Positions 1-64,000 of a DNA stretch of 64,000 nucleotides are shown piece by piece. The stretch comes from a virus (lineage: Duplodnaviria > Heunggongvirae > Uroviricota > Caudoviricetes), in the IMG/VR virus record IMGVR_UViG_3300042691_028414, one strand, 5' to 3'. The position numbers were made by a program, and so were the translations under genes. Position 1 is the stretch's first letter. The number at the start of each line of letters is the position of its first letter. The notes below the pieces were generated by a model. The model saw nothing but the letters and a program-made list of their open reading frames with translations. It did no database searches and was not told the origin of the DNA.

Positions 1-355
1 GTTCATCTTCTCGTTTTAAACCAAAATTAGTGGTGTGACATATAACCTGTGACATAACGCCAGCGTCCCACCCTAACATAACATCCCCCTCACTAAACCT
101 ATTATCACCCATCAACTCAAGTGCTTTTTGGAAACCATATAAAACACCTCTTTTAAATGATTTTGGATTTAATGTTGCATATTGCCCTGTTAATTCTTCA
201 GCCAACTCATCCAAATCATAACCATTCTCAATGACTTGGCAGTTTTTAATAGATAATGATAATCCTTCTTTATTCAATGATGTTGACGCGATAACAACCC
301 CCTTGTCATCTTCAAGGATATAGTTTACTTCTGTTTTAATCAATTTTGCTTTCAT
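1..355 (-). CDS. hypothetical protein, partial; start codon at 353-355 and the C-terminus runs off the window edge
   Basis: My own minus-strand translation from ATG at 355: MKAKLIKTEVNYILEDDKGVVIAST... is open to position 1. The start overlaps the stop of the next gene in an ATGA arrangement. Confidence 0.4.
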   Translation of the reverse strand, partial: MKAKLIKTEVNYILEDDKGVVIASTSLNKEGLSLSIKNCQVIENGYDLDELAEELTGQYATLNPKSFKRGVLYGFQKALELMGDNRFSEGDVMLGWDAGVMSQVICHTTNFGLKREDE

Positions 356-594
356 CAATCAATCATTTTATAAGTTGTGGATTTAACTTCTTCACCCTTT
401 CTTTTTTCAACCAGTTTTTTGTATTCTTCAATTTTTTCCAAAGCAAGAGATTCACTACTAAATGAACCACAAAATAAATTATCCCATCTTATTTCTTGTC
501 GTTTAATCCATCCACCTGAAATGTGTAAATAACCTTTCTGTGGTATATATCGTTTCTCTCCATTGTTTCTTTCTTCAATCTTAATTCTATACAT
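355..594 (-). CDS. hypothetical protein
   Basis: 79-aa ORF, tightly packed in the minus-strand gene array. Confidence 0.45.
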   Translation of the reverse strand: MYRIKIEERNNGEKRYIPQKGYLHISGGWIKRQEIRWDNLFCGSFSSESLALEKIEEYKKLVEKRKGEEVKSTTYKMID

Positions 595-602
595 AACCTT
601 TT

Positions 603-860
603 TTATTTGTGAATTACATAATTAGGTTCTTCAGTACTTTGGAATCTATATATTGGTTGATCATACGCACCTATTTTTACAGTACTAACTTGTTCGTACC
701 ACTCACTAAATGGACGAGCGTATTGTGATCCAAATGATAATGAACGATACACAACAAGTGGTTCATTTGTCTCCGTGTGATTACACATACAAATGACTTC
801 ATATTGTCCACCTTTGTAATGTTGGTATTTTTCTCCTGGTTTTGGGTATTTTGTTGTCAT
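603..860 (-). CDS. DUF1653-like protein
   Basis: The HYKGGQYEV...VVYRSL pattern is typical of DUF1653. Confidence 0.55.
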   Translation of the reverse strand: MTTKYPKPGEKYQHYKGGQYEVICMCNHTETNEPLVVYRSLSFGSQYARPFSEWYEQVSTVKIGAYDQPIYRFQSTEEPNYVIHK

Positions 861-872
861 TGTTAAAATATA

Positions 873-1079
873 TTAAGAGTTTTTCCATTCTTTCCAAGTA
901 TCAAAATCCTTAAGGGATTCCAATCTTTCTTTTTCCATTTCTTTTGCTCTAGTTCCAATTCTATAAACATCATCTTCAATAGTGTCTTCATTTAATGTTC
1001 CTGTCATATATTGAATCATTAATTTCATTGCCTCGTCTATCAACCATTCTACTGGTGATTGTATATTATTGTTCTCCAT
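873..1079 (-). CDS. hypothetical protein; start trimmed to the internal Met to reduce overlap with the next gene
   Basis: The ORF 873..1136 overlaps 1066..1251 by 71 nt. The internal start MENNNIQSPVEW removes most of that overlap. Confidence 0.35.
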   Translation of the reverse strand: MENNNIQSPVEWLIDEAMKLMIQYMTGTLNEDTIEDDVYRIGTRAKEMEKERLESLKDFDTWKEWKNS

Positions 1080-1251
1080 AATGATCCAATTGTTCTTCGT
1101 TGAAGATGTGTAATAATCCGTAATCATCCATTTCACCTACAACACGGATATCACCTTTGATTGTCTCAAATACCCCAATTATTGTACAGGGGAATTTATA
1201 ACCTTTTGGTTTCCACGCCTTGTCTCCTACCTTAAATTTTGTTTCTCTCAT
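1066..1251 (-). CDS. hypothetical protein
   Basis: 61-aa ORF at the head of an operon-like run; a terminator lies immediately upstream. Confidence 0.4.
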   Translation of the reverse strand: MRETKFKVGDKAWKPKGYKFPCTIIGVFETIKGDIRVVGEMDDYGLLHIFNEEQLDHYGEQ

Positions 1252-1290
1252 AATTCTTTTTTCTAATAATAAGAAATTAATATGAAATAA

Positions 1291-1320
1291 AAAACCCCTC
1301 CGATTAAGGAAGGGTTAAGT
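1291..1320. terminator. rho-independent terminator hairpin
   Basis: The sequence aaaaaacccctccgattaaggaagggtt has an imperfect GC stem flanked by A and T runs, and lies downstream of the 1335..1604 stop. Confidence 0.5.
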
Positions 1321-1334
1321 ATTTTGAATCTTTT

Positions 1335-1604
1335 TTATTTTGTTAATTCAATTTCTTCGTAAAGATTATTGTTTTCTGCGGAATTTACTCCATAATATTC
1401 TAACACCACATTACAACCACATTCAGAGTTAAACCTTGAGGTATCGGTGATTAAAATTTTATCACCACTAACCTTATGTGTTACAAAGTCACCTGGACTA
1501 AATTTAAACTTTCGTTTGTAATATTCTTCATCACTACAACCACATCCTGTTAGAAATAGGATGGTAACAACTATTATCACCATCCCAAATAATCCCTTAA
1601 CCAT
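1335..1604 (-). CDS. small lipoprotein
   Basis: Signal peptide ending in the lipobox LTGC (MVKGLFGMVIIVVTILFLTGCGC). Confidence 0.55.
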   Translation of the reverse strand: MVKGLFGMVIIVVTILFLTGCGCSDEEYYKRKFKFSPGDFVTHKVSGDKILITDTSRFNSECGCNVVLEYYGVNSAENNNLYEEIELTK

Positions 1605-2554
1605 TATTTATTCAAGTTTAAGAACATTCCTGAATTACCTGCCACCGTTGTTGGTAACTTCCCATCCCACGAATTTGCTTTCAAATATTCAATATACAAC
1701 GGTGTTAACCTATCTTGTTTAATCTTGATTGCAAGTGCTGCGGCATTGGCATTAATAACTGTCTCAGCAGAATCCGCTCTTGCCACCGCAACCTTTCTTT
1801 TACCTTCCGCGATTGCTGCGATTGCCTGTTGTTCTGACGCTTCAGCCTGTTGTATCGCCTTTGTCTTTGCGATAATTGATTCTTGTAACGCTTCAGGTGG
1901 TGTAATATTCGTTCTCAACTGTGAAACATCAAACCATTTTGTCAATCGTTTATTACATTCCGCCACGATTGCCGCCTCAAATTGTTGACGATTACTAAAG
2001 ATACTATCAACTTCCCATTTATTTGCTTCATCATTAACTGCTCCAACGATTGCATTTTTCAACCATCCTTGTTCAATATCTTTAACCTCAAGACGAAGAT
2101 TAACGAACATATCACCAATCGCATCAGGTTTTAATGAGTAGTTAAATGATGGTTTAATTGTTGCTGAGAATCCACCTTTTGTAATTACCACCTGATCATC
2201 ATACTCAATATGTTGTTGGTAAGTTGGGAACTCAAGAACTTGTTTAAACCAAGTATTATACATAACCCACCCTGTTGTATATTGGTAATTTTGTACACCT
2301 CTGTTGTCACCAGTTAAGTTTACAATAATACCCTTATGTCCCGCATCAATTCTTTCAACCGCAAATGGTTGGAATAACGATACAAGAGTTCCAAAGACAA
2401 AAATACCAAGTGGTTTAAATAACCACGCCGCATTAAACTTTTCTCTATTATCTCCCCATCTGTCTGTACTTGTTACATACATATTACCTCTTGTTTTCAT
2501 TGCGAATACTACCGCCGCAATCAAACACACTACAAAAATTACTGTACTAATCAT
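1604..2554 (-). CDS. SPFH/band-7 (stomatin/prohibitin-like) membrane protein
   Basis: N-terminal TM helix followed by a band-7 core and an Ala/Gln-rich coiled coil (AIQQAEASEQQAIAAIAEGKRKVAVARA...). Confidence 0.65.
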   Translation of the reverse strand: MISTVIFVVCLIAAVVFAMKTRGNMYVTSTDRWGDNREKFNAAWLFKPLGIFVFGTLVSLFQPFAVERIDAGHKGIIVNLTGDNRGVQNYQYTTGWVMYNTWFKQVLEFPTYQQHIEYDDQVVITKGGFSATIKPSFNYSLKPDAIGDMFVNLRLEVKDIEQGWLKNAIVGAVNDEANKWEVDSIFSNRQQFEAAIVAECNKRLTKWFDVSQLRTNITPPEALQESIIAKTKAIQQAEASEQQAIAAIAEGKRKVAVARADSAETVINANAAALAIKIKQDRLTPLYIEYLKANSWDGKLPTTVAGNSGMFLNLNK

Positions 2555-2745
2555 TTTTCTTCTTTCTTATTGTTTGTTAAAATTTTTATTGTTTCGTTTC
2601 CCATTATTCCAAAGATCCCTACCATACCAACGAAACCTAAAAGTTGGAGGAACCCGTTAACATTTCTACTTACGACATACTCACCGTAAAGTGATGCGAT
2701 GACAATAAATGTCAACCACATCAAAAATAATTTAAAATATTTCAT
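2551..2745 (-). CDS. small two-TM membrane protein, possible partner of the SPFH protein
   Basis: 64 aa with two hydrophobic helices. Its start overlaps the stop of the SPFH gene by 4 nt. Confidence 0.45.
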   Translation of the reverse strand: MKYFKLFLMWLTFIVIASLYGEYVVSRNVNGFLQLLGFVGMVGIFGIMGNETIKILTNNKKEEK

Positions 2746-2790
2746 ACTGATTTTTTTATATTGATTACAATACTACTAAAAAAATTTGAA

Positions 2791-3420
2791 TTATCCAAAT
2801 GTTTGGATCTTTGCATTCACCTCAACTAAATCCGTCCAAGTACCTAAGTATGTTACCGCCCTTACTTTTCTATTATCAATCCAAACATATTCTTGATTAT
2901 CACTAATTCTTGGTTTGTCCATAATTAATTGATGAAATTTGAATCCATGTTCCCAAAGCCATTTTAATGTAACCACTCTATCCTTTTCCTCCCTTGCGGT
3001 AAAAAAAGTAATGGTGTGTCCTTCTTCCGCCCATTTATTAATCTGTTCCAATGATCCCTGAATAACTTTTGCAGTTGGGTATAGGTGAGAGTCCTCGTTC
3101 TTAATGTCATCACAAATTGTTCCATCAATGTCAATCAAGAATATTTTTGATTTAGGTTTGTTTGGTATGTTTATTTTCCCAACAAACTTATGATACCCTT
3201 TTTGAGTTTTTTCATCATAGTAACAAACAGGTATTACATCAAAATCTACTTCCATTAACTTGGGTGGATTTGTTTCTTTAACCCATTCTTTACTTTCATC
3301 AGATAAACTAAATGATTGTCCATTAACATCCCACTCTTTTGTTGTCTTTAACCACCACCCACCTGGTGATGTATATCCGTTATCTTCAAATGGTTCGTAA
3401 TATTTTAAATAACCTTTCAT
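2791..3420 (-). CDS. HAD-superfamily phosphatase with an N-terminal extension
   Basis: HAD motif I FLIDIDGTI (DxDGT) in the C-terminal half. Confidence 0.55.
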   Translation of the reverse strand: MKGYLKYYEPFEDNGYTSPGGWWLKTTKEWDVNGQSFSLSDESKEWVKETNPPKLMEVDFDVIPVCYYDEKTQKGYHKFVGKINIPNKPKSKIFLIDIDGTICDDIKNEDSHLYPTAKVIQGSLEQINKWAEEGHTITFFTAREEKDRVVTLKWLWEHGFKFHQLIMDKPRISDNQEYVWIDNRKVRAVTYLGTWTDLVEVNAKIQTFG

Positions 3421-3680
3421 ATTAATCCTAACTCCTTTCTATACTTTTTCATTTTATCTCTTGCAATTTGAAACTCGTCATTATCACAAGCCTTATGTCC
3501 TTTCATAATTGCCTCCAATATTTTTGACTCATTATCACAGATATAAGAAATTTTTTCAACATTACTTAACCCATCATCCAAAGTTTCATCAAACCAATAC
3601 TTAACATTTTCTACTTTATTACCGTTAAGTTTTTCAAGTAATTCAAGTACTTCTGAATATGTAAAATTATCCTTAATCAC
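3417..3680 (-). CDS. hypothetical protein (GTG start)
   Basis: 87-aa ORF, 4-nt overlap with its neighbour, TATTTAT-type motif upstream. Confidence 0.4.
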   Translation of the reverse strand: MIKDNFTYSEVLELLEKLNGNKVENVKYWFDETLDDGLSNVEKISYICDNESKILEAIMKGHKACDNDEFQIARDKMKKYRKELGLI

Positions 3681-3809
3681 AATTAATAATAAATGTATTT
3701 ATCATGATCCCTATCTTCTTCTTTTTCTTTAATTGGTTTTTTAACGCTTTCAATCACAATTTTAATTGTCTCTGGAAATAGTTGATTCATTCCCACACCA
3801 AAACAAACT

Positions 3810-4121
3810 TCAATGACATTTTTTTCCTTCATAACTGTTTAATGTTTTTAGATTCCATTTTATTTCATATTCTTTTTTTTTATATGTTCCCATATATGTT
3901 GGGACGATAATAGTATCTTTAATATCTAAACAGAAGGTGTCTGCGGGTATTTCCAAACAAAGCCAACCATCACTACTATGGTAGTGCCAATGATCGGGTT
4001 GTTGTACTAATGTATCAGACCATTCAACAGGATACTTTTCAAGATAATAAACATCAACATATGTTGTTCTACACCCAATAAGAATAGAGATTAATCCAAC
4101 AATAAACAATAGTTTTTTCAT
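3810..4121 (-). CDS. lipoprotein
   Basis: MKKLLFIVGLISILIGC: signal peptide plus a lipobox Cys. Confidence 0.55.
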   Translation of the reverse strand: MKKLLFIVGLISILIGCRTTYVDVYYLEKYPVEWSDTLVQQPDHWHYHSSDGWLCLEIPADTFCLDIKDTIIVPTYMGTYKKKEYEIKWNLKTLNSYEGKKCH

Positions 4122-4375
4122 TATTTAATTATCGCTTTTTCCAATGTGTTAATTAATACCTGAACTTTTTCCATCTTATAAAATCTAATAGATGGATCAG
4201 TATTAAATATTTCAACATACCATTCTTCACCTACCAATTCTCCTTTGGATGGTGTAATAAGTGTTAATCCATTTACCACATCATACGCATAGTAATAATC
4301 AGGATTTTCTTGTCCTTCAAAATCAATAATTTCTTCACTTTTAAACCCTAAAAGTATTAGTTCTCTCTCAGTCAT
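4121..4375 (-). CDS. hypothetical protein
   Basis: 84-aa ORF, overlaps the next gene. Confidence 0.45.
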   Translation of the reverse strand: MTERELILLGFKSEEIIDFEGQENPDYYYAYDVVNGLTLITPSKGELVGEEWYVEIFNTDPSIRFYKMEKVQVLINTLEKAIIK

Positions 4376-4477
4376 TTTTTCTAAGTTTTTTTTTAATTCG
4401 TTTAATAATTATTCCTTTAATGTAATGATCCAATTCAAACATATAAGGAATGTGCATTCTCATCCAATCCCAAAGTC

Positions 4478-4717
4478 TTAACATTTTTCTTCAATTTTAA
4501 TTCTGTCGTGTTTATTTTTAAATTGATATAATATCCTTACCAAATCTTCAATAGAATCAAATGCCCATCTTTGAGTTTCAATAACAAAGAAGTCTCCACC
4601 ACCACCATTCTGTGTTTTAACTGTAATGAATTGATATTCATTTGAACAACAATCGTTGTCCTGAGTAAATGTGATTTTAAATTCTTGATCAATAATAGAA
4701 GGTTTATCTGACATCAT
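4478..4717 (-). CDS. hypothetical protein
   Basis: 79-aa ORF. Confidence 0.4.
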   Translation of the reverse strand: MMSDKPSIIDQEFKITFTQDNDCCSNEYQFITVKTQNGGGGDFFVIETQRWAFDSIEDLVRILYQFKNKHDRIKIEEKC

Positions 4718-4889
4718 TCATAATTTTATCTGTGAATACATTTTCATTAACATCGTGTTTACCAAGGTTATAAGAAACATAAGTCTTGTCCTCATAATAA
4801 ACACGAATCATAAGGAACCCTAATTCTGAAATATACACTGTTTCAATTTCACCAACACCCTTTGGTGTGTTAATCTTTGGATTCTTCAT
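4704..4889 (-). CDS. hypothetical small protein; start moved to the internal Met
   Basis: TATATTTG sits 4 nt upstream of the ATG at 4889. The longer ORF-track start would run through that promoter motif and overlap the upstream gene. Confidence 0.45.
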   Translation of the reverse strand: MKNPKINTPKGVGEIETVYISELGFLMIRVYYEDKTYVSYNLGKHDVNENVFTDKIMNDVR

Positions 4890-4911
4890 TTCACAAATAT
4901 AATAAAAATTT

Positions 4912-5163
4912 TTAATTCTCAAACATATCTTCACACCAAATTGGTGTTTTTTCTCCAACATAGGATCCACTAACATTAAAACTGAAATGTTCTAAGGCAT
5001 CTTCCAAAGTCATATCTTCTTCGGTGATTAAGATTTCAATACATTTTCTCACAGAATAAATTAATCTCATTGATTTTTCATCAATTCCAATTACCGCATC
5101 GTCAAATCCATCCGCCTTCAGGATTTCCTCATCTTGATAATACTCCACAATTTCTTCTAACAT
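4912..5163 (-). CDS. hypothetical protein
   Basis: 83-aa acidic ORF. Confidence 0.45.
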   Translation of the reverse strand: MLEEIVEYYQDEEILKADGFDDAVIGIDEKSMRLIYSVRKCIEILITEEDMTLEDALEHFSFNVSGSYVGEKTPIWCEDMFEN

Positions 5164-5168
5164 AATAC

Positions 5169-5270
5169 TTAATCTTTACAACAAACATCAAAAATTATTT
5201 GTGCGGTAATAACTATAATGGTTAAACCAATTACAGATAAATGCATAACTTGTTCAATAATACTTAACAT
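5169..5270 (-). CDS. hydrophobic mini-protein of about 33 aa
   Basis: My own translation: MLSIIEQVMHLSVIGLTIIVITAQIIFDVCCKD. It fills the gap between 5277..5630 and 4912..5163. Too short to appear in the ORF track. Confidence 0.35.
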   Translation of the reverse strand: MLSIIEQVMHLSVIGLTIIVITAQIIFDVCCKD

Positions 5271-5276
5271 ACTTCT

Positions 5277-5630
5277 TTATATTACTATTTTATTATCAAC
5301 TAAAATAGGTTGTGGTAATCCATCTCCCCATCCAACATTTTCAAATGCTTTCGGGTTAGTGAATTCATCTTCCATCTCCAATTCAAACTCTCCACCACTA
5401 CTTAGTATCTCTGTTAATTTTTTTAATGAATTCTCATCATTAGGTACTTGATTAGGTGTTGCCATTATTTTTAGACATTCACTTAATTCTTTTCTTGTCT
5501 CACCACCAACACAAGTTTTAATCTCATTGTTTGGGGTTAGATATAAATCATTTTTCATTATTGGTTGTTTTGCAACCACATACGGTAACTCATTTGGATC
5601 AACCAATACCAACTTTACACTTTTTCTCAT
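5277..5630 (-). CDS. hypothetical protein
   Basis: 117-aa ORF. Confidence 0.45.
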   Translation of the reverse strand: MRKSVKLVLVDPNELPYVVAKQPIMKNDLYLTPNNEIKTCVGGETRKELSECLKIMATPNQVPNDENSLKKLTEILSSGGEFELEMEDEFTNPKAFENVGWGDGLPQPILVDNKIVI

Positions 5631-5935
5631 TTTTCCACTTTTTTATAGATGTATTTCCAATTATAATTTCCACATTGTCCACAAGAATCTCCTTCATCAG
5701 ATTCTTCCGTATCGTATTCGTATTTTTCAGAAGTAGTAACAACCATTTCAGCAATCTGATACCAATCATTCATACCGAGTTTATCCTTTAATGATTTTAA
5801 TTCATCAATTAATTCGTCCTGTAAGTCAGTAATCATTTCAGGTTTCCTGTTATCATATTCGTGCATGAATAAAGACTCATCATCCACCATAACATCAGGT
5901 CCAAAACAACCCTCACTAATTTCAATTTTTTTCAT
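5627..5935 (-). CDS. hypothetical acidic protein with a C-terminal CGQCGN motif
   Basis: 102-aa ORF, 4-nt overlap with its neighbour. Confidence 0.45.
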   Translation of the reverse strand: MKKIEISEGCFGPDVMVDDESLFMHEYDNRKPEMITDLQDELIDELKSLKDKLGMNDWYQIAEMVVTTSEKYEYDTEESDEGDSCGQCGNYNWKYIYKKVEK

Positions 5936-6273
5936 AACCCTAATCTATGATTTCTGTTCATTTCTAAAATAAACTTTTTTAGACTTTCAACTATTATATC
6001 GGCATCCATTTTTTTATACAAATCAGGATATCTTTCCACAAGTAATTTATTTTCTTCAAGTTCATTACAACTGGTAAGTATATCCTCTAACATTGATTTG
6101 AAGATGTGTTCTTTATCTTTCTCCATATTTTTTTCAAATATCATACCCTCAAGTTCTTGAGTATAATCAATTAACTCTTCAACAGGATGTAAATCTATTA
6201 GATGTTCATTACCTTTAAATATTTCATATATACTCTTCATAGTGTTTATTACATAATGTTCTATACCAACCAA
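5932..6273 (-). CDS. hypothetical protein
   Basis: 113-aa ORF. Confidence 0.45.
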   Translation of the reverse strand: MVGIEHYVINTMKSIYEIFKGNEHLIDLHPVEELIDYTQELEGMIFEKNMEKDKEHIFKSMLEDILTSCNELEENKLLVERYPDLYKKMDADIIVESLKKFILEMNRNHRLGL

Positions 6274-6619
6274 TATCTGTTCTCATATTACCCTTTTCAC
6301 CACAGGTTTCACAGATTTCATAACTATCTTTTTCAGCTTTAACAATTCTTTCATAAATCTCGTTAGAACCTTCATTAATATAAAATCTAAGACCACCAAA
6401 TTTTTCTTTAACTTGACAAGTTTGTTTGTTCCACCCAAGTTTAATTAAATCCTCAATTAATTCTTTAATTAATGGGTACCAACCACTATCAACACCAAAG
6501 AATCCACATTTTGTAATCGGTGGTCTGTCTGTGTAATACCCATTCTCAAGTCCGCCTATGGACTCAAGGTATTTATTCATTTCTTCTTTAGTCATATCAA
6601 TATTTTTTACAATTCCCAA
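6224..6619 (-). CDS. hypothetical protein with a C-terminal CxxC...CxxH zinc-binding motif
   Basis: CETCGEKGNMRTDIGWYRTLCNKH. Confidence 0.45.
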   Translation of the reverse strand: MGIVKNIDMTKEEMNKYLESIGGLENGYYTDRPPITKCGFFGVDSGWYPLIKELIEDLIKLGWNKQTCQVKEKFGGLRFYINEGSNEIYERIVKAEKDSYEICETCGEKGNMRTDIGWYRTLCNKHYEEYI

Positions 6620-6781
6620 ATATCTTTTTTTCTTTTTTTGGTAAACTTAAATGAAAACCATAAAATAACTTTTTGAATTCCTCTTTTAAATGTTTTCATC
6701 TCTTTATATTTTGATTTTGGGAATCTCCCGTGATTCCCCATACTATCATAATCAGCACACCCAACTATATCCTTCATTTTA

Positions 6782-7363
6782 TTAATCTTTCAAATATTTT
6801 AATATCTTTTCTTTAACCCCAGATTGTTTAATACCTTCGTTTGATTTTGGTGTCAATACAAAATTATCTATCGCCCACTCATCTTTCCAGGGTTCACCAA
6901 TTTTACCCATATTCAAGTCATCAATAGAGACCCAATGAGTTACTTCAGGGTGATCATGAAGATATTGTCTAATTTCAATTGTTCGTGTTTGTTCTAAATC
7001 CCATCGTGGGGACCAAATAAATAAATTACCATGAACTGTACACGTACCTATGTTTGGTGTTAATGATATTGGTTTTTTACTTATTCCGTGTAACTCATAG
7101 TACTCACCAAGTTCTTCTAGTGTAGCGTGTAGTTTCCAATCTGAAGATACCACAATCTCAGCTCCTGTTTCTTCAAGAATTTCATTAAGAACTTTAACCG
7201 ACTTAGTGTCAAAATCATCAAAACGAAAAGATACTGGAGCGTCTTTTTTTTCCTTACTACTATCAGGGTTTTCACTACGATAGTTTGCCCATTTTTTCGT
7301 TCGTCCTCCCCAATTATTGGAAAGACAAATAACTCCATCGTGATCCAAAAATATAACTTTCAT
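6782..7363 (-). CDS. HAD-like hydrolase
   Basis: N-terminal VIFLDHDGVI (DxDGV), consistent with HAD motif I. Confidence 0.5.
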   Translation of the reverse strand: MKVIFLDHDGVICLSNNWGGRTKKWANYRSENPDSSKEKKDAPVSFRFDDFDTKSVKVLNEILEETGAEIVVSSDWKLHATLEELGEYYELHGISKKPISLTPNIGTCTVHGNLFIWSPRWDLEQTRTIEIRQYLHDHPEVTHWVSIDDLNMGKIGEPWKDEWAIDNFVLTPKSNEGIKQSGVKEKILKYLKD

Positions 7364-7602
7364 TACCCCTCAATTTTGTTTATGAATGATTGTCGTTTGG
7401 ATGTTACCATTGCCTCAAGTGGCCAAATAACACTATACTGATAATCTCCCCAATACTTGTCAGGAGTGTCTCTCCTTAGTTGATCATTAAAATTTCTAAT
7501 CAATTTTTTGGCAGTAAAAGTTTGTTGGTATGTCTCACAAGAGTCAATAACCTTTTCAATCCATTTTGCAACATCTCCGTAGTGATTACTTCTTTTTTCC
7601 AT
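7363..7602 (-). CDS. hypothetical protein
   Basis: 79-aa ORF. Confidence 0.45.
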   Translation of the reverse strand: MEKRSNHYGDVAKWIEKVIDSCETYQQTFTAKKLIRNFNDQLRRDTPDKYWGDYQYSVIWPLEAMVTSKRQSFINKIEG

Positions 7603-7701
7603 ATTCTTTAATTATTTTTTCAATTTCTTCCATTGTGAACCATATCTTATGTTCACTTTCGTGTACCTCACGAAAATACTCAATTAATTCTTCAACATTC
7701 A

Positions 7702-7782
7702 TTACATATTTTTTTTGTGTTTAAAAAAATACGCAATTAATAAAACTAATGATGTATATAATACAAACAACAATAATCCCAT
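7702..7782 (-). CDS. hydrophobic mini-protein of about 26 aa
   Basis: My own translation: MGLLLFVLYTSLVLLIAYFFKHKKNM. TATATTTG sits 4 nt upstream, with the terminator at 7811-7845 just upstream of the promoter. Confidence 0.35.
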   Translation of the reverse strand: MGLLLFVLYTSLVLLIAYFFKHKKNM

Positions 7783-7810
7783 ATCACAAATATAATAATT
7801 TTTTTTATAT

Positions 7811-7845
7811 AAAACAAACCCCCAACTTACATTGGGGGTTTTATA
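7811..7845. terminator. rho-independent terminator
   Basis: aaacccccaacttacattgggggtttt: an 8-bp GC stem followed by a T-run. Confidence 0.65.
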
Positions 7846-8022
7846 TAGTTTGTTTCAAAGATTAAAATAGGTCAAAAAAAGAGTTTTAAGCTTTAATAAA
7901 ATGCAGGTTGAGTATTTGAATGTTCAATTTTAGTGGACTATTTCTATATCATAATCAATTATCAAATCAGCCGATCGTATAGTTAGAAAAACCAATACTT
8001 TTAACCTTATCCCCAAACCATA

Positions 8023-8457
8023 TTAAATCTCAGTGGTTGCATTGAAAATATCCAACTTATCTTGGATGTTCTCAATTCTATCCTCCATTGACTTAACCAT
8101 TTCATTTCTTGTTACCAATGAAATTTCAGATGTCATCACCAATTCACTCTCCATTCGGTATCTATCTTTGTTTGATTTACCTTCGGTACAATCCATTTTC
8201 TTAAGAGCCTGAATCATTGACTTCAATTCTGACATATAAAAAATGTCCCCCAACACCGGAGTGTTTGCCTTATGGATTTTAGATTTTAATTCAGCCAACT
8301 CTAAAGTGTCTTTACTGATTTGGTTGAATAATACTTCCGTGCTATATGGTCGTTGGTTACCTACTTCAACAGAGTTGTACTGTTGCATTAATTTTGTATT
8401 CTCACCAATACTTTTGACGAGTTTATTTTTTGCTTTTAACGCTTGTTTAATTGTCAT
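8023..8457 (-). CDS. hypothetical coiled-coil protein
   Basis: 144-aa ORF. Confidence 0.5.
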   Translation of the reverse strand: MTIKQALKAKNKLVKSIGENTKLMQQYNSVEVGNQRPYSTEVLFNQISKDTLELAELKSKIHKANTPVLGDIFYMSELKSMIQALKKMDCTEGKSNKDRYRMESELVMTSEISLVTRNEMVKSMEDRIENIQDKLDIFNATTEI

Positions 8458-8529
8458 AACTTTATTTTTTATAAGTGAAAGTTTAGGTTTTTTATTTTAT
8501 TGTGTCAATAGTAAACTAAAATTTTATTT

Positions 8530-8736
8530 TTAAATAAGATGTTCATTCCCATTCAATATGTTAACAATCTTTCTTGCCAAAGTATGTTCTTCAGTATGGT
8601 AAAAAGTATCATTATTGTTTCGTAGATATCTTCTACTCCAATATTTAATAAACAAAAGATCCACTTTTTTTTCAATTATGAATCTTTTGTTTCGTTCATC
8701 AAGAACCATCCTATATTTTCTTTTACCCAATCTCAC
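8530..8736 (-). CDS. hypothetical small basic protein (GTG start)
   Basis: TATATTTG sits 4 nt upstream of the GTG at 8736. Confidence 0.4.
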   Translation of the reverse strand: MRLGKRKYRMVLDERNKRFIIEKKVDLLFIKYWSRRYLRNNNDTFYHTEEHTLARKIVNILNGNEHLI

Positions 8737-8777
8737 TTTGCAAATATAGTAAAAGACTTTAATTAAAACAAATTTAT

Positions 8778-9752
8778 TTATGGTAAATCGTCAAAATCTC
8801 TTAAAATTGCAGGATAATTTCTCATTGGTATAGTCATCGGTACTAACCTTGGTGCCATTCTTGGTACCAATCTTGGCTCTTCCATCATCATATCCTCAAC
8901 AGGAATTGGAAGTTCATCCATAGTTTGTTCGGTTAGTTCTATAATTTCGTCTTTCCCATTGAAATAATGTTTACGACTCTTAATTTTTTCTTCAGGTGAG
9001 AACAAGTCATAATTAGTATGATTAGTTTTAACATCCAACCACTCAAAAAGTTTTTTAATCAATTCATTAGGTAAACCAGTTTCAAATGAATCAATATGAT
9101 TATCAACTTCATCATATATACCAATTTTAACCTCATTATTACTATGAATACCAAACTTTCTGTTTGTCTTTTTATTTATTACATAAATCAAAACTCCTTG
9201 TGCCGAATATCTATAGAAGTACTCACCATCGTTCTTCATTGATGTACACCACTTTGTTCCAAACCCATATGTAATCGCAGCATCGTGAGTTAATGGTTTA
9301 AAGAATAACCATTCATCGTCGTCGTGAACAATCATAATATCCTTTTTGGATTTTTTCAACATCTCTTTAGTTGCTGCCTTTCCAACTTCCCTAATTATGT
9401 CGTTGAAATCTTTATATGTTGATATGTCCGTATTTTCCACCAATCCTCTTTCAAGATATTCTGTAAATAGGGGAAGTTTATCCAAATTTTCCACATTGAA
9501 ATAATTTACACACAACCAATTCAAAAGTGTCATTTTTGAATCGGGTAATTCTTTAATTATTTTTACTGTTGGTGAGTCATTTTCATTCCCGCCCCAATAC
9601 ATATCATTTTTACGAATTTCAATACCATCTTTTAACATCTTAATTAATAAAGGTGTTAACTTTTTTGTTTTAGTCGGATCCAATTTGGAAATCAAATCAA
9701 TTAAATTGATATTCAAATCAGGATTCTGTTCTTTTAAATGTTTTAGTCCCAT
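8778..9752 (-). CDS. hypothetical protein
   Basis: 324-aa ORF with no motif I recognise. Confidence 0.55.
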   Translation of the reverse strand: MGLKHLKEQNPDLNINLIDLISKLDPTKTKKLTPLLIKMLKDGIEIRKNDMYWGGNENDSPTVKIIKELPDSKMTLLNWLCVNYFNVENLDKLPLFTEYLERGLVENTDISTYKDFNDIIREVGKAATKEMLKKSKKDIMIVHDDDEWLFFKPLTHDAAITYGFGTKWCTSMKNDGEYFYRYSAQGVLIYVINKKTNRKFGIHSNNEVKIGIYDEVDNHIDSFETGLPNELIKKLFEWLDVKTNHTNYDLFSPEEKIKSRKHYFNGKDEIIELTEQTMDELPIPVEDMMMEEPRLVPRMAPRLVPMTIPMRNYPAILRDFDDLP

Positions 9753-9756
9753 AATT

Positions 9757-10002
9757 TTATCTTAATACAATTGGATGAATAATAAAAAATATTTCTTCTG
9801 TTCTACCATCAACCTTAACAACTCTATCGTTTTTCAACTCAAGATCTGAAGTCCCATATTCTTCTTTAAGTCGATTCATCTGAGATTTGAGTTCTTTTTT
9901 TGCATCATTTTCAAATTTAAAATAACCCACATATGAATCACATCCGTGTCCTTTTTCATACACACCAAAAATAATTTGTCTTGTTTCTATTCTATTTTTC
10001 AT
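9757..10002 (-). CDS. hypothetical protein
   Basis: 81-aa ORF. Confidence 0.45.
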   Translation of the reverse strand: MKNRIETRQIIFGVYEKGHGCDSYVGYFKFENDAKKELKSQMNRLKEEYGTSDLELKNDRVVKVDGRTEEIFFIIHPIVLR

Positions 10003-10411
10003 TTCTTCTTTCTCTTTTTACTATTGATAAAACCTCACTTAAATCCCAATATGTACTTTTTATTCCACCTCTATCATCAAGGAATATGTTTGCATATATC
10101 TTACCATTCATCCCATATGGTTTATCCCACTCAGGATGCATTTGATTTACCCCATGAACTTCAATACCCAACTTTTCAACTTGTTCTTTTGCGGTTTCCA
10201 ATTGTCGTTCACTTCTTGCAGTATTAATTAAAAATATAATACCTTCTTTTTGACATTCCAAAATCAAGTCAACAACTTTTTGACAATGTTCTTTTAATTC
10301 TTCATTATATGGAATTATTGTGTCATCAAGATCACAACCAATAATCAATTTACCATTTTTTAACCATTCAGTTGCAAGTCGGTTAATGAAGAAATTTGCG
10401 TGATGTCTCAT
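9992..10411 (-). CDS. HAD-like phosphatase
   Basis: LIIGCDLDDTI (DxDDT) HAD motif I. Lies adjacent to the RNA ligase gene. Confidence 0.5.
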   Translation of the reverse strand: MRHHANFFINRLATEWLKNGKLIIGCDLDDTIIPYNEELKEHCQKVVDLILECQKEGIIFLINTARSERQLETAKEQVEKLGIEVHGVNQMHPEWDKPYGMNGKIYANIFLDDRGGIKSTYWDLSEVLSIVKRERRNEK

Positions 10412-10412
10412 A

Positions 10413-10679
10413 TTAAAATCTACTTGAAAGTTTTTTAATTAATTCTTCTTCTTCGTTTGTTAGTAGGTAATAATTGTTCCATAGTTTTGTGAGGTTATCT
10501 CTTAATTCTTTTTCTCCTTGAGATTCTATATCACCTCTAACAACTTTTCTTATTTCAGGATTTGGGTGTGATTCTAATATGCCGTCATCGTGTAACCACT
10601 GAGCCATAGTTCTTTTGTCACTTCTATCCATCTCATCGTAGACATCATCAAGGTCCACATAAACTCTAACACTACTCAT
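10413..10679 (-). CDS. hypothetical acidic protein
   Basis: 88-aa ORF. Confidence 0.45.
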   Translation of the reverse strand: MSSVRVYVDLDDVYDEMDRSDKRTMAQWLHDDGILESHPNPEIRKVVRGDIESQGEKELRDNLTKLWNNYYLLTNEEEELIKKLSSRF

Positions 10680-10718
10680 AATTTCTTTTTTTAATTATAT
10701 GAAAAAATGATGACTCCA

Positions 10719-11849
10719 TCAATGGGAGTCACCAACATTATTTTTCTCCCCATATATTAAATAATCAGGATTGATAACCTTTGCAACTTTATGACGATCA
10801 CCAGTCACAGATTTAACAACGATACCTTCGTGAGGAACTTTGGTTCCTTTTATAAAATTACCGAAGACATATTTATCTTGTTCTTCTTTACTCCAAGTTC
10901 CTTCATATAATACTTCAACTTGTGGGAGTTCCAAACAATCAAAATGAACGGTTTCTTCAAGGTGTGGTTGATAAACACCATCAACTTCAACATCAAAACC
11001 AACAAACTTTATTTCCTCCAAACCATATTCATAGTTTTTTTGGATTCCTTTACCATAGATTTCCCCATAGATAGTAAGTCCTTGTTCCAAAGATTCAGGG
11101 TAATATGTATCCTTAACATGATCCCAAAGTTTTTTTCGTATGTCATATTTGTTGGCAACTTCTCTCCACACATCAGTATCGTAGAATCCTTGAGAATCAG
11201 ATCCTTTCTCCACATTATGAGAACCATACACATATTCAAACTCAACCCACTCATTACCGAAGAACTTTTTCACTCTATCCCACAAAGAAAGTTTTTTCTT
11301 TCTAACTATTCCAAATCTGGCATTAGTTCCGTGTATTTTACGGGTGATAACAACCTCATCTTCTTCGGTGAACATATCAGGAACATTCTTCATGTTTGGG
11401 AATTTGTGATAGATATGGAAGTTTGGATTTTGGTGGTATCTAACTTTCTTACCTCCACCCAAAGTAACCATTTTAACCGGTGGTTCGTATTTGGTTATTC
11501 CAAGTATTTCCATCATATCATCACCTTCATTAACATTGTTCACCAATGATTTTGGTGCCAAGTACTTGAATGGTATTAACAAACATTCGGAATAAAATCC
11601 ACGAAGTTTTACGGTTCTAACTCGTTGTCCTTTACGAAGGTAGTTAGTCACTTCCATCAAGTCAGACAATGCTTGTGGTATTACCGCATCAGTGGTTGCA
11701 ACAACAACTTTATCTCCTTCTTGGTATTCACCTTTTTTGGTTATCGCCTGCCATCCACCAACAAGTACAAGTTCTATGTTGTCAGCATTTGGTATTTCAA
11801 CTACTGAACCTATTTTTCCAACATATGCTACGCTATTTTGATTTTCCAT
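10719..11849 (-). CDS. RNA ligase, Rnl2-like nucleotidyltransferase, with an extra N-terminal domain of about 150 aa
   Basis: Motif I RKIHGTNARF (the T4 Rnl2 KIHGTN), motif IV HEGIVVKS (EGxVxK), motif V RHKVAKVINP (KxK). Confidence 0.65.
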   Translation of the reverse strand: MENQNSVAYVGKIGSVVEIPNADNIELVLVGGWQAITKKGEYQEGDKVVVATTDAVIPQALSDLMEVTNYLRKGQRVRTVKLRGFYSECLLIPFKYLAPKSLVNNVNEGDDMMEILGITKYEPPVKMVTLGGGKKVRYHQNPNFHIYHKFPNMKNVPDMFTEEDEVVITRKIHGTNARFGIVRKKKLSLWDRVKKFFGNEWVEFEYVYGSHNVEKGSDSQGFYDTDVWREVANKYDIRKKLWDHVKDTYYPESLEQGLTIYGEIYGKGIQKNYEYGLEEIKFVGFDVEVDGVYQPHLEETVHFDCLELPQVEVLYEGTWSKEEQDKYVFGNFIKGTKVPHEGIVVKSVTGDRHKVAKVINPDYLIYGEKNNVGDSH

Positions 11850-11952
11850 TATTTTCTATTAACATAATTTGTTATTAATTTATCCACATATGGTCTCAAC
11901 ATTACACCCATACAAATTCCTCCTACAAGATACACTATCATATTTTCTTTTT

Positions 11953-12213
11953 TTACAATTTTTCAAATTCTTCTTTTACCAAATCTATTTCTTCATTCAA
12001 CCTCTCAAGTTCTTTGGTTATCATTTCTTTAATAATCTCTTTGTTATAGAAACTAACCTCACCTTTTCCGTTGAAACCTCCAGAGTGTGTAAATCCAATC
12101 GTGACACTCAAACCACAAGATTTAAGCGCAGATTCTAATTTATACTTCTGTCTTTCCAATCTATCAAGATCTTCTTTAACTTTTTTTGCTTGTTCAAATT
12201 TTTCTACTTCCAT
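11953..12213 (-). CDS. hypothetical coiled-coil protein; start moved to the internal Met
   Basis: TATATTTG sits 5 nt upstream of the ATG at 12213. Confidence 0.45.
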   Translation of the reverse strand: MEVEKFEQAKKVKEDLDRLERQKYKLESALKSCGLSVTIGFTHSGGFNGKGEVSFYNKEIIKEMITKELERLNEEIDLVKEEFEKL

Positions 12214-12251
12214 TTTGACAAATATATTAATAATTTTTTTATACCACAACA

Positions 12252-12878
12252 CTACCCCAAACTTTCAGGATAATACAATAATGTTGGGTTTTTTTTAGCG
12301 ATGTCTATATCAGGAAATCTCTCCTTGAAAGTCTTAACATCAAACTTACCAGTTATCAAATGCCACCCATTCTTTGTTGGTATAACCGCTTCAATTTTTT
12401 TACCTTCAGGTTTAAGATAATTAATAAATTGTGATAGTTCAGTAACGGCATGAAAATCGGTTACGTCAATATCCACAATCCACCGTTTCTCTTGAGTTTT
12501 AATTTGCCCAACAACTGAATCAAATAAACCTTTTTGGTTTGATACACCGTCTCTAATCCGTTCGGCAAGTATTGCCAACATATTTAATGACACATCTTTG
12601 TGGTTTTGTTTTTGGACATGGATATATGCACGAGCCTTAAACATTTCACAAAGTTGTTTAATCTCATCATATCTTTTTTCCAAATATGGGATGGACTCAA
12701 TACAATAAGTTTTAATTGTTCTTACTGATTGGTGATTATCCCTTTCACCTTCCGGTTGATCCTTCTTTCGTTTAAATACATATAACATATAGAAGTCACC
12801 ATAATGTGAAAAATTCAATAATGGTTTTATTAAATCTATGTTATCAATCTTGTTCATTTTCATCATCATAATATTCAT
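12252..12878 (-). CDS. hypothetical protein with IVDIDVTD and KNGWHLI motifs
   Basis: A DxD motif, then a GWH motif about 35 aa downstream, then PDIDIA. This could be an AEP primase-polymerase or a minimal nucleotidyltransferase; unresolved. Confidence 0.4.
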   Translation of the reverse strand: MNIMMMKMNKIDNIDLIKPLLNFSHYGDFYMLYVFKRKKDQPEGERDNHQSVRTIKTYCIESIPYLEKRYDEIKQLCEMFKARAYIHVQKQNHKDVSLNMLAILAERIRDGVSNQKGLFDSVVGQIKTQEKRWIVDIDVTDFHAVTELSQFINYLKPEGKKIEAVIPTKNGWHLITGKFDVKTFKERFPDIDIAKKNPTLLYYPESLG

Positions 12879-13380
12879 CTACTTTCATTGAAACTGGTGG
12901 GGTGAAATCCCAAACAGTGTTTTCAAACTCTGTGATCCATTCATTCAATTCTTCTCTTGTCCAAAATGGAGCAAAATGTGGACGGTAACTAAACGGAACA
13001 TTGTCTTTATTTTCCCAATCTTCAAGTCGTTGTGTTACATCCTCAATTAGGTTTTTATCCTTATTGTACTTATTCCATTGTCTATAATCATCTTCGGATT
13101 TGATATACATAACATCACCATAATTATAAAAATCCATCTCAGGGAATTTCAAATTTGGGTTGTTGGTATATACATCAACAATACCATTGTCTCCATTGTA
13201 TTCACCACAAAGTTCTTTTAAAGAATGTAAACTACTTGGTCTTTCTTCCCACACACTACCGAACTGACGAACAGAACAGATATACAAATACCCATCATCA
13301 TATGAATGAATAAGTCCTTCAATTTTATTTCTTAAAGAAATAAGTTCGTCCATTGTAAGTTTAGTTAAGTCCATTTTCAT
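12844..13380 (-). CDS. hypothetical acidic protein
   Basis: 178-aa ORF; TACTTTTG sits 4 nt upstream of the ATG. Confidence 0.5.
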   Translation of the reverse strand: MKMDLTKLTMDELISLRNKIEGLIHSYDDGYLYICSVRQFGSVWEERPSSLHSLKELCGEYNGDNGIVDVYTNNPNLKFPEMDFYNYGDVMYIKSEDDYRQWNKYNKDKNLIEDVTQRLEDWENKDNVPFSYRPHFAPFWTREELNEWITEFENTVWDFTPPVSMKVDEYYDDENEQD

Positions 13381-13438
13381 TTTACAAAAGTAATCATTTT
13401 ATATTTACCAAACAATATTTTTGGATATTTATTTTAAT

Positions 13439-13888
13439 ATGAACCTACAAGAATCCATAAGAAGAATATTAAGGGAAGAAACCATAAAAGATAAATATAA
13501 AAAAGAATATATTAATTTTCATGGTAACATGGAAGGGTTTGATGACAATTGGGATAATCTGTTTAATAAAGATTTTAATGATGGTGGTTTGATGAATATA
13601 CCTGAATATATTGAATTGAGTAGATTAGTTAATATTATTGGGGAATTTAAAAAGGATAAAAATATACATTGGATAAGAACCTCTGATGAATATTTATTTT
13701 ACGATACGGATTGGTTGTTTTTATCCGATGTTAAAATAAATGATAACGCTAAAATAATCAGAATAAAAACACACAAATCAAATATTAATTTAGATCAAAC
13801 AATAATTCAAAATTTAACTTTTAATTATGAAAAAGAGATTACCTTGAAAAACTTGGATTTAGAAAATTATGAAATAATAAAATATTAA
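13439..13888 (+). CDS. leader-peptide family member (MNLQESIRRILREE subtype)
   Basis: ATG at 13439; the ORF-track start is a TTG 18 nt upstream. TATTTTTG lies upstream. The product is an Asn/Lys-rich protein. Confidence 0.5.
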   Translation: MNLQESIRRILREETIKDKYKKEYINFHGNMEGFDDNWDNLFNKDFNDGGLMNIPEYIELSRLVNIIGEFKKDKNIHWIRTSDEYLFYDTDWLFLSDVKINDNAKIIRIKTHKSNINLDQTIIQNLTFNYEKEITLKNLDLENYEIIKY

Positions 13889-13890
13889 AT

Positions 13891-14217
13891 ATGAACCTAC
13901 AAGAAAACATAAGAAGAATATTGAGGGAAGAATTATTGAATGAAACAAAGTTCTTCCGTAGAAGAATTGATTTAGATGAGGTTAAGAAGTTACTTTCAAT
14001 TAATGCACAACAAGTGTATTACGAAACTGAAAGTTATAGAGGTTTTAAATATGACTTAACTTTAAGAGCGGTAGAATCAATTATGTGGAATAATTATGAA
14101 CTTGGGTGGGAGGATTTACCAGAACAAGAGGAAATAGACTTTGTGACAGAAGTTTCTGATATGCTTGAGGACACGATTAAACAGTTATACAAATTTTATC
14201 ATAATAAAAGATTCTAA
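13891..14217 (+). CDS. leader-peptide family member, paralog of 13439..13888
   Basis: MNLQENIRRILREELLNE; the 5' nucleotide sequence is nearly identical to that of the upstream paralog. Confidence 0.5.
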   Translation: MNLQENIRRILREELLNETKFFRRRIDLDEVKKLLSINAQQVYYETESYRGFKYDLTLRAVESIMWNNYELGWEDLPEQEEIDFVTEVSDMLEDTIKQLYKFYHNKRF

Positions 14218-14219
14218 AA

Positions 14220-14630
14220 TTACATCATTAACAAATCTGTTGTGTTCAAATCTTCACCATCAATGACAAAACAAGCATTTTGTAGTTGGTGAACATATCT
14301 CATAGGTTTAATATCACTAAAACCCTGAATTCCATATAAACCTTTATAAAGGTGTGTTAGTGTAATACTTTCAGTTTCCCACCAATGAAATTCACCAATA
14401 CCAGGTGCGGTATCTGACATTTCAACAAAATGAAGTAAGTCTAGTATTTTTTCAGTTATCTCAACGGGTTTGAAGTCATCAATGTGTATCGGTAATCCAT
14501 CTTCCGTTCCTATGTATAGTCCGTTAAATGCGATTGCTCTAACTTCTGTTGGTGTTCCAAATAGTGGGTGGGTAACAATACTACCCACCCTTAATTCATT
14601 CAGTTTCATACAATCCGTTTTTTTGATCAT
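14220..14630 (-). CDS. hypothetical protein
   Basis: 136-aa ORF. Confidence 0.45.
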   Translation of the reverse strand: MIKKTDCMKLNELRVGSIVTHPLFGTPTEVRAIAFNGLYIGTEDGLPIHIDDFKPVEITEKILDLLHFVEMSDTAPGIGEFHWWETESITLTHLYKGLYGIQGFSDIKPMRYVHQLQNACFVIDGEDLNTTDLLMM

Positions 14631-14922
14631 CTTCCATTATTTTTCTTAAAAGAGACTCTCTATTATATTTTCTAATCAATTTGAATATCTCGGTGATATC
14701 TGTAAACTCGGATGGTGGTGAGTCATTTCTACCTGGAAGAAACATCACAGTAAATCCGTGATTTGCTTCAAACTTTTCAGTTACTCTTATACCACATATC
14801 TCATTAATATAAATCCACGGGAAATTTCCTGAAAGTTTAACTTCAATACCAATCTTGTTCAATCTATCAACAAACACCTTTAACTTATCGGTGCTCAATT
14901 TTGTATTATCTATTGTTTCCAT
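14596..14922 (-). CDS. hypothetical protein
   Basis: 108-aa ORF. Confidence 0.45.
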   Translation of the reverse strand: METIDNTKLSTDKLKVFVDRLNKIGIEVKLSGNFPWIYINEICGIRVTEKFEANHGFTVMFLPGRNDSPPSEFTDITEIFKLIRKYNRESLLRKIMEDDQKNGLYETE

Positions 14923-14926
14923 AACA

Positions 14927-15130
14927 TTAATATTGTTTAATTACATCCCCTCTTAAATAAATGTTATCAAATGACACACCATTTACAGATTCAACACCAA
15001 GATGAACTTGTCTACCTTCAATTTTGGTAATCACACCAGAATCTTCTACAGATCCTGTAATTCTATTAACTACCTTAACATAGTCACCCACTTTGATGTC
15101 CCTTCCGTTTTTATCTGTCGTTTTTTCCAT
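14927..15130 (-). CDS. hypothetical small protein
   Basis: TATATTTG-TGGT-ATG immediately upstream. Confidence 0.45.
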   Translation of the reverse strand: MEKTTDKNGRDIKVGDYVKVVNRITGSVEDSGVITKIEGRQVHLGVESVNGVSFDNIYLRGDVIKQY

Positions 15131-15236
15131 ACCACAAATATAAGAATTATTTTTTAATATGACAAAAAATAAACAACATTAAAACGATTGTTGATCATCG
15201 GACGTTATATGAAATATTTAAAAAATTTCATTTGCG

Positions 15237-15320
15237 TTTAAAATAATAATCTCTTATCAGTATTTGAAATATATTACCTAAACAAAATCCTATAAATCCT
15301 ATTAAAATTAGTAGTTCCAT
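15237..15320 (-). CDS. hydrophobic mini-protein of about 27 aa
   Basis: My own translation: MELLILIGFIGFCLGNIFQILIRDYYFKRK. Confidence 0.3.
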
Positions 15321-15321
15321 A

Positions 15322-15534
15322 TTATTTTACATTATCAATTCTTTTTTTAAGAATTTTTTTCGCCTCTTCAAGGGTTGGGAAGTAAGATAACAATTTCCAA
15401 TGTCCTCCCACATTTATATACGGATACCAATAAGTGGATTTATTAGAAACCCCCCTTTCAATTTTAACATCGTATTGTCCGTATTTACCTTCGTATACGT
15501 GTCCAGCAACATCTTTATTTAACTTTAATACCAT
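15322..15534 (-). CDS. hypothetical protein
   Basis: 70-aa ORF. Confidence 0.4.
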   Translation of the reverse strand: MVLKLNKDVAGHVYEGKYGQYDVKIERGVSNKSTYWYPYINVGGHWKLLSYFPTLEEAKKILKKRIDNVK

Positions 15535-15691
15535 AACACTCCAATTTTTTATCCGTTACATTCCACAAATCTTTTTTTCCTTCCGTCATATGACAATTGT
15601 GTTTCTTACCGGTTCTCTCAGCAAAATCAACAATCATATCATTATGACGATTACGGACGATATGAGGACATTCTTTACAGGGTTTTTTCAT
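15515..15691 (-). CDS. small Cys/His-rich (zinc-binding) protein; start at MKKPCKECPH
   Basis: TATATTTG-TGTT-ATG; the ORF-track TTG start lies inside the promoter motif. Confidence 0.45.
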   Translation of the reverse strand: MKKPCKECPHIVRNRHNDMIVDFAERTGKKHNCHMTEGKKDLWNVTDKKLECYGIKVK

Positions 15692-15707
15692 AACACAAAT
15701 ATACAAA
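15692..15707 (-). promoter_or_regulatory. TAnnTTTG promoter element abutting a start codon (exemplar)
   Basis: TATATTTG-TGTT-ATG; the same arrangement recurs at 12 other sites (see findings). Confidence 0.5.
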
Positions 15708-15723
15708 TTACTTTTTAATAAAA

Positions 15724-15770
15724 CAAAAAACCTCCCAACATTTCTGAAGGGAGGTTAAATATTTTTTATA
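15724..15770. terminator. rho-independent terminator
   Basis: cctcccaacatttctgaagggagg hairpin followed by a T-run. Confidence 0.65.
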
Positions 15771-15780
15771 TGTTATACTT

Positions 15781-16128
15781 TTAGTATTTAATAATCCAAG
15801 TCACTCCCTTTCCAAAATTGGGTGATGCATGAGAATTAATATCTTTAGATTCTAATGATTCTATTTTATCCATTATTTTTTCACGATTACCGTCAACAGG
15901 TGACGGTAATTGAGTAATAATGTATTTAACATATTTAGTATATTTAAGTTTCTTTCCTGAAACATCACCCTTTTTAATCTCAATCTTACACCCACTAGGT
16001 AAACCCAATTTTTTTCTCAACTGAAAAACGGTTAAGTCTAATAAATCAGATTTAGATTCATTTTCTTTAATCACACGATTAACAATTCTTGTCAAGTCTG
16101 ATTCGGTTAGTTTAATTATTTTTTTCAT
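15781..16128 (-). CDS. leader-peptide family member, small basic cargo
   Basis: MKKIIKLTESDLTRIVNRVIKE followed by cargo. The third gene of a tandem paralog triplet. Confidence 0.55.
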   Translation of the reverse strand: MKKIIKLTESDLTRIVNRVIKENESKSDLLDLTVFQLRKKLGLPSGCKIEIKKGDVSGKKLKYTKYVKYIITQLPSPVDGNREKIMDKIESLESKDINSHASPNFGKGVTWIIKY

Positions 16129-16132
16129 ATCA

Positions 16133-16465
16133 TTATTTTATATAAAACCAAAATGAGTTTTTACTTGCGTTACCAAGTTTAAATAAGTTACTTTCAAATT
16201 TATTATTTAGTTTCTCAATGATTTCTTCAGCAATCTCTTCGGTGTCATCCCCCGATTGTTTAAAACTAACCATAAATCTGTCATATGGTTTATCTGACGA
16301 TTCTTTATAACCACCTTTCCATTCATCCTCACCAATGTAATCATCCATAAGTTTTTTTAACACATCCTCAATTTTTTCATTTGATGGTTTTTTCTTATTT
16401 TCATTGATCACTCGTTTAACAATCCTTGTTAAATCTGATTCGGTTAATCTTATTACTTTTTTCAT
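16133..16465 (-). CDS. leader-peptide family member
   Basis: MKKVIRLTESDLTRIVKRVINE. Confidence 0.55.
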   Translation of the reverse strand: MKKVIRLTESDLTRIVKRVINENKKKPSNEKIEDVLKKLMDDYIGEDEWKGGYKESSDKPYDRFMVSFKQSGDDTEEIAEEIIEKLNNKFESNLFKLGNASKNSFWFYIK

Positions 16466-16469
16466 AACA

Positions 16470-16766
16470 TTAAATATCTAAATTTTTAACTTTAATTCCT
16501 TTTGTATTTCTTTTTAAACCTGATGGTGTTGTATCGTCAGTTCTAAAACTACAAACAACATCAAACATAGCTTTTTTAAAATGGTGGAATGTTCCTTTTT
16601 TTCCATGGTATTCACCCTTTATTTCCAATTCACCATAAACATCTTCCAATTCTTCTTTTGACATCTTTAATATTTCAGATTTACTTTGTTTCTTTTTGGA
16701 TTCGGTAATAACCCTTTGGATTATTCTTGTCAAGTCTGATTCGGTTAGTCTTATTACTTTTTTCAT
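16470..16766 (-). CDS. leader-peptide family member
   Basis: MKKVIRLTESDLTRIIQRVITE; TAAATTTG-TAAA-ATG upstream. Confidence 0.55.
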   Translation of the reverse strand: MKKVIRLTESDLTRIIQRVITESKKKQSKSEILKMSKEELEDVYGELEIKGEYHGKKGTFHHFKKAMFDVVCSFRTDDTTPSGLKRNTKGIKVKNLDI

Positions 16767-16800
16767 TTTACAAATTTATTAATAAATATCTGATTAAACA

Positions 16801-16835
16801 AAAAACCCCACTCTTATTTGAAGTGGGGTTTGTAA
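16801..16835. terminator. rho-independent terminator
   Basis: ccccactcttatttgaagtgggg hairpin. Confidence 0.6.
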
Positions 16836-16838
16836 AAT

Positions 16839-17207
16839 TTATTTCTTAATCGGAACTGTGTCAACTGGTTCAAGTGTCACTTTGGTGATTCCTTTTCTAA
16901 TGAAGTTAAGTTCCTTTGCGGTTCCGTAACTCAAATCAATCACAAAACTTGATGATTTTGGTAACCTGTCGTTGATCTTAACATATCTAACAGAATCATT
17001 ACTTGTGTTTGTTACTTTCACAATTGTTCCGAACTTAAAGTACTTATGAGCCGCAGTTAAACTGTCTTTGTGGAATAGTTCTCCTGATGATGTCTTTCTA
17101 CCTGTCCAATGTTGTCCGTAATAAGATGCGGTTCCTGTGTAGATTTTTTCTGATGATTTAAATGATAATAGTGTAATTAGTGGAATAAATAATAATAGTT
17201 TTTTCAT
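16839..17207 (-). CDS. secreted RlpA-like double-psi beta-barrel protein (lytic-transglycosylase-like)
   Basis: Signal peptide, then ASYYG...TSSGE...TAAH...VTN...VKINDRLP, which matches the RlpA/DPBB pattern. Confidence 0.55.
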   Translation of the reverse strand: MKKLLLFIPLITLLSFKSSEKIYTGTASYYGQHWTGRKTSSGELFHKDSLTAAHKYFKFGTIVKVTNTSNDSVRYVKINDRLPKSSSFVIDLSYGTAKELNFIRKGITKVTLEPVDTVPIKK

Positions 17208-17252
17208 ATTATGAATAATAAAAAATCCTCCACAAAAGTGAAGGATTATATT

Positions 17253-25605: not shown

Positions 25606-25638
25606 AAAATCCCCACCTTTTGAGTGGGGTTTTTAATT
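25606..25638. terminator. bidirectional terminator
   Basis: aatccccaccttttgagtggggttttt between convergent genes. Confidence 0.65.
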
Positions 25639-25651
25639 TATAATTTTTTAT

Positions 25652-26527
25652 TTACCCATAAACAACTTCACCCATTACACATAGTTGTAAGAATACATCG
25701 GCATCTCCAGCATCCGCATTTTCCAATAATATATTTTTCCAAACTTCAGGATATTCACTTTTTATTTTTGTTATTGCCTCTAATATTCTGTTCATATCAA
25801 TATGTCCAAGTTTAGTATTTTCAATGTCTTCCTGATAACTCTTTTCATCAACCATATCATCACTATCACCAATATTGTAATCACCATCTTTTAATGCTCT
25901 CCTAACATCATAATATTCTTCCTTATCGTAGAAATCAATTGACCCACCTCGTAAGACATATTCACCAACCGCTTCAGATTTTGATTGCCCATATGATTTT
26001 ATATTTTCAGGTAAATCAATTAAATACCAATAATTGGATCCACCCTCAAGAGCGGTAACTAAAATATCAGTTATGTCTTCTTTTGTTAACTTTCTATTTA
26101 ATTGTTCTTTCTCCCATTTTTCGCTTCTGATATTCCAAGACATTGAATATGCTCCTCCGTGTATATCTCTATCAATACCATCTTTAACATACTCTTCAAA
26201 ATCAAAATTTTCAAGGTTCTTTTTATTTCTTTCGTATTGTTTTACTTTACCCTCATATTCTTTAATCATATAATCAAAATATTTTTCAGGTATATCAGGA
26301 TTATTTTTAATATGACTTTTTATTTTTTCCAAAATTTCCGCATGTTCCTCACCCTCCTCAACTTCTTTTTTTAACCATTCATATTGTTGTTTAACATTTT
26401 TTCTAACAAATTCTTCAATTCGTTTCATTTCGTCCTGTGTAAACCCATATTGATTTACCTCATCTGACTCTGAAATAAGATTTGACTTTAAATATTTTAA
26501 TTGTTTTTCGGTAAGAAATATTTTCAT
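25652..26527 (-). CDS. leader-peptide family member
   Basis: MKIFLTEKQLKYLKSNLISE followed by a 270-aa cargo. Confidence 0.45.
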   Translation of the reverse strand: MKIFLTEKQLKYLKSNLISESDEVNQYGFTQDEMKRIEEFVRKNVKQQYEWLKKEVEEGEEHAEILEKIKSHIKNNPDIPEKYFDYMIKEYEGKVKQYERNKKNLENFDFEEYVKDGIDRDIHGGAYSMSWNIRSEKWEKEQLNRKLTKEDITDILVTALEGGSNYWYLIDLPENIKSYGQSKSEAVGEYVLRGGSIDFYDKEEYYDVRRALKDGDYNIGDSDDMVDEKSYQEDIENTKLGHIDMNRILEAITKIKSEYPEVWKNILLENADAGDADVFLQLCVMGEVVYG

Positions 26528-26547
26528 ACTTTATTTTATATTATAGG

Positions 26548-26874
26548 TTAGTGTCCGTAATCAATAGGTAAATATCCACTCAAATTATAGGTTTCTTCCA
26601 ACCATATTTTTAGAATATCTTGTATTTGTTCATATTCCATATCAAAAATGGATTCAAAAAATATCCAAATTCTTGTGTAATCAATAAAAACAAACTTATT
26701 TTTATCATCTTGATAATAGTAAAATAACGGTTTTTTATCCTTATTAACATAAAATGTTCTATCATAGTTAACAACCTTAGTTAGATTACCGAATTTATTA
26801 TTCAACCAATTTAACGCCAGTCTGTCCCTTTTATTTTCCGTTATAATTATTTTCATATATGAATAAATATCCAT
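26548..26874 (-). CDS. hypothetical protein
   Basis: 108-aa ORF. Confidence 0.45.
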   Translation of the reverse strand: MDIYSYMKIIITENKRDRLALNWLNNKFGNLTKVVNYDRTFYVNKDKKPLFYYYQDDKNKFVFIDYTRIWIFFESIFDMEYEQIQDILKIWLEETYNLSGYLPIDYGH

Positions 26875-26880
26875 AAAATA

Positions 26881-26910
26881 AAAAAACCCACTTTTAAGGT
26901 GGGTTTTATA
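26881..26910. terminator. rho-independent terminator
   Basis: aacccacttttaaggtgggtttt. Confidence 0.6.
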
Positions 26911-27759
26911 TTAGAGTTGTTCTTCTTTTATTTCCTGTAAGGTTTTAAAGTAATTTACTCTCGTATTGGCTATCTCGGTATAGTTTGGTGATAACTCAAT
27001 ACCTAACCATCTTCTTCCCAATACTTCAGCGGCAACTAATGTTGTTCCACTACCAGCGAATGGATCTAAAATCACATCGTTTTTGTAGGATAATATTTTG
27101 ATCGCTTTAGTTGGGATGTCCATTGAGAACGTCGCCTTGGTGAGTGATTTAGTATCTGCAAAGTAATTCCACTGACCAAAAACAAGTTCCATAAACTCCT
27201 TCTTATCTTGTTCTTCATATACAACTTTCTTTTTTATGGTTCCATCCTCCTGTTCAATTTCAGTAGGTGTCCCTTTCCACTGAGGTTCTCCCTTAACCTT
27301 TTTAATGTGGTGTTTTTTGTATGCAAGTATTACACACTCCTTTGGATTATAAATATACGGACTTGACGGACTCATCCAAGATCCCCAAGCAGTTGTTTTA
27401 CTACGATGAGGTGAATCTTCTTCTAAATCCACGATACCGAAGAAACCAAACCCAATTTGTTTCATTAATTGATACATTTCAGAAACAAAGAAAATTCTTC
27501 CCCCTTTCTTTTGTCTATTGATTTCATATGGAATATTCAACGCGATTCGTCCATCATCTTTCAAAACATTATATGCTTCAGTTAACCAATTTTTGGCAAA
27601 TACCAAATACTCCTCAAACTCCACATCATCATCGTGGGTATCATACGCAATCCCGACTCCGTAGGGTGGTGATGTGACGATTAAATCCACAGACCCTTCA
27701 GGTAATGTTTTCATCACCTCAATACAATCTCCTGTTATTATTTTTCCTGTTTCTATCAT
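26911..27759 (-). CDS. DNA methyltransferase, beta-class N6A/N4C
   Basis: DLIVTSPPYG motif IV at the N-terminus; DPFAGSGTT motif I at the C-terminus. Confidence 0.85.
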   Translation of the reverse strand: MIETGKIITGDCIEVMKTLPEGSVDLIVTSPPYGVGIAYDTHDDDVEFEEYLVFAKNWLTEAYNVLKDDGRIALNIPYEINRQKKGGRIFFVSEMYQLMKQIGFGFFGIVDLEEDSPHRSKTTAWGSWMSPSSPYIYNPKECVILAYKKHHIKKVKGEPQWKGTPTEIEQEDGTIKKKVVYEEQDKKEFMELVFGQWNYFADTKSLTKATFSMDIPTKAIKILSYKNDVILDPFAGSGTTLVAAEVLGRRWLGIELSPNYTEIANTRVNYFKTLQEIKEEQL

Positions 27760-28595
27760 TTTTTCTCCAATGTTTCAATGTGGTGTTGCAAATACCACAA
27801 TGCTTTTTTAAGATCCTGTAATTCTTTATCTAACTCTTTCTTACCCGCTCTTGAGATATACTTCACAGTATTACCAAGGGAGAATCCTAAGTCCCAAGCA
27901 TCAATCACCTTGATTGCTTCATATGGGTTTGACTCTCCCCCATAGTGGTTAGGGTGATTTACTTGTTCCTTTTTTTCTTCCATTTCTTTTTTCTTTTTGT
28001 GAGCCCAAAATACTCCATCAATATGATAGGTATTAAATCCTTGCCAGTCAAATGATTCAATTACATTATTAACACCTTCAGTAGGATCTTTTGAGGACTT
28101 ATAATCATCCAAATATACAATACCATCATCATTAATAAAATTAATCACATTATTAATATCACCTCTAACGCATTCCTCAAAGTGGCACCCATCAATCTCA
28201 ATAAAATCAAATTTTGTTTTTGATGTGTCTAAAACTCTTGGAACAACCTCAAGGGAGTTACCAGGAAATAAACTCAAATGTATGTTCCACTTCCTGTAAT
28301 GCTTGGCAAGTATTGAGTGATTGTTAACAGTACTCTCATATTTACAGTCATCAAATACAAAAACAATTATTGGTTTCCTATTAAAATCAGGATCTTCATT
28401 AATTATTTTCAATAATGTCTCACATATTAAAACCATTGAATGTCCTTCATTGAATCCTATTTCAATAATATTTCTTGGTTTAATTTGGTATACCAAATCT
28501 TGTAGGGTATGAATCCTTTCTGGGTACCAACTAATGTTACCCTCACCCTTACCAAACATCATTCCGGGTAATTTGTTAAATATATTATTTTCCAT
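27756..28595 (-). CDS. hypothetical protein with a Rossmann-like N-terminus and a DUF3310-like C-terminal tail
   Basis: IIEIGFNEGHS, then a C-terminal HPNHYGG...GNTVKYISRAGKK. The 4-nt overlap with the MTase gene suggests co-expression. Confidence 0.45.
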   Translation of the reverse strand: MENNIFNKLPGMMFGKGEGNISWYPERIHTLQDLVYQIKPRNIIEIGFNEGHSMVLICETLLKIINEDPDFNRKPIIVFVFDDCKYESTVNNHSILAKHYRKWNIHLSLFPGNSLEVVPRVLDTSKTKFDFIEIDGCHFEECVRGDINNVINFINDDGIVYLDDYKSSKDPTEGVNNVIESFDWQGFNTYHIDGVFWAHKKKKEMEEKKEQVNHPNHYGGESNPYEAIKVIDAWDLGFSLGNTVKYISRAGKKELDKELQDLKKALWYLQHHIETLEKK

Positions 28596-29784
28596 TTAAA
28601 TCAAATTTAATTTCTTTTGTAGGGATATTACTTCCATCCATTGTTTTACCATCCAATTCAAATTCTTCATCATTGAAGTATTCTTTTAATAGTTCATCGG
28701 TTGGGATTGTTTTATAATCCATCTTAAGGTTGTCCATATCAAGTTTATAATTCATTTTATGTTTGATGTCGTCAATCTCTTCAGCGTTTCTTAATGATTC
28801 ACATATTTGATAAATGATTTTATATGGATCAGCATTAGATGATGGTCGTCTATCTTCAACATATCCCTTCCATTCTTTTGCGGTTGATTGTGGAACTCTA
28901 ATTGATGCACCTCTATCTGAAATACCCCAACTAAACTTATTAATTGATTGGGTTTCAAATTTACCCGTCAATCTTAATTCATTTGATGAACCATAATTTT
29001 CAATATGTTCTTGGTGTCTTGTGGCAAAACTTGAGAAAATTGATTTAAAATGATTTTCACCACCTTCTTCCCTCATTTTATAATTTGAGAAGTTTGTGTG
29101 AAGTCCAGATCCATTCCATTCACCTTTTTGGATTGGTTTTGGGTGTAGTTCAATCCCATAATTATATTTTTCGGACAACTTATGTAATAGGTATCTAGAC
29201 ATCCATAAATCATCTCCTGATTTCAATTTACCTTGAGAGAATACTTGATACTCCCATTGTCCAAGTGCAACCTCGGCATTTATTCCTGTTATGTTAATCC
29301 CATACCTTAAACATAAATTCATATGTTCTTCAACAAATTCTCTACCCGCAACATATTCTCCAACACCACAATAATATTTACCTTGTGGTTCCAAGTTGTT
29401 TTCATCGTGGCCTAAAATACATTTATTTTTTCTATCATAGATAAAGTATTCTTGTTCAAAACCAAACCACAAATCCTCTTGTTCATTACCAAGTAATGAT
29501 CTGGTATTTGATTGATGTGGTGTTCCGTCTGAATTCATAACCTCACAAAGAACATACACACTACCAAATTTATCATCCAAATAATGTCTTACAGGTTTTA
29601 AAATACAGTCTGAAGTCCCAGTTTCTGCTTGGTTTGTTGATGATCCGTCAAAGTTCCATTCAGGAAATCTACCCGTTATAAATGAATTTTTTATGTCATC
29701 GTAATTAACAATTTTTACCTTACTTCTTAAATTTGGTTCCGGCATATATCCGTCTAACCACAGATATTCAAGTTTAATCTTCAT
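28585..29784 (-). CDS. glutamine synthetase, type II-like
   Basis: N-terminal EYLWLDG...RSKV matches the GSII EYIWIDG..RSKT motif; the catalytic region contains EVALGQWEYQV. Confidence 0.65.
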   Translation of the reverse strand: MKIKLEYLWLDGYMPEPNLRSKVKIVNYDDIKNSFITGRFPEWNFDGSSTNQAETGTSDCILKPVRHYLDDKFGSVYVLCEVMNSDGTPHQSNTRSLLGNEQEDLWFGFEQEYFIYDRKNKCILGHDENNLEPQGKYYCGVGEYVAGREFVEEHMNLCLRYGINITGINAEVALGQWEYQVFSQGKLKSGDDLWMSRYLLHKLSEKYNYGIELHPKPIQKGEWNGSGLHTNFSNYKMREEGGENHFKSIFSSFATRHQEHIENYGSSNELRLTGKFETQSINKFSWGISDRGASIRVPQSTAKEWKGYVEDRRPSSNADPYKIIYQICESLRNAEEIDDIKHKMNYKLDMDNLKMDYKTIPTDELLKEYFNDEEFELDGKTMDGSNIPTKEIKFDLNGK

Positions 29785-29972
29785 TTGTTTTTATTTATAT
29801 ATTTTATGATTTCATCCTCAGTTTTTCCTTCGCAGAACATTTTGAACACTTCATTTGAAAAGTCGTCACTAATAATAATTGCATCGGCTGATAGATATCT
29901 TGATAGGTTATCAAGATTATTAATAATATTATCTTTTCTGAGTATCCTCTTGTTGAATCCCATTATTTTCAC
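29781..29972 (-). CDS. hypothetical small protein
   Basis: 63-aa ORF. Confidence 0.35.
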   Translation of the reverse strand: MKIMGFNKRILRKDNIINNLDNLSRYLSADAIIISDDFSNEVFKMFCEGKTEDEIIKYINKNK

Positions 29973-30070
29973 TCTTTAATTTGTGATACATTTCTCTAAC
30001 TTTTTTACCCAAATCACTATCGTTTGGATTTTCCTTAACCAACTTTTCAAAAATTTCTATTATATCCATA

Positions 30071-30862
30071 TTACTTAACTTTAATTTGTATCACTTTTTT
30101 TTCTTTCCCATACATTTCTTGATTAATATATGAAATCAGTTTTCTTTTGAATAATGGTAGTAATGTTTCATTGATTGGGAATATATCACTACATTTCATT
30201 TCAAACACAGGTAATGATGGTTTTTCTTCATCAGAACTCCATTGAGAAAATGTATTAATTATTTTTGGTATAGTCAACTTATCTTTTGGTTCGGAATGAA
30301 TTAAATTTACAAGTGTTTTTTTCTCAATGGAACCTCTTGATGCTGGTGTTATGTTGTACTCCCAAACATATAAACTATTTGTTTTATTCTCATTGTAGTA
30401 AAAGTATCCTTTGTTTAACGATAGATTTTTTTTGTTCTTTTTAATTTTAACTTCAATTGTTTCAAACACGACTGACCACACGGACTTTGCAACATTGAAG
30501 TACTCCATTAGTCTTGGTGCGGAAAATTTTAATATACTAATAAACTCTTGAGTTTCTTCCTGTGTCATGTCAGGAATTTGTTTGATTTTCAAATCCTTAA
30601 CAAGGAGTTCATCATCAATCGTATCAAACTTCTTATCAGTATAAATTAATTTTTTATCTTTAATTAGGGTTTGAATACTTGCCAAATGCAATGACAACTC
30701 TATGAAACCAGGATATAGTTCCATATTATCAAGTTTCTCTCCCATTTTTTGGAAGTAACTTAATAATTTATATTCTTTGTGTTCTTGATCAATTGGTTTT
30801 TCAAATAACCAATCTGTTTCCATTATAAATTCAATTCCTTTATTTTTCTTTTTTCTTGCCAT
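30071..30862 (-). CDS. hypothetical protein
   Basis: 263-aa ORF. Confidence 0.5.
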   Translation of the reverse strand: MARKKKNKGIEFIMETDWLFEKPIDQEHKEYKLLSYFQKMGEKLDNMELYPGFIELSLHLASIQTLIKDKKLIYTDKKFDTIDDELLVKDLKIKQIPDMTQEETQEFISILKFSAPRLMEYFNVAKSVWSVVFETIEVKIKKNKKNLSLNKGYFYYNENKTNSLYVWEYNITPASRGSIEKKTLVNLIHSEPKDKLTIPKIINTFSQWSSDEEKPSLPVFEMKCSDIFPINETLLPLFKRKLISYINQEMYGKEKKVIQIKVK

Positions 30863-30898
30863 TTATTCAAGTATAATAAAGGTTTTGTCATCTGTAAA

Positions 30899-32407
30899 TT
30901 ATTTATCGGTTATCATTACAACATAACTTTGGTTACCCAAATTAATAATATCATATGTTGAGTCGTAACCATTCAAAATACCATAATCCTCATCACCAGC
31001 AACATCTTCAATAAATGCCTTTTCATCAATAAAATTATCAACATCCATGTCGTAATTTCTCAACCAACTTATAGGGTCATTAGAAATTTCGTATTTTTTA
31101 TCTTCAACCCTTTCTTCAACCGAATCTTCATCCAAATCACCATCAGGATTTTCTTCAATTTCTTGTATTTCATATTCAATATCAGAAATTCTACTTTCAC
31201 GATCATCTTGGTGATCGTCAGTGTCTTCATCATCATATAGTTGACCTGGTTGAACTATCGATCCGTCTTTATATAATACCCACTTATTTCCTTCATATTT
31301 TAATTGAAATTCGTGTTCTTCATCTTCATCCCAAAAATCAAATACAGTTCCATTTTCTTCTTTTGTTGGGTACTTTATTGGAAACCTGACTCCTTCATTT
31401 TCATAAACCCATTTCTCCATTTTAAGAACCCAAAGTTCATCTTTTTGACTTCTACTTAAATCTTTTACAACGTCATAATTATCAGGATCATCATATATCC
31501 ATTCTCTAATAACATCTTCAAAATAGTCGGCAACCTCATCACCATCAATATGTCTTTCAACCGTATATTGATTAAAGTGTCTATATCCTCCATCATCCAA
31601 TAATTGTTCAACCCATTCTTTTTTTGATTCATCCGCTTCATATTCGGTTCCAACGGCAATTGTCACATCATTAAAATCATCATATGTTGTCATAAAAGAT
31701 AACATATTATAATGTCCAAAACTTTTGGGTATCAATCCATAAACATCATTATTTTCCTTTCTTAATAAATCATCAATGTCTTCTTGTAATTCATCGTATT
31801 CACTTTGCAATTCAGATAAAAGTTCCTCATCATTTTCCGCTTCCATTCTATCAGAAATATTAAGTTGTCTTTGTTCTAAATTTTTTAATTCTCTTTTTTC
31901 TTCTGATGTTATTTCTTCTATCTCACCATTTTCAACAAGGTACTGAAACGCAGCATTTGCTTTTAATCCCTCATCATCAATGTTCGGATAATCTAAGTCC
32001 CACACACCATTTTCTCTTCTTTCTTGGGCATCATCCAATTCTTTTCTTCGTTTCCTTATCTTTTCTTTAGACTCCAATGGTGTATTATAGTACCATTTAG
32101 ACCCCGTAATTGTCACACCATTTAAAGTTTCTAACTTTGATCTAGTTGCCTCTAATGATCCTTGTAGATATATTGTTCCAAGATTTGTAACTGGTTTACC
32201 TGATATATCTAACCTACCGTTTACTTTTATTTTCTTACCTCTAAACCTTCTTGTCTTTTCAAGAGCCGCACCATTATATCCAGTTACAGATAATAACTGT
32301 TCATATTCATTTGCGGGAATTTCAATAAATTCAGATTCTTCTTCGTTGAGTTTAGTTTTAATTATTTTAATTAAATCTGATTCGGTAAGTCTAATTACTT
32401 TTTTCAT
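30899..32407 (-). CDS. leader-peptide family member with a hyper-acidic 480-aa cargo
   Basis: MKKVIRLTESDLIKIIKTKLNEE leader, then long D/E-rich tracts. Confidence 0.55.
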   Translation of the reverse strand: MKKVIRLTESDLIKIIKTKLNEEESEFIEIPANEYEQLLSVTGYNGAALEKTRRFRGKKIKVNGRLDISGKPVTNLGTIYLQGSLEATRSKLETLNGVTITGSKWYYNTPLESKEKIRKRRKELDDAQERRENGVWDLDYPNIDDEGLKANAAFQYLVENGEIEEITSEEKRELKNLEQRQLNISDRMEAENDEELLSELQSEYDELQEDIDDLLRKENNDVYGLIPKSFGHYNMLSFMTTYDDFNDVTIAVGTEYEADESKKEWVEQLLDDGGYRHFNQYTVERHIDGDEVADYFEDVIREWIYDDPDNYDVVKDLSRSQKDELWVLKMEKWVYENEGVRFPIKYPTKEENGTVFDFWDEDEEHEFQLKYEGNKWVLYKDGSIVQPGQLYDDEDTDDHQDDRESRISDIEYEIQEIEENPDGDLDEDSVEERVEDKKYEISNDPISWLRNYDMDVDNFIDEKAFIEDVAGDEDYGILNGYDSTYDIINLGNQSYVVMITDK

Positions 32408-32501
32408 ATTTTATAAATATTATTGATATACCAAAATTATTTACAAAATACATTCTATTAAGATATTTATAAGAAAATAAACCTAATAAAAACAATCAGC
32501 T

Positions 32502-32648
32502 ATGGGGTGTGGATGCAAAAATAAGAACAATGGTGGAACTCCCGCTACTCAACAAGCACCGGCTCAAGGACAGCCACAGCAAGTAAAAAATGCCACTGTT
32601 CAAGAGTCAGTTAAAAAAATCGTTGAGAAGTATTATAACAAGAGGTAA
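32502..32648 (+). CDS. small 48-aa ORF, MGCGCKNKNNGGTPATQQAPAQGQPQQVKNATVQESVKKIVEKYYNKR
   Basis: My own translation. Lies in a GC-enriched island within the divergent intergenic region; a weak hairpin follows it. Confidence 0.3.
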   Translation: MGCGCKNKNNGGTPATQQAPAQGQPQQVKNATVQESVKKIVEKYYNKR

Positions 32649-32714
32649 TTTATTTCTACCAAAGAAATTAATGGGTGGTTACGGAAGTTTCCACCTTTTT
32701 TTATATTTATAGGT

Positions 32715-33731
32715 ATGTCAAAAGTTTTAGATTTAGTAAATAAATTCAATAATGGTGAATGGGATGATATCTCTGATGTATTCGGAGGTGATGTAAAAAG
32801 ATTTTATTCCTATGTAAAACGCGCAGGATTTTTAAATTATTTTGATTTAGATAGTATACACTACGAAGATGAACGGTTTGTAAATGAGTTGATGTTATAT
32901 CGCCTACAAAACGATCCTTCATATCTAAACGAGATTGTTCAGGGTTTTTTAAGTGATGTTGAAATTCGTGGTGATGGTTATTATTTAATGTTGAGTGACT
33001 TATCTGAGTTATCCGATTTTTTTAAGGACAACCAGTATTCAAGAGAATATAACGATAGAGATATTGTAAAAAATGTTTTAGATGAGGATTGGTGGGAACC
33101 TTATAGTGATACCGTTTACGATGTTTATAAAGATATTGTTGAAGAACTTAACGAAAAGAATATGAAATTATTAGCCGAGAGAGTTTTAGAATTGGTTGGT
33201 AATCAAGAATTATCTTTAGATGATTATAAAAGTGAATTGTTTAGAGATATGTCGGATGACGATGGTAGATTTATCATTACTGAATCAAATGTGATGTCTG
33301 TTGTTGAGGATGAGGACTCTATGAATTCATTATTTAAAGGTGATTTAAATGATTTGATGAATAGTTTTCGTTGGTTGGGTGATGAGGCTTACAATCAGGC
33401 ATATAATGATGAAGTGTACTCGGAGGTATTTGATGAGTTATCAACTTACTTTGAGGGTAAGCACAGTTGGGTTGAAAACAAAAACGGTTTAAAAACCGTA
33501 TATATACCTTATATTAAAATTAAAAACATTAAAAGTGATATTGAGAATTTTTTAAATTCATTTGCTGGATATGAGGATACTTTATTTGAATATGGTGATT
33601 ACTCATCAATGTTACGCCATTACATGGGCGATAGTGATGATTTTTTAAGAATCAGGGTTCCTGACTATCCAGATAATAGAAAAGTTGTTGAGAATATCAA
33701 TGACGGGTTACCTGATCGTCTTTATTACTAA
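32715..33731 (+). CDS. hypothetical acidic protein
   Basis: 338-aa ORF; TATATTTATAGGT motif upstream. Confidence 0.55.
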   Translation: MSKVLDLVNKFNNGEWDDISDVFGGDVKRFYSYVKRAGFLNYFDLDSIHYEDERFVNELMLYRLQNDPSYLNEIVQGFLSDVEIRGDGYYLMLSDLSELSDFFKDNQYSREYNDRDIVKNVLDEDWWEPYSDTVYDVYKDIVEELNEKNMKLLAERVLELVGNQELSLDDYKSELFRDMSDDDGRFIITESNVMSVVEDEDSMNSLFKGDLNDLMNSFRWLGDEAYNQAYNDEVYSEVFDELSTYFEGKHSWVENKNGLKTVYIPYIKIKNIKSDIENFLNSFAGYEDTLFEYGDYSSMLRHYMGDSDDFLRIRVPDYPDNRKVVENINDGLPDRLYY

Positions 33732-33783
33732 ACTATTTATAATGTTGTTTTAATTTCATACACATTATAAAAATTTAATAGTT

Positions 33784-34482
33784 ATGAGATTAATTAACAA
33801 AAATTCAAAAAGAGGAATCGTAAATTTATTTGCCGACTTTATTCTCTCAAAAATCAACAAAACAGAAAAATCAATTATCCAAGTCACAGATTGTGGTGCA
33901 TTTATGGTTGTTAATGGTTTAACAACATCAAATGAGTATTTAGACATAAACGAAATTAAAAATGAGTTCAAGGAATCTTTTGGTGATACCCTGAAGGAGC
34001 TGGAAATGTCAGATATTAATACCATTGATGTTGTTAGATATAATCAGGATATAAACACAATTCATAAGGGTTGGGTTATGGTAAAGAAAGATATTTTTGT
34101 TGAGGAACCTGAACCTGATATTTCAGAAATATCAATTTCATCAGAATTCCCATATGGTTATAGTTTAGATTGTGGAAGGTTAAACACATATTACTCACAT
34201 TACATAATGAACCATATGTTTAATTTATTAGGTGTCAATGAAGTATCATTTTATTTCACCACTGAGGAAGATAATAATGAAGATTTAAAAATTAAAATTA
34301 TATCCGACTCAAAAATTGACAAGAAATCAATTAAGTCACTTATTCTTGATGTATTTGATTTTAATATGGACTCATTTAGAGAGCGTTTGTCGGATTATAA
34401 TTTAATTGATGATGTCCTGAATCCTGATGGTGAAAAACCGTACCTTAAACAAGATTTATTAGAACATATAATTCTATTCTAA
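33784..34482 (+). CDS. hypothetical protein
   Basis: 232-aa ORF followed by the terminator at 34485-34518. Confidence 0.5.
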   Translation: MRLINKNSKRGIVNLFADFILSKINKTEKSIIQVTDCGAFMVVNGLTTSNEYLDINEIKNEFKESFGDTLKELEMSDINTIDVVRYNQDINTIHKGWVMVKKDIFVEEPEPDISEISISSEFPYGYSLDCGRLNTYYSHYIMNHMFNLLGVNEVSFYFTTEEDNNEDLKIKIISDSKIDKKSIKSLILDVFDFNMDSFRERLSDYNLIDDVLNPDGEKPYLKQDLLEHIILF

Positions 34483-34484
34483 CA

Positions 34485-34518
34485 AAAAACCCCATCCTAA
34501 AAGGTGGGGTTTATTTTT
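34485..34518. terminator. bidirectional terminator
   Basis: aaccccatcctaaaaggtggggttt. Confidence 0.65.
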
Positions 34519-34802
34519 TATTTCTCAATCCATTCTCTAATTATCTTGACACCGTCTTCTAAATCTTGATAATCTCTATCAGGTGCAAATAATTGACTAA
34601 TCGGTTCTGTCTCAGGATTTTCAATTAACATAAATGCCGGAACAAATTCATTCTCTGTTATCTCAACAAACATATTATATTCCTCTTCATATTCGTCAAT
34701 GTCGCGATCAACAAAATCAATCCCTTCTTTAACTAACATATCTTTCATCTCAACACAAAAAGGACATCCTTCCATTGTGAATAATACTACTACCTTATCC
34801 AT
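34518..34802 (-). CDS. glutaredoxin/NrdH-like redoxin
   Basis: CPFC active-site motif in a 94-aa protein. Confidence 0.65.
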   Translation of the reverse strand: MDKVVVLFTMEGCPFCVEMKDMLVKEGIDFVDRDIDEYEEEYNMFVEITENEFVPAFMLIENPETEPISQLFAPDRDYQDLEDGVKIIREWIEK

Positions 34803-35109
34803 TGATTAATTCTTGAACTAAACCTTTTATTTCATTTTCTTGGAGAACCCCAACTCTTGTGTTAGTTACATTCCCACCATTAAATACTTTAATTGTCGGT
34901 ACGCTCCTAACCCCTAATGCCATTGCAACTTCTCTGTTTTGATCAACATCCATCGTATACATCTGTACATTAGTAGTATTTTCAGTTGCAACTCTTTCAA
35001 AAATTGGTTTCATCATTTTGCAGGGTCCACACCAAGTTGCCCATAATTCAACGATTACTTTCTCACCATTATTTATTTTTTCTTGTAATTGATTTCCTGT
35101 AATTTCCAT
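34795..35109 (-). CDS. thioredoxin
   Basis: WATWCGPCKMM active site. Confidence 0.85.
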   Translation of the reverse strand: MEITGNQLQEKINNGEKVIVELWATWCGPCKMMKPIFERVATENTTNVQMYTMDVDQNREVAMALGVRSVPTIKVFNGGNVTNTRVGVLQENEIKGLVQELING

Positions 35110-35110
35110 T

Positions 35111-35452
35111 TTATTTTAATCTTGTTAAATTTTTTATGAATAACACAACTTCATCAAGTTGTGATATGTCGTATATTACTTTTATTTTATAAGTAGTCTC
35201 AACCTCCATTTTAGATAAATACAAATAGATACCAGCATTATTTCTAAAAATACCTTCAGTATGGATTAAAGAACCTCCATAAGATTTACTATCAAGATAC
35301 TCAATTGTAAATCGTTTAGTTAATAAAAGTTCAGGTGTAATCGGAATATAATCCATACACTCAATAACACTGTACACTTTATTCGTTTTCTCCAATAAAG
35401 AAGTAATAAAGTCATCAATCTTTTTAAAATATTTTATTTCACTATTCTCCAT
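35111..35452 (-). CDS. hypothetical protein
   Basis: 113-aa ORF. Confidence 0.45.
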   Translation of the reverse strand: MENSEIKYFKKIDDFITSLLEKTNKVYSVIECMDYIPITPELLLTKRFTIEYLDSKSYGGSLIHTEGIFRNNAGIYLYLSKMEVETTYKIKVIYDISQLDEVVLFIKNLTRLK

Positions 35453-35457
35453 AATAG

Positions 35458-35490
35458 AAAAGGAGGGTGATTAACCCTCCGTTGTTTTTA
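35458..35490. terminator. rho-independent terminator
   Basis: ggagggtgattaaccctcc hairpin. Confidence 0.6.
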
Positions 35491-36243
35491 AATCATTTCT
35501 TCGGCAAGTTCCCAAAGTTTTGTGTTGATGTTGTTTACCGCCAAGATACTTTTAAGATCTCGTAGTTTTGACTTTCGTCCTGTTTTAGTTCGGTAGTCAA
35601 ACCCTCCTCGTACAAACTTCTCTTGTACTACATTGAAGGTTGTCCACAAGTCGTTATTACTATCTTCCACACGATTTGGTGTAAGGATGTCAACAAGTTG
35701 GTTGTCAGTTGGGATTGATCCTTCAGCCCATCGGATTTTTGACGCTTTCTGAACATATTGAATTTGTTCGTCAATGGTAAGTTCTCGTTCCATCATTCGT
35801 CCAACAGATCCTTGGATTGTTGGTAGTTTCTTTGCAAAACCGTCCATCAATCGTTTCACATCGTCAAGTTCAAACCCACTGTGTCTAACATTAAATTTGT
35901 CGGCAACTGATGTAGGTACTGTAAGTCCGTTAGAACATACCAATCGGTGAAGTCCAGCACTGACTGAGAATGTTGACATACCATTGTGTGAGTTACGAAC
36001 AATTGCTTCAACCAATGTGTCTCCAACTGAAGGAAGTTCTCCATTACGGAATCTAATTTGATGGGTTGCGTGAATTCCTTTACCTGTTTGTTTAACATCT
36101 GAAATTTCCCAACCTTCACGATCGAAAAATTCAATGACTTGATCGGTTGGTACAAAGACATACTTGTCAGACAACTTGCTTGATGCTGATGTTGCGAATA
36201 CTGAAGGGGCTACGGATTTGATAAGTTCTGGTGTATAAATCAT
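35488..36243 (-). CDS. DUF932-like phage/plasmid protein
   Basis: RNSHNGMSTFSVSAGLHRLVCSNGL fits the DUF932 core. Confidence 0.4.
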   Translation of the reverse strand: MIYTPELIKSVAPSVFATSASSKLSDKYVFVPTDQVIEFFDREGWEISDVKQTGKGIHATHQIRFRNGELPSVGDTLVEAIVRNSHNGMSTFSVSAGLHRLVCSNGLTVPTSVADKFNVRHSGFELDDVKRLMDGFAKKLPTIQGSVGRMMERELTIDEQIQYVQKASKIRWAEGSIPTDNQLVDILTPNRVEDSNNDLWTTFNVVQEKFVRGGFDYRTKTGRKSKLRDLKSILAVNNINTKLWELAEEMI

Positions 36244-36310
36244 AATGTTTTGGTTTTAATTACATCACAAAGATAGTAATTAATTTGTAATTGCCAAATA
36301 CGAAATGAAA

Positions 36311-36607
36311 TTAATTTAAAATAATATCCCCAAACTTTGTTTTTTGGATAAACCCTTCCACAACTTGTTTAGGATTTAATTTATCCGATAGTTCAGGTAT
36401 TTTAAGTTCCACCACAATATCAATAATTTGATTTTTTGTCAAAACAATATCTTCACCTTTCTTATAGTTCTCTTCACACTTCTCTCTCAATTTATGATAG
36501 AACTCTTCTTTCTGAAGATTACCTATCAATTCAATTAAATCGTTTGGATTACTCTCAAAGAAATTAATTAATTGTGATACATAAATTTCAATATCAACAT
36601 TACTCAT
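36311..36607 (-). CDS. hypothetical protein
   Basis: 98-aa ORF. Confidence 0.45.
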   Translation of the reverse strand: MSNVDIEIYVSQLINFFESNPNDLIELIGNLQKEEFYHKLREKCEENYKKGEDIVLTKNQIIDIVVELKIPELSDKLNPKQVVEGFIQKTKFGDIILN

Positions 36608-36622
36608 ATATTCGGATTTAAA

Positions 36623-38467
36623 TTAGTCTCTTGAAATATAGTAAAAACCATCACCTTCTTCAACCATCATATTCTTTAATCTTTCAGGTATTACAACACT
36701 TGGATTTGATCCCGATAACGCAATAAGATCCAAATACTCTAAATCCGCTAAAGACTCAGGTAGACTTTGAAGATTTTTATTATTCTGTAATGTTAGGAAT
36801 GTTAATCCTTCCATTCTTCCTAATTCTTCAGGTAGTGATTTTACACAATTCTCAAGTACCAATGCTATTATATTTGTAAACTTACCAATGCTTGCCGGTA
36901 TATCCAAATCAAGAGAATCGTTTGATTTATTTGATATTGTTAAATATGTAATACTTTCAGGTAAATTTTCAAATAATTCATCAAAACCAAACAATGCAAT
37001 ATATTTTGATGACGCATCATTCGGGTATGTAATCTTAACAATGTTGTCACCTTCTGTTGCCAACTGTCCGGCATATTTAACCTTAAGTTCTTCCTTAAGA
37101 TTTTTCATTCCCGGCATATTAATCAAAGCAATATCCGCGGTGGTAAGATTATTTAAAGTTTTGGTTCTCAACGAATCAATCTTTCTTGCCAAATAATATT
37201 TAACAACATCAGGTTCTGAACTTGTAATCATATCACCTGTTAAATCCATACCCAAAGAAATATATTTCTTTTTAAGTTCTGAAGGTAAATTAATATAAAC
37301 TCTTGGTTTGTTTGTTAGGTTTGGACTTGCAATTTCTAACCAAAACTCAGCATCTTCAACCGAACCAAGTTCTTTAACTGCATCGTCTTGAACATTAATA
37401 TGTTTGTATTTTCTTAATAATCCTTTTTCTCTATCAGTAAGTGGATCTGGAGTAAATAAGTATTCTTTGTCTTTTAACTTCGGAACTTTAGATGAGATTG
37501 TATCCCAAGTCTCTGTTCTGTGTCCTGAATATCCACCAGCCATGTTTTTACCATCGGCAATTCTTTTTCTTCCATACTCATCAACCAAGATAACAACCGC
37601 GAAGTTCAAATCATCAAATGGGGTATCTCTGTCAATAACATAGTAAAGTGTTAAGTTATTTTCCAAACGATAGTTGTAATATAAGTTACCACCACCAATT
37701 CTTGATGTACACCAAGGTCTTCCATGTGCTAATCTAATACATTGTTCTTTACCGTTTGGTTTGAAGATATACAAATTATCTTTATCGTAGATTGTTTCAA
37801 TATCTTTAAAGTCGTCACCTTTTTTCTTTGGTGTATCATCTCCGTCAGGTAAATGATCCAATGCCGCCTCCAACTCATCAAATGACATTAACATAATCGG
37901 TGGCGTATTTGCTTCCAATCTATCATACAAATCAACATATCTTTCAATGTAAGAAAGTATTTGCTCGTTTGTTAAATCGTTTCTTTCTTTCTTATATTTT
38001 TCAAATGCCGCCTTGGTAATAATTCCACCAAATTTATTTTGTATCAATTCAACCAACTTCAAATAAGGGTATCTCATAATATCCCTATTAGGTTCAGGTA
38101 GATAATTTCTTATCTCTAAGAATTTCTTAATCATAGACTTAACTTGTCTTTGATCAGAACCTTTACCAGGACCCTTCATATAGGTTTTAAATATATCACC
38201 TTCTTCCTTCTTAACTCTTTTTGATAAAATCACAGACTTAAGTTGATCATATGTATATTTTGTAATGTCTCGTTTGTCGGCAGGTAATCCGTTTTTATAT
38301 TTATCAAAATCACCAATATAACTTTTAATATCATCCTCAGAATCTTTAGTTTCGTTACTAAATTTAAGGACAAGTTGATTCATTAATTTATTTGATATTT
38401 CTGTTAATCTAAATTTAGGATCAACATTTTCTACGATTACCGATGATAAAATTTTTACTAATTTCAT
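36623..38467 (-). CDS. leader-peptide family member with C-terminal leucine-rich repeats
   Basis: MKLVKILSSVIVE leader. C-terminal LRRs: LTYLTISNK...LVLENCVKSLPEELGRMEGLTFLTLQNNKNLQSLPESLADLEYLDL. Confidence 0.5.
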   Translation of the reverse strand: MKLVKILSSVIVENVDPKFRLTEISNKLMNQLVLKFSNETKDSEDDIKSYIGDFDKYKNGLPADKRDITKYTYDQLKSVILSKRVKKEEGDIFKTYMKGPGKGSDQRQVKSMIKKFLEIRNYLPEPNRDIMRYPYLKLVELIQNKFGGIITKAAFEKYKKERNDLTNEQILSYIERYVDLYDRLEANTPPIMLMSFDELEAALDHLPDGDDTPKKKGDDFKDIETIYDKDNLYIFKPNGKEQCIRLAHGRPWCTSRIGGGNLYYNYRLENNLTLYYVIDRDTPFDDLNFAVVILVDEYGRKRIADGKNMAGGYSGHRTETWDTISSKVPKLKDKEYLFTPDPLTDREKGLLRKYKHINVQDDAVKELGSVEDAEFWLEIASPNLTNKPRVYINLPSELKKKYISLGMDLTGDMITSSEPDVVKYYLARKIDSLRTKTLNNLTTADIALINMPGMKNLKEELKVKYAGQLATEGDNIVKITYPNDASSKYIALFGFDELFENLPESITYLTISNKSNDSLDLDIPASIGKFTNIIALVLENCVKSLPEELGRMEGLTFLTLQNNKNLQSLPESLADLEYLDLIALSGSNPSVVIPERLKNMMVEEGDGFYYISRD

Positions 38468-38516
38468 TTGATGTTTTTACTATAAATATTACGATAAATA
38501 AAAATGAATAAATTAA

Positions 38517-39356
38517 TTAATAATTCAGTATAAGTAATTCTTCACCCATATTTTGTTTGGTACCTTTTTTGGCTGCCGCCGCCTTAGCGAATTCTTTTTT
38601 CTCCCAACTATATTGTTCTTTAGGGAACCATTCCGATAACAACGGGAAGTCATAATACGACAAACTAAATTTACCTTCCATTCCTTTTAATATATTTGCA
38701 AGTCTTTCATGATCTTCTCTGTCAAAATCGTGATTTGAATAGTAATTTTCAGTTTTCCAATATGGTGGATCAACATAAAAATATGTTGTTGGTGAATCAT
38801 ACTTTTTAATGACATCCTCAAAATCCATATTTTCAACATCCGTAATTTTCAAGAAATGTTCTACCCAATCAGGTTTAGATAATTTATCTCTAAATGTAAG
38901 ATACTTTGATTTGTATTTACCTTTCAAGTCAATGAATGAACTTGTCTCAGGTTTAGAACCACTAAAAACCTGTGTAAGGACATAAGCGTATTTAGCAGCA
39001 ACTTCATAATTACCAGGTTCTACACTGAAACCTTCACTAAAAATTTCAGCCTGAAACCTGATAAACTGTTCTTTATAAATTGGTGGAGTTACTTCTACAC
39101 CAAATTTCTGACAATCAATTGCGTTAATTGCATTCAATAATTCAGTTGGGTTCTGAATACATTTAAACAGATTGTAATTAAGTGGATTAAAGTCGTTATA
39201 AACAACTTTCTTTAGGTTTGGGAACTGTTTTAAGTCCATGTTGAAGAAACACCAAAACATCCCTCCGAATGTTTCAACATATGTTTCCATATTATTATCA
39301 TAGAAAGGGACTATCCACTTTCCAATTTTACTCTTACCTCCGATATAACTTAACAT
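38517..39356 (-). CDS. Dam-like N6-adenine DNA methyltransferase (alpha class)
   Basis: YIGGKSK at the N-terminus; VDPPYW at the C-terminus. Confidence 0.8.
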   Translation of the reverse strand: MLSYIGGKSKIGKWIVPFYDNNMETYVETFGGMFWCFFNMDLKQFPNLKKVVYNDFNPLNYNLFKCIQNPTELLNAINAIDCQKFGVEVTPPIYKEQFIRFQAEIFSEGFSVEPGNYEVAAKYAYVLTQVFSGSKPETSSFIDLKGKYKSKYLTFRDKLSKPDWVEHFLKITDVENMDFEDVIKKYDSPTTYFYVDPPYWKTENYYSNHDFDREDHERLANILKGMEGKFSLSYYDFPLLSEWFPKEQYSWEKKEFAKAAAAKKGTKQNMGEELLILNY

Positions 39357-39390
39357 AGGTAAAGTATAAGATATTTATGATAATCAGTCA

Positions 39391-39579
39391 ATGAATATTT
39401 TTTTTAAAAAAGATTACAAAAGTTTTGGCAGAACCAAAAACTTCACTATCTTTGTATTGTTGATGTGGTTGAGTAATCAATATTATCAACAGGTTGTCAG
39501 AATCCTATTAAACAAACTGACCGCTAATGACTGGGTGAATCGGTCTGGGTTGATTACCTCAATTTTAGGAATGAAATAA
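39391..39579 (+). CDS. hypothetical small protein
   Basis: 62-aa ORF with a GATATTTAT motif upstream and a terminator downstream. Confidence 0.3.
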   Translation: MNIFFKKDYKSFGRTKNFTIFVLLMWLSNQYYQQVVRILLNKLTANDWVNRSGLITSILGMK

Positions 39580-39583
39580 TTGT

Positions 39584-39615
39584 AACCCCATCTCTAAAAA
39601 GGTGGGGTTTCTTGT
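39584..39615. terminator. rho-independent terminator
   Basis: aaccccatctctaaaaaggtggggttt. Confidence 0.55.
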
Positions 39616-40114
39616 ATTTATATTATATATGAATTTATTACCATTACTTAAGAGTATAATTGTTGAGAGTGTTCCTATTAAAAATGTTACCATTAATGGT
39701 CAACCATTGAGTATCGTTCAAACTTATGAATCTTTCCGAGCTATTACCGGTAGTGGTGAATTTATTAGAGTCCCAACGGATGAAATCATGGACTCAATGT
39801 CGGACATATACGATGTTTTAATTAATCAATCATTTATTTTATTTAATACCTGTAAACATAAATGTGCATTATTGATTCGTGATTACCGTTTAGGTTTTGA
39901 TTATCAATTATTTACTCATTACAACATAAAAAATAATAATCTTAAAATAACAATAAATACCTCAATCCGTCACCCAAAAAAATTATTCAATAATGTTAAC
40001 ACTAGAGAGATTATAATAACAAGAAATGATGATATTGTGATAAGAGAATCAATTATTAACCAATCATTCACTTATAAAATAATTGGTGATATAATTATTT
40101 ATTATCAAAAATAA
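39602..40114 (+). CDS. hypothetical protein (start uncertain)
   Basis: 170-aa ORF. Confidence 0.4.
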   Translation: MGFLVFILYMNLLPLLKSIIVESVPIKNVTINGQPLSIVQTYESFRAITGSGEFIRVPTDEIMDSMSDIYDVLINQSFILFNTCKHKCALLIRDYRLGFDYQLFTHYNIKNNNLKITINTSIRHPKKLFNNVNTREIIITRNDDIVIRESIINQSFTYKIIGDIIIYYQK

Positions 40115-40118
40115 CATT

Positions 40119-40295
40119 ATGAAACAAGAAGTAGAACAATCAAAAAAAGAAGCAACACAAGTTACAGGATGTAGTCAATGTAAAAAAGGTATGAGTAAAA
40201 CACAATGGGGATTATTAATATTCTCATTATATATGTTTGGTGCCGGAATTTACGGTACCATCCAAATAATTAAAGATGTAATTTCTTTATTTTAA
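40119..40295 (+). CDS. small single-TM protein of 58 aa
   Basis: My own translation: MKQEVEQSKKEATQVTGCSQCKKGMSKTQWGLLIFSLYMFGAGIYGTIQIIKDVISLF. Confidence 0.35.
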   Translation: MKQEVEQSKKEATQVTGCSQCKKGMSKTQWGLLIFSLYMFGAGIYGTIQIIKDVISLF

Positions 40296-41221
40296 TCCCT
40301 TTCAAATCGGACATGCTGGTTAACCAACAAGTCACCTATCACTTCACCTTTAAACCCTTTTGATTTAACTCTTAAGGGTTTTGTTGTATCAAATGTCTTT
40401 GGGAATCTTAACCTTACCGTACCGTCAGGATGAGGTATTTCAAAATCACTCTTCTTCAAATCATCCAATGTGAAATAAGCATTATAAATTAAGTGAGGTC
40501 CGTACTTTTCAAAATTATTATCAGAAACCAATTTAACTCTAACAACTAAGTTACCATAAACACCGTTTCTAAAATCCCCAACACCTTGTAATCGGATGAA
40601 TTGTCCATCATCAATACCATTAGGTAATTTAACTTCAACAGTTTTCATCTCATCTTTAGTCCCACTACCATTACAAATATGACAAGGATTTGTAATAACT
40701 CGTCCATGTCCTGAACAAGTGTTACAAGCAACTTGTACCATTTGTATAAACATACCAGACCCCATCTGTCTCACTACAGAACCTTGTCCATTACATTCGG
40801 GACAAATTTTCTTCTCACCCCCACTACCATTACATGGATCACATTTTAATTTCCTACGATATGTGATTTCTTTATTCGCACCCAAATATGATTCAGTAAC
40901 TTTTAATTCAGTATCAATAACTAAATCATGTACCACATTTTTTTGTCTACGATTACCAAATGCCTGATTAAACATCTGTTGGAATATATCGTCACCTCCT
41001 CCCATTCCTGCAAATGGGTTCTTTCTTCTCATATCATACTCTTGTCGTTTGTTATCGTCACCAATAGTATCATATGCTTCAGCAATTTGCTTAAACTTTT
41101 CCTCATCACCACCAGCATCAGGGTGATTTTCTTTTGCCAGTTTACGATATACTTTTTTTATCTCATCTTGGGTTGCAGTTTCAGGAACACCTAATATGTC
41201 GTAATAATTCGGAATATTCAT
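40292..41221 (-). CDS. dnaJ: DnaJ chaperone (J domain, Cys-rich zinc finger, C-terminal domain)
   Basis: YYDILGV...HPD J domain; four CxxCxG repeats (CDPCNGSG, CPECNGQG, CNTCSGHG, CHICNGSG). Confidence 0.85.
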   Translation of the reverse strand: MNIPNYYDILGVPETATQDEIKKVYRKLAKENHPDAGGDEEKFKQIAEAYDTIGDDNKRQEYDMRRKNPFAGMGGGDDIFQQMFNQAFGNRRQKNVVHDLVIDTELKVTESYLGANKEITYRRKLKCDPCNGSGGEKKICPECNGQGSVVRQMGSGMFIQMVQVACNTCSGHGRVITNPCHICNGSGTKDEMKTVEVKLPNGIDDGQFIRLQGVGDFRNGVYGNLVVRVKLVSDNNFEKYGPHLIYNAYFTLDDLKKSDFEIPHPDGTVRLRFPKTFDTTKPLRVKSKGFKGEVIGDLLVNQHVRFERD

Positions 41222-41265
41222 TTATATAGTATTTTAATTATATTTAATTACAAAGATATGAAAAA

Positions 41266-41904
41266 ATGGACAATTTCACAATTGTATTATTCAAAAATAA
41301 GGTAAAAAAGAAAATTATAAAGAAGTTTAAAACTAAAGTTAATGCTACAAAATATTATAAAAACTTAATAGAAGAAAATAAAAATGTATTTTTTGGTGTT
41401 GAGACTGAGAATGGTAAAAAATGCGTCTACGAACTTGCATTAGTTTCAAAGATGGATGAGTCATCACCATATTTTGTTAGAGATGATTTTGGTAGAACAA
41501 TAAAAATTGAACTTGAAGATCCAAACTATACTATAGTTGAAATTACTCCATATAGAAAAGAGGAACAACTATACGATATTAAAAATAAAACTAAGATAGG
41601 TGTTGATAAGTTTATGAGGAAACATCTACCTAAAATTGGGGTTAAACTTTTATCGAAAATTAATAACAAAATTGTTATCCAACATGACAGTGATATAAAT
41701 CTATTTTCATTAAAGAGTGAAGATGATTGTGATAGATTTGTTGATGGTGTGTCTAATTATATGATTAATAAAGGTAGAATTGATACTATTATTGTTAAAG
41801 ATTCATCACCACAACAAAAGAAATACCTTTATGATTTATTATCCAGTAATGGTATTCCTAAATCGGTTTTATATAGACGATTTACGACTTATAAAAGGGA
41901 ATAG
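41266..41904 (+). CDS. hypothetical protein
   Basis: 212-aa ORF. Confidence 0.45.
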   Translation: MDNFTIVLFKNKVKKKIIKKFKTKVNATKYYKNLIEENKNVFFGVETENGKKCVYELALVSKMDESSPYFVRDDFGRTIKIELEDPNYTIVEITPYRKEEQLYDIKNKTKIGVDKFMRKHLPKIGVKLLSKINNKIVIQHDSDINLFSLKSEDDCDRFVDGVSNYMINKGRIDTIIVKDSSPQQKKYLYDLLSSNGIPKSVLYRRFTTYKRE

Positions 41905-42183
41905 TCTCCCAATAAAACTCCTTTTTACAGGTGCTACATTTATTTTTGAGTCGTCGTATTGACCCTCCAAAATAAAAACAACCTCAACTCCTGATATATC
42001 AATTTTAAATTTTTTATGTCCTTGATCGAGTTGTCTAAAATTTCCTAATACTTCTTTGAAGTCTCCCTCATTCAATTCAAAAACTATTACGGATTTACCT
42101 TTTGGGAACATTGATTGAGTGGCATCAGTTATTAATGCTAATTTTTCCATTATCCCATTAACATTTTTTTCAGTTTCTGCCAT
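41869..42183 (-). CDS. hypothetical protein
   Basis: 104-aa ORF. Confidence 0.4.
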   Translation of the reverse strand: MAETEKNVNGIMEKLALITDATQSMFPKGKSVIVFELNEGDFKEVLGNFRQLDQGHKKFKIDISGVEVVFILEGQYDDSKINVAPVKRSFIGRLFPFISRKSSI

Positions 42184-42294
42184 ATTGTTAGTTTAACTTT
42201 ATTCGTATTTTTTTGAACTATGTCTTCTTTTTTAAAATTTTTAATCTCATTTAGAAATTTTATTTTTTCAAGTTCAAGTTCTTTCTTATCTTTA

Positions 42295-42741
42295 TTAATC
42301 TCGTTCTTCAACCAATCCTGCATCCCTTCCAGTTGGCTCAGTGGTTTCTTCGTCATCTTCTAATTCAATTTTAGGATCATTTATGTCAAATTTCAAAGCT
42401 TGTAGACTATTTAAATTTTGTTTTTCAAAAATCGCTTTCAACTCATTTACCTTGTGTTGGAATAACCTGTCTTTTTCTTCTCTTTCTTTATTGTAAGAGA
42501 TGACATTTTTAATACTATCAATTAATTGGTTTGTTGAGGTTTCATTAAACTCAGCAACAAATGAGAAGAACCTATAACCTGTTGTTGTTTTTTCATTCTC
42601 CATTACAGATTTCTCATTAACATATTTTTTAGGTAACTTCCATGTTTCAGGAAATTCAATGTCAAAAGATAAATAATTTTTAATTTTCCTAACTGATTGT
42701 AAGTAAGGAAATAGTATACTGAATTCTTCAAATAATCCCAT
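42295..42741 (-). CDS. hypothetical protein
   Basis: 148-aa ORF. Confidence 0.45.
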   Translation of the reverse strand: MGLFEEFSILFPYLQSVRKIKNYLSFDIEFPETWKLPKKYVNEKSVMENEKTTTGYRFFSFVAEFNETSTNQLIDSIKNVISYNKEREEKDRLFQHKVNELKAIFEKQNLNSLQALKFDINDPKIELEDDEETTEPTGRDAGLVEERD

Positions 42742-42932
42742 TAATTTGATTGTATTAAATATGTTATGATGTAAGATATGAATAAACCTAAATAAATAGT
42801 TTCCCTACTACTCATCACAAATTTTTTCGGTTCAGATTGTAGTAGGGAAACAGTAAATCTAAAAACAATTCTAAATACTGCAATTAGTGAGAACACAAAT
42901 ACAAAAAGATATATAGTATTTATGTTAGTCAT
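42741..42932 (-). CDS. small two-TM membrane protein
   Basis: 63-aa hydrophobic ORF. Confidence 0.4.
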   Translation of the reverse strand: MTNINTIYLFVFVFSLIAVFRIVFRFTVSLLQSEPKKFVMSSRETIYLGLFISYIITYLIQSN

Positions 42933-42933
42933 A

Positions 42934-43107
42934 TTACGCAGCTTTTTTAGATTCTAGAATTTCACCTCTTAATTGTTGTAATAAAGATTTTAATTCTTGG
43001 GAAGTCTTTCTTGCTCTAGTTCCCGCACTTTTATTACCACTGTTGAACTTCGTTACATCAACACTAAGTTCCTCTGTAAGTGCTTTAATTTTTTCTAATG
43101 TTTCCAT
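42934..43107 (-). CDS. bacterial histone-H1-like small DNA-binding protein
   Basis: My own translation: METLEKIKALTEELSVDVTKFNSGNKSAGTRARKTSQELKSLLQQLRGEILESKKAA. The ...KFxxGNKxAGTRARK... core matches short histone-H1-like proteins common in Bacteroidetes. Confidence 0.45.
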   Translation of the reverse strand: METLEKIKALTEELSVDVTKFNSGNKSAGTRARKTSQELKSLLQQLRGEILESKKAA

Positions 43108-43173
43108 TTTGTTAATTAAAAAAAGTTTATTTATATTATCATAAATCTAAATTAGTTAACTCTAATGTCAATA

Positions 43174-43644
43174 TTATACTGACATATTTTTATCTAATGA
43201 TTTATATATACTTGATATCATATCCAAATCAGATTTTGTAAAAGGTTTTTTCCTGTCGAATAAGTCGTTAAAGAATGTTCCTATTGAACTTTTTATTTTG
43301 TTCTCCTTTTGATTATAGAATATGTCAGTGAAGAATGATAAGAAATACTCATAATGATCCCCTTTTTTATTAAAAGTAATTTCTTCTTTTTGAAAGTTCT
43401 CAATTGTTTTATTCCAACACCATTCAAAATGTTTTAAATTATCTTCATCAGATAATACTATTTTGGTTTCACTATTTTTGTCGTCACCCAAATATGTGTC
43501 TAAAATCAAATAGTATAATGAAAAACTAAAGTCATAATATAAATCCATTTTTTCAGGTATTATATTATTAACTCTAAACCATATGTCCACATCATCGGGA
43601 TCCATTGGTTTTGCTATATAATTAAAAAAATTCTCCATAGACAA
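43174..43644 (-). CDS. hypothetical protein
   Basis: 156-aa ORF. Confidence 0.45.
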   Translation of the reverse strand: MSMENFFNYIAKPMDPDDVDIWFRVNNIIPEKMDLYYDFSFSLYYLILDTYLGDDKNSETKIVLSDEDNLKHFEWCWNKTIENFQKEEITFNKKGDHYEYFLSFFTDIFYNQKENKIKSSIGTFFNDLFDRKKPFTKSDLDMISSIYKSLDKNMSV

Positions 43645-43685
43645 GTATCTATGGAGAATAATAACAAAGATATTTTTTATGTAAA

Positions 43686-45035
43686 TTATTGTGTCTTATC
43701 TTGATAACCAATCAACGACTTCATTCTATCGAACTCCTCATTAAGTTTTTCAATTTTTTTGTTTTCAACTGATTCAAGTTTCATCATAACTTTACTTGCT
43801 TTATCTGTTTCATTACCTGTTTTATCTGAAACTACTGGTTGTACAGATTTATTATATGCCTTTCTTTTTAGTTTACCAAGTAAATTATCTTTTCTTATTT
43901 TGTTTCTTTTCTTGTTTGTTGGTGTTTCAACCGCATTTGCCCATTCAGGGTTATTACCCGTTCTAGATGAACCTTCAATGTTATCTGTCATCCAATCCTC
44001 ATTTGGAGCTATCCCATCATTGAAGTCTAAGTTTTCTAATGCTGCGGCGGTAAAGTTATCTACATAATCCTGTACAGCATTTGATGGTACATAAGCCATT
44101 TTTTCCATTTTTTCAATTTCACCATTACCCATAGGAAAATGTTTAGGATTCATTTCATACTTACCTTTAGATCCGTCTTTAAGATAATCTTTCATTTTCT
44201 TCTCAAAACTTTTCATATAGTCATCTTCTTCTTTTCCCGAACCTTTATGTGACTTTTCATATGCCATATACCCTGCAGGTGTTTTACCTGTTTTAATCGT
44301 ATTTTTTGTTTTACTTTCTTCTTTAATAATACCCTCAATAATATCTATTATTTCATCTTCAGTAAACAATGCGGTTTCATTAATGTATTCTAATTTATAT
44401 AAAACACCATTATCATTTTGTCTTTTACTTTCTTTAACAGTATATTTTTTACCATCAACAGAAAAATGAGATTTACCTTCTTTTTTAGCATTGGCAAGAG
44501 CTCCTGAAAATGCGTTGCCTTCTTCCATTTCCGTATTTTTTCCTTTTTTTCTAAGTAATCTAAAATCTTCCGAATCTATTCTTCCATTTTTGTTTTTATC
44601 CAAACGAGATTGTTTACCATGAAGTCTTTCATCGATTTCACCTCTATTATCATTATATTCTTTTTGATCATAATATGATTGACATCTTTCAGGATCCATA
44701 TCGTAATATTGAGCACAGTATTCTTCCATATCAAATCCTGGCATAGTCCATTCAGAATCTTGTCTTGATAATTCCTTTTTTTCGTTAGGGAATTTACCTC
44801 CTTTGGATGTAACATACCTACTTTCTTTCATCTCTTCATTCATGTATCCACATTCCATACATTCACCTTCTTTCATTTCACCTCCACATTCACAAGTTTC
44901 TCCTTCTTGGACATAGTCAAACGATTTCCCTGGAGGATTAAATTTTAATTTTTCCATTATCTCATCAGCCTTTCCTTCTAAAGTTTCGGTTAGAACTTTT
45001 CTAAATAAATTATCGTAATAAGTGTTACTTTTCAT
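43686..45035 (-). CDS. hypothetical Lys/Glu-rich protein with a Cys cluster; possible leader-family member
   Basis: CECGGEMKEGECMECGY cluster; the N-terminus ...NLFRKVLTE resembles the leader. Confidence 0.45.
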   Translation of the reverse strand: MKSNTYYDNLFRKVLTETLEGKADEIMEKLKFNPPGKSFDYVQEGETCECGGEMKEGECMECGYMNEEMKESRYVTSKGGKFPNEKKELSRQDSEWTMPGFDMEEYCAQYYDMDPERCQSYYDQKEYNDNRGEIDERLHGKQSRLDKNKNGRIDSEDFRLLRKKGKNTEMEEGNAFSGALANAKKEGKSHFSVDGKKYTVKESKRQNDNGVLYKLEYINETALFTEDEIIDIIEGIIKEESKTKNTIKTGKTPAGYMAYEKSHKGSGKEEDDYMKSFEKKMKDYLKDGSKGKYEMNPKHFPMGNGEIEKMEKMAYVPSNAVQDYVDNFTAAALENLDFNDGIAPNEDWMTDNIEGSSRTGNNPEWANAVETPTNKKRNKIRKDNLLGKLKRKAYNKSVQPVVSDKTGNETDKASKVMMKLESVENKKIEKLNEEFDRMKSLIGYQDKTQ

Positions 45036-45060
45036 AATTGTGTTTTTATAATAAATATCG

Positions 45061-45762
45061 TTATTTGTTTGTTTTTCTTAACTCATATAAAATAATGTCT
45101 TTTATATGTTCCTCGTGTAAGTTATAGGTGTTACTTACTTTCTCAATAACATTTTTAACAGTTTCGTTTTCAAATATATTAAGAGCCTTAATATCTCCCT
45201 GATTACAATAGGGAAATCGTTTACATTTTTTTTTAACCTGAACGAATTTTCCTCCTGGTATCTGTGTCTTCCTTGATGGTTTCCAATTCTTCTTACTTGT
45301 GGTTTTTGCCCAAATACTAGGTCCTTCATACGCACCAACTCCATAACCTGAAGACGCGGTTTCTGTGGCTTCAACTTTTTTGGGTTCTTCACCTGAAAAC
45401 AATGGTGTTGTTATATCAGATCCCGAACTTCCAGTTCCTGTTGCCTCTTTAGTTTCAGTCTTATCTTTACTAATTAAAGATTTTAAGAAATCTTTAAGTT
45501 CTTCAGGTTTCTTTAATAATTTTCTTATTTCACCTTTGATTTTATTATTAGTTAATTTTTTATTTTTAACTAATTTCATAATGTCGGATAAATCAACACC
45601 ATCTTTAAGATAATCTTTTGATTTATTTCTAATATCATCATCTTCCGACTTTTTATTTTCAGTAAATTCTTTTCTCGCTTTTGCTTGATCAATACCTGTC
45701 AATCCAATCATATTGGCTTCTTGGTTGAATTGTTTTTTAAATAAGTCGGTTAGGTTTTCCAT
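45061..45762 (-). CDS. hypothetical protein
   Basis: 233-aa ORF. Confidence 0.45.
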   Translation of the reverse strand: MENLTDLFKKQFNQEANMIGLTGIDQAKARKEFTENKKSEDDDIRNKSKDYLKDGVDLSDIMKLVKNKKLTNNKIKGEIRKLLKKPEELKDFLKSLISKDKTETKEATGTGSSGSDITTPLFSGEEPKKVEATETASSGYGVGAYEGPSIWAKTTSKKNWKPSRKTQIPGGKFVQVKKKCKRFPYCNQGDIKALNIFENETVKNVIEKVSNTYNLHEEHIKDIILYELRKTNK

Positions 45763-46007
45763 TACGCACTTCTGAATTTTGATTCCCAGAAACTTCTTTG
45801 TTGATACATTATCGTATAGAATTCTCTGAATGATTTTATTATTAAGTCTTTTACATCTTTTTCTAGTTTACCTCTCTTCATTTCTTTGGAAATTCTATCT
45901 AACAGTTTATCTTCAAACTGTTTCACAGTAGTTGATCCTAAGAAATCTTTAATCTCTTTTCTAACCAATGTTTCAATTTCTCTTTTATCTGTTTGTGATA
46001 GTGCCAT
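45762..46007 (-). CDS. hypothetical protein
   Basis: 81-aa ORF. Confidence 0.4.
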   Translation of the reverse strand: MALSQTDKREIETLVRKEIKDFLGSTTVKQFEDKLLDRISKEMKRGKLEKDVKDLIIKSFREFYTIMYQQRSFWESKFRSA

Positions 46008-46450
46008 TATTTAAAAATAAGTATATAGGTTAATGCACCAATTATCGCCCCTCCAACAATTTCAATAACTGTATTTTTGGTTTTAATTTTTTTAATATCT
46101 TTTCTTAATCCTTCATTTTGTTCTTCAACAATTCCAAATTTTTCTTGTTCCTTTTGAATTTGTAACTCATAATTATCTTCTTTAAGTTCCATTGTAGTGA
46201 TAATATCGTTTTGAACACTTACTTTGTTTTGAGTTTCTTTAAGTTCTGTTTCAGTTAATTTAAGTACTTCAGTTAACTGATCTAATTTATTTAAATCTAA
46301 CGCAATTTGTTTTCCAACACTATATGGGAAACAAATCTGTGTTGTGTCCTTTTTAACTTGTCCAAATGATAACAATGGAACGAATAACAATAATGTAATT
46401 AATAAATTTTTCATCTTAATACTTATATCTTTTATGGAATAAACTGTCAA
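46007..46450 (-). CDS. signal peptide, coiled coil and C-terminal TM; spanin-like topology
   Basis: MKNLLITLLLFVPLLSFGQ signal peptide; C-terminal VIEIVGGAIIGALTYILIFK. Confidence 0.4.
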   Translation of the reverse strand: MTVYSIKDISIKMKNLLITLLLFVPLLSFGQVKKDTTQICFPYSVGKQIALDLNKLDQLTEVLKLTETELKETQNKVSVQNDIITTMELKEDNYELQIQKEQEKFGIVEEQNEGLRKDIKKIKTKNTVIEIVGGAIIGALTYILIFK

Positions 46451-46769
46451 TTTGAGATGGTTTCATTCCTGTTATTTCTTCACCTTTTTCTTTATAATAT
46501 TCTTTTATTATAGTTTTTTGGTTTCTGACTTGTGCAATTGTTGAGTCAATCTTACTTAGTTCTGTCTTATATTCTAAGATTCTTTTATCAAGCAGTTGTT
46601 GTTTTTTTAAAATTGAGTCAATGTCTTTATCTAATTGTTCTAATTTATATTTATCTAATTCTGACATTTCAGGTTTTGGTGTAAATAAATAAACCATAAA
46701 GTACATAACAAATAATCCAACCCCAACAAATAGGATGTATTTAAAATTGGTATTTAAGAATTGTTTCAT
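46416..46769 (-). CDS. N-terminal TM plus coiled coil; i-spanin-like topology
   Basis: YILFVGVGLFVMYFMVYLF transmembrane segment, then a coiled coil. Confidence 0.4.
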   Translation of the reverse strand: MKQFLNTNFKYILFVGVGLFVMYFMVYLFTPKPEMSELDKYKLEQLDKDIDSILKKQQLLDKRILEYKTELSKIDSTIAQVRNQKTIIKEYYKEKGEEITGMKPSQIDSLFHKRYKY

Positions 46770-47386
46770 TTTTCAGGTGTTTTCTTTTTTGATGCAATCA
46801 CTTTAGACCACTTAGATTTAAATTTCTCGTAGTATGTTTGTAGTTTATTAACAAATTCTAAGAATTCATCATCCAACTTAATCATAGTACCATTTATGTA
46901 TACCCCTTTAGTTTCACCAATTGAGAAGAAGAACTCAAGATCCAATTCTGTAATTTTACCTGACCATTCTACATTATTTTCATAAACATTTAGTTTATTG
47001 AAGTCCACAATTTCCGCCACTTCCGCAACAAACTCATCCATACTTTCTTGGAATGCGATTTTATCATCGGTTGTTAATTGTATATCAGTACTATCTGTTC
47101 CATGAAGAACTAAAATTCCGCCCGAAATTCTATATGCTTTTTTCTTTTCAGGTTTACTCTCTGTTTCTTCTTCACCGCTATCAGCAGTCTCATATTCAAT
47201 TTCTTCTTCTGAGTCCCCTAATGGATTAATTTTTTTTGTTATATCAGTTGTTGGGTTAGACTGTTCAGTTATCATACCATAACTTTTTCTAATTCTATTA
47301 GACTCTTCGTTTAATAAATCCCCCCCAAGTAATCTTCTTGATGATTCTAATAATTTTTTTAGTTCCTCGTAATTATTCATTTTCAA
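46766..47386 (-). CDS. hypothetical protein
   Basis: 206-aa ORF. Confidence 0.45.
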   Translation of the reverse strand: MKMNNYEELKKLLESSRRLLGGDLLNEESNRIRKSYGMITEQSNPTTDITKKINPLGDSEEEIEYETADSGEEETESKPEKKKAYRISGGILVLHGTDSTDIQLTTDDKIAFQESMDEFVAEVAEIVDFNKLNVYENNVEWSGKITELDLEFFFSIGETKGVYINGTMIKLDDEFLEFVNKLQTYYEKFKSKWSKVIASKKKTPEK

Positions 47387-47969
47387 TTAGCTTTATAAAT
47401 TGTTCAAAATTAAAAGCCGGACTAACATCAGTAAATTCACTATCAAAATTACTTTTAGTCACAATACCTTCATATCTTTCAACACCATTTATTTTAGTAT
47501 TATGTCCGATACATTCTTTTGTTATAGAGAGTTCTTTCATTAAATGATTACATAATTCGGCAGTTTTTTCTATCTGAATTTCAGTATATGGTTGCCAAAA
47601 AAAGTAATCTCTCCACTTTTTTTCATATATCTTCTCCTTATAAATATTACCAATCCAATTAATGTGTGAATTTTTTAATGGTTCTTTTTCCATCCATCCT
47701 AAATTCTCTAAACATACTATGATTGAGTTCCTATTTATATTGGGTTCTGAAAAATAATTAGAGTGTTCATTATCATTTAGAAGTTTTAAAATTTTACCTT
47801 CTCGGTTAACAATATAATTTGGAACTTTGTCGTATTTTCCGTTATATCGGTACTTTAAAGACATTAAATAGTTTTTAACATCTCTAGATGTATGAGATAA
47901 AATTATTTGTTTTTTCTTCTTTTGTTTTCCCGTCGGTTTAAATTCTCCGTATTTTACAACATCAATCAT
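47373..47969 (-). CDS. N-acetylmuramoyl-L-alanine amidase (amidase_2/PGRP-like) candidate
   Basis: IILSHTSRD, NSIIVCLENLGW and ECIGHNTKING resemble the amidase_2 zinc-ligand blocks. Confidence 0.4.
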   Translation of the reverse strand: MIDVVKYGEFKPTGKQKKKKQIILSHTSRDVKNYLMSLKYRYNGKYDKVPNYIVNREGKILKLLNDNEHSNYFSEPNINRNSIIVCLENLGWMEKEPLKNSHINWIGNIYKEKIYEKKWRDYFFWQPYTEIQIEKTAELCNHLMKELSITKECIGHNTKINGVERYEGIVTKSNFDSEFTDVSPAFNFEQFIKLIENE

Positions 47970-49054
47970 TCTTTTTTATATACTAATCTTTTTTTATTTT
48001 TTACTTCATTAATATCTAATTCATATTTATCAATTGTATCAAACAATTCATCAACAACTAAATCAGGGGATGATGGTTTTGGCGTATCATTTTCAATATC
48101 ATCTGATAACTCCTTGGATATATCATAATCAATAAAACTATACTCATTGACTTGATCGGTAGTTGATCGGTAGTTCATCGGTAGTTCATCGGTATCATTA
48201 ACTTGGGGGGTACTTGGAGGGTAGTTAATGGGTACTTGGGGGGTGTCTTCTTCTTTTCTTCTTGACTTAAATGCTTGGTTTGTTGCAATAACCAATGTGA
48301 TTGCTAAAGGATCGAATACAAATATTAAAATTAAAATAAATAAATTTGCAGTCCTTTTAATTTCCCAATCAAGAAGTTCACTTACATACTTAATAGCCCC
48401 AAGTTCACTACCAGATATTTCTTGAGATTCCATATCTAAAATTTCAATGTCAAGTTTAGTAATACTATCATTCATTGAATCAATTCGTTTTGCGATAGTG
48501 TCTCTTCTAACTTGTGCTTGTGATAGTTGTGTCTCAAATGATCGTCTATTCGCATTATTTGCTCTTGTAACTACTTGTCCAGTTCTACCGTCCACAGATT
48601 GTGTGGTGGTGTTATTTGAAAGTCCGTCTCTCAACTTTGTTATATCCCCATTAAGAATTGTTTTTTCTTTAGAGAGTTCGTCTTTTATTTCTTCAAATCG
48701 TTTCTTTTTAACTTCAACATTTTTGACTTTTTTCTCATTTATTTCAAGTTTTGCAATGTTTCCCTGAAACCCTGTACTCAATAATCCATAAATCCCTAAA
48801 GAGGTTATAATTGATAAAGTCACCAATGCAATCGTCATGTATATCTTCAACGCGCCATATGTTTCCTTCCATTTGTCATGAAGATATGTTGCAATAGCAA
48901 TTTTTGATATCTCCAAAAATGAACCCATTATTATTACTGGTATTGCAACGCCAATAAAAACAATTGATAATCCAACAACACTATAATAGGCAGCAGTTCC
49001 CGATAAACCTATCGCACAAAATAATAAAAACCAAGGTAAAAATTTTTCTTTCAT
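47966..49054 (-). CDS. multi-TM membrane protein with a long coiled coil and a Pro-rich repeat tail
   Basis: About four N-terminal TM helices; the C-terminal PxNY/STTDQVN repeats are encoded by DNA tandem repeats at 48140-48240. Confidence 0.5.
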   Translation of the reverse strand: MKEKFLPWFLLFCAIGLSGTAAYYSVVGLSIVFIGVAIPVIIMGSFLEISKIAIATYLHDKWKETYGALKIYMTIALVTLSIITSLGIYGLLSTGFQGNIAKLEINEKKVKNVEVKKKRFEEIKDELSKEKTILNGDITKLRDGLSNNTTTQSVDGRTGQVVTRANNANRRSFETQLSQAQVRRDTIAKRIDSMNDSITKLDIEILDMESQEISGSELGAIKYVSELLDWEIKRTANLFILILIFVFDPLAITLVIATNQAFKSRRKEEDTPQVPINYPPSTPQVNDTDELPMNYRSTTDQVNEYSFIDYDISKELSDDIENDTPKPSSPDLVVDELFDTIDKYELDINEVKNKKRLVYKKE

Positions 49055-49091
49055 ATTATTAAACTATACCTAATAAATATAAAAGATAAAG

Positions 49092-49125
49092 AAAAACCCC
49101 CATTTTAGGTGGGGGTTCATATATG
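49092..49125. terminator. rho-independent terminator
   Basis: aacccccattttaggtgggggtt. Confidence 0.65.
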
Positions 49126-49144
49126 ATAGGGCTGTTATTTTAAA

Positions 49145-49591
49145 TTAACGATCCTCAATTGTAAATCCAGAAGAATCAACTTCAGGTCCATTATCAATTA
49201 TTGTCTCAACAACAATTTCCTCGTTAATAAACCTGGATACCGACGCAAATTCAATTTCAACATCATCCATAATACTTTTCTTAAACTCGTTACACTGTTC
49301 TTCATTCTCAAAAGAACCACACTGTGTTGCTGGTGAATGATATGTCTTTATTCTGTACGCACCATAAGGATTTTTAAGTTCCGAAACATTCATAATCAGA
49401 TTTTCAAAATGATAATCATCACTTCCGTCTTTGGTGATGAACCTTCCGGTACCGTCCCTTTGGAATGTTTGTGAGTAGTGATACCCACAGTTATTACAAC
49501 TTACATATTGTTCCCCTGTTTTGTAATAGAAGTCACTAAACGCTTCGTGTTTACAATTTGTACATTCAATATAATCAATTACGCTTCCCAT
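49145..49591 (-). CDS. zinc-ribbon protein
   Basis: CTNCKH...CNNCGYH motif. Confidence 0.45.
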   Translation of the reverse strand: MGSVIDYIECTNCKHEAFSDFYYKTGEQYVSCNNCGYHYSQTFQRDGTGRFITKDGSDDYHFENLIMNVSELKNPYGAYRIKTYHSPATQCGSFENEEQCNEFKKSIMDDVEIEFASVSRFINEEIVVETIIDNGPEVDSSGFTIEDR

Positions 49592-49624
49592 ATTATTTTT
49601 TAATTTCCCAATAAGGTTGTTTTT

Positions 49625-49660
49625 GTGTATGTGGGGGGTTATACCCCCCCATTTTTTTAG
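49625..49660. terminator. rho-independent terminator
   Basis: gtggggggttataccccccca followed by a T-run. Confidence 0.6.
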
Positions 49661-50124
49661 TTTTGTTTAAATGATTTGTCTGCCCAAGTTTTTGCTCCCA
49701 TTCTACCCCAAAGTTCCATGTCACACATATCAGGGAATGACTCTCTCATTGTCCCAACAGTTAACACATCCAAGAACCCTTTGTCGATTGAGTACCACTT
49801 ACCACCTTTAATTGTGTAAACATTCATCCACTGTCCGTACTCATTTTTTGCTTGGATATTAACCAATGAGTTTTTTTGGTATCCACGAATAACACTCGCC
49901 GCAGTTCCTTTAGTGTCGTGGATATTGATGAATCCTGCCTGACATTTATTTGCGATACGGAATTCGTATTCTTTGTCCGCATCTTTAAGGTGGTTTGAAA
50001 CCGAAACTGAAATTCTTTTACCTTTTACTGTGGTGTTGAATGATCCGTAGAATACGTCTCCTGATAATGTTCCTTCGTTTACTTTGATGATGTCGTTTGT
50101 CATAATATTTCGTTTTAGATACAT
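49657..50124 (-). CDS. hypothetical protein; start at MYLKRNIM
   Basis: TACATTTG sits 2 nt upstream of the ATG at 50124. Confidence 0.45.
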   Translation of the reverse strand: MYLKRNIMTNDIIKVNEGTLSGDVFYGSFNTTVKGKRISVSVSNHLKDADKEYEFRIANKCQAGFINIHDTKGTAASVIRGYQKNSLVNIQAKNEYGQWMNVYTIKGGKWYSIDKGFLDVLTVGTMRESFPDMCDMELWGRMGAKTWADKSFKQN

Positions 50125-50177
50125 TACAAATGTAATGATCTTTTTTAAACCACCAAACAAAAAGTATAGAAAATTAT

Positions 50178-50978
50178 TTAGATATAATCAAATAATTCAG
50201 AACTCTCATTTCGTAACCTTCTCAAAGCTCTTTCTTTAATCTGTCTTACTCGTTCTTTAGTTAAACCAAAATCACCTCCAATATCTTCCAAAGTTCTTGG
50301 TGTTCCACTAAGTCCAAAATAATCCTCAATAATTACTCGTTCTCTTTCATCTAAAACACTAAGTGTATTGATTAATTTTTCTTTAAGAATGTCCGCAGTA
50401 TTAAAAGCCGCATCAGGAGCGTCTGCATCCATATTTGGTATCATATCAAGGAATGTATCTCCCTCATCATTGATATTCATATCTAAGTCAATCATTGATG
50501 GTAAAGATGAGAATTTATCCGATAGTTTTCCTCCATTATTCTCAATTTCTTTTTTAGCTTTATGAAGTTCCTGAACAACATTTACAGGAAGTCTAATTGT
50601 TCTCGCATTGTCATTTAAAGACTGAATAATAGATTGTTTAACCCACCAAACGGCATATGAAATAAATCTCAAATTTTTACTCCAATCAAAGTTTTTAATT
50701 GCTTTCAATAACCCTAAGTTACCCTCAGCAACCAAATCAGGAAAATCCAAACCTTGATTTTGATATTGTTTTGCAACGGTAATAACAAATCGTAAATTAC
50801 CTGTTAACAACTCCTGTTCAACTTGTTTTCGTTGTTTGTCAGTTAAAGTATCCGACATCATAAGTTTAGATAATTCTTTTTCCCTTTCAGGTGTCATAAC
50901 TTTAATCTTCCTAATATCCTTTAGGTAGTGAGAGATTTCATCCTGATTAATGGGCATTCCTGTTCCTTTTTCCTTCAT
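50178..50978 (-). CDS. sigma-70 family RNA polymerase sigma factor
   Basis: Region 2: LRFVITVAKQYQNQGLDFPDLVAEGNLGLLKAIKNFD...YAVWWVKQSI...ARTIRLPV. Region 4.2: TLEDIGGDFGLTKERVRQIKERALRRLR. Confidence 0.85.
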   Translation of the reverse strand: MKEKGTGMPINQDEISHYLKDIRKIKVMTPEREKELSKLMMSDTLTDKQRKQVEQELLTGNLRFVITVAKQYQNQGLDFPDLVAEGNLGLLKAIKNFDWSKNLRFISYAVWWVKQSIIQSLNDNARTIRLPVNVVQELHKAKKEIENNGGKLSDKFSSLPSMIDLDMNINDEGDTFLDMIPNMDADAPDAAFNTADILKEKLINTLSVLDERERVIIEDYFGLSGTPRTLEDIGGDFGLTKERVRQIKERALRRLRNESSELFDYI

Positions 50979-50983
50979 ATATT

Positions 50984-51520
50984 TTATTTTGAGTATTGTT
51001 CCAATTTTAATTTCTCCGCCTTTGTGAGTGAATTTATTCCCTTGTCATTGATTTTATCTAAAAGTTCGTCCAATGACATATTACACACATCTTCATTTGT
51101 TTTATTGATAATAAATGGACTACCTTGATTAATCATATCCATAAACATATCAAAAATCGCACCATCATTACTAATATCTTCAGAACTAACAGTGAAAGTA
51201 TTAATCTCAATCTTATCCTCCTCATCAATAGACAATAGGTGATTTTTTCTATCCTTACCCATATTTGTTGCCATCTTACCATTAAATGGTATTAAGGTAA
51301 ACATAATGTCTTCTAATTCTTCAAAAACCATCTCAACATACATAGACATTTCTTCATATTTTAACTCAGATTCAAAATGAAAAATTGCGTTACCATCACC
51401 ATAAATGTATTTTATCTGTTCTGAAATTACAATGGGTTGGATTTCTTTACCAATTTTAGTGGTTAAGGCTTCACTATCCATAGTTTCACTTTCACCGTAC
51501 ACAAACATTAGATATCTCAT
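50984..51520 (-). CDS. hypothetical protein; start moved to the internal Met
   Basis: The TATATTTG motif lies inside the ORF-track TTG extension. The gene is co-oriented immediately upstream of the sigma factor gene. Confidence 0.45.
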   Translation of the reverse strand: MRYLMFVYGESETMDSEALTTKIGKEIQPIVISEQIKYIYGDGNAIFHFESELKYEEMSMYVEMVFEELEDIMFTLIPFNGKMATNMGKDRKNHLLSIDEEDKIEINTFTVSSEDISNDGAIFDMFMDMINQGSPFIINKTNEDVCNMSLDELLDKINDKGINSLTKAEKLKLEQYSK

Positions 51521-51551
51521 ATTGTTTTTTTTACAAATATACAAATAATTA

Positions 51552-52463
51552 TTAATCCAACAAATTTTTAGATTCTTTATTATTTTTTCTTTTCAATAAA
51601 GCATCTTCTTTAGATAAAAGGAATTTAACCTTTGGATTAGGTGTTTCATTAGTGTATGGTTCAATATTTTGTATTCTTAGATTTGATAAATCGACATATT
51701 CTTCATTGATGTCAATACCCAAATAATTCCTGTTATTAAGTTTCGCCATCTTCAATGTCGTTCCACTACCACACATAGGATCTAATACTATATCACCTTC
51801 ATTACTCCAAGATAGAATATGATCCTCAGCCAATGATTCCGGAAATATTGCAGGATGTTGGAATGCAATGTCGTCTTTGGATGAGAACCCTTTACCATTA
51901 TTAACATACCATACATTATACCTTGTACCGAATTCAGATACAACAAACTTGTCAACCTTTTTAAGGTTTCCGTCTTTTTCTCTTTTTGATGGATCACCAA
52001 AATTACTATGTCCCGCCCATCTATTTGGTTTATCTTTTAATAGATTAACCGTTTTTGGTTTCCCTTTTGAAAGGACGAACATATATTCAAATACTTGTGA
52101 GTATCTACCTGTTTCAGGAAATGGGGCTCCATTCTTATGATAAATCATCGTATCGTACAATGTAAATCCAATCTCCTTAAATTTAAGTGCTTGTCTGAAT
52201 GAACTACCAGTTTCTCCACCATTTTTTACTTGATCATTTACCACCCAAATAACAACACCACCCTTCTTGGTTACTCTATATAACTCACGAGCCATTTCCA
52301 CAAATGGGAAACTAAATCCATCTTCAAAGACAACCTCATCCTTAATTTTTCCATTATAAGTTCTTAAGTTATCATACGGTGGTGATGTTACAGTTAAATC
52401 AAATGTATTATCCTCATATCTTTGTAATACTTCAATCGCATTACCTAAAATTACTTCATTCAT
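51552..52463 (-). CDS. DNA methyltransferase, beta-class N6A/N4C
   Basis: DLTVTSPPYDN at the N-terminus; DPMCGSGTT at the C-terminus. Confidence 0.85.
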   Translation of the reverse strand: MNEVILGNAIEVLQRYEDNTFDLTVTSPPYDNLRTYNGKIKDEVVFEDGFSFPFVEMARELYRVTKKGGVVIWVVNDQVKNGGETGSSFRQALKFKEIGFTLYDTMIYHKNGAPFPETGRYSQVFEYMFVLSKGKPKTVNLLKDKPNRWAGHSNFGDPSKREKDGNLKKVDKFVVSEFGTRYNVWYVNNGKGFSSKDDIAFQHPAIFPESLAEDHILSWSNEGDIVLDPMCGSGTTLKMAKLNNRNYLGIDINEEYVDLSNLRIQNIEPYTNETPNPKVKFLLSKEDALLKRKNNKESKNLLD

Positions 52464-53149
52464 ATTTTTTCAAAAATTAGTTTTTGGTATACTTTATTGT
52501 TTTTAAGACTACCACAAAAAATATTTTCACTATAGTCAATATTTGATAAAAATTTAAGTGTAGTAAAACTACTATTATTTTTAGCCTCACCTTTCCAAAA
52601 ATCTTTATCCAAGTTAATTAACATACCGAAAATACCATCAACATATTTTTCACTTTCCTTAACTTTTTTATCACGATTAATTGATAATGATATTAATAAA
52701 AAAATATCCGCTTTTGATGTTGTATGTGTTGCACCTGTAAATGCGGTATCGCTTTGGGTTACTTTAATTTCAATTATAATAATTTCACCGTTAAACTCAA
52801 ATATAGCGTCAAAAGATTTACCCTCAATTTCTTCAGTATTAACAATCTCAGTAATTTTAAGTACTTTAATATTTGCGTCGTTATAGGTTGAGAGAATTGT
52901 ATTTAATTTGTAAACTAAAAATGATTTAACACCATCATATGATAATCTGGTTGTAGTCAAAACTGTGTGTTGTCTTACATCATCTTCAACATCTTTCACC
53001 CATTCATTAATTGTCAACCCCTCCCTATTCGCAATAGGGAATATGGTTAAAGGAATTTCGTTATCAATATACTCAACTAAATATTTTGCAAACTTTAATT
53101 TTTTTAAATGAATAACTAAATCCCTAACCAAAATTTTCTTATCTCTCAT
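52460..53149 (-). CDS. candidate PD-(D/E)XK endonuclease-fold protein translationally coupled to the MTase
   Basis: DAIFEFNGEIIIIEIKV, a D...E-x-K pattern on a predicted beta-strand; 4-nt overlap with the downstream MTase gene. Confidence 0.3.
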   Translation of the reverse strand: MRDKKILVRDLVIHLKKLKFAKYLVEYIDNEIPLTIFPIANREGLTINEWVKDVEDDVRQHTVLTTTRLSYDGVKSFLVYKLNTILSTYNDANIKVLKITEIVNTEEIEGKSFDAIFEFNGEIIIIEIKVTQSDTAFTGATHTTSKADIFLLISLSINRDKKVKESEKYVDGIFGMLINLDKDFWKGEAKNNSSFTTLKFLSNIDYSENIFCGSLKNNKVYQKLIFEKI

Positions 53150-53201
53150 TTTAAACTTATTTACCTAAATATAAGAATAAAAATCCACTTAGTCATCTAT
53201 C

Positions 53202-55577
53202 TTATTGATATACCTTTGAAATATTATCTTCTTTTCTAATCTTAACGATGGTGTCCGCCCACTGATTAACCATTGGGTTGTGTGTAATGACAAATATTTT
53301 CTCAAAATATTCTTTAATTTTAATAAAGAATTCTGAAACCATTTCCAAATTGTCGTTAGATATTTTTCCGAACACCTCATCAAAGACAATTATATTTGGT
53401 TTTGGTAACGAACAAATCTTACTTAATACTGATCTCAATGCCAATGATGCAATTGTTTTTTCATAACCTGAACCTGATGTCATTAATTTCTCAACACCAG
53501 TACCGTTGTCAATCATCATAAACTCAACTTCATTCTTATCGTTAATTCTAACTTCAAGTTTGAAGTATGAACTATCCTCCATTAGTCTTTGAAGTTCTGA
53601 GTTTATTATCGGCATCATAGTTTTCATTATGATTTTAGATATCCCATTTTTACCGAACGCCTCCAAATATATTTTATATAATTTTTCTTTTTCAGATTCC
53701 TCCTGAATTTTGATTATTGTATTTAAATTATTTTTAATCTTATCTTCCAACGAGGTGATTTGGTAAGTATTATTATTGATTAGTGTTTGTTTTTGAGTCT
53801 TTTCTCTTTCAAGTTCCTCAATTCTAATACCTGCTTTTAACAACATACCCTCAATCTTCTCATTTTCCTTAATTTTTTCAATCAATTCGTTATACCTTCC
53901 TAATTTTTGTTTTAAATTTTCAATTTTAAGATTATAACTCTCAATACTCAAATCATATTTTTCTTTAATAAGTTTGTTTTTCTCATACTCATCAAACTCT
54001 TTTTTAAGTTGTACAAATGCCTGTTCTTTGCCTGATAAAACCGTCATTAACCCCTCTTTTTCCTCTTTTTGCCTATTATAACCATCAAGTTCGGCAATTT
54101 TAGATTGGGTGATTGATGCCATCATTAAATCAATACCACAGTGTTCGCATTTAATTCCACCATCAACGGAACTCTTTAATTCCTCAATTGATTTAATCTT
54201 ACTCTCAACTTGGATTTTTTCCTTGAATACTTCGTTATATTCTTCTTTAACCTTATCGTGTTGATCCTCATAATAAAAAGAAGATGGTTCAACTACCTGT
54301 AATTCATTTGACTTCTTAATGATGTCACCTTTTTGATACTCAAATGAGTTAATCTCATCTTGTACCTTATCAGGGTTTGTTTGAGCAATATCATTATCTA
54401 TATCAGTATGTTTCTTTTTTAACATATCGTCACGATAATCCTTACCCTTTGTTAAGTTTACTTCAACTTGATTAAGTTCGTCTTTCAATGTATCAATACT
54501 AGTTTTAAAATTTTCAATATCAGTTTCATATTGTTCATTATCACTTTTTAATTGCTCAGTATTATAAACATTAGATAACATTGATTTAGAAAAATCAGAA
54601 TAAATTTGTTTTGCAGATTCTTCTTTTTTCTTTAAAAACTCCAACCCCATAAACCTTGAGAGTACCTGTCCTCTTGCCGTTGGTTTTGATTCCAAAAGGT
54701 CCTCAAGATTTGTTGCGGTGGTTAAAATTGTCATTAAGAAATCATCTTTAGAACCGATTGATGTTTTAATGAATTGTTCGGTTTCTCGTCTTTGTTCACC
54801 AGTAAAGTTTTGTAAACTACCGTCGGAAAGTTTTTTGAAGAAGTCTAATTCGGTTTTAACATTCCATTCACCTTTCTTAGACATTTTTCTTTCGATGTTT
54901 CTAACAATAATATATTCTTCACCATCAATAATAATTTCACCCTTTACAACTACCGAGTTTTTATCGGTAAATCGATTAAAGATTTCTTCCGCCTTTGATG
55001 TTTTTGTTGTCTCATTAAAGAATAGGAACATTAATAAATCCACCGATAATACTGTCTTACCACCAAAGTTAGGTGGATTAGATTCAACTACTGTAATACC
55101 ATTACATTTATCAAAATCAATACGCTGATTATCACCATATGATAAGAAATTAGAGAATTCAATATTTTTGATATACCATTTCTTAAATGATGAGGTTTCA
55201 TCTTCTGATTCAGACATTTTATTCTCAACCATTCTATTGATTGACATAACCTCATCAATACGATTTTCATACCCCTTAGACTTAAGAAATTGTTTCAACA
55301 AATCAGTTTGATAATTTGTGTCCATAATGTTTACAGACACATCAACACTTTGCATAGTATCTTCCTGAATGTTTTTAACTTTTGTGATAACATTCACATT
55401 AGTGGAACCGTACTTCTTTTGGAAGTAATGTTTAACACTCTTAATCTTATCTTGTGTGAAATTCTCTGAAATGTCTTCCCATACTACTTGAATAGGTGGG
55501 TTTTCAAATTTAGAAAACTCTAAATCTTTTATCATAATTTTATAATTAAATGTTTTTGGTGGATTAAACAGATCCAT
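53202..55577 (-). CDS. SbcC/Rad50-like recombination ATPase (T4 gp46-like)
   Basis: Walker A NPPNFGGKT; long coiled coil; Walker B NIIVFDEVFG at the C-terminus. Confidence 0.75.
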   Translation of the reverse strand: MDLFNPPKTFNYKIMIKDLEFSKFENPPIQVVWEDISENFTQDKIKSVKHYFQKKYGSTNVNVITKVKNIQEDTMQSVDVSVNIMDTNYQTDLLKQFLKSKGYENRIDEVMSINRMVENKMSESEDETSSFKKWYIKNIEFSNFLSYGDNQRIDFDKCNGITVVESNPPNFGGKTVLSVDLLMFLFFNETTKTSKAEEIFNRFTDKNSVVVKGEIIIDGEEYIIVRNIERKMSKKGEWNVKTELDFFKKLSDGSLQNFTGEQRRETEQFIKTSIGSKDDFLMTILTTATNLEDLLESKPTARGQVLSRFMGLEFLKKKEESAKQIYSDFSKSMLSNVYNTEQLKSDNEQYETDIENFKTSIDTLKDELNQVEVNLTKGKDYRDDMLKKKHTDIDNDIAQTNPDKVQDEINSFEYQKGDIIKKSNELQVVEPSSFYYEDQHDKVKEEYNEVFKEKIQVESKIKSIEELKSSVDGGIKCEHCGIDLMMASITQSKIAELDGYNRQKEEKEGLMTVLSGKEQAFVQLKKEFDEYEKNKLIKEKYDLSIESYNLKIENLKQKLGRYNELIEKIKENEKIEGMLLKAGIRIEELEREKTQKQTLINNNTYQITSLEDKIKNNLNTIIKIQEESEKEKLYKIYLEAFGKNGISKIIMKTMMPIINSELQRLMEDSSYFKLEVRINDKNEVEFMMIDNGTGVEKLMTSGSGYEKTIASLALRSVLSKICSLPKPNIIVFDEVFGKISNDNLEMVSEFFIKIKEYFEKIFVITHNPMVNQWADTIVKIRKEDNISKVYQ

Positions 55578-55580
55578 TTA

Positions 55581-55859
55581 TTATTGTTCTTCGTCTTCAA
55601 ATGTGGTAGTTTCTTTAATAAGGGTTCCTTCACCAACAGTTTCAATGTCTATGGTGTTTTCTACCTCATTAGGATCAACCACACTAAACTGAACAGGTTG
55701 ATCACCCACTTGAACATTCAACTCCTCGTTTTCTTGGAATTTTTCCATTTGTTCTTGAAGAAGTTTATTAAATGCTCTTTGCATTTTACCTTTCTCTTCG
55801 GCAATTCTCTGATTTCTTTTTACCACTTTCGCTCTGTGTTCTTTCTTTGCTTTTCCCAT
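55581..55859 (-). CDS. hypothetical protein
   Basis: 92-aa ORF. Confidence 0.45.
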   Translation of the reverse strand: MGKAKKEHRAKVVKRNQRIAEEKGKMQRAFNKLLQEQMEKFQENEELNVQVGDQPVQFSVVDPNEVENTIDIETVGEGTLIKETTTFEDEEQ

Positions 55860-55869
55860 TTTTACTTAT

Positions 55870-56223
55870 TTATAAAACATTATTATTAGGTCGATTTTCT
55901 TCAAACCATTCTACTATACCATTAAACGCCCATACAAATCCTGATGCTAACATACCATCAAAAAATATAGATGCGTACTGATTTAATCCTATAATTTCAT
56001 GCCAAGGTGAATACGCAACCAATGACATAAAAAATCCTACCCAAGTTGATGTACACATCATGCAGGACACTAAATCAGATATGAACTTAAAGAAGTCACT
56101 TATTACTGGTATTCCACTATTACCTGTGTTTTTAAACCAATCTCTTATTCCTTGAAATATTGATCCGTAAACCAATATATTTGACATTCCATATGCCGCT
56201 AATAACCAAATTAATATCATCAT
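55870..56223 (-). CDS. membrane protein
   Basis: Three or four hydrophobic helices. Confidence 0.45.
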   Translation of the reverse strand: MMILIWLLAAYGMSNILVYGSIFQGIRDWFKNTGNSGIPVISDFFKFISDLVSCMMCTSTWVGFFMSLVAYSPWHEIIGLNQYASIFFDGMLASGFVWAFNGIVEWFEENRPNNNVL

Positions 56224-57017
56224 AATCTTCGTGTTAAGTTTGAACCTTTGAGGTATACAGCACCTTGGCTTACCTTCATAGATTCTAATTGTTTATTTAT
56301 TTCTTCTAATTCTTCAATTTTTTTGTCTTTTAATGATAGTTCTTTTCTAAGTTTCTGTAAAGTTTCTCCCATCATTTTTAACTTTTCATTATTTTCAACT
56401 TCTTTAATTACCTCTACCTCCTTGATAATTTCAACAGGAGGTTTGTCTAAAAGTTCGTCTAAATTATGTCTAAGTTCGTCTAATTCTTCATCCTTTTTAG
56501 ACATTTCATTTTGGAAAAAATTTTCCATTTCTTCGGTTTTAGTGGAAAATTTTTGTCTTTCTTTTTCTAATTCCTCATTTAAGTGGAAAATTTTTTCCGT
56601 TAATTCGTTCTCACTAGACTTGTCACTAATATATTCTATTTTTGTGACAACTTTTTCAACAGGGACTTCCTTAATAATTTCAATGGGTACTTCTCTAACC
56701 ACCTCAACTATTTTCTCCACCTCTTTGATAACCTCAATAGGAACTTCCACCCGTTTTTCAACAATCACTTCTTTTATTAATTGTTTTTCCTCAACAACAT
56801 CCGTTTTTAAGTCTTTTTCACCTTCATTAAGTGTTTCTCCCAAAAGTCCGTATTTTTCAATATTAAATCCATCAGTAAAACATTTTTTGATGAATTTATC
56901 TATATCGTCAATTTTGTTTAATTCACAAAATGCAGACACTGTCTGCATTGTTTTTTTATTAAAGATTTTTGAGTAATTCGGTTCCATTTTCAATATCCTC
57001 AAATGATTTAATTTCAA
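56220..57017 (-). CDS. coiled-coil protein with PIEVIKEV-type repeats
   Basis: Repeats: VEVPIEVIKEVEKIVEVVREVPIEIIKEVPVEKVV ... PPVEIIKEVEVIKEV. Confidence 0.5.
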   Translation of the reverse strand: MKLNHLRILKMEPNYSKIFNKKTMQTVSAFCELNKIDDIDKFIKKCFTDGFNIEKYGLLGETLNEGEKDLKTDVVEEKQLIKEVIVEKRVEVPIEVIKEVEKIVEVVREVPIEIIKEVPVEKVVTKIEYISDKSSENELTEKIFHLNEELEKERQKFSTKTEEMENFFQNEMSKKDEELDELRHNLDELLDKPPVEIIKEVEVIKEVENNEKLKMMGETLQKLRKELSLKDKKIEELEEINKQLESMKVSQGAVYLKGSNLTRRL

Positions 57018-57759
57018 ACTTTAAAAATGGCTTGGGGTTGAATAAGTCCGTATAGTTATATTCTTTTGTTTCTAAATTATAAACTCCATATCCATGTCTA
57101 CCAATACTTTCACCAATATTTTGTTGTATTGGGCTACCTATCATATAACCTTTACCCGTTTTAAAGTTAAATTCTTGTCTTTTATGGATATCACCACATA
57201 ATACAACATCAAGTCCATTGAACTTTTCAACATCATACGCCTCCTCTCCAAAGTCAAATCCCAAATCGGTTTTCATTCCTTGAATTGGTCCGTGAAACAA
57301 TCCCACTTTTATTCCTGTTGCAACATTCAAATCAGGAGGAATATTCCCTTGATATTGCGAGTACACACACCAACTAATATTCTCATCTTCATACACACCT
57401 CTATCTCTATAATAGAAAATGTTTTTATTATTTAACGAATTAATGATTGGTGTAAGTGCGTCTAATCTTTCAACATTGTTTACAAGGAAATCGTGATTAC
57501 CAGGTATAATGATTGTTGGTGCAATAAATGAACATTCCAAAAGCAACCACCGAACCATTTCAATAAGTTCGGGAGTCATTTGATTTTTAGAGTGAACCAA
57601 ATCACCAGTGAATACAATTCTATCAGGATTGATTTCTCTCCATTGGTTAATCGCATCTTCCATTATTGACTTATACAAATCATGATCTTTATAAAGACGA
57701 ATGTGTAAATCAGAAAAGTGTATTATTTTTTTTATCATTCTGTGTCTTTTGTACCGCAA
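56959..57759 (-). CDS. Mre11/SbcD-like metallophosphoesterase nuclease (T4 gp47-like)
   Basis: IIHFSDLHIR, GDLVHS and GNHD motifs. Lies 1.4 kb from the Rad50-like gene in the T4 46/47 order. Confidence 0.75.
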   Translation of the reverse strand: MRYKRHRMIKKIIHFSDLHIRLYKDHDLYKSIMEDAINQWREINPDRIVFTGDLVHSKNQMTPELIEMVRWLLLECSFIAPTIIIPGNHDFLVNNVERLDALTPIINSLNNKNIFYYRDRGVYEDENISWCVYSQYQGNIPPDLNVATGIKVGLFHGPIQGMKTDLGFDFGEEAYDVEKFNGLDVVLCGDIHKRQEFNFKTGKGYMIGSPIQQNIGESIGRHGYGVYNLETKEYNYTDLFNPKPFLKFEIKSFEDIENGTELLKNL

Positions 57760-57989
57760 TAAATTTCATACGGTGGGTTATACGGATTCGGTTTTATTGG
57801 TAATGGATTAATATCTCTATATCTTTTGAAGTCATCAATCCACTTTTGTTCATCACTAATAACTTCACCCATTTTTTCAACAATAGGTGTAATATCTATA
57901 TGTTTATTTTCAAGTTTACCAGCAAGATAACCTTCTAACCAAATATAAAATTCTCTATGTGTCATTTTAATCAAACAATTTAAAATCAA
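57735..57989 (-). CDS. hypothetical protein
   Basis: 84-aa ORF. Confidence 0.4.
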   Translation of the reverse strand: MILNCLIKMTHREFYIWLEGYLAGKLENKHIDITPIVEKMGEVISDEQKWIDDFKRYRDINPLPIKPNPYNPPYEIYCGTKDTE

Positions 57990-58182
57990 TATTCACATGA
58001 CCACAATCATTACACATATATGTTGGGAATGGTACTAATGTATCTTCCGAACTTCCTGTCATTAATTTAGGCACTTTTTTAATTAAAACAACCTCCTTAA
58101 AGAATTTACATTTACATTTTTCACACTCAACGGTTTCTTGTTGTTTTAAATCAATTTTAGGTCTAATAATATTATCTTCCAT
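57967..58182 (-). CDS. zinc-ribbon protein
   Basis: CEKCKC...CNDCGH motif. Confidence 0.4.
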   Translation of the reverse strand: MEDNIIRPKIDLKQQETVECEKCKCKFFKEVVLIKKVPKLMTGSSEDTLVPFPTYMCNDCGHVNIDFKLFD

Positions 58183-58186
58183 AGTT

Positions 58187-58438
58187 TTAATCTTCTAAAT
58201 ATAATGTGAATGTTTCATCACCCATTTTATCTTTAATAATTTCTTGTCCAAACTGAATTTCATCAACTAAACTTCCTTCTGAACCATCTTTAATTTCAAA
58301 TTCATACATATTTTCATTCAAATAATCAATGATTTCTTCATTTGTCATTCCTTCCAATTCAGGATAATCTTCTGGGTTAATTTCAATTGGTTCATATGAT
58401 TCCCACATTTCATATGATCTTGTCATTCTAATTTTCAT
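58187..58438 (-). CDS. hypothetical acidic protein
   Basis: 83-aa ORF. Confidence 0.45.
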   Translation of the reverse strand: MKIRMTRSYEMWESYEPIEINPEDYPELEGMTNEEIIDYLNENMYEFEIKDGSEGSLVDEIQFGQEIIKDKMGDETFTLYLED

Positions 58439-58549
58439 TTTATAATATAATTAATTTTTATTTTATATGGTAACTCGTGATCCCACGATGTTGTATATAC
58501 CCATATTAATTCCACTGAATTTTCCATATTTAATTATAATTAAATTAAT

Positions 58550-59407
58550 TTATTTTTTCAAGTATTTTGACATATCCATATTCAAAATAGTATTGATAAC
58601 TTCTTTAGGTACTCTAAATTCTTCAAACTTACCTTCATCACTCAAATGAACAATAATACCACCATATAATTTGGTATTTTCATACTTAGAACCTTTTAAC
58701 ATTTTCAATATTAACTTTGAATAGAACGGTAACTGTGTAAAGTAGTGCCCTAAGGCGTTATCACTCAAACTTTGAAATGGTGGTTTCATTTTTTTGGTAA
58801 AGATGTTATCCTCAAAATTTTTCTTTTTGTTTGTCTTCCAATCGGTAATAATTAAACCAAATTCAGTACCTTCTCTATTCATTATTAACCAAAATTTATC
58901 TGGTTGTCCAACATATCCAATCTCATTACACCCTAATACTATTTCAGTATCCAATAATACAGCTCCCCTTTCTTTCATCAATTCCAAAAAATCAGTACCC
59001 GCATGAATCATAGAATCTCCCTTTAATATTTGTGTGAAATCACAATCAAATATTGGTTGTCTAACCTCCTTTTCAATTCCAAACATTTCTAAGGATTTTT
59101 GTTCAAGAAAGAAGTGGACTCTAGAACCCATATTTGTAGAATAGGTTCCCGCATCTGACCATTCTTTCAATAAACGAGCCTTTTCTTCAGGGTCACCTTT
59201 AGCCTTCTTTTCAGCAATTCCATCCGAGTCAAATTCGGTATAAAATAACTTCATCACTTTTGATACTGACGGCCAATCACTTCTCAAGTTACCCGATGAA
59301 TCAATCATTGTGTATGTGTGACTATCTTCCTCAAAAGTTAATTGTAGTTCCTTTTGTTTGTTTTCAATAATCTCTCTTATCTCCTTTGCAATTTCTTTTA
59401 AATCCAT
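58550..59407 (-). CDS. PD-(D/E)XK nuclease (RecB/Cas4/lambda-exo-like fold)
   Basis: GQPD...(18 aa)...IITDWKT: the classic PD...(D/E)xK arrangement. Confidence 0.55.
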   Translation of the reverse strand: MDLKEIAKEIREIIENKQKELQLTFEEDSHTYTMIDSSGNLRSDWPSVSKVMKLFYTEFDSDGIAEKKAKGDPEEKARLLKEWSDAGTYSTNMGSRVHFFLEQKSLEMFGIEKEVRQPIFDCDFTQILKGDSMIHAGTDFLELMKERGAVLLDTEIVLGCNEIGYVGQPDKFWLIMNREGTEFGLIITDWKTNKKKNFEDNIFTKKMKPPFQSLSDNALGHYFTQLPFYSKLILKMLKGSKYENTKLYGGIIVHLSDEGKFEEFRVPKEVINTILNMDMSKYLKK

Positions 59408-60306
59408 TAATCTCGTATTTCAATATAATAATCATTTATTTCTCCCTTCAAATCACAAACATCCTTATCATCAGGTAATTTGATAATTTTTATTCTACCC
59501 CATAGAACTCCACCATTTAATTCGTGATAAAGTTTAACTGCGTTAACCCACGCATCAGCATCCAAACAAATAATAATATCACCTTTAGCTTTATTATATA
59601 TTGATTCAAACAATAATTCTGACATATGTTTTCCGAGCATTGGTATTGAGTTTTCTAAGAAAATCCCGTCAAAAGCACCTTCAACAAGGTATATATCTTT
59701 GTTCCAATCAATTAAATTTTCCCAAAAAATAATTTTTTCTTTCTCGGCTTCGGGATTTCGGTATTTAGCTTTAGTATACGGATCCCAACTTCTACCTATG
59801 TAATAGTTAAGTTCTCCTTTTGCACTATAAGATGGAATAATTATCCTACCAGAATGACTACCATTATCACAGAACCCAATTTGGTATTTTTCAATCATAT
59901 AATCGGAAATTCCCCGATTATATAGGTAATTTATTGCTTGTTGTCTAATTGGATATCTTGGATTAACATCCTTAAATAACTTATACTCTTTTGGTAGTTG
60001 GACTTTAGGTTTTTTCTTTTCTTTCACCTGAACAGTTTCAGGTTTAAGGATGTTATATAATTTTTTATGTTTTTTATTCCCGTATTTATCAAAAAGTTTA
60101 CCCAAAGATCCGTGCGTACCCTCACTTTCAGAACAAGACCAACATTTATAAACATTTGTAAAATAATTTACCTCAAGGTTGGATTTGTTTCTATCGTCGT
60201 CACATACGGGGCAATTGAAGGATATTTGTCCTCTATTTGGGTAGTGTAATCCGTGATCCCCCAAAACATCCTCCAATAATTCAACCAAAGATTCATTTTC
60301 ATCCAT
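59407..60306 (-). CDS. DNA primase (T4 gp61/DnaG-like; zinc finger plus Toprim)
   Basis: CPVCDD...CWSC zinc finger; Toprim LVEGAFDGIF followed by IICLDADAW. Confidence 0.8.
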   Translation of the reverse strand: MDENESLVELLEDVLGDHGLHYPNRGQISFNCPVCDDDRNKSNLEVNYFTNVYKCWSCSESEGTHGSLGKLFDKYGNKKHKKLYNILKPETVQVKEKKKPKVQLPKEYKLFKDVNPRYPIRQQAINYLYNRGISDYMIEKYQIGFCDNGSHSGRIIIPSYSAKGELNYYIGRSWDPYTKAKYRNPEAEKEKIIFWENLIDWNKDIYLVEGAFDGIFLENSIPMLGKHMSELLFESIYNKAKGDIIICLDADAWVNAVKLYHELNGGVLWGRIKIIKLPDDKDVCDLKGEINDYYIEIRD

Positions 60307-60393
60307 AAATTATAATATAAACATAAATTATGGAATAATCAAACTTCACAAGTTTTTACATTCCTTTATATTTATCTAAGATAACAATAGTAA

Positions 60394-60615
60394 ATGCCAA
60401 CAGATATAACAATAAATAATATTTCAGGTTCAACACCATTTGATGTTTATGTATGTGATACAGGATACACAAGTTGTATTTATGTATCAACAATCGTAAG
60501 TGGTGACTTACCATATACCTTTGAGATTCCACCAGTGTACTCATCTTTAACTGATTTTATAGTTAAAATTGTGGATGATAATAATTGTGTTGTAACTGAC
60601 ACCGTAACCGTTTAA
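60394..60615 (+). CDS. hypothetical protein
   Basis: 73-aa ORF with a TATATTTAT motif upstream; directly precedes the TP-repeat gene. Confidence 0.4.
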   Translation: MPTDITINNISGSTPFDVYVCDTGYTSCIYVSTIVSGDLPYTFEIPPVYSSLTDFIVKIVDDNNCVVTDTVTV

Positions 60616-60617
60616 GT

Positions 60618-61730
60618 ATGTCTTGTTTTGGTCAATATTGTGTAAGTGGTACTTCATCATCTTTTGATGGTACATATTTTTCCGCAGGTACTTACGATGC
60701 GGGTTATGATTATTTCACAGGAGATACATATACTATTTATTATTCAACAGGACAAACTCAATGGTGTTTAGCATTAACTTTAGGGGATCCAAATTGTTTA
60801 TTATTTGGTAAATCACCTTGTGTAAGTTCTTGTCCTGATTTATGTGATGAACTTTTTAGTTCGGGTATTTGCCCTACACCAACTCCATCACCAAGTGCTG
60901 CTTGTTCAATAGATTTTGATGCGATTTTTGATTGTGATGTACCCACAACACAAACTCCAACTCCGACACCAACTCCGACATTAACCCCAACAATGACACC
61001 AACCTCAACAAACCCTTGTGGTGGGATCGGTATTAATGTTTCGGGTATTACATATACACCAACTCCAACACCAACTCCAACATTAACTCCAACACCTTCA
61101 CCTGAAATTACCAGACCATGTAATTATACAGGTTTAGTAACATTTAACACTCTTGATGATTATATTAAATGTCCAAATAGCAAACAATTCAAAGATTGTT
61201 TAAATGGATTTATTTATTCAACCACTGATGTTATATTAAACCCGACAGGTGGTACTCCAGTAATTGGTATGGTATATGAGGCGGAAGTGAATGAGATAGA
61301 TGTTTGTATTGAGTACATTGGTACTGCGGATAATATTAGTGGTGTTGATATTATAGTCTTGAACACTGAGAATGGTTTAGTTTCTGAAGGAGGATGTCTT
61401 GTTTGTATTCCACCTGTTAGTTCAACTCCAACACCTACACCAACACCTACACCTACATTAACACCAACTCAAACTCCTGATGTTTGTTGTGAGTATAAAG
61501 TAACTAATTTACTATATACTGCAAATACTTTTAATATTAAAAACTGTAGTAATAACGAGACTCAAGTAATAAACATAAATGGTGGTTCAACAATTACTGT
61601 AAAATCATATAAGATACCTGTAGGTAATAACATTAATATAGTTTTTATTGATTGTCCTTGTGTTACATTAACTCCGACACCAACTCCGACATTGACTCAA
61701 ACACCAACACCAACTCCGAGTTCACCATAA
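60618..61730 (+). CDS. Cys-rich protein with Thr-Pro repeat linkers (surface/structural-type)
   Basis: Three PTPTPTPTLTPT linker blocks separating Cys-containing modules. Confidence 0.5.
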   Translation: MSCFGQYCVSGTSSSFDGTYFSAGTYDAGYDYFTGDTYTIYYSTGQTQWCLALTLGDPNCLLFGKSPCVSSCPDLCDELFSSGICPTPTPSPSAACSIDFDAIFDCDVPTTQTPTPTPTPTLTPTMTPTSTNPCGGIGINVSGITYTPTPTPTPTLTPTPSPEITRPCNYTGLVTFNTLDDYIKCPNSKQFKDCLNGFIYSTTDVILNPTGGTPVIGMVYEAEVNEIDVCIEYIGTADNISGVDIIVLNTENGLVSEGGCLVCIPPVSSTPTPTPTPTPTLTPTQTPDVCCEYKVTNLLYTANTFNIKNCSNNETQVININGGSTITVKSYKIPVGNNINIVFIDCPCVTLTPTPTPTLTQTPTPTPSSP

Positions 61731-61765
61731 AAAAAAATATCGTCTAAAAAGACGATATTTCAAAT
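61730..61765. terminator. bidirectional terminator
   Basis: atatcgtctaaaaagacgatat hairpin between convergent genes. Confidence 0.6.
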
Positions 61766-61785
61766 TATCCTTTATCTAACCGATA

Positions 61786-62394
61786 TTATTTCCAAATTTC
61801 TTTTGAGTTCATATATCCTAATACACAGGTATAAGCATCGGTTTGATCAAAATTTTCTTTCTTTAAGGTGTTATTTTTAGTGTACAACCATTGGATTTGA
61901 GGTTCTTTTTTTGCCACTAAATCCCAAATAATTTGTTTCTTATCTATGTCTTTTGGAAGTCCCCCAAATAAAACATGCTTACCTTTATCATTAGGTTGTA
62001 CTAATTCAGGGAATGCAAATTTTCTTGAGTTATATGTTGATATAAATTCGGGAACTATACCTAACGCATCATAAATTTCTTTACATATTAATGTGTTAAA
62101 TCTTAAAAGAGTTTGAATTGTATAGACATTATTTGAGTTCAACAACGGTTCCTCAATAACTACATTAACAATCCCTAAATTTTTATATTCGGATAATTTT
62201 GTTCTGAATATTTCAGATTTAAGTAACAACTCCATCATTTTATTATCTCCAAAGTCTTTTGCTTTTGGTCTTGGTGAGATGTGAGTTAATTCTAATAATT
62301 CTTGTTCTTTAATATCAAATAATGCCCACCCAATGGTTCTTGTTGAGACATCTAGTCCAAGGACTTTTGGTGAATTTTTAATAGTTTTAGTCAT
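61786..62394 (-). CDS. RuvC-like Holliday junction resolvase
   Basis: LGLDVSTRTIGWALF resembles the N-terminal RuvC catalytic Asp block. Confidence 0.5.
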   Translation of the reverse strand: MTKTIKNSPKVLGLDVSTRTIGWALFDIKEQELLELTHISPRPKAKDFGDNKMMELLLKSEIFRTKLSEYKNLGIVNVVIEEPLLNSNNVYTIQTLLRFNTLICKEIYDALGIVPEFISTYNSRKFAFPELVQPNDKGKHVLFGGLPKDIDKKQIIWDLVAKKEPQIQWLYTKNNTLKKENFDQTDAYTCVLGYMNSKEIWK

Positions 62395-62444
62395 AAAAAA
62401 TGATTTATTAATAATATAACAACTATTAATTAAAATTAAAGTTT

Positions 62445-64000: not shown

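Follow-up and report, generated by a model that had tools for sequence, protein, structure and literature searches.

A virus record assigned to the Caudoviricetes (IMGVR_UViG_3300042691_028414; the whole stretch analysed, 64,000 nucleotides, is called the window here) carries the octamer TAnnTTTG close to many of its start codons. The question that this raises is whether these boxes are promoters placed such that transcription would begin at the start codon itself. The reading that we favor, with a probability of about 0.8, is that they are strong, near-consensus promoters for the Bacteroidota primary sigma factor (sigma-A, or sigma-ABfr), positioned for leaderless mRNAs.

Distribution of the boxes in the window

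A previous, sequence-only reading of this DNA had listed 12 octamers, and 12/12 were found on the minus strand with the coordinates and spacings claimed. Two further boxes lie at 21926-21933 (d=4) and 19189-19196 (d=5), d being the number of bases from the end of the box to the start codon. The window total is nine units with d=4 and two with d=5, together about 11 out of some 20 promoters of sigma-A type. The genes that these units head, located between 4.9 and 22 kb, are small and for the most part unannotated:

4887-4923, minus strand: predicted leaderless promoter unit; TTTG, 18 nt, TATATTTG, tgaa, ATG; 61-aa gene 4704-4889
7780-7841, minus strand: terminator and promoter unit; hairpin 7816-7841, TATATTTG, tgat, ATG; 26-aa hydrophobic ORF 7702-7782
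8734-8772, minus strand: predicted leaderless unit with GTG start; TTTG, 20 nt, TATATTTG, caaa, GTG; gene 8530-8736
12211-12250, minus strand: d=5 promoter unit; TATATTTG, tcaaa, ATG; gene 11953-12213; predicted leader 0-1 nt
13378-13412, minus strand: predicted leaderless unit; TACTTTTG, taaa, ATG; gene 12844-13380; 40-bp divergent intergenic region
15128-15166, minus strand: predicted leaderless unit; TTTG, 20 nt, TATATTTG, tggt, ATG; 67-aa gene 14927-15130
15689-15754, minus strand: hairpin and promoter unit; hairpin 15731-15754, T-run, -33 TTTG, TATATTTG, tgtt, ATG; 58-aa gene 15515-15691
16764-16831, minus strand: terminator and promoter unit; terminator 16803-16831 with the -33 TTTG in its tail, TAAATTTG, taaa, ATG; 98-aa gene 16470-16766
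19181-19196, minus strand: d=5 unit (new site); TATATTTG, caatt, ATG; metallophosphatase gene 18530-19183
20179-20234, minus strand: terminator and promoter unit; terminator 20213-20234, TATCTTTG, tggt, ATG; gene 19792-20181, AAA_33 / polynucleotide-kinase-like ATPase
21919-21956, minus strand: predicted leaderless unit (new site); TTTG, 19 nt, TATCTTTG, aggt, ATG; 91-aa gene 21646-21921

Motif, spacing and intergenic location are direct observations. The sequence-only reading had let its case depend on whether the motif is more frequent than base composition would give, and it is: TAnnTTTG-N4-ATG occurs eight times on the window's minus strand, against 1.42 +/- 1.25 times (maximum 7) in 300 dinucleotide-preserving shuffles. 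ATG is enriched at offset 4 (binomial P = 3.9e-4; 0.016 corrected for 41 offsets), and the full pattern TTTG-N17-21-TAnnTTTG-N4-ATG was observed six times compared with 0.063 in shuffles (maximum 1), which bears out the argument that the fixed 4-nt spacing is not a matter of chance. With a non-coding fraction of 8%, the window has 19/70 sense-strand boxes in non-coding DNA where 5.6 are expected (P = 1.7e-6); for antisense boxes the count is 2/58.

Promoter anatomy and the predicted transcription start

At most sites a -33 TTTG precedes TAnnTTTG with a spacer of 18-20 nt; three sites in the window (19189, 20186, and 22288) are without a -33 TTG. A sequence logo built from 114 unique d=4 sites places the box at -12..-5 and, further upstream, TT at -16/-15, an A-tract at -24..-20 and TT(T/G) at -35..-33; T(-4) is present in 95% of sites and T(-1) in 82%; nearly all d=4 boxes are without G at positions 3-4, giving TAHHTTTG. 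The consensus around the predicted start, T(-4)NNT(-1)A(+1)T(+2), in which A(+1) and T(+2) are set by the ATG used for site selection, appears to match the "start element" Y(-1)R(+1)Y(+2) (PMC12641261). Published maps of Flavobacterium johnsoniae (PMC6847099) and F. psychrophilum (PMC9723704) have the box at -12..-5, 4-5 nt before the transcription start site, so that d=4 would put +1 on the A of ATG and the d=4 genes are predicted to give leaderless mRNAs. The sequence-only reading had set the start 6-8 nt past TTTG, which is wrong: such a position falls inside or beyond the ATG, and the mapped gap is 4-5 nt. Its proposal of leaderless mRNAs is supported; that of 1-3 nt leaders is not, the A of ATG being the predicted +1 at d=4. 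A 5-nt gap at a d=4 site would put +1 on the T of ATG, losing the start codon.

The promoter would consist of a -33 TTTG, an A/T-rich spacer of 18-20 nt and a -7 box TAT(A/C)TTTG, with polymerase initiating 5 nt past the box, at the A of ATG or occasionally the G of GTG. A start on the first base of the codon would mean an mRNA without a 5' UTR, translated from a 5'-terminal AUG; use of host sigma-A, translation from that AUG and an early timing of expression are what we infer. To our knowledge, efficient translation of leaderless mRNAs has not been demonstrated in Bacteroidota. Four boxes (the 7787, 15696, 16771, and 20186 units) stand directly behind intrinsic terminators, in the terminator-promoter-gene order previously described for this DNA. 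The T-tail of the 7816-7841 hairpin provides the -33 TTTG, and some units share this layout, the tail of the preceding terminator serving as the -33 element.

A translation signal would likewise be expected to keep one distance from the start codon, and the octamer could be acting in RNA, as a translation enhancer or protein-binding site in the 5' UTR of transcripts starting further upstream. We consider this improbable, given that the octamer is paired with a -33 TTTG at the right spacing and an A-tract spacer, that it occurs immediately behind terminators, and that operon-internal orthologous genes are without any box. The identical box is also found 13-29 nt from the starts of other genes, which makes its placement independent of translation signals, and translation in Bacteroidota prefers A-rich upstream sequence, not the U/G-rich UAUAUUUGU (PMC6847099). 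The claim that the boxes are Bacteroidota sigma-A promoters starting transcripts at the start codon is supported by the -33 TTTG, the intergenic sense placement, the terminators and the conserved spacing.

Leadered promoters and corrected start codons

Other promoters of sigma-A type in the window have predicted A-rich leaders of 9-25 nt. Among them are:

22269-22295, minus strand: leadered sigma-A-type promoter; TATATTTG, 16 nt (tagaaataaaaaacat), ATG at 22271; predicted leader ~12 nt
36241-36298, minus strand: leadered sigma-A-type promoter; TTTG, 19 nt, TATCTTTG, 24 nt, ATG 36243; DUF932 gene
50101-50157, minus strand: leadered promoter; TTTG, 19 nt, TACATTTG, ATG 50103; d=23, predicted leader ~19 nt
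51518-51564, minus strand: leadered promoter; TTTG, 19 nt, TATATTTG at 51534-51541, 13 nt, ATG at 51520; heads the operon containing the phage sigma-factor gene

The sites at 13 and 16 nt had been grouped with the near-leaderless ones; their spacings are right, but the predicted leaders are 9 and 12 nt. An ATG does lie 2 nt past the 50127-50134 box, as claimed. As a true start it was rejected: it is not conserved, and the start used by orthologues is the second ATG of the window, 50103, making this a leadered promoter. The same locus has the promoter, a 19-28 nt gap and a start MT(T/N)... in 67 related loci. For the gene with ATG 22271, the ORF start at ATG 22316 is an artefact, and the ORF starts of genes beginning MYIC..., already suspected of being artefactual, are so for the TTG starts at 15706 and 51544.

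Conservation in related phages and the host

Across 1.75 Mb of related viral sequence on 115 contigs, with 645 unique contexts after dereplication, the box-to-start distances had peaks at d=4 (129 contexts) and d=5 (59), with mostly 0-20 contexts at other offsets and secondary peaks at 14-16; a reversed control motif gave no such peak in these contigs. The 129 d=4 contexts cover 36 protein families, counts to which a few large gene families, and the two genome regions used to fetch loci, contribute most, and 13/129 have a GTG start. Conservation of the spacing is directly seen among orthologues: the 4-nt distance is constant while the box variant, the four bases after it and the DNA further upstream all drift, ATG and GTG swap at one codon position, and protein alignments start from residue 1.

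The clearest case is gene 19792-20181, with d=4 in 31/32 promoter-proximal unique orthologue contexts that have 11 different 4-mers, five box variants and varying upstream distances; its ATG agrees with public gene calls. Gene 15515-15691, for which public calls pick the identical ATG, has d=4 in 16/24 unique contexts, with ATG or GTG there. The orthologue L053 retains d=4 at the 4887-4923 unit, and in this relative, 81% identical in DNA, the 26-aa ORF 7702-7782 is kept open, again with d=4. At the 8741 site the window has GTG, whereas in L004 and L053 this position is an ATG, preceded by TACATTTG ctaa. Both d=5 units have d=4 counterparts, in the promoter-bearing orthologues L005, L019, and L060 of gene 11953-12213 and in L064 and L065 for the metallophosphatase (TACATTTG tatt ATG). 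Gene 21646-21921 has d=4 in close orthologues and a 15-17 nt gap in distant ones, and orthologues of gene 12844-13380 start two codons later, without promoter.

These data bear on whether the fixed spacing reflects only AT-rich chance, or the shared ancestry of a copied terminator-promoter cassette, with no functional constraint. The spacers are alike in their AT-rich look and several units have similar TTAAAAA tracts, but we regard this as highly improbable in view of the shuffles, the 36 families being unrelated, and the variation within orthologue sets around a constant d; the d=4 sites are not recent identical copies. The d=4 peak was also absent from 413 kb of Bacteroidota genome pieces and from two cultured Flavobacteriia phages, Flavobacterium phage immuto (150 kb) and Cellulophaga phage phi17:2 (50 kb). 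The relatives found are metagenome contigs only, up to about 320 kb, and the leaderless arrangement would be a way of expressing genes that a large clade of uncultivated jumbo phages has conserved.

A Bacteroidota host, as previously proposed, is supported; at class level Flavobacteriia is only one candidate, the best cellular matches including Saprospiraceae and Chitinophagaceae. Only 3.7-5.5% of mRNAs in Bacteroidota hosts are leaderless, with median leaders of 24-32 nt (in part from PMC9723704), compared with a predicted ~11/20 of the window promoters (P <= 1.5e-9).

A phage sigma factor and a second motif

The window also encodes a sigma factor and contains a second motif, TATATTTAT, 5 nt ahead of ATG and without a -33 element:

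50178-50978, minus strand: phage-encoded RpoD-family sigma factor; 266 aa; regions 1.2, 2, and 4, no region 1.1
18501-18517, minus strand: second motif class; TTATATTTAT, atgt, ATG; gene 17253-18503; right behind a hairpin, no -33 TTTG
32701-32717, plus strand: second motif class; TTATATTTAT, aggt, ATG; gene 32715-33731

The presence of this RpoD-like protein makes the reader of the TAnnTTTG promoters less settled. With the leaderless layout kept, the promoters might be read mainly, or also, by the phage factor and not by host sigma-A, which we think unlikely but the most credible of the alternatives. Like sigma-ABfr (PMC6847099) the phage protein is without region 1.1, and at 77-94% identity across the clade it is among the clade's most conserved proteins. 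However, the motif is the published host consensus, which the host holoenzyme should recognize anyway; the sigma gene itself is behind a TTTG-N19-TATATTTG promoter (51534-51541) and so needs a pre-existing reader; and TATATTTAT is available as a different, candidate target of the phage sigma.

Comparison with known systems

Bacteroidota sigma-ABfr promoters reportedly have a -33 TTTG and a -7 TAnnTTTG (Bayley 2000; Vingadassalom 2005; Baez 2019; Guerin 2021). The phage units share with them both elements, the spacer of ~19-20 nt, the A/T-rich tracts in between and, at nearly all sites, TAHHTTTG with no G at positions 3-4. They differ in that about half of them have the box at d=4, where host leaders have a median of 24-32 nt, in adding a strong T(-4) and T(-1), and in a -33 element clearer than that reported for F. 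johnsoniae. Among phages, the lambda cI mRNA from P_RM is leaderless, its transcript starting at the AUG as is predicted here; cases of this type are single and regulatory, whereas the present arrangement would be genome-wide and clade-wide, in dozens of gene families.

Leaderless genes described in Actinobacteria, Deinococcus-Thermus and Archaea (Zheng et al., 2011) resemble the phage units: the promoter element stands a short, constant distance ahead of the start codon, there is no space for a ribosome-binding site, and starts are mostly ATG with some GTG. Their element is a -10-like Pribnow box and their carriers are cellular lineages, whereas here a Bacteroidota -7 element stands at 4 nt in a phage clade. 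That survey, which was unable to detect non-Pribnow promoters, found leaderless genes in only 1/37 Bacteroidetes/Chlorobi genomes, at 2.4% of genes (PMC3160421). Rare among mRNAs of the presumed Bacteroidota hosts, the predicted leaderless design is nonetheless conserved throughout this phage group.

The window and its host phylum

The window has a G+C content of 30.8% and carries nearly all its genes on the minus strand. Its phage-like products include DNA methyltransferases, DnaJ, thioredoxin, lysis-type enzymes, a DNA primase and an RpoD-family sigma factor, alongside the products of the following genes:

10719-11849, RNA ligase
28585-29784, minus strand, glutamine-synthetase-like protein
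53202-55577, SbcC-like ATPase

A search for near-identical DNA among 50,697 phage records returned no close relative, the large proteins have distant matches only, and scanning for tRNAs and Rfam families gave no matches. Well over a hundred IMG/VR contigs are related to the window, some of them 270-320 kb long, which points to the window being part of an uncultivated jumbo phage that belongs to a large clade.

The TAnnTTTG promoter type is specific to Bacteroidota. Together with two protein comparisons, it supports a host in this phylum: the best phage matches of the metallophosphatase (18530-19183) come from Flavobacterium and Cellulophaga phages (41-51% identity), and the best cellular matches of the glutamine-synthetase-like protein are mostly to Bacteroidota, including Saprospiraceae, Chitinophagaceae and Flavobacteriaceae (about 50-57%). 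The latter gene is an auxiliary metabolic gene as well as a clue to the host phylum. The assignment would hold at the level of phylum, not of class.

A possible RNA-repair set is made up of the RNA ligase, the metallophosphatase and an AAA_33/polynucleotide-kinase-like ATPase (19792-20181), and a HAD_SAK_2 domain (“Swiss Army Knife RNA repair”) is present in one further window protein. Three DNA methyltransferase genes are present in the 64 kb (26911-27759, 38517-39356 and 51552-52463 (-)), two of them N6_N4_Mtase and one of the D12 class; gene 27756-28595 encodes a Methyltransf_24 domain together with DUF3310.

Sigma-A-type promoters in the window

The sequence-only reading had listed twelve TAnnTTTG octamers ahead of start codons, most at a fixed 4-nt distance, and had proposed near-leaderless transcripts. 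Every one of these octamers was found on the minus strand at the spacing reported, and two further sites were added (d being the number of bases between box and start codon, and sites being named by the plus-strand coordinates of the box):

21926-21933, minus strand, TATCTTTG aggt ATG, d=4
19189-19196, minus strand, TATATTTG caatt ATG, d=5

We refer to the nine sites with d=4 and the two with d=5 as leaderless units, and to genes with the same promoter type at larger d as leadered. In a full scan of the window, TAnnTTTG boxes number 70 on the minus and 58 on the plus strand and are mostly intragenic. Non-coding DNA, 8% of the window, contains 19 of the 70 sense-strand boxes (P = 1.7e-6) and 2 of the 58 antisense ones. 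The -7 box TAnnTTTG (TAHHTTTG) is matched at all sites, a -33 TTTG or TTG is found at a spacer of 16-20 in nine of the eleven leaderless units (none at 19189 and 20186), and a TTTG 18-20 nt upstream of most intergenic boxes makes up a complete Bacteroidota promoter. Box-N4-ATG occurs eight times against 1.42 +/- 1.25 expected from 300 dinucleotide shuffles, and the full pattern TTTG-N17-21-TAnnTTTG-N4-ATG six times against 0.063. By their -7 box, -33 element and sense intergenic position, the boxes are predicted to be promoters for sigma-A, the primary sigma factor of Bacteroidota. A scan for E. coli-type sigma-70 promoters gave 91 matches, fewer than the 111 in shuffled sequence, so that model is inapplicable to the window.

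Other sigma-A-type promoters were counted at the following positions:

32432, 36268, 41251 and 43665
13416 and 24701, plus strand

About 11 of 20 sigma-A-type promoters in the window have the predicted leaderless layout. The leaderless share in hosts is 5.5% in F. psychrophilum (PMC9723704) and 3.7% in B. thetaiotaomicron, and the difference from either rate is highly significant (P = 1.5e-9 or smaller).

A 40-bp divergent intergenic region (13381-13420) has two overlapping, opposed boxes:

within 13381-13420, minus strand, box TACTTTTG, d=4
13416-13423, plus strand, box TATTTTTG, 15 nt before ATG 13439

Conservation of the 4-nt spacing in related phages

Loci from related viral contigs (115 loci, 1.75 Mb) were taken around relatives of two window genes and dereplicated to 645 unique contexts. 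Raw box-to-ATG distances in the 115 loci peak at d=4 (169) and d=5 (56), and the reversed control motif gives no distance peak in the same loci. Among the unique contexts, d=4 accounts for 129 from 36 protein families and d=5 for 59 from 31 families, with mostly 0-20 contexts at each other offset and secondary peaks at 14-16. The sharp d=4 peak in both window and relatives suggests a box held at a fixed short distance that would leave no room for a ribosome-binding site.

The strongest argument for the spacing comes from sets of orthologues. For the ATPase at 19792-20181, d=4 is found in 31 of 32 promoter-proximal unique contexts, a set with 11 different 4-mers, five variants of the box and anything from 1 to 21 nt between T-run and box. 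The 58-aa gene 15515-15691 has d=4 in 16 of 24 orthologue contexts, where the codon is ATG or GTG; the two window sites with d=5 have d=4 in their promoter-bearing orthologues, and the GTG at 8736 is replaced by ATG in orthologues. Behind the 7787 box is a 26-aa hydrophobic ORF (7702-7782, minus strand; MGLLLFVLYTSLVLLIAYFFKHKKNM), shorter than the ORF-list minimum, which is also open, hydrophobic and at d=4 in a relative at 81% DNA identity (locus L053, 12570-12650). In a separate family, of 42-aa hydrophobic peptides, all six members have d=4.

Start codons other than ATG are found in the 129 unique d=4 contexts (GTG in 13, TTG in two). GTG stands in place of ATG exactly 4 nt after the box in loci L005, L009, L056, L059, L067, L098, L102, L107 and L115, in each case upstream of an orthologue of 15515-15691. 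If such mRNAs are leaderless, the host must initiate on a 5'-terminal GUG. Promoter turnover is evident among orthologues in the 115 loci, where one and the same gene can be leaderless, leadered or without a promoter inside an operon; an example of the leadered variant is TATATTTG tagaaataaa..ATG, with a gap of 15-17 nt.

Assignment of start codons

Gene calls from JGI, ENA and NCBI place the start of the 129-aa and 58-aa proteins at the same ATG as the d=4 units, and both exact proteins are carried in public assemblies by metagenome contigs running through the promoters. Orthologue alignments begin at residue 1, the d=4 codon alternates between ATG and GTG, and the DNA upstream is terminator or promoter. 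The codon after the 4-nt gap is most probably the true start codon, with exceptions at 13380, where orthologues start two codons later, and at 50124.

The latter ATG had been read as lying 2 nt from the box at 50127, and is rejected: 67 related loci keep the promoter, with TTTGG-N19-TAYCTTTG conserved, followed by a gap of 19-28 nt (e.g. tattcacaaaaacgataagact) and a protein beginning MT(T/N)... The gene in the window would then start at ATG 50103 as an ordinary leadered gene. For 51534 (d=13) and 22288 (d=16) the spacings stand and the near-leaderless description does not, the predicted leaders being 9 and 12 nt. For the ORFs beginning MYIC... at 15706 and 51544, the claim of an artefactual start was borne out, both beginning at TTG codons that overlap the box.

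Predicted transcription start

RNA-seq of F. johnsoniae defined the box as T-12 A-11 .. T-8 T-7 T-6 G-5, with 4 or 5 nt from box to transcription start site (TSS; PMC6847099), and the TSS map of F. psychrophilum likewise has the box at -12 to -5 (PMC9723704). With the box in this position, a 4-nt gap puts +1 at the A of the ATG. The distance of 6-8 nt assumed in the sequence-only reading is contradicted by these maps, and would have put the start in or past the codon; the leaderless interpretation survives, the real box-to-TSS distance being shorter.

As an independent clue, the logo built from 114 distinct d=4 sites has T at -4 in 95% and at -1 in 82%, and TT(T/G) at -35..-33; A(+1) and T(+2) follow from choosing sites by their ATG. 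T(-1) followed by A(+1)T(+2) is a pyrimidine-purine-pyrimidine pattern, and d=4 sites match in this respect the “start element” of bacterial promoters in general (PMC12641261). The d=4 boxes include TATCTTTG (50), TATATTTG (49) and TACCTTTG (10), and G occupies box position 3 or 4 in 3 of 129.

We infer that the 5' end of the mRNA falls at the start codon, on the basis of the box-to-TSS distance in the published maps together with the T(-1)A(+1)T(+2) signature. The 4-nt spacing is confirmed and extended by two sites, and this indirect evidence makes it probable (about 0.8) that the d=4 units give rise to leaderless mRNAs.

Specificity to the clade

Comparison sequences gave the following counts:

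Flavobacterium phage immuto, 150 kb, d=4 count 0
Cellulophaga phage phi17:2, 50 kb, d=4 count 1
Bacteroidota genome pieces, 413 kb, d=4 in 4 of 600 boxes, no peak

Of 120 loci sampled among the IMG/VR matches listed for the exact pattern, 51 come from this clade, and in the remaining 69 the d=4 excess is weak (12 against about 4-5). Given the missing peak in the controls and the weak excess in unrelated loci, the design is characteristic of the clade and not of Bacteroidota phages generally.

Terminators and products of the predicted leaderless genes

Four intrinsic terminators lie directly upstream of leaderless units, and the T-tails of three extend into the -33 TTTG:

7816-7841
15731-15754
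16803-16831
20213-20234

Hairpin and T-run terminators are also found 4-12 nt before the next ATG at 21103-21136 and upstream of genes 26548-26874, 35111-35452 and 16839-17207. No promoter is recognisable between these terminators and the ATG, suggesting read-through or an unrecognised signal.

Of the ten leaderless genes scanned, eight gave no match to Pfam or PHROG below E = 0.001; one encodes an AAA_33/Pnk-like ATPase, and the metallophosphatase was recognised independently. Function therefore makes no case for an early-gene role. In A-richness, second-codon usage and 5' folding energy, leaderless and leadered genes differ little, or differ through the weight of two large families, and these properties were therefore left out of the case.

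Significance

Translation in Bacteroidota proceeds without Shine-Dalgarno pairing, and few of their mRNAs are leaderless. Here a phage clade sets about half of its host-type promoters flush with the start codon, and so supplies dozens of natural cases in which to see if Bacteroidota ribosomes can start on a 5'-terminal AUG or GUG, and with what efficiency. The arrangement also fixes start codons in genomes of the clade, where ORF finders otherwise run into the box, and provides a clue to host phylum, from sequence alone, for abundant uncultivated phages of about 300 kb. The terminator-promoter-ATG cassettes are compact, and could serve for expression in Flavobacteriia and Bacteroides.

The phage sigma factor and a second motif

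The window encodes one sigma factor:

50178-50978, minus strand, 266-aa sigma factor of the RpoD family, regions 1.2, 2 and 4 present, region 1.1 absent

Its best 120 homologues are 77-94% identical and all apparently from this phage clade, on contigs of up to 328 kb. The gene sits behind a leadered TAnnTTTG promoter, an arrangement that would fit, short of proof, with these promoters being read first by host sigma-A.

A second motif, (a/t)aTATATTTAT (TATATTTAT in the sense strand), has a logo without the -33 TTTG. In relatives, as TAnnTTTA, it ends 5 nt before ATG in 59 unique contexts, 92% of them with T at -1, and 6 nt before in 39. The window examples stand 4 nt from ATG when the 10-mer is counted, or else 15-18 nt:

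18508-18517 (in 18501-18517), minus strand, second motif
32701-32710 (in 32701-32717), plus strand, second motif
53165-53174, minus strand, second motif
49073-49082, minus strand, second motif
60366-60375, plus strand, second motif

The motif possibly marks a second class of promoters, middle or late, and likewise leaderless. A wider proposal, which we consider unlikely, is that both classes are built for leaderless mRNAs, the sigma-A TAnnTTTG class at d=4 and the TATATTTAT class at d=5, the second possibly read by the RpoD-like sigma factor of the phage. If true, a large share of the phage transcription units would bypass leader-dependent initiation through a phage-specific translation channel in a phylum without Shine-Dalgarno pairing, and Bacteroidota ribosomes would be predicted to initiate efficiently on 5'-AUG, even 5'-GUG.

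The T4-type late promoter has an AT-only -10 box, TATAAATA, and no -35 element, and is read by a gp55-like sigma factor. The second motif resembles it in having an AT-only box and no upstream -35/-33 element; it differs in that the sense strand reads TATATTTAT, with only weak peaks for TATAAATA, and in that the sole sigma factor found is RpoD-like and has region 4, unlike the minimal gp55-type sigma. On box sequence and sigma type, the match to T4-type late promoters fails. A literature search found no paper on a leaderless Bacteroidota-promoter arrangement of this kind. The Bacteroidota promoter and leaderless gene architecture are both known parts; what is new is their systematic combined use by a phage clade.

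Follow-up and report, generated by a model that had tools for sequence, protein, structure and literature searches.

A loose island of end-processing genes in a large Bacteroidota phage, with a minimal primase-like protein as predicted nucleotidyltransferase

Do an RNA ligase gene of a large phage of Bacteroidota and the genes around it encode a pathway for repairing broken RNA, and what would a small primase-like protein contribute to it? The locus lies in a 64-kb stretch of phage DNA, the whole of which was analysed (the window). All genes of the putative repair set are on the minus strand, where every motif and coordinate quoted in an earlier, sequence-only reading is found as it was given; the interpretation offered there holds in part. 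The domain matches of the ligase, HAD and kinase proteins are well beyond chance motif occurrence, as judged from Pfam and phrog profile scores. With slightly better than even confidence, the region of about 1.6-20.2 kb is best explained as a loose island of enzymes acting on broken nucleic-acid ends, which together form a healing-and-sealing pathway that includes the primase-like protein, p208. The system is of a known kind, with one new component: the enzymes are ordinary ones for trimming and rejoining RNA ends, and the novelty lies in p208, an unstudied protein of some 200 residues, encoded beside such genes in many unrelated phages. The features are:

1604..2554, minus strand: membrane-anchored SPFH/Band-7 protein, 316 aa (Band_7, 2.7e-18)
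2791..3420, minus strand: third HAD protein of the region, 209 aa, with a C-terminal HAD domain (DIDGT; Acid_phosphat_B, 9e-8)
6782..7363, minus strand: stand-alone HAD phosphatase of HAD_SAK_2 type, 193 aa (motif I DHDGV)
9992..10411, minus strand: 139-aa minimal HAD phosphatase lacking a cap (Hydrolase_3, 2.4e-5, which passes the Pfam cut-off)
10413..10679, minus strand: conserved 88-aa protein, after the ligase in the window's clade (cluster c38)
10708..10734, minus strand: terminator-like G+C-rich hairpin and T-run, overlapping the ligase stop codon
10719..11849, minus strand: Rnl5-family RNA ligase, 376 aa, by Pfam, TIGR02306 and profile comparison with NgrRnl
11953..12252, minus strand: small coiled-coil protein, 86 aa from ATG 12213 or 99 aa from GTG 12252
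12252..12878, minus strand: p208, stand-alone minimal protein of archaeo-eukaryotic-primase (AEP) fold, 208 aa, by AEP motifs and structure model
18530..19183, minus strand: binuclear metallophosphoesterase (MPE), 217 aa (Metallophos, 1.2e-6; phrog_547, 1.1e-46)
19792..20181, minus strand: predicted polynucleotide 5'-kinase of T4-Pnk type, 129 aa, comprising the kinase domain alone

The ligase and its immediate surroundings

Profile comparison assigns the ligase to the Rnl5 family (DraRnl/NgrRnl) of nick-sealing RNA ligases, and not to the Rnl2-like enzymes among which it was first placed. It matches TIGR02306 at 3.6e-40 versus 3.8e-4 for TIGR02307, albeit with 138 bits, under the NCBIfam equivalog cut-off of 151, and its family profile (A3) matches NgrRnl (5cot) at 3.1e-54 across both domains versus 3e-4 for T4 Rnl2. 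Further matches are to Pfam RNA_ligase (PF09414, 4.2e-14), the PHA02142 OB domain (PF21189, 4.6e-14) and phrog_968 (3.5e-61). The motifs KIHGTN (residue 171), EGIVVK (341) and KVAK (354) are indeed present, yet they are generic to covalent nucleotidyltransferases and not diagnostic of Rnl2. The N-terminal domain of about 150 aa, which had seemed unusual, is the signature domain of the Rnl5 family (PMC4408790): an OB-like domain (about residues 1-127) precedes the nucleotidyltransferase domain, which holds motif I (K171), motif IV (E263) and motif V (E341/K357), and a C-terminal appendage is lacking. That the gene encodes a real RNA ligase stands, as K171 aligns with the motif I lysine of NgrRnl; Lys170 is the proven AMP acceptor of the latter (PMC4408790). 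DraRnl of Deinococcus radiodurans and NgrRnl of Naegleria gruberi share the two-domain layout without appendage, and motifs IV and V of NgrRnl also align, whereas the window ligase is about 37 residues longer, with additional sequence between motifs I and IV, and, unlike both, occurs in a Bacteroidota phage next to an AEP-fold gene. Phage homologues of Rnl5 have already been noted (PMC4408790). The only breaks that Rnl5 enzymes close are 3'-OH/5'-PO4 nicks with RNA as the 3'-OH strand (PMC4408790), and healing enzymes are therefore required.

The neighbours of the ligase are less intimate than had been described, since the 88-aa ORF intervenes between it and the 139-aa HAD said to lie immediately downstream, and the small conserved ORF 11953..12213/12252 (86-99 aa) separates it from the p208 gene upstream. 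The 88-aa ORF, without a family match in Pfam, phrog and NCBIfam/TIGR profile searches, belongs to a cluster found 3' of the ligase in 17 loci. The cluster of the coiled-coil ORF (c17) lies 5' of the ligase in L004-L025, invariably within the window's clade, and elsewhere close to p208, c22 and cRec (L066-L073, L100, L114). The hairpin at the ligase stop codon would close a p178-p208-p99-ligase unit ahead of the 88-aa ORF and the 139-aa HAD; terminator-like sites, which are consensus matches only, number 13 as against 4.4 +/- 1.8 in shuffles, and several stand just past gene ends.

Predicted enzymes for the 5' and 3' ends

The suggestion that a separately encoded P-loop protein supplies the 5'-kinase is borne out by profile. 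The protein (P-loop GIPGSGKST, G10-T18) matches AAA_33 (1.5e-11), phrog_2071 (1.9e-43) and the PNK family phrog_505 (1.3e-6), and its family profile (A4) matches T4 Pnk (1ltq, 3.5e-13), Pnkp1 (3e-12) and CthPnk (1e-7); the invariant D31, a candidate general base, aligns with the general base D35 of T4 Pnk. The constant partner of this kinase is the MPE, which the earlier reading had overlooked. Its metal ligands are invariant within the motifs DTHYGH17, GD75, GNHD102 and HLHGHVH154-160, and it is a predicted 2',3'-cyclic phosphodiesterase/3'-phosphatase partnering the kinase. The two genes adjoin in most relatives, and across phages the kinase travels with the MPE and an RNA ligase. The kinase cluster is present in 12 of 24 loci whose ligase shares 57-65% identity with that of the window; ligase, MPE and kinase are contiguous in L026, and in L033 the MPE-kinase pair lies about 1.5 kb upstream of the ligase. 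In the window, 6.7 kb of unrelated genes and terminator-like hairpins stand between the pair and the ligase, a looser linkage than in L026 or L157.

As to the 139-aa HAD, its residues mark it as catalytically intact (D27xD29xT31, DLDDT at residue 27, with T64, K104 and D112-D113 invariant among 24 homologues), and it can be placed at superfamily level only, nearest to the minimal BT0820 type. It had been likened to the T4 Pnkp 3'-phosphatase domain split off as its own gene, a likeness that did not survive comparison: the nearest solved structure is that of the uncharacterised minimal HAD BT0820, and the protein matches neither HAD_PNKP nor HAD_SAK models and is dissimilar to the HAD_SAK_2 protein of the window itself. 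Its place in the repair set is doubtful. The chances are about even that it is instead a phosphatase acting on small molecules in nucleotide or NAD+ metabolism, merely downstream of the ligase in one clade and not the 3'-phosphatase of the pathway. In two other phage lineages, namely Bacillus Bastillevirinae phages and gut phage Phass-1, homologues of 31-35% identity directly follow the NAD-salvage genes for PRPP synthetase and nicotinamide phosphoribosyltransferase (NAMPT). The gene is confined to part of one phage clade, and the expected co-occurrence fails: at least 13 close relatives with enough downstream sequence retain the ligase and lack this HAD. A terminator-like hairpin lies between the ligase and HAD genes, and a dedicated HAD_SAK_2 protein and an MPE are already at hand for the 3' end. 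Pulling the other way, wherever the clade has the gene it lies at most 3.5 kb downstream of the ligase, and divergent loci have weaker HAD139-like ORFs close to Rnl5 or p208 (L098, 28%; L115, 57%; L134, 37%; L161, 27%). The protein also matches phrog_415 'polynucleotide kinase' weakly (E 0.003), and some depositor annotations of the Bacillus phage homologues read polynucleotide kinase.

The HAD_SAK_2 protein, also passed over at first, is a better candidate for an RNA-repair phosphatase than the 139-aa HAD. It matches HAD_SAK_2 (PF18143) at 8.6e-21, with 75 bits against a cut-off of 27.5, recurs at 21 of the 54 ligase loci and at 25 of the 80 p208 loci, and is a candidate RNA 3'/2'-phosphatase. 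The third HAD also matches LNS2 (1.4e-8) and, under the cut-off, HAD_PNKP (6.7e-4).

The primase-like protein p208 and its company

The motifs first noticed in p208 (WIVDIDVTD, KNGWHLIT and PDIDIAKKNP) contain the three AEP motifs: I (WIVD136ID138), II (G171-W-H173) and III (I-D192). The structure model has the AEP fold with a pLDDT of 95.8, so that the AEP/PrimPol-type fold proposed earlier is confirmed at the level of a confident model, while the polymerase-beta alternative finds no support. The true start is probably Met8 (12857), because homologues begin about 10 residues downstream of the annotated start. The family comprises 1,620 clusters at 50% identity, without a sequence match in Pfam or PDB (no Pfam or NCBIfam AEP model detects p208) and without a recognisable fused domain, even in longer members. 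Its range so far is Bacteroidota phages and MAG contigs binned to Bacteroidota and close relatives, together with one isolate-genome contig, of Arcicella aquatica.

p208 shares with the AEP superfamily (RepB' primase, PriS, PrimPol, the LigD polymerase domain) the fold and motifs I (hhhDhD), II (sxH) and III (hD/E), and differs in standing alone, at about 200 aa, with no accessory domain. Burroughs and Aravind (2016), as cited in PMC5862659, reportedly described divergent AEP domains in multidomain predicted RNA-repair proteins, mainly kinetoplastid; an association with RNA repair is common to these and p208. The genomic habit of p208 is that of RlaP, the CCA-adding enzyme and Thg1, which lie beside RNA ligases, kinases and phosphatases (PMC7824862), and the role presumed for them, that of restoring nucleotides at broken ends, is presumed for p208 too. 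Its AEP fold is, however, unrelated to the polymerase-beta or Thg1 palm, and p208 often occurs together with the CCA-adding enzyme without substituting for it.

A gene for a CCA-adding enzyme, MPE, kinase, cRec, Rnl5, Rnl1 or HD protein lies within 3 kb in 36 of 65 distinct p208 neighbourhood architectures, the commonest neighbours being the CCA-adding enzyme (15 architectures), cRec (8) and Rnl1-type ligases (6); counts of loci are not fully independent, as many sampled loci come from related phages. The link to repair genes recurs in all five informative contigs with distant p208 homologues (35-37% identity). The order is p208-Rnl5-AAA_33 in L157, Rnl5-AAA_33-p208 in L161 and p208-AAA_33 in L163; L164 has an RNA ligase 1.7 kb away, and in L166 p208 is followed by one small ORF, HAD_SAK_2 and then MPE, AAA_33 and Rnl5. 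L169 holds Rnl5-like, p208, Rnl1, HD, MPE and kinase genes all inside 6 kb, and gp033 of Cellulophaga phage phi17:2, a p208 homologue, adjoins a tRNA nucleotidyltransferase. Ligase, kinase, MPE and p208 are recurrently linked in the genomes of unrelated phages, where both kinase and p208 are seen to co-occur with the ligase.

Healing, sealing and other readings of the island

Phage RNA repair has a 'syntax' of ligase, kinase, phosphatase and nucleotidyltransferase (PMC7824862, section 3.4.9). In the set encoded here p208 is the predicted nucleotidyltransferase, possibly the polymerase partner that the Rnl5 ligase type has lacked. Family or fold assignments and conserved catalytic residues are in place for all components, the 139-aa HAD at superfamily level; the enzymatic activities, the order of steps and any role of the 139-aa HAD are inferred, as is the substrate, be it tRNA, another RNA or RNA-patched DNA. 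A nuclease of the host or of a competitor would leave 5'-OH and 2',3'-cyclic-phosphate (or 3'-phosphate) ends. The kinase would phosphorylate the 5'-OH, and the MPE would free the 3'-OH, perhaps helped by one or more HADs, of which the HAD_SAK_2 protein is the most plausible and the 139-aa HAD a possible one. p208 would add or restore ribonucleotides at the 3' end, with or without a template, and the ligase, adenylylated on K171, would seal the resulting 3'-OH(RNA)/5'-PO4 nick within a duplex or a stem.

The logic is that of T4 Pnkp with Rnl1/Rnl2 (5' kinase, 3' end-cleaning enzyme, ATP-dependent ligase), and homology between the kinase domain of T4 Pnk and the window kinase is detectable; the latter, however, is a separate protein not joined to a HAD phosphatase, and the window has the MPE as constant 3'-end partner, an Rnl5 ligase and an extra AEP-fold protein. 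The same three chemistries are found in Clostridium thermocellum Pnkp (kinase-metallophosphoesterase-ligase-like) and in the phage triads of Vequintavirus, Erwinia and Vibrio phages, where homologues of the kinase (38-49% identity) and MPE (28-35%) are contiguous with an Rnl1-type ligase, one on either side of it, and p208 is lacking. In the window the three genes are separate, over 9 kb.

Several findings count against the repair pathway. The closest PDB relative of the MPE is the uncharacterised Aquifex aq_1665 (4.7e-14), and not CthPnkp or the lambda phosphatase branch; motif III of p208 is only 80% conserved; CCA-adding, Rnl1 and HD genes are absent from the whole 64 kb, as is cRec, which relatives have just 5' of the ligase, and no tRNA genes or Rfam RNAs were found nearby. 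AEP enzymes, moreover, are mostly DNA primases, those of phages included (PMC5862659), and p208 adjoins DNA polymerase A in L161 and lies in the Pol I region of crAss-like cr116_1. The genes might share a plastic island of early or nucleic-acid metabolism and no joint pathway, with p208 a replicative or re-priming primase, ligase and kinase-MPE an ordinary RNA repair pair, and their closeness due to common expression timing and to common descent among the sampled phages. Conservation is far higher in p208 than in the ligase (83-96% versus 57-85% identity among top hits), as for a core replication gene, the distance between the two varies within one clade between 0.3 kb and over 30 kb, and in 29 of the 65 architectures no recognisable repair gene lies closer to p208 than 3 kb. 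We nevertheless consider this reading improbable: phage AEP primases usually come with helicase, PriCT or zinc-finger partners, all of which p208 lacks, as it does any recognisable fused domain, and the density of RNA-end genes is 3.1 per 10 kb in the first 1 kb from p208 versus 0.3-0.8 beyond 2 kb, a drop of about 4- to 10-fold, with no such peak for ThyA. The p208-Rnl5-kinase adjacency also reappears at 35-37% p208 identity in gene contexts that are otherwise unrelated.

A LigD-like repair of breaks in phage DNA, guarding DNA rather than RNA, likewise has a small probability. LigD of the NHEJ pathway combines an AEP polymerase domain with a phosphoesterase domain and a ligase preferring a 3' ribonucleotide. 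By analogy, p208 would extend or fill DNA 3' ends with a few ribonucleotides, phosphoesterases and kinase would clean the ends, and Rnl5, which requires RNA on the 3'-OH strand and accepts DNA on the 5'-PO4 strand, would seal the RNA-patched nick. AEPs do include NHEJ members (PMC5862659), Rnl5 specificity is confined to the 3'-OH strand with physiological substrates not established, p208, Rnl5 and kinase adjoin in L157, L161, L028 and L051, and several such neighbourhoods also contain genes of DNA metabolism (DNA ligase, PolA, ThyA, dUTPase). The commonest p208 neighbours listed above are RNA-specific, however, and HAD_SAK_2 is present near p208 as well; p208 pairs with Rnl1-type ligases, which act on RNA stem-loops (PMC4408790), as readily as with Rnl5; and no Ku-like gene was seen.

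At the far end of the island, the SPFH/Band-7 protein belongs to a family present in 32 of 80 p208 loci and, in other phages, commonly 1-3 kb from p208. SPFH modules were reportedly proposed by Burroughs and Aravind in 2016 as scaffolds for RNA repair.

Ligase, kinase and phosphoesterases of the predicted repair region

The region between 9992 and 12878 codes for five proteins, and all of the motifs that a sequence-only reading had quoted from it were found there, each within a significant family match. The functions given for the genes are all predictions, drawn from homology, from modelled folds and from gene order.

Genes of the region around the ligase
12252..12878, minus strand: p208, a protein of 208 aa
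11953..12213/12252, minus strand: small protein of 86-99 aa
10719..11849, minus strand: RNA ligase, 376 aa
10413..10679, minus strand: protein of 88 aa
9992..10411, minus strand: HAD139, a HAD protein of 139 aa

By sequence comparison the ligase is a member of the Rnl5 family, with predicted sealing activity. Its N-terminal part carries the Pfam PHA02142 OB domain (PF21189; residues 8-93, 4.6e-14), its C-terminal half the Pfam RNA_ligase nucleotidyltransferase domain (residues 164-359), and phmmer matched it to residues 8-129 of the Naegleria ligase NgrRnl (2.5e-16). A profile of 20 ligase homologues matched NgrRnl over both domains (3.1e-54), with a hit of 1.9e-38 for the N-terminal domain. 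The residues invariant in these homologues (K171, G174, G262-E263, E341-G342 and K357) align with the NgrRnl motifs KLDG, GEIIG and EGLVFK...K, whereby K171, the catalytic lysine, coincides with the motif I lysine of NgrRnl, a proven adenylylation site. The ligase lacks a C-terminal appendage, ending 19 residues past K357, and the NgrRnl alignment reaches residue 334 of 340. The defining features of Rnl5 were set out by Unciuleac & Shuman (PMC4408790), and since the ligase displays them, the N-terminal domain, previously regarded as unusual, is the Rnl5 signature domain found in DraRnl and NgrRnl. The earlier assignment to Rnl2 was not borne out: with TIGR02307 the score was 20 bits where 197 is the cut-off, and only the nucleotidyltransferase core was covered; the protein matched TIGR02306 (the DRB0094 family) at 3.6e-40 vs 3.8e-4 for the Rnl2 model. 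Rnl2 was likewise rejected at the level of the family profile, which matched T4 Rnl2 at 3e-4 over just 73 residues. The score of 137.9 bits lies below the TIGR02306 equivalog cut-off of 151.15, and the ligase is thus, by the curated threshold, a divergent member of Rnl5.

In a related contig (L053 7301..9400, the same contig as L083) the Rnl5 gene is broken into ORFs of 230 and 170 aa by an inserted ORF of 222 aa with an HNH motif (cluster c123), which looks like a homing-endonuclease insertion; in L017 an ORF of the c123 family follows an intact ligase.

The P-loop protein encoded at 19792..20181 (129 aa), proposed earlier as a candidate 5'-kinase, is, as predicted from its sequence, a T4 Pnk-type polynucleotide 5'-kinase consisting of the kinase domain only. 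Its family profile matched residues 1-144 of T4 Pnk (3.5e-13), Capnocytophaga Pnkp1 (3e-12) and the C. thermocellum Pnk domain (1e-7). The P-loop residues G10, G13, G15 and K16 are invariant, as is D31, which aligns with the T4 general base D35; the position of T4 R38 is occupied by Phe in the window protein. The metallophosphoesterase (18530..19183, 217 aa) possesses all of the binuclear motifs (DxH, GD, GNHD/E, H and GHxH), with D17, H19, D76 (of GD), N103, H104, H158 and H160 invariant in 17 homologues. Only one gene separates the two, and it is the sole plus-strand gene in its neighbourhood; relatives have a gene of the family of the 324-aa window protein at this place, or nothing.

Gene between the kinase and the metallophosphoesterase
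19140..19802, plus strand: non-specific DNA/RNA endonuclease (Endonuclease_NS, 7.7e-24); N-terminus resembling a signal peptide

In relatives of the window phage the kinase and phosphoesterase genes adjoin, upstream of the ligase by a few kb; the pair of the window lies 6.7 kb from it. These two are also the genes retained with the ligase at more distant loci, as in L026, where ligase, phosphoesterase and kinase are contiguous, in L033, where phosphoesterase and kinase lie ~1.5 kb upstream of the ligase, and in L028 and L051, where the kinase is within 1.5 kb of it. Homologues of both also border an Rnl1-type RNA ligase in Vequintavirus, Erwinia and Vibrio phages. Such a layout of ligase, kinase and phosphoesterase follows the familiar healing-and-sealing logic of phages (PMC7824862, section 3.4.9) and, taken alone, would be ordinary, being one more instance of a known phage counter-measure to the RNA-cleaving defences of the host.

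The part of HAD139 is less clear-cut. All four HAD motifs are present, and D27, D29, T31, T64, K104, D112 and D113 are invariant in 24 homologues. Its nearest relatives are of the minimal BT0820 type, with 2obb as the closest structure, and it is a candidate for the BT0820 family as modelled by NCBIfam (NF046079). It matched neither the HAD_PNKP nor the HAD_SAK models of Pfam, and comparison of its sequence and structure did not tie it specifically to the phosphatase domain of Pnkp, leaving unsupported the suggestion of a split-off T4 Pnkp 3'-phosphatase. Of the close ligase loci just 8 have HAD139, and at least 13 others with enough downstream sequence lack it; between the ligase and HAD139 stands a terminator-like hairpin. 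The expectation that these genes would travel together held across lineages for the kinase, the phosphoesterase and p208 in their co-occurrence with the ligase, and failed for HAD139 outside one clade. In two unrelated lineages, Bacillus phage Zuko (L153 4971..5381) and phage Phass-1 (L168 3965..4384), a HAD139 homologue directly follows the genes for PRPP synthetase and nicotinamide phosphoribosyltransferase, which hints at a role of the family in NAD+ salvage; the RefSeq name of these homologues, "phosphoheptose isomerase", looks like a mis-annotation. A role of HAD139 in RNA repair has at best an even chance.

A better candidate for an RNA-repair phosphatase, judged by its domain match, is a stand-alone HAD protein of 193 aa overlooked by the sequence-only reading (6782..7363, minus strand). 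It matches Pfam HAD_SAK_2 (PF18143; 75.2 bits vs a gathering score of 27.5, E 8.6e-21) over profile positions 1-136 of 139, a family which Pfam describes as "HAD domain in Swiss Army Knife RNA repair proteins". An ORF of 79 aa (7363..7602) directly adjoins it; in other phages no family stands immediately next to p208 more often than that of this ORF (19 of 60 architectures). Two further proteins are encoded nearby, and homologues of the second appear in 32 of 80 p208 loci, usually 1-3 kb from p208.

Further genes near the start of the window
2791..3420, minus strand: third HAD protein of the region, 209 aa, HAD domain C-terminal (Acid_phosphat_B, 9e-8; HAD_PNKP, 6.7e-4, below cut-off)
1604..2554, minus strand: membrane-anchored SPFH/Band-7 protein (Band-7, 2.7e-18)

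Fold and genomic neighbourhood of p208

Searches with p208 as a single protein, as 116 family members and as a family profile gave noise at most in Pfam, NCBIfam and PDB, and structure prediction was the sole informative route. It falls in PHROG 14949, a group of unknown function. [quoted passage not shown] The motifs described for AEPs (I, hhhDhD/E; II, sxH; III, hD/E; PMC5862659) are present in canonical order: motif I as W-I-V-D136-I-D138 (D136 100% and D138 99% conserved), motif II as G171-x-H173 (99% and 98%) and motif III as I/V191-D/E192 (80%), all placed in the active site by order and secondary structure rather than by residue-level superposition. The confident model and the three ordered, conserved motifs support the earlier guess of an AEP-type fold, and p208 is thus best described as an AEP-fold protein and a predicted nucleotidyltransferase; the polymerase-beta fold offered as an alternative gained no support. 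Foldseek against viral models retrieved only uncharacterised phage proteins, such as one from Campylobacter phage CP21, and no fused domains were found in the longer members of the family. According to the summary in PMC5862659, Burroughs & Aravind 2016 reported AEP domains in predicted RNA-repair proteins, mainly within multidomain kinetoplastid proteins; a survey of jumbo phages (PMC7824862) does not mention a stand-alone phage AEP like p208.

The family is large, with 6,617 hits in a database clustered at 90% identity, and 1,620 clusters at 50% identity. Within the clade of the window p208 varies in position, lying at the ligase region in the window, L053 and L091, and 15-30 kb off in other members. 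Its surroundings were surveyed by clustering the ORFs of 80 loci fetched via p208, together with other loci. A recognisable RNA-end enzyme lies within 3 kb of p208 in 36 of 65 distinct architectures, although many of the loci come from related phages and the counts are hence not independent events.

Architectures, of 65, with a given gene within 3 kb of p208
CCA-adding enzyme: 15
Metallophosphoesterase of the window type: 12
Kinase of the window type: 10
cRec (cyclic-phosphate processing receiver): 8
Rnl5: 7
Rnl1-type ligase: 6
HD: 6

Close to p208 (within 1 kb) RNA-end genes reach a density of 3.1 per 10 kb, compared to 0.3-0.8 per 10 kb past 2 kb, while the comparison gene ThyA exhibits no peak near p208. 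The association extends to distant homologues: among eight family members of 35-37% identity, all five whose contigs were long enough to judge lie with RNA-repair genes, with ligase identity confirmed by hhalign.

Gene order in the five contigs with a distant p208
Contig 1: p208-Rnl5-kinase
Contig 2: Rnl5-kinase-p208
Contig 3: p208-kinase
Contig 4: p208, with an RNA ligase at 1.7 kb
Contig 5: p208, one small ORF, HAD_SAK_2; phosphoesterase, kinase and Rnl5 nearby

In L169 and L171 p208 is packed together with Rnl5, Rnl1, HD, phosphoesterase and kinase genes, and in Cellulophaga phage phi17:2 its homologue gp033 adjoins a tRNA nucleotidyltransferase.

A possible repair polymerase for Rnl5

The best reading of these genes is that of a phage toolkit which heals and seals broken nucleic-acid ends, in which p208 would fill the nucleotidyltransferase slot, occupied in other phages by RlaP, CCA-adding enzymes or Thg1 (PMC7824862). 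Rnl5 seals 3'-OH/5'-PO4 nicks in duplexes in which the 3'-OH strand must be RNA, its natural substrates are unknown, and a long-standing idea holds that it seals RNA patches laid by a repair polymerase (PMC4408790). p208 may be this speculated polymerase, acting on RNA or on RNA-patched DNA by a logic like that of LigD. It would synthesise, anew or by extension, either a short patch of ribonucleotides or a complementary strand that serves as a bridge, and a gap or single-strand break would thereby become a nicked duplex with the RNA 3'-OH that Rnl5 strictly needs. That p208 is a minimal AEP enzyme of a novel class, for broken RNA or RNA-tipped strands, is, as a specific proposal, unlikely. The main rival to a repair role is that p208 is a plain primase within a plastic island of early genes, a view consistent with how highly conserved it is and with its being found at times beside DNA polymerase genes. 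On the side of repair stand the ties by gene order to two RNA ligase families, the Pnk-type kinase, phosphoesterases and CCA-adding enzymes.

Very abundant and strongly conserved, p208 has no annotation in any of the libraries searched and is the potentially important part of the set. If the repair-polymerase proposal were true, Rnl5 would gain the partner that has been a matter of speculation ever since the characterisation of DraRnl and NgrRnl, phage nucleic-acid repair would have a branch that depends on a polymerase, and the biology of AEPs would, in phages, extend beyond DNA priming to the repair of RNA ends. Since a small, easily expressed protein of polymerase fold is encoded beside Rnl5, the idea is directly testable.

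Hosts, transcription and remaining genes

The window has a G+C content of ~30%. Its region 8700..13400 had no DNA-level match among GenBank phages, and no cultured close relative was found; related IMG/VR contigs reach ~290 kb. Carriers of p208 homologues are Cellulophaga and Tenacibaculum phages, Prevotella Lak phages and a crAss-like phage, and further homologues lie in MAG contigs from Flavobacterium or Saprospirales bins (the genome collection was scanned with a 12-member alignment). Every cultured phage and binned contig with a p208 homologue thus points to Bacteroidota hosts. In the window, scans for tRNAs and Rfam families revealed no tRNA genes, no Rfam RNAs and nothing to indicate a tRNA-like or Y-RNA cofactor, as some known repair systems have.

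Sigma-70 promoter sites were as frequent as in shuffled sequence (75 vs 75.6), such a scan being uninformative for a phage of Bacteroidota. Terminator-like hairpins were three times commoner than in shuffled sequence (13 vs 4.4), among them those at 7816..7841, 10708..10734, 16803..16831, 17224..17247, 18519..18544 and 20213..20234; since they are frequent and mostly directly follow gene ends, they suggest many short transcription units and not one long operon.

Most of the remaining large ORFs of the window had no Pfam match. Those with a recognisable relationship include the following.

Other genes of the window
16839..17207, minus strand: secreted DPBB/lytic-transglycosylase-like protein
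23232..24644, minus strand: DHH-family phosphoesterase
28585..29784, minus strand: glutamine-synthetase-like protein
53202..55577, minus strand: SbcC/Rad50-like ATPase

The cRec gene (PF20274), which lies beside the ligase in relatives, is absent across the whole window, and at its place stand two plus-strand ORFs (13421..13888 and 13891..14217). These carry the motif NLQExIRRILREE, related to the common N-terminal motif MKKxIRLTESDLTRIV... of a tandem set of small paralogous proteins on the minus strand (15781..16128, 16133..16465, 16470..16766 and 17253..18503). A protein of 324 aa (8778..9752, minus strand; phrog_17056/28193, function unknown) has a GTKWCT motif, and in relatives a single locus has several members of its family, both between kinase and phosphoesterase and downstream of the ligase.
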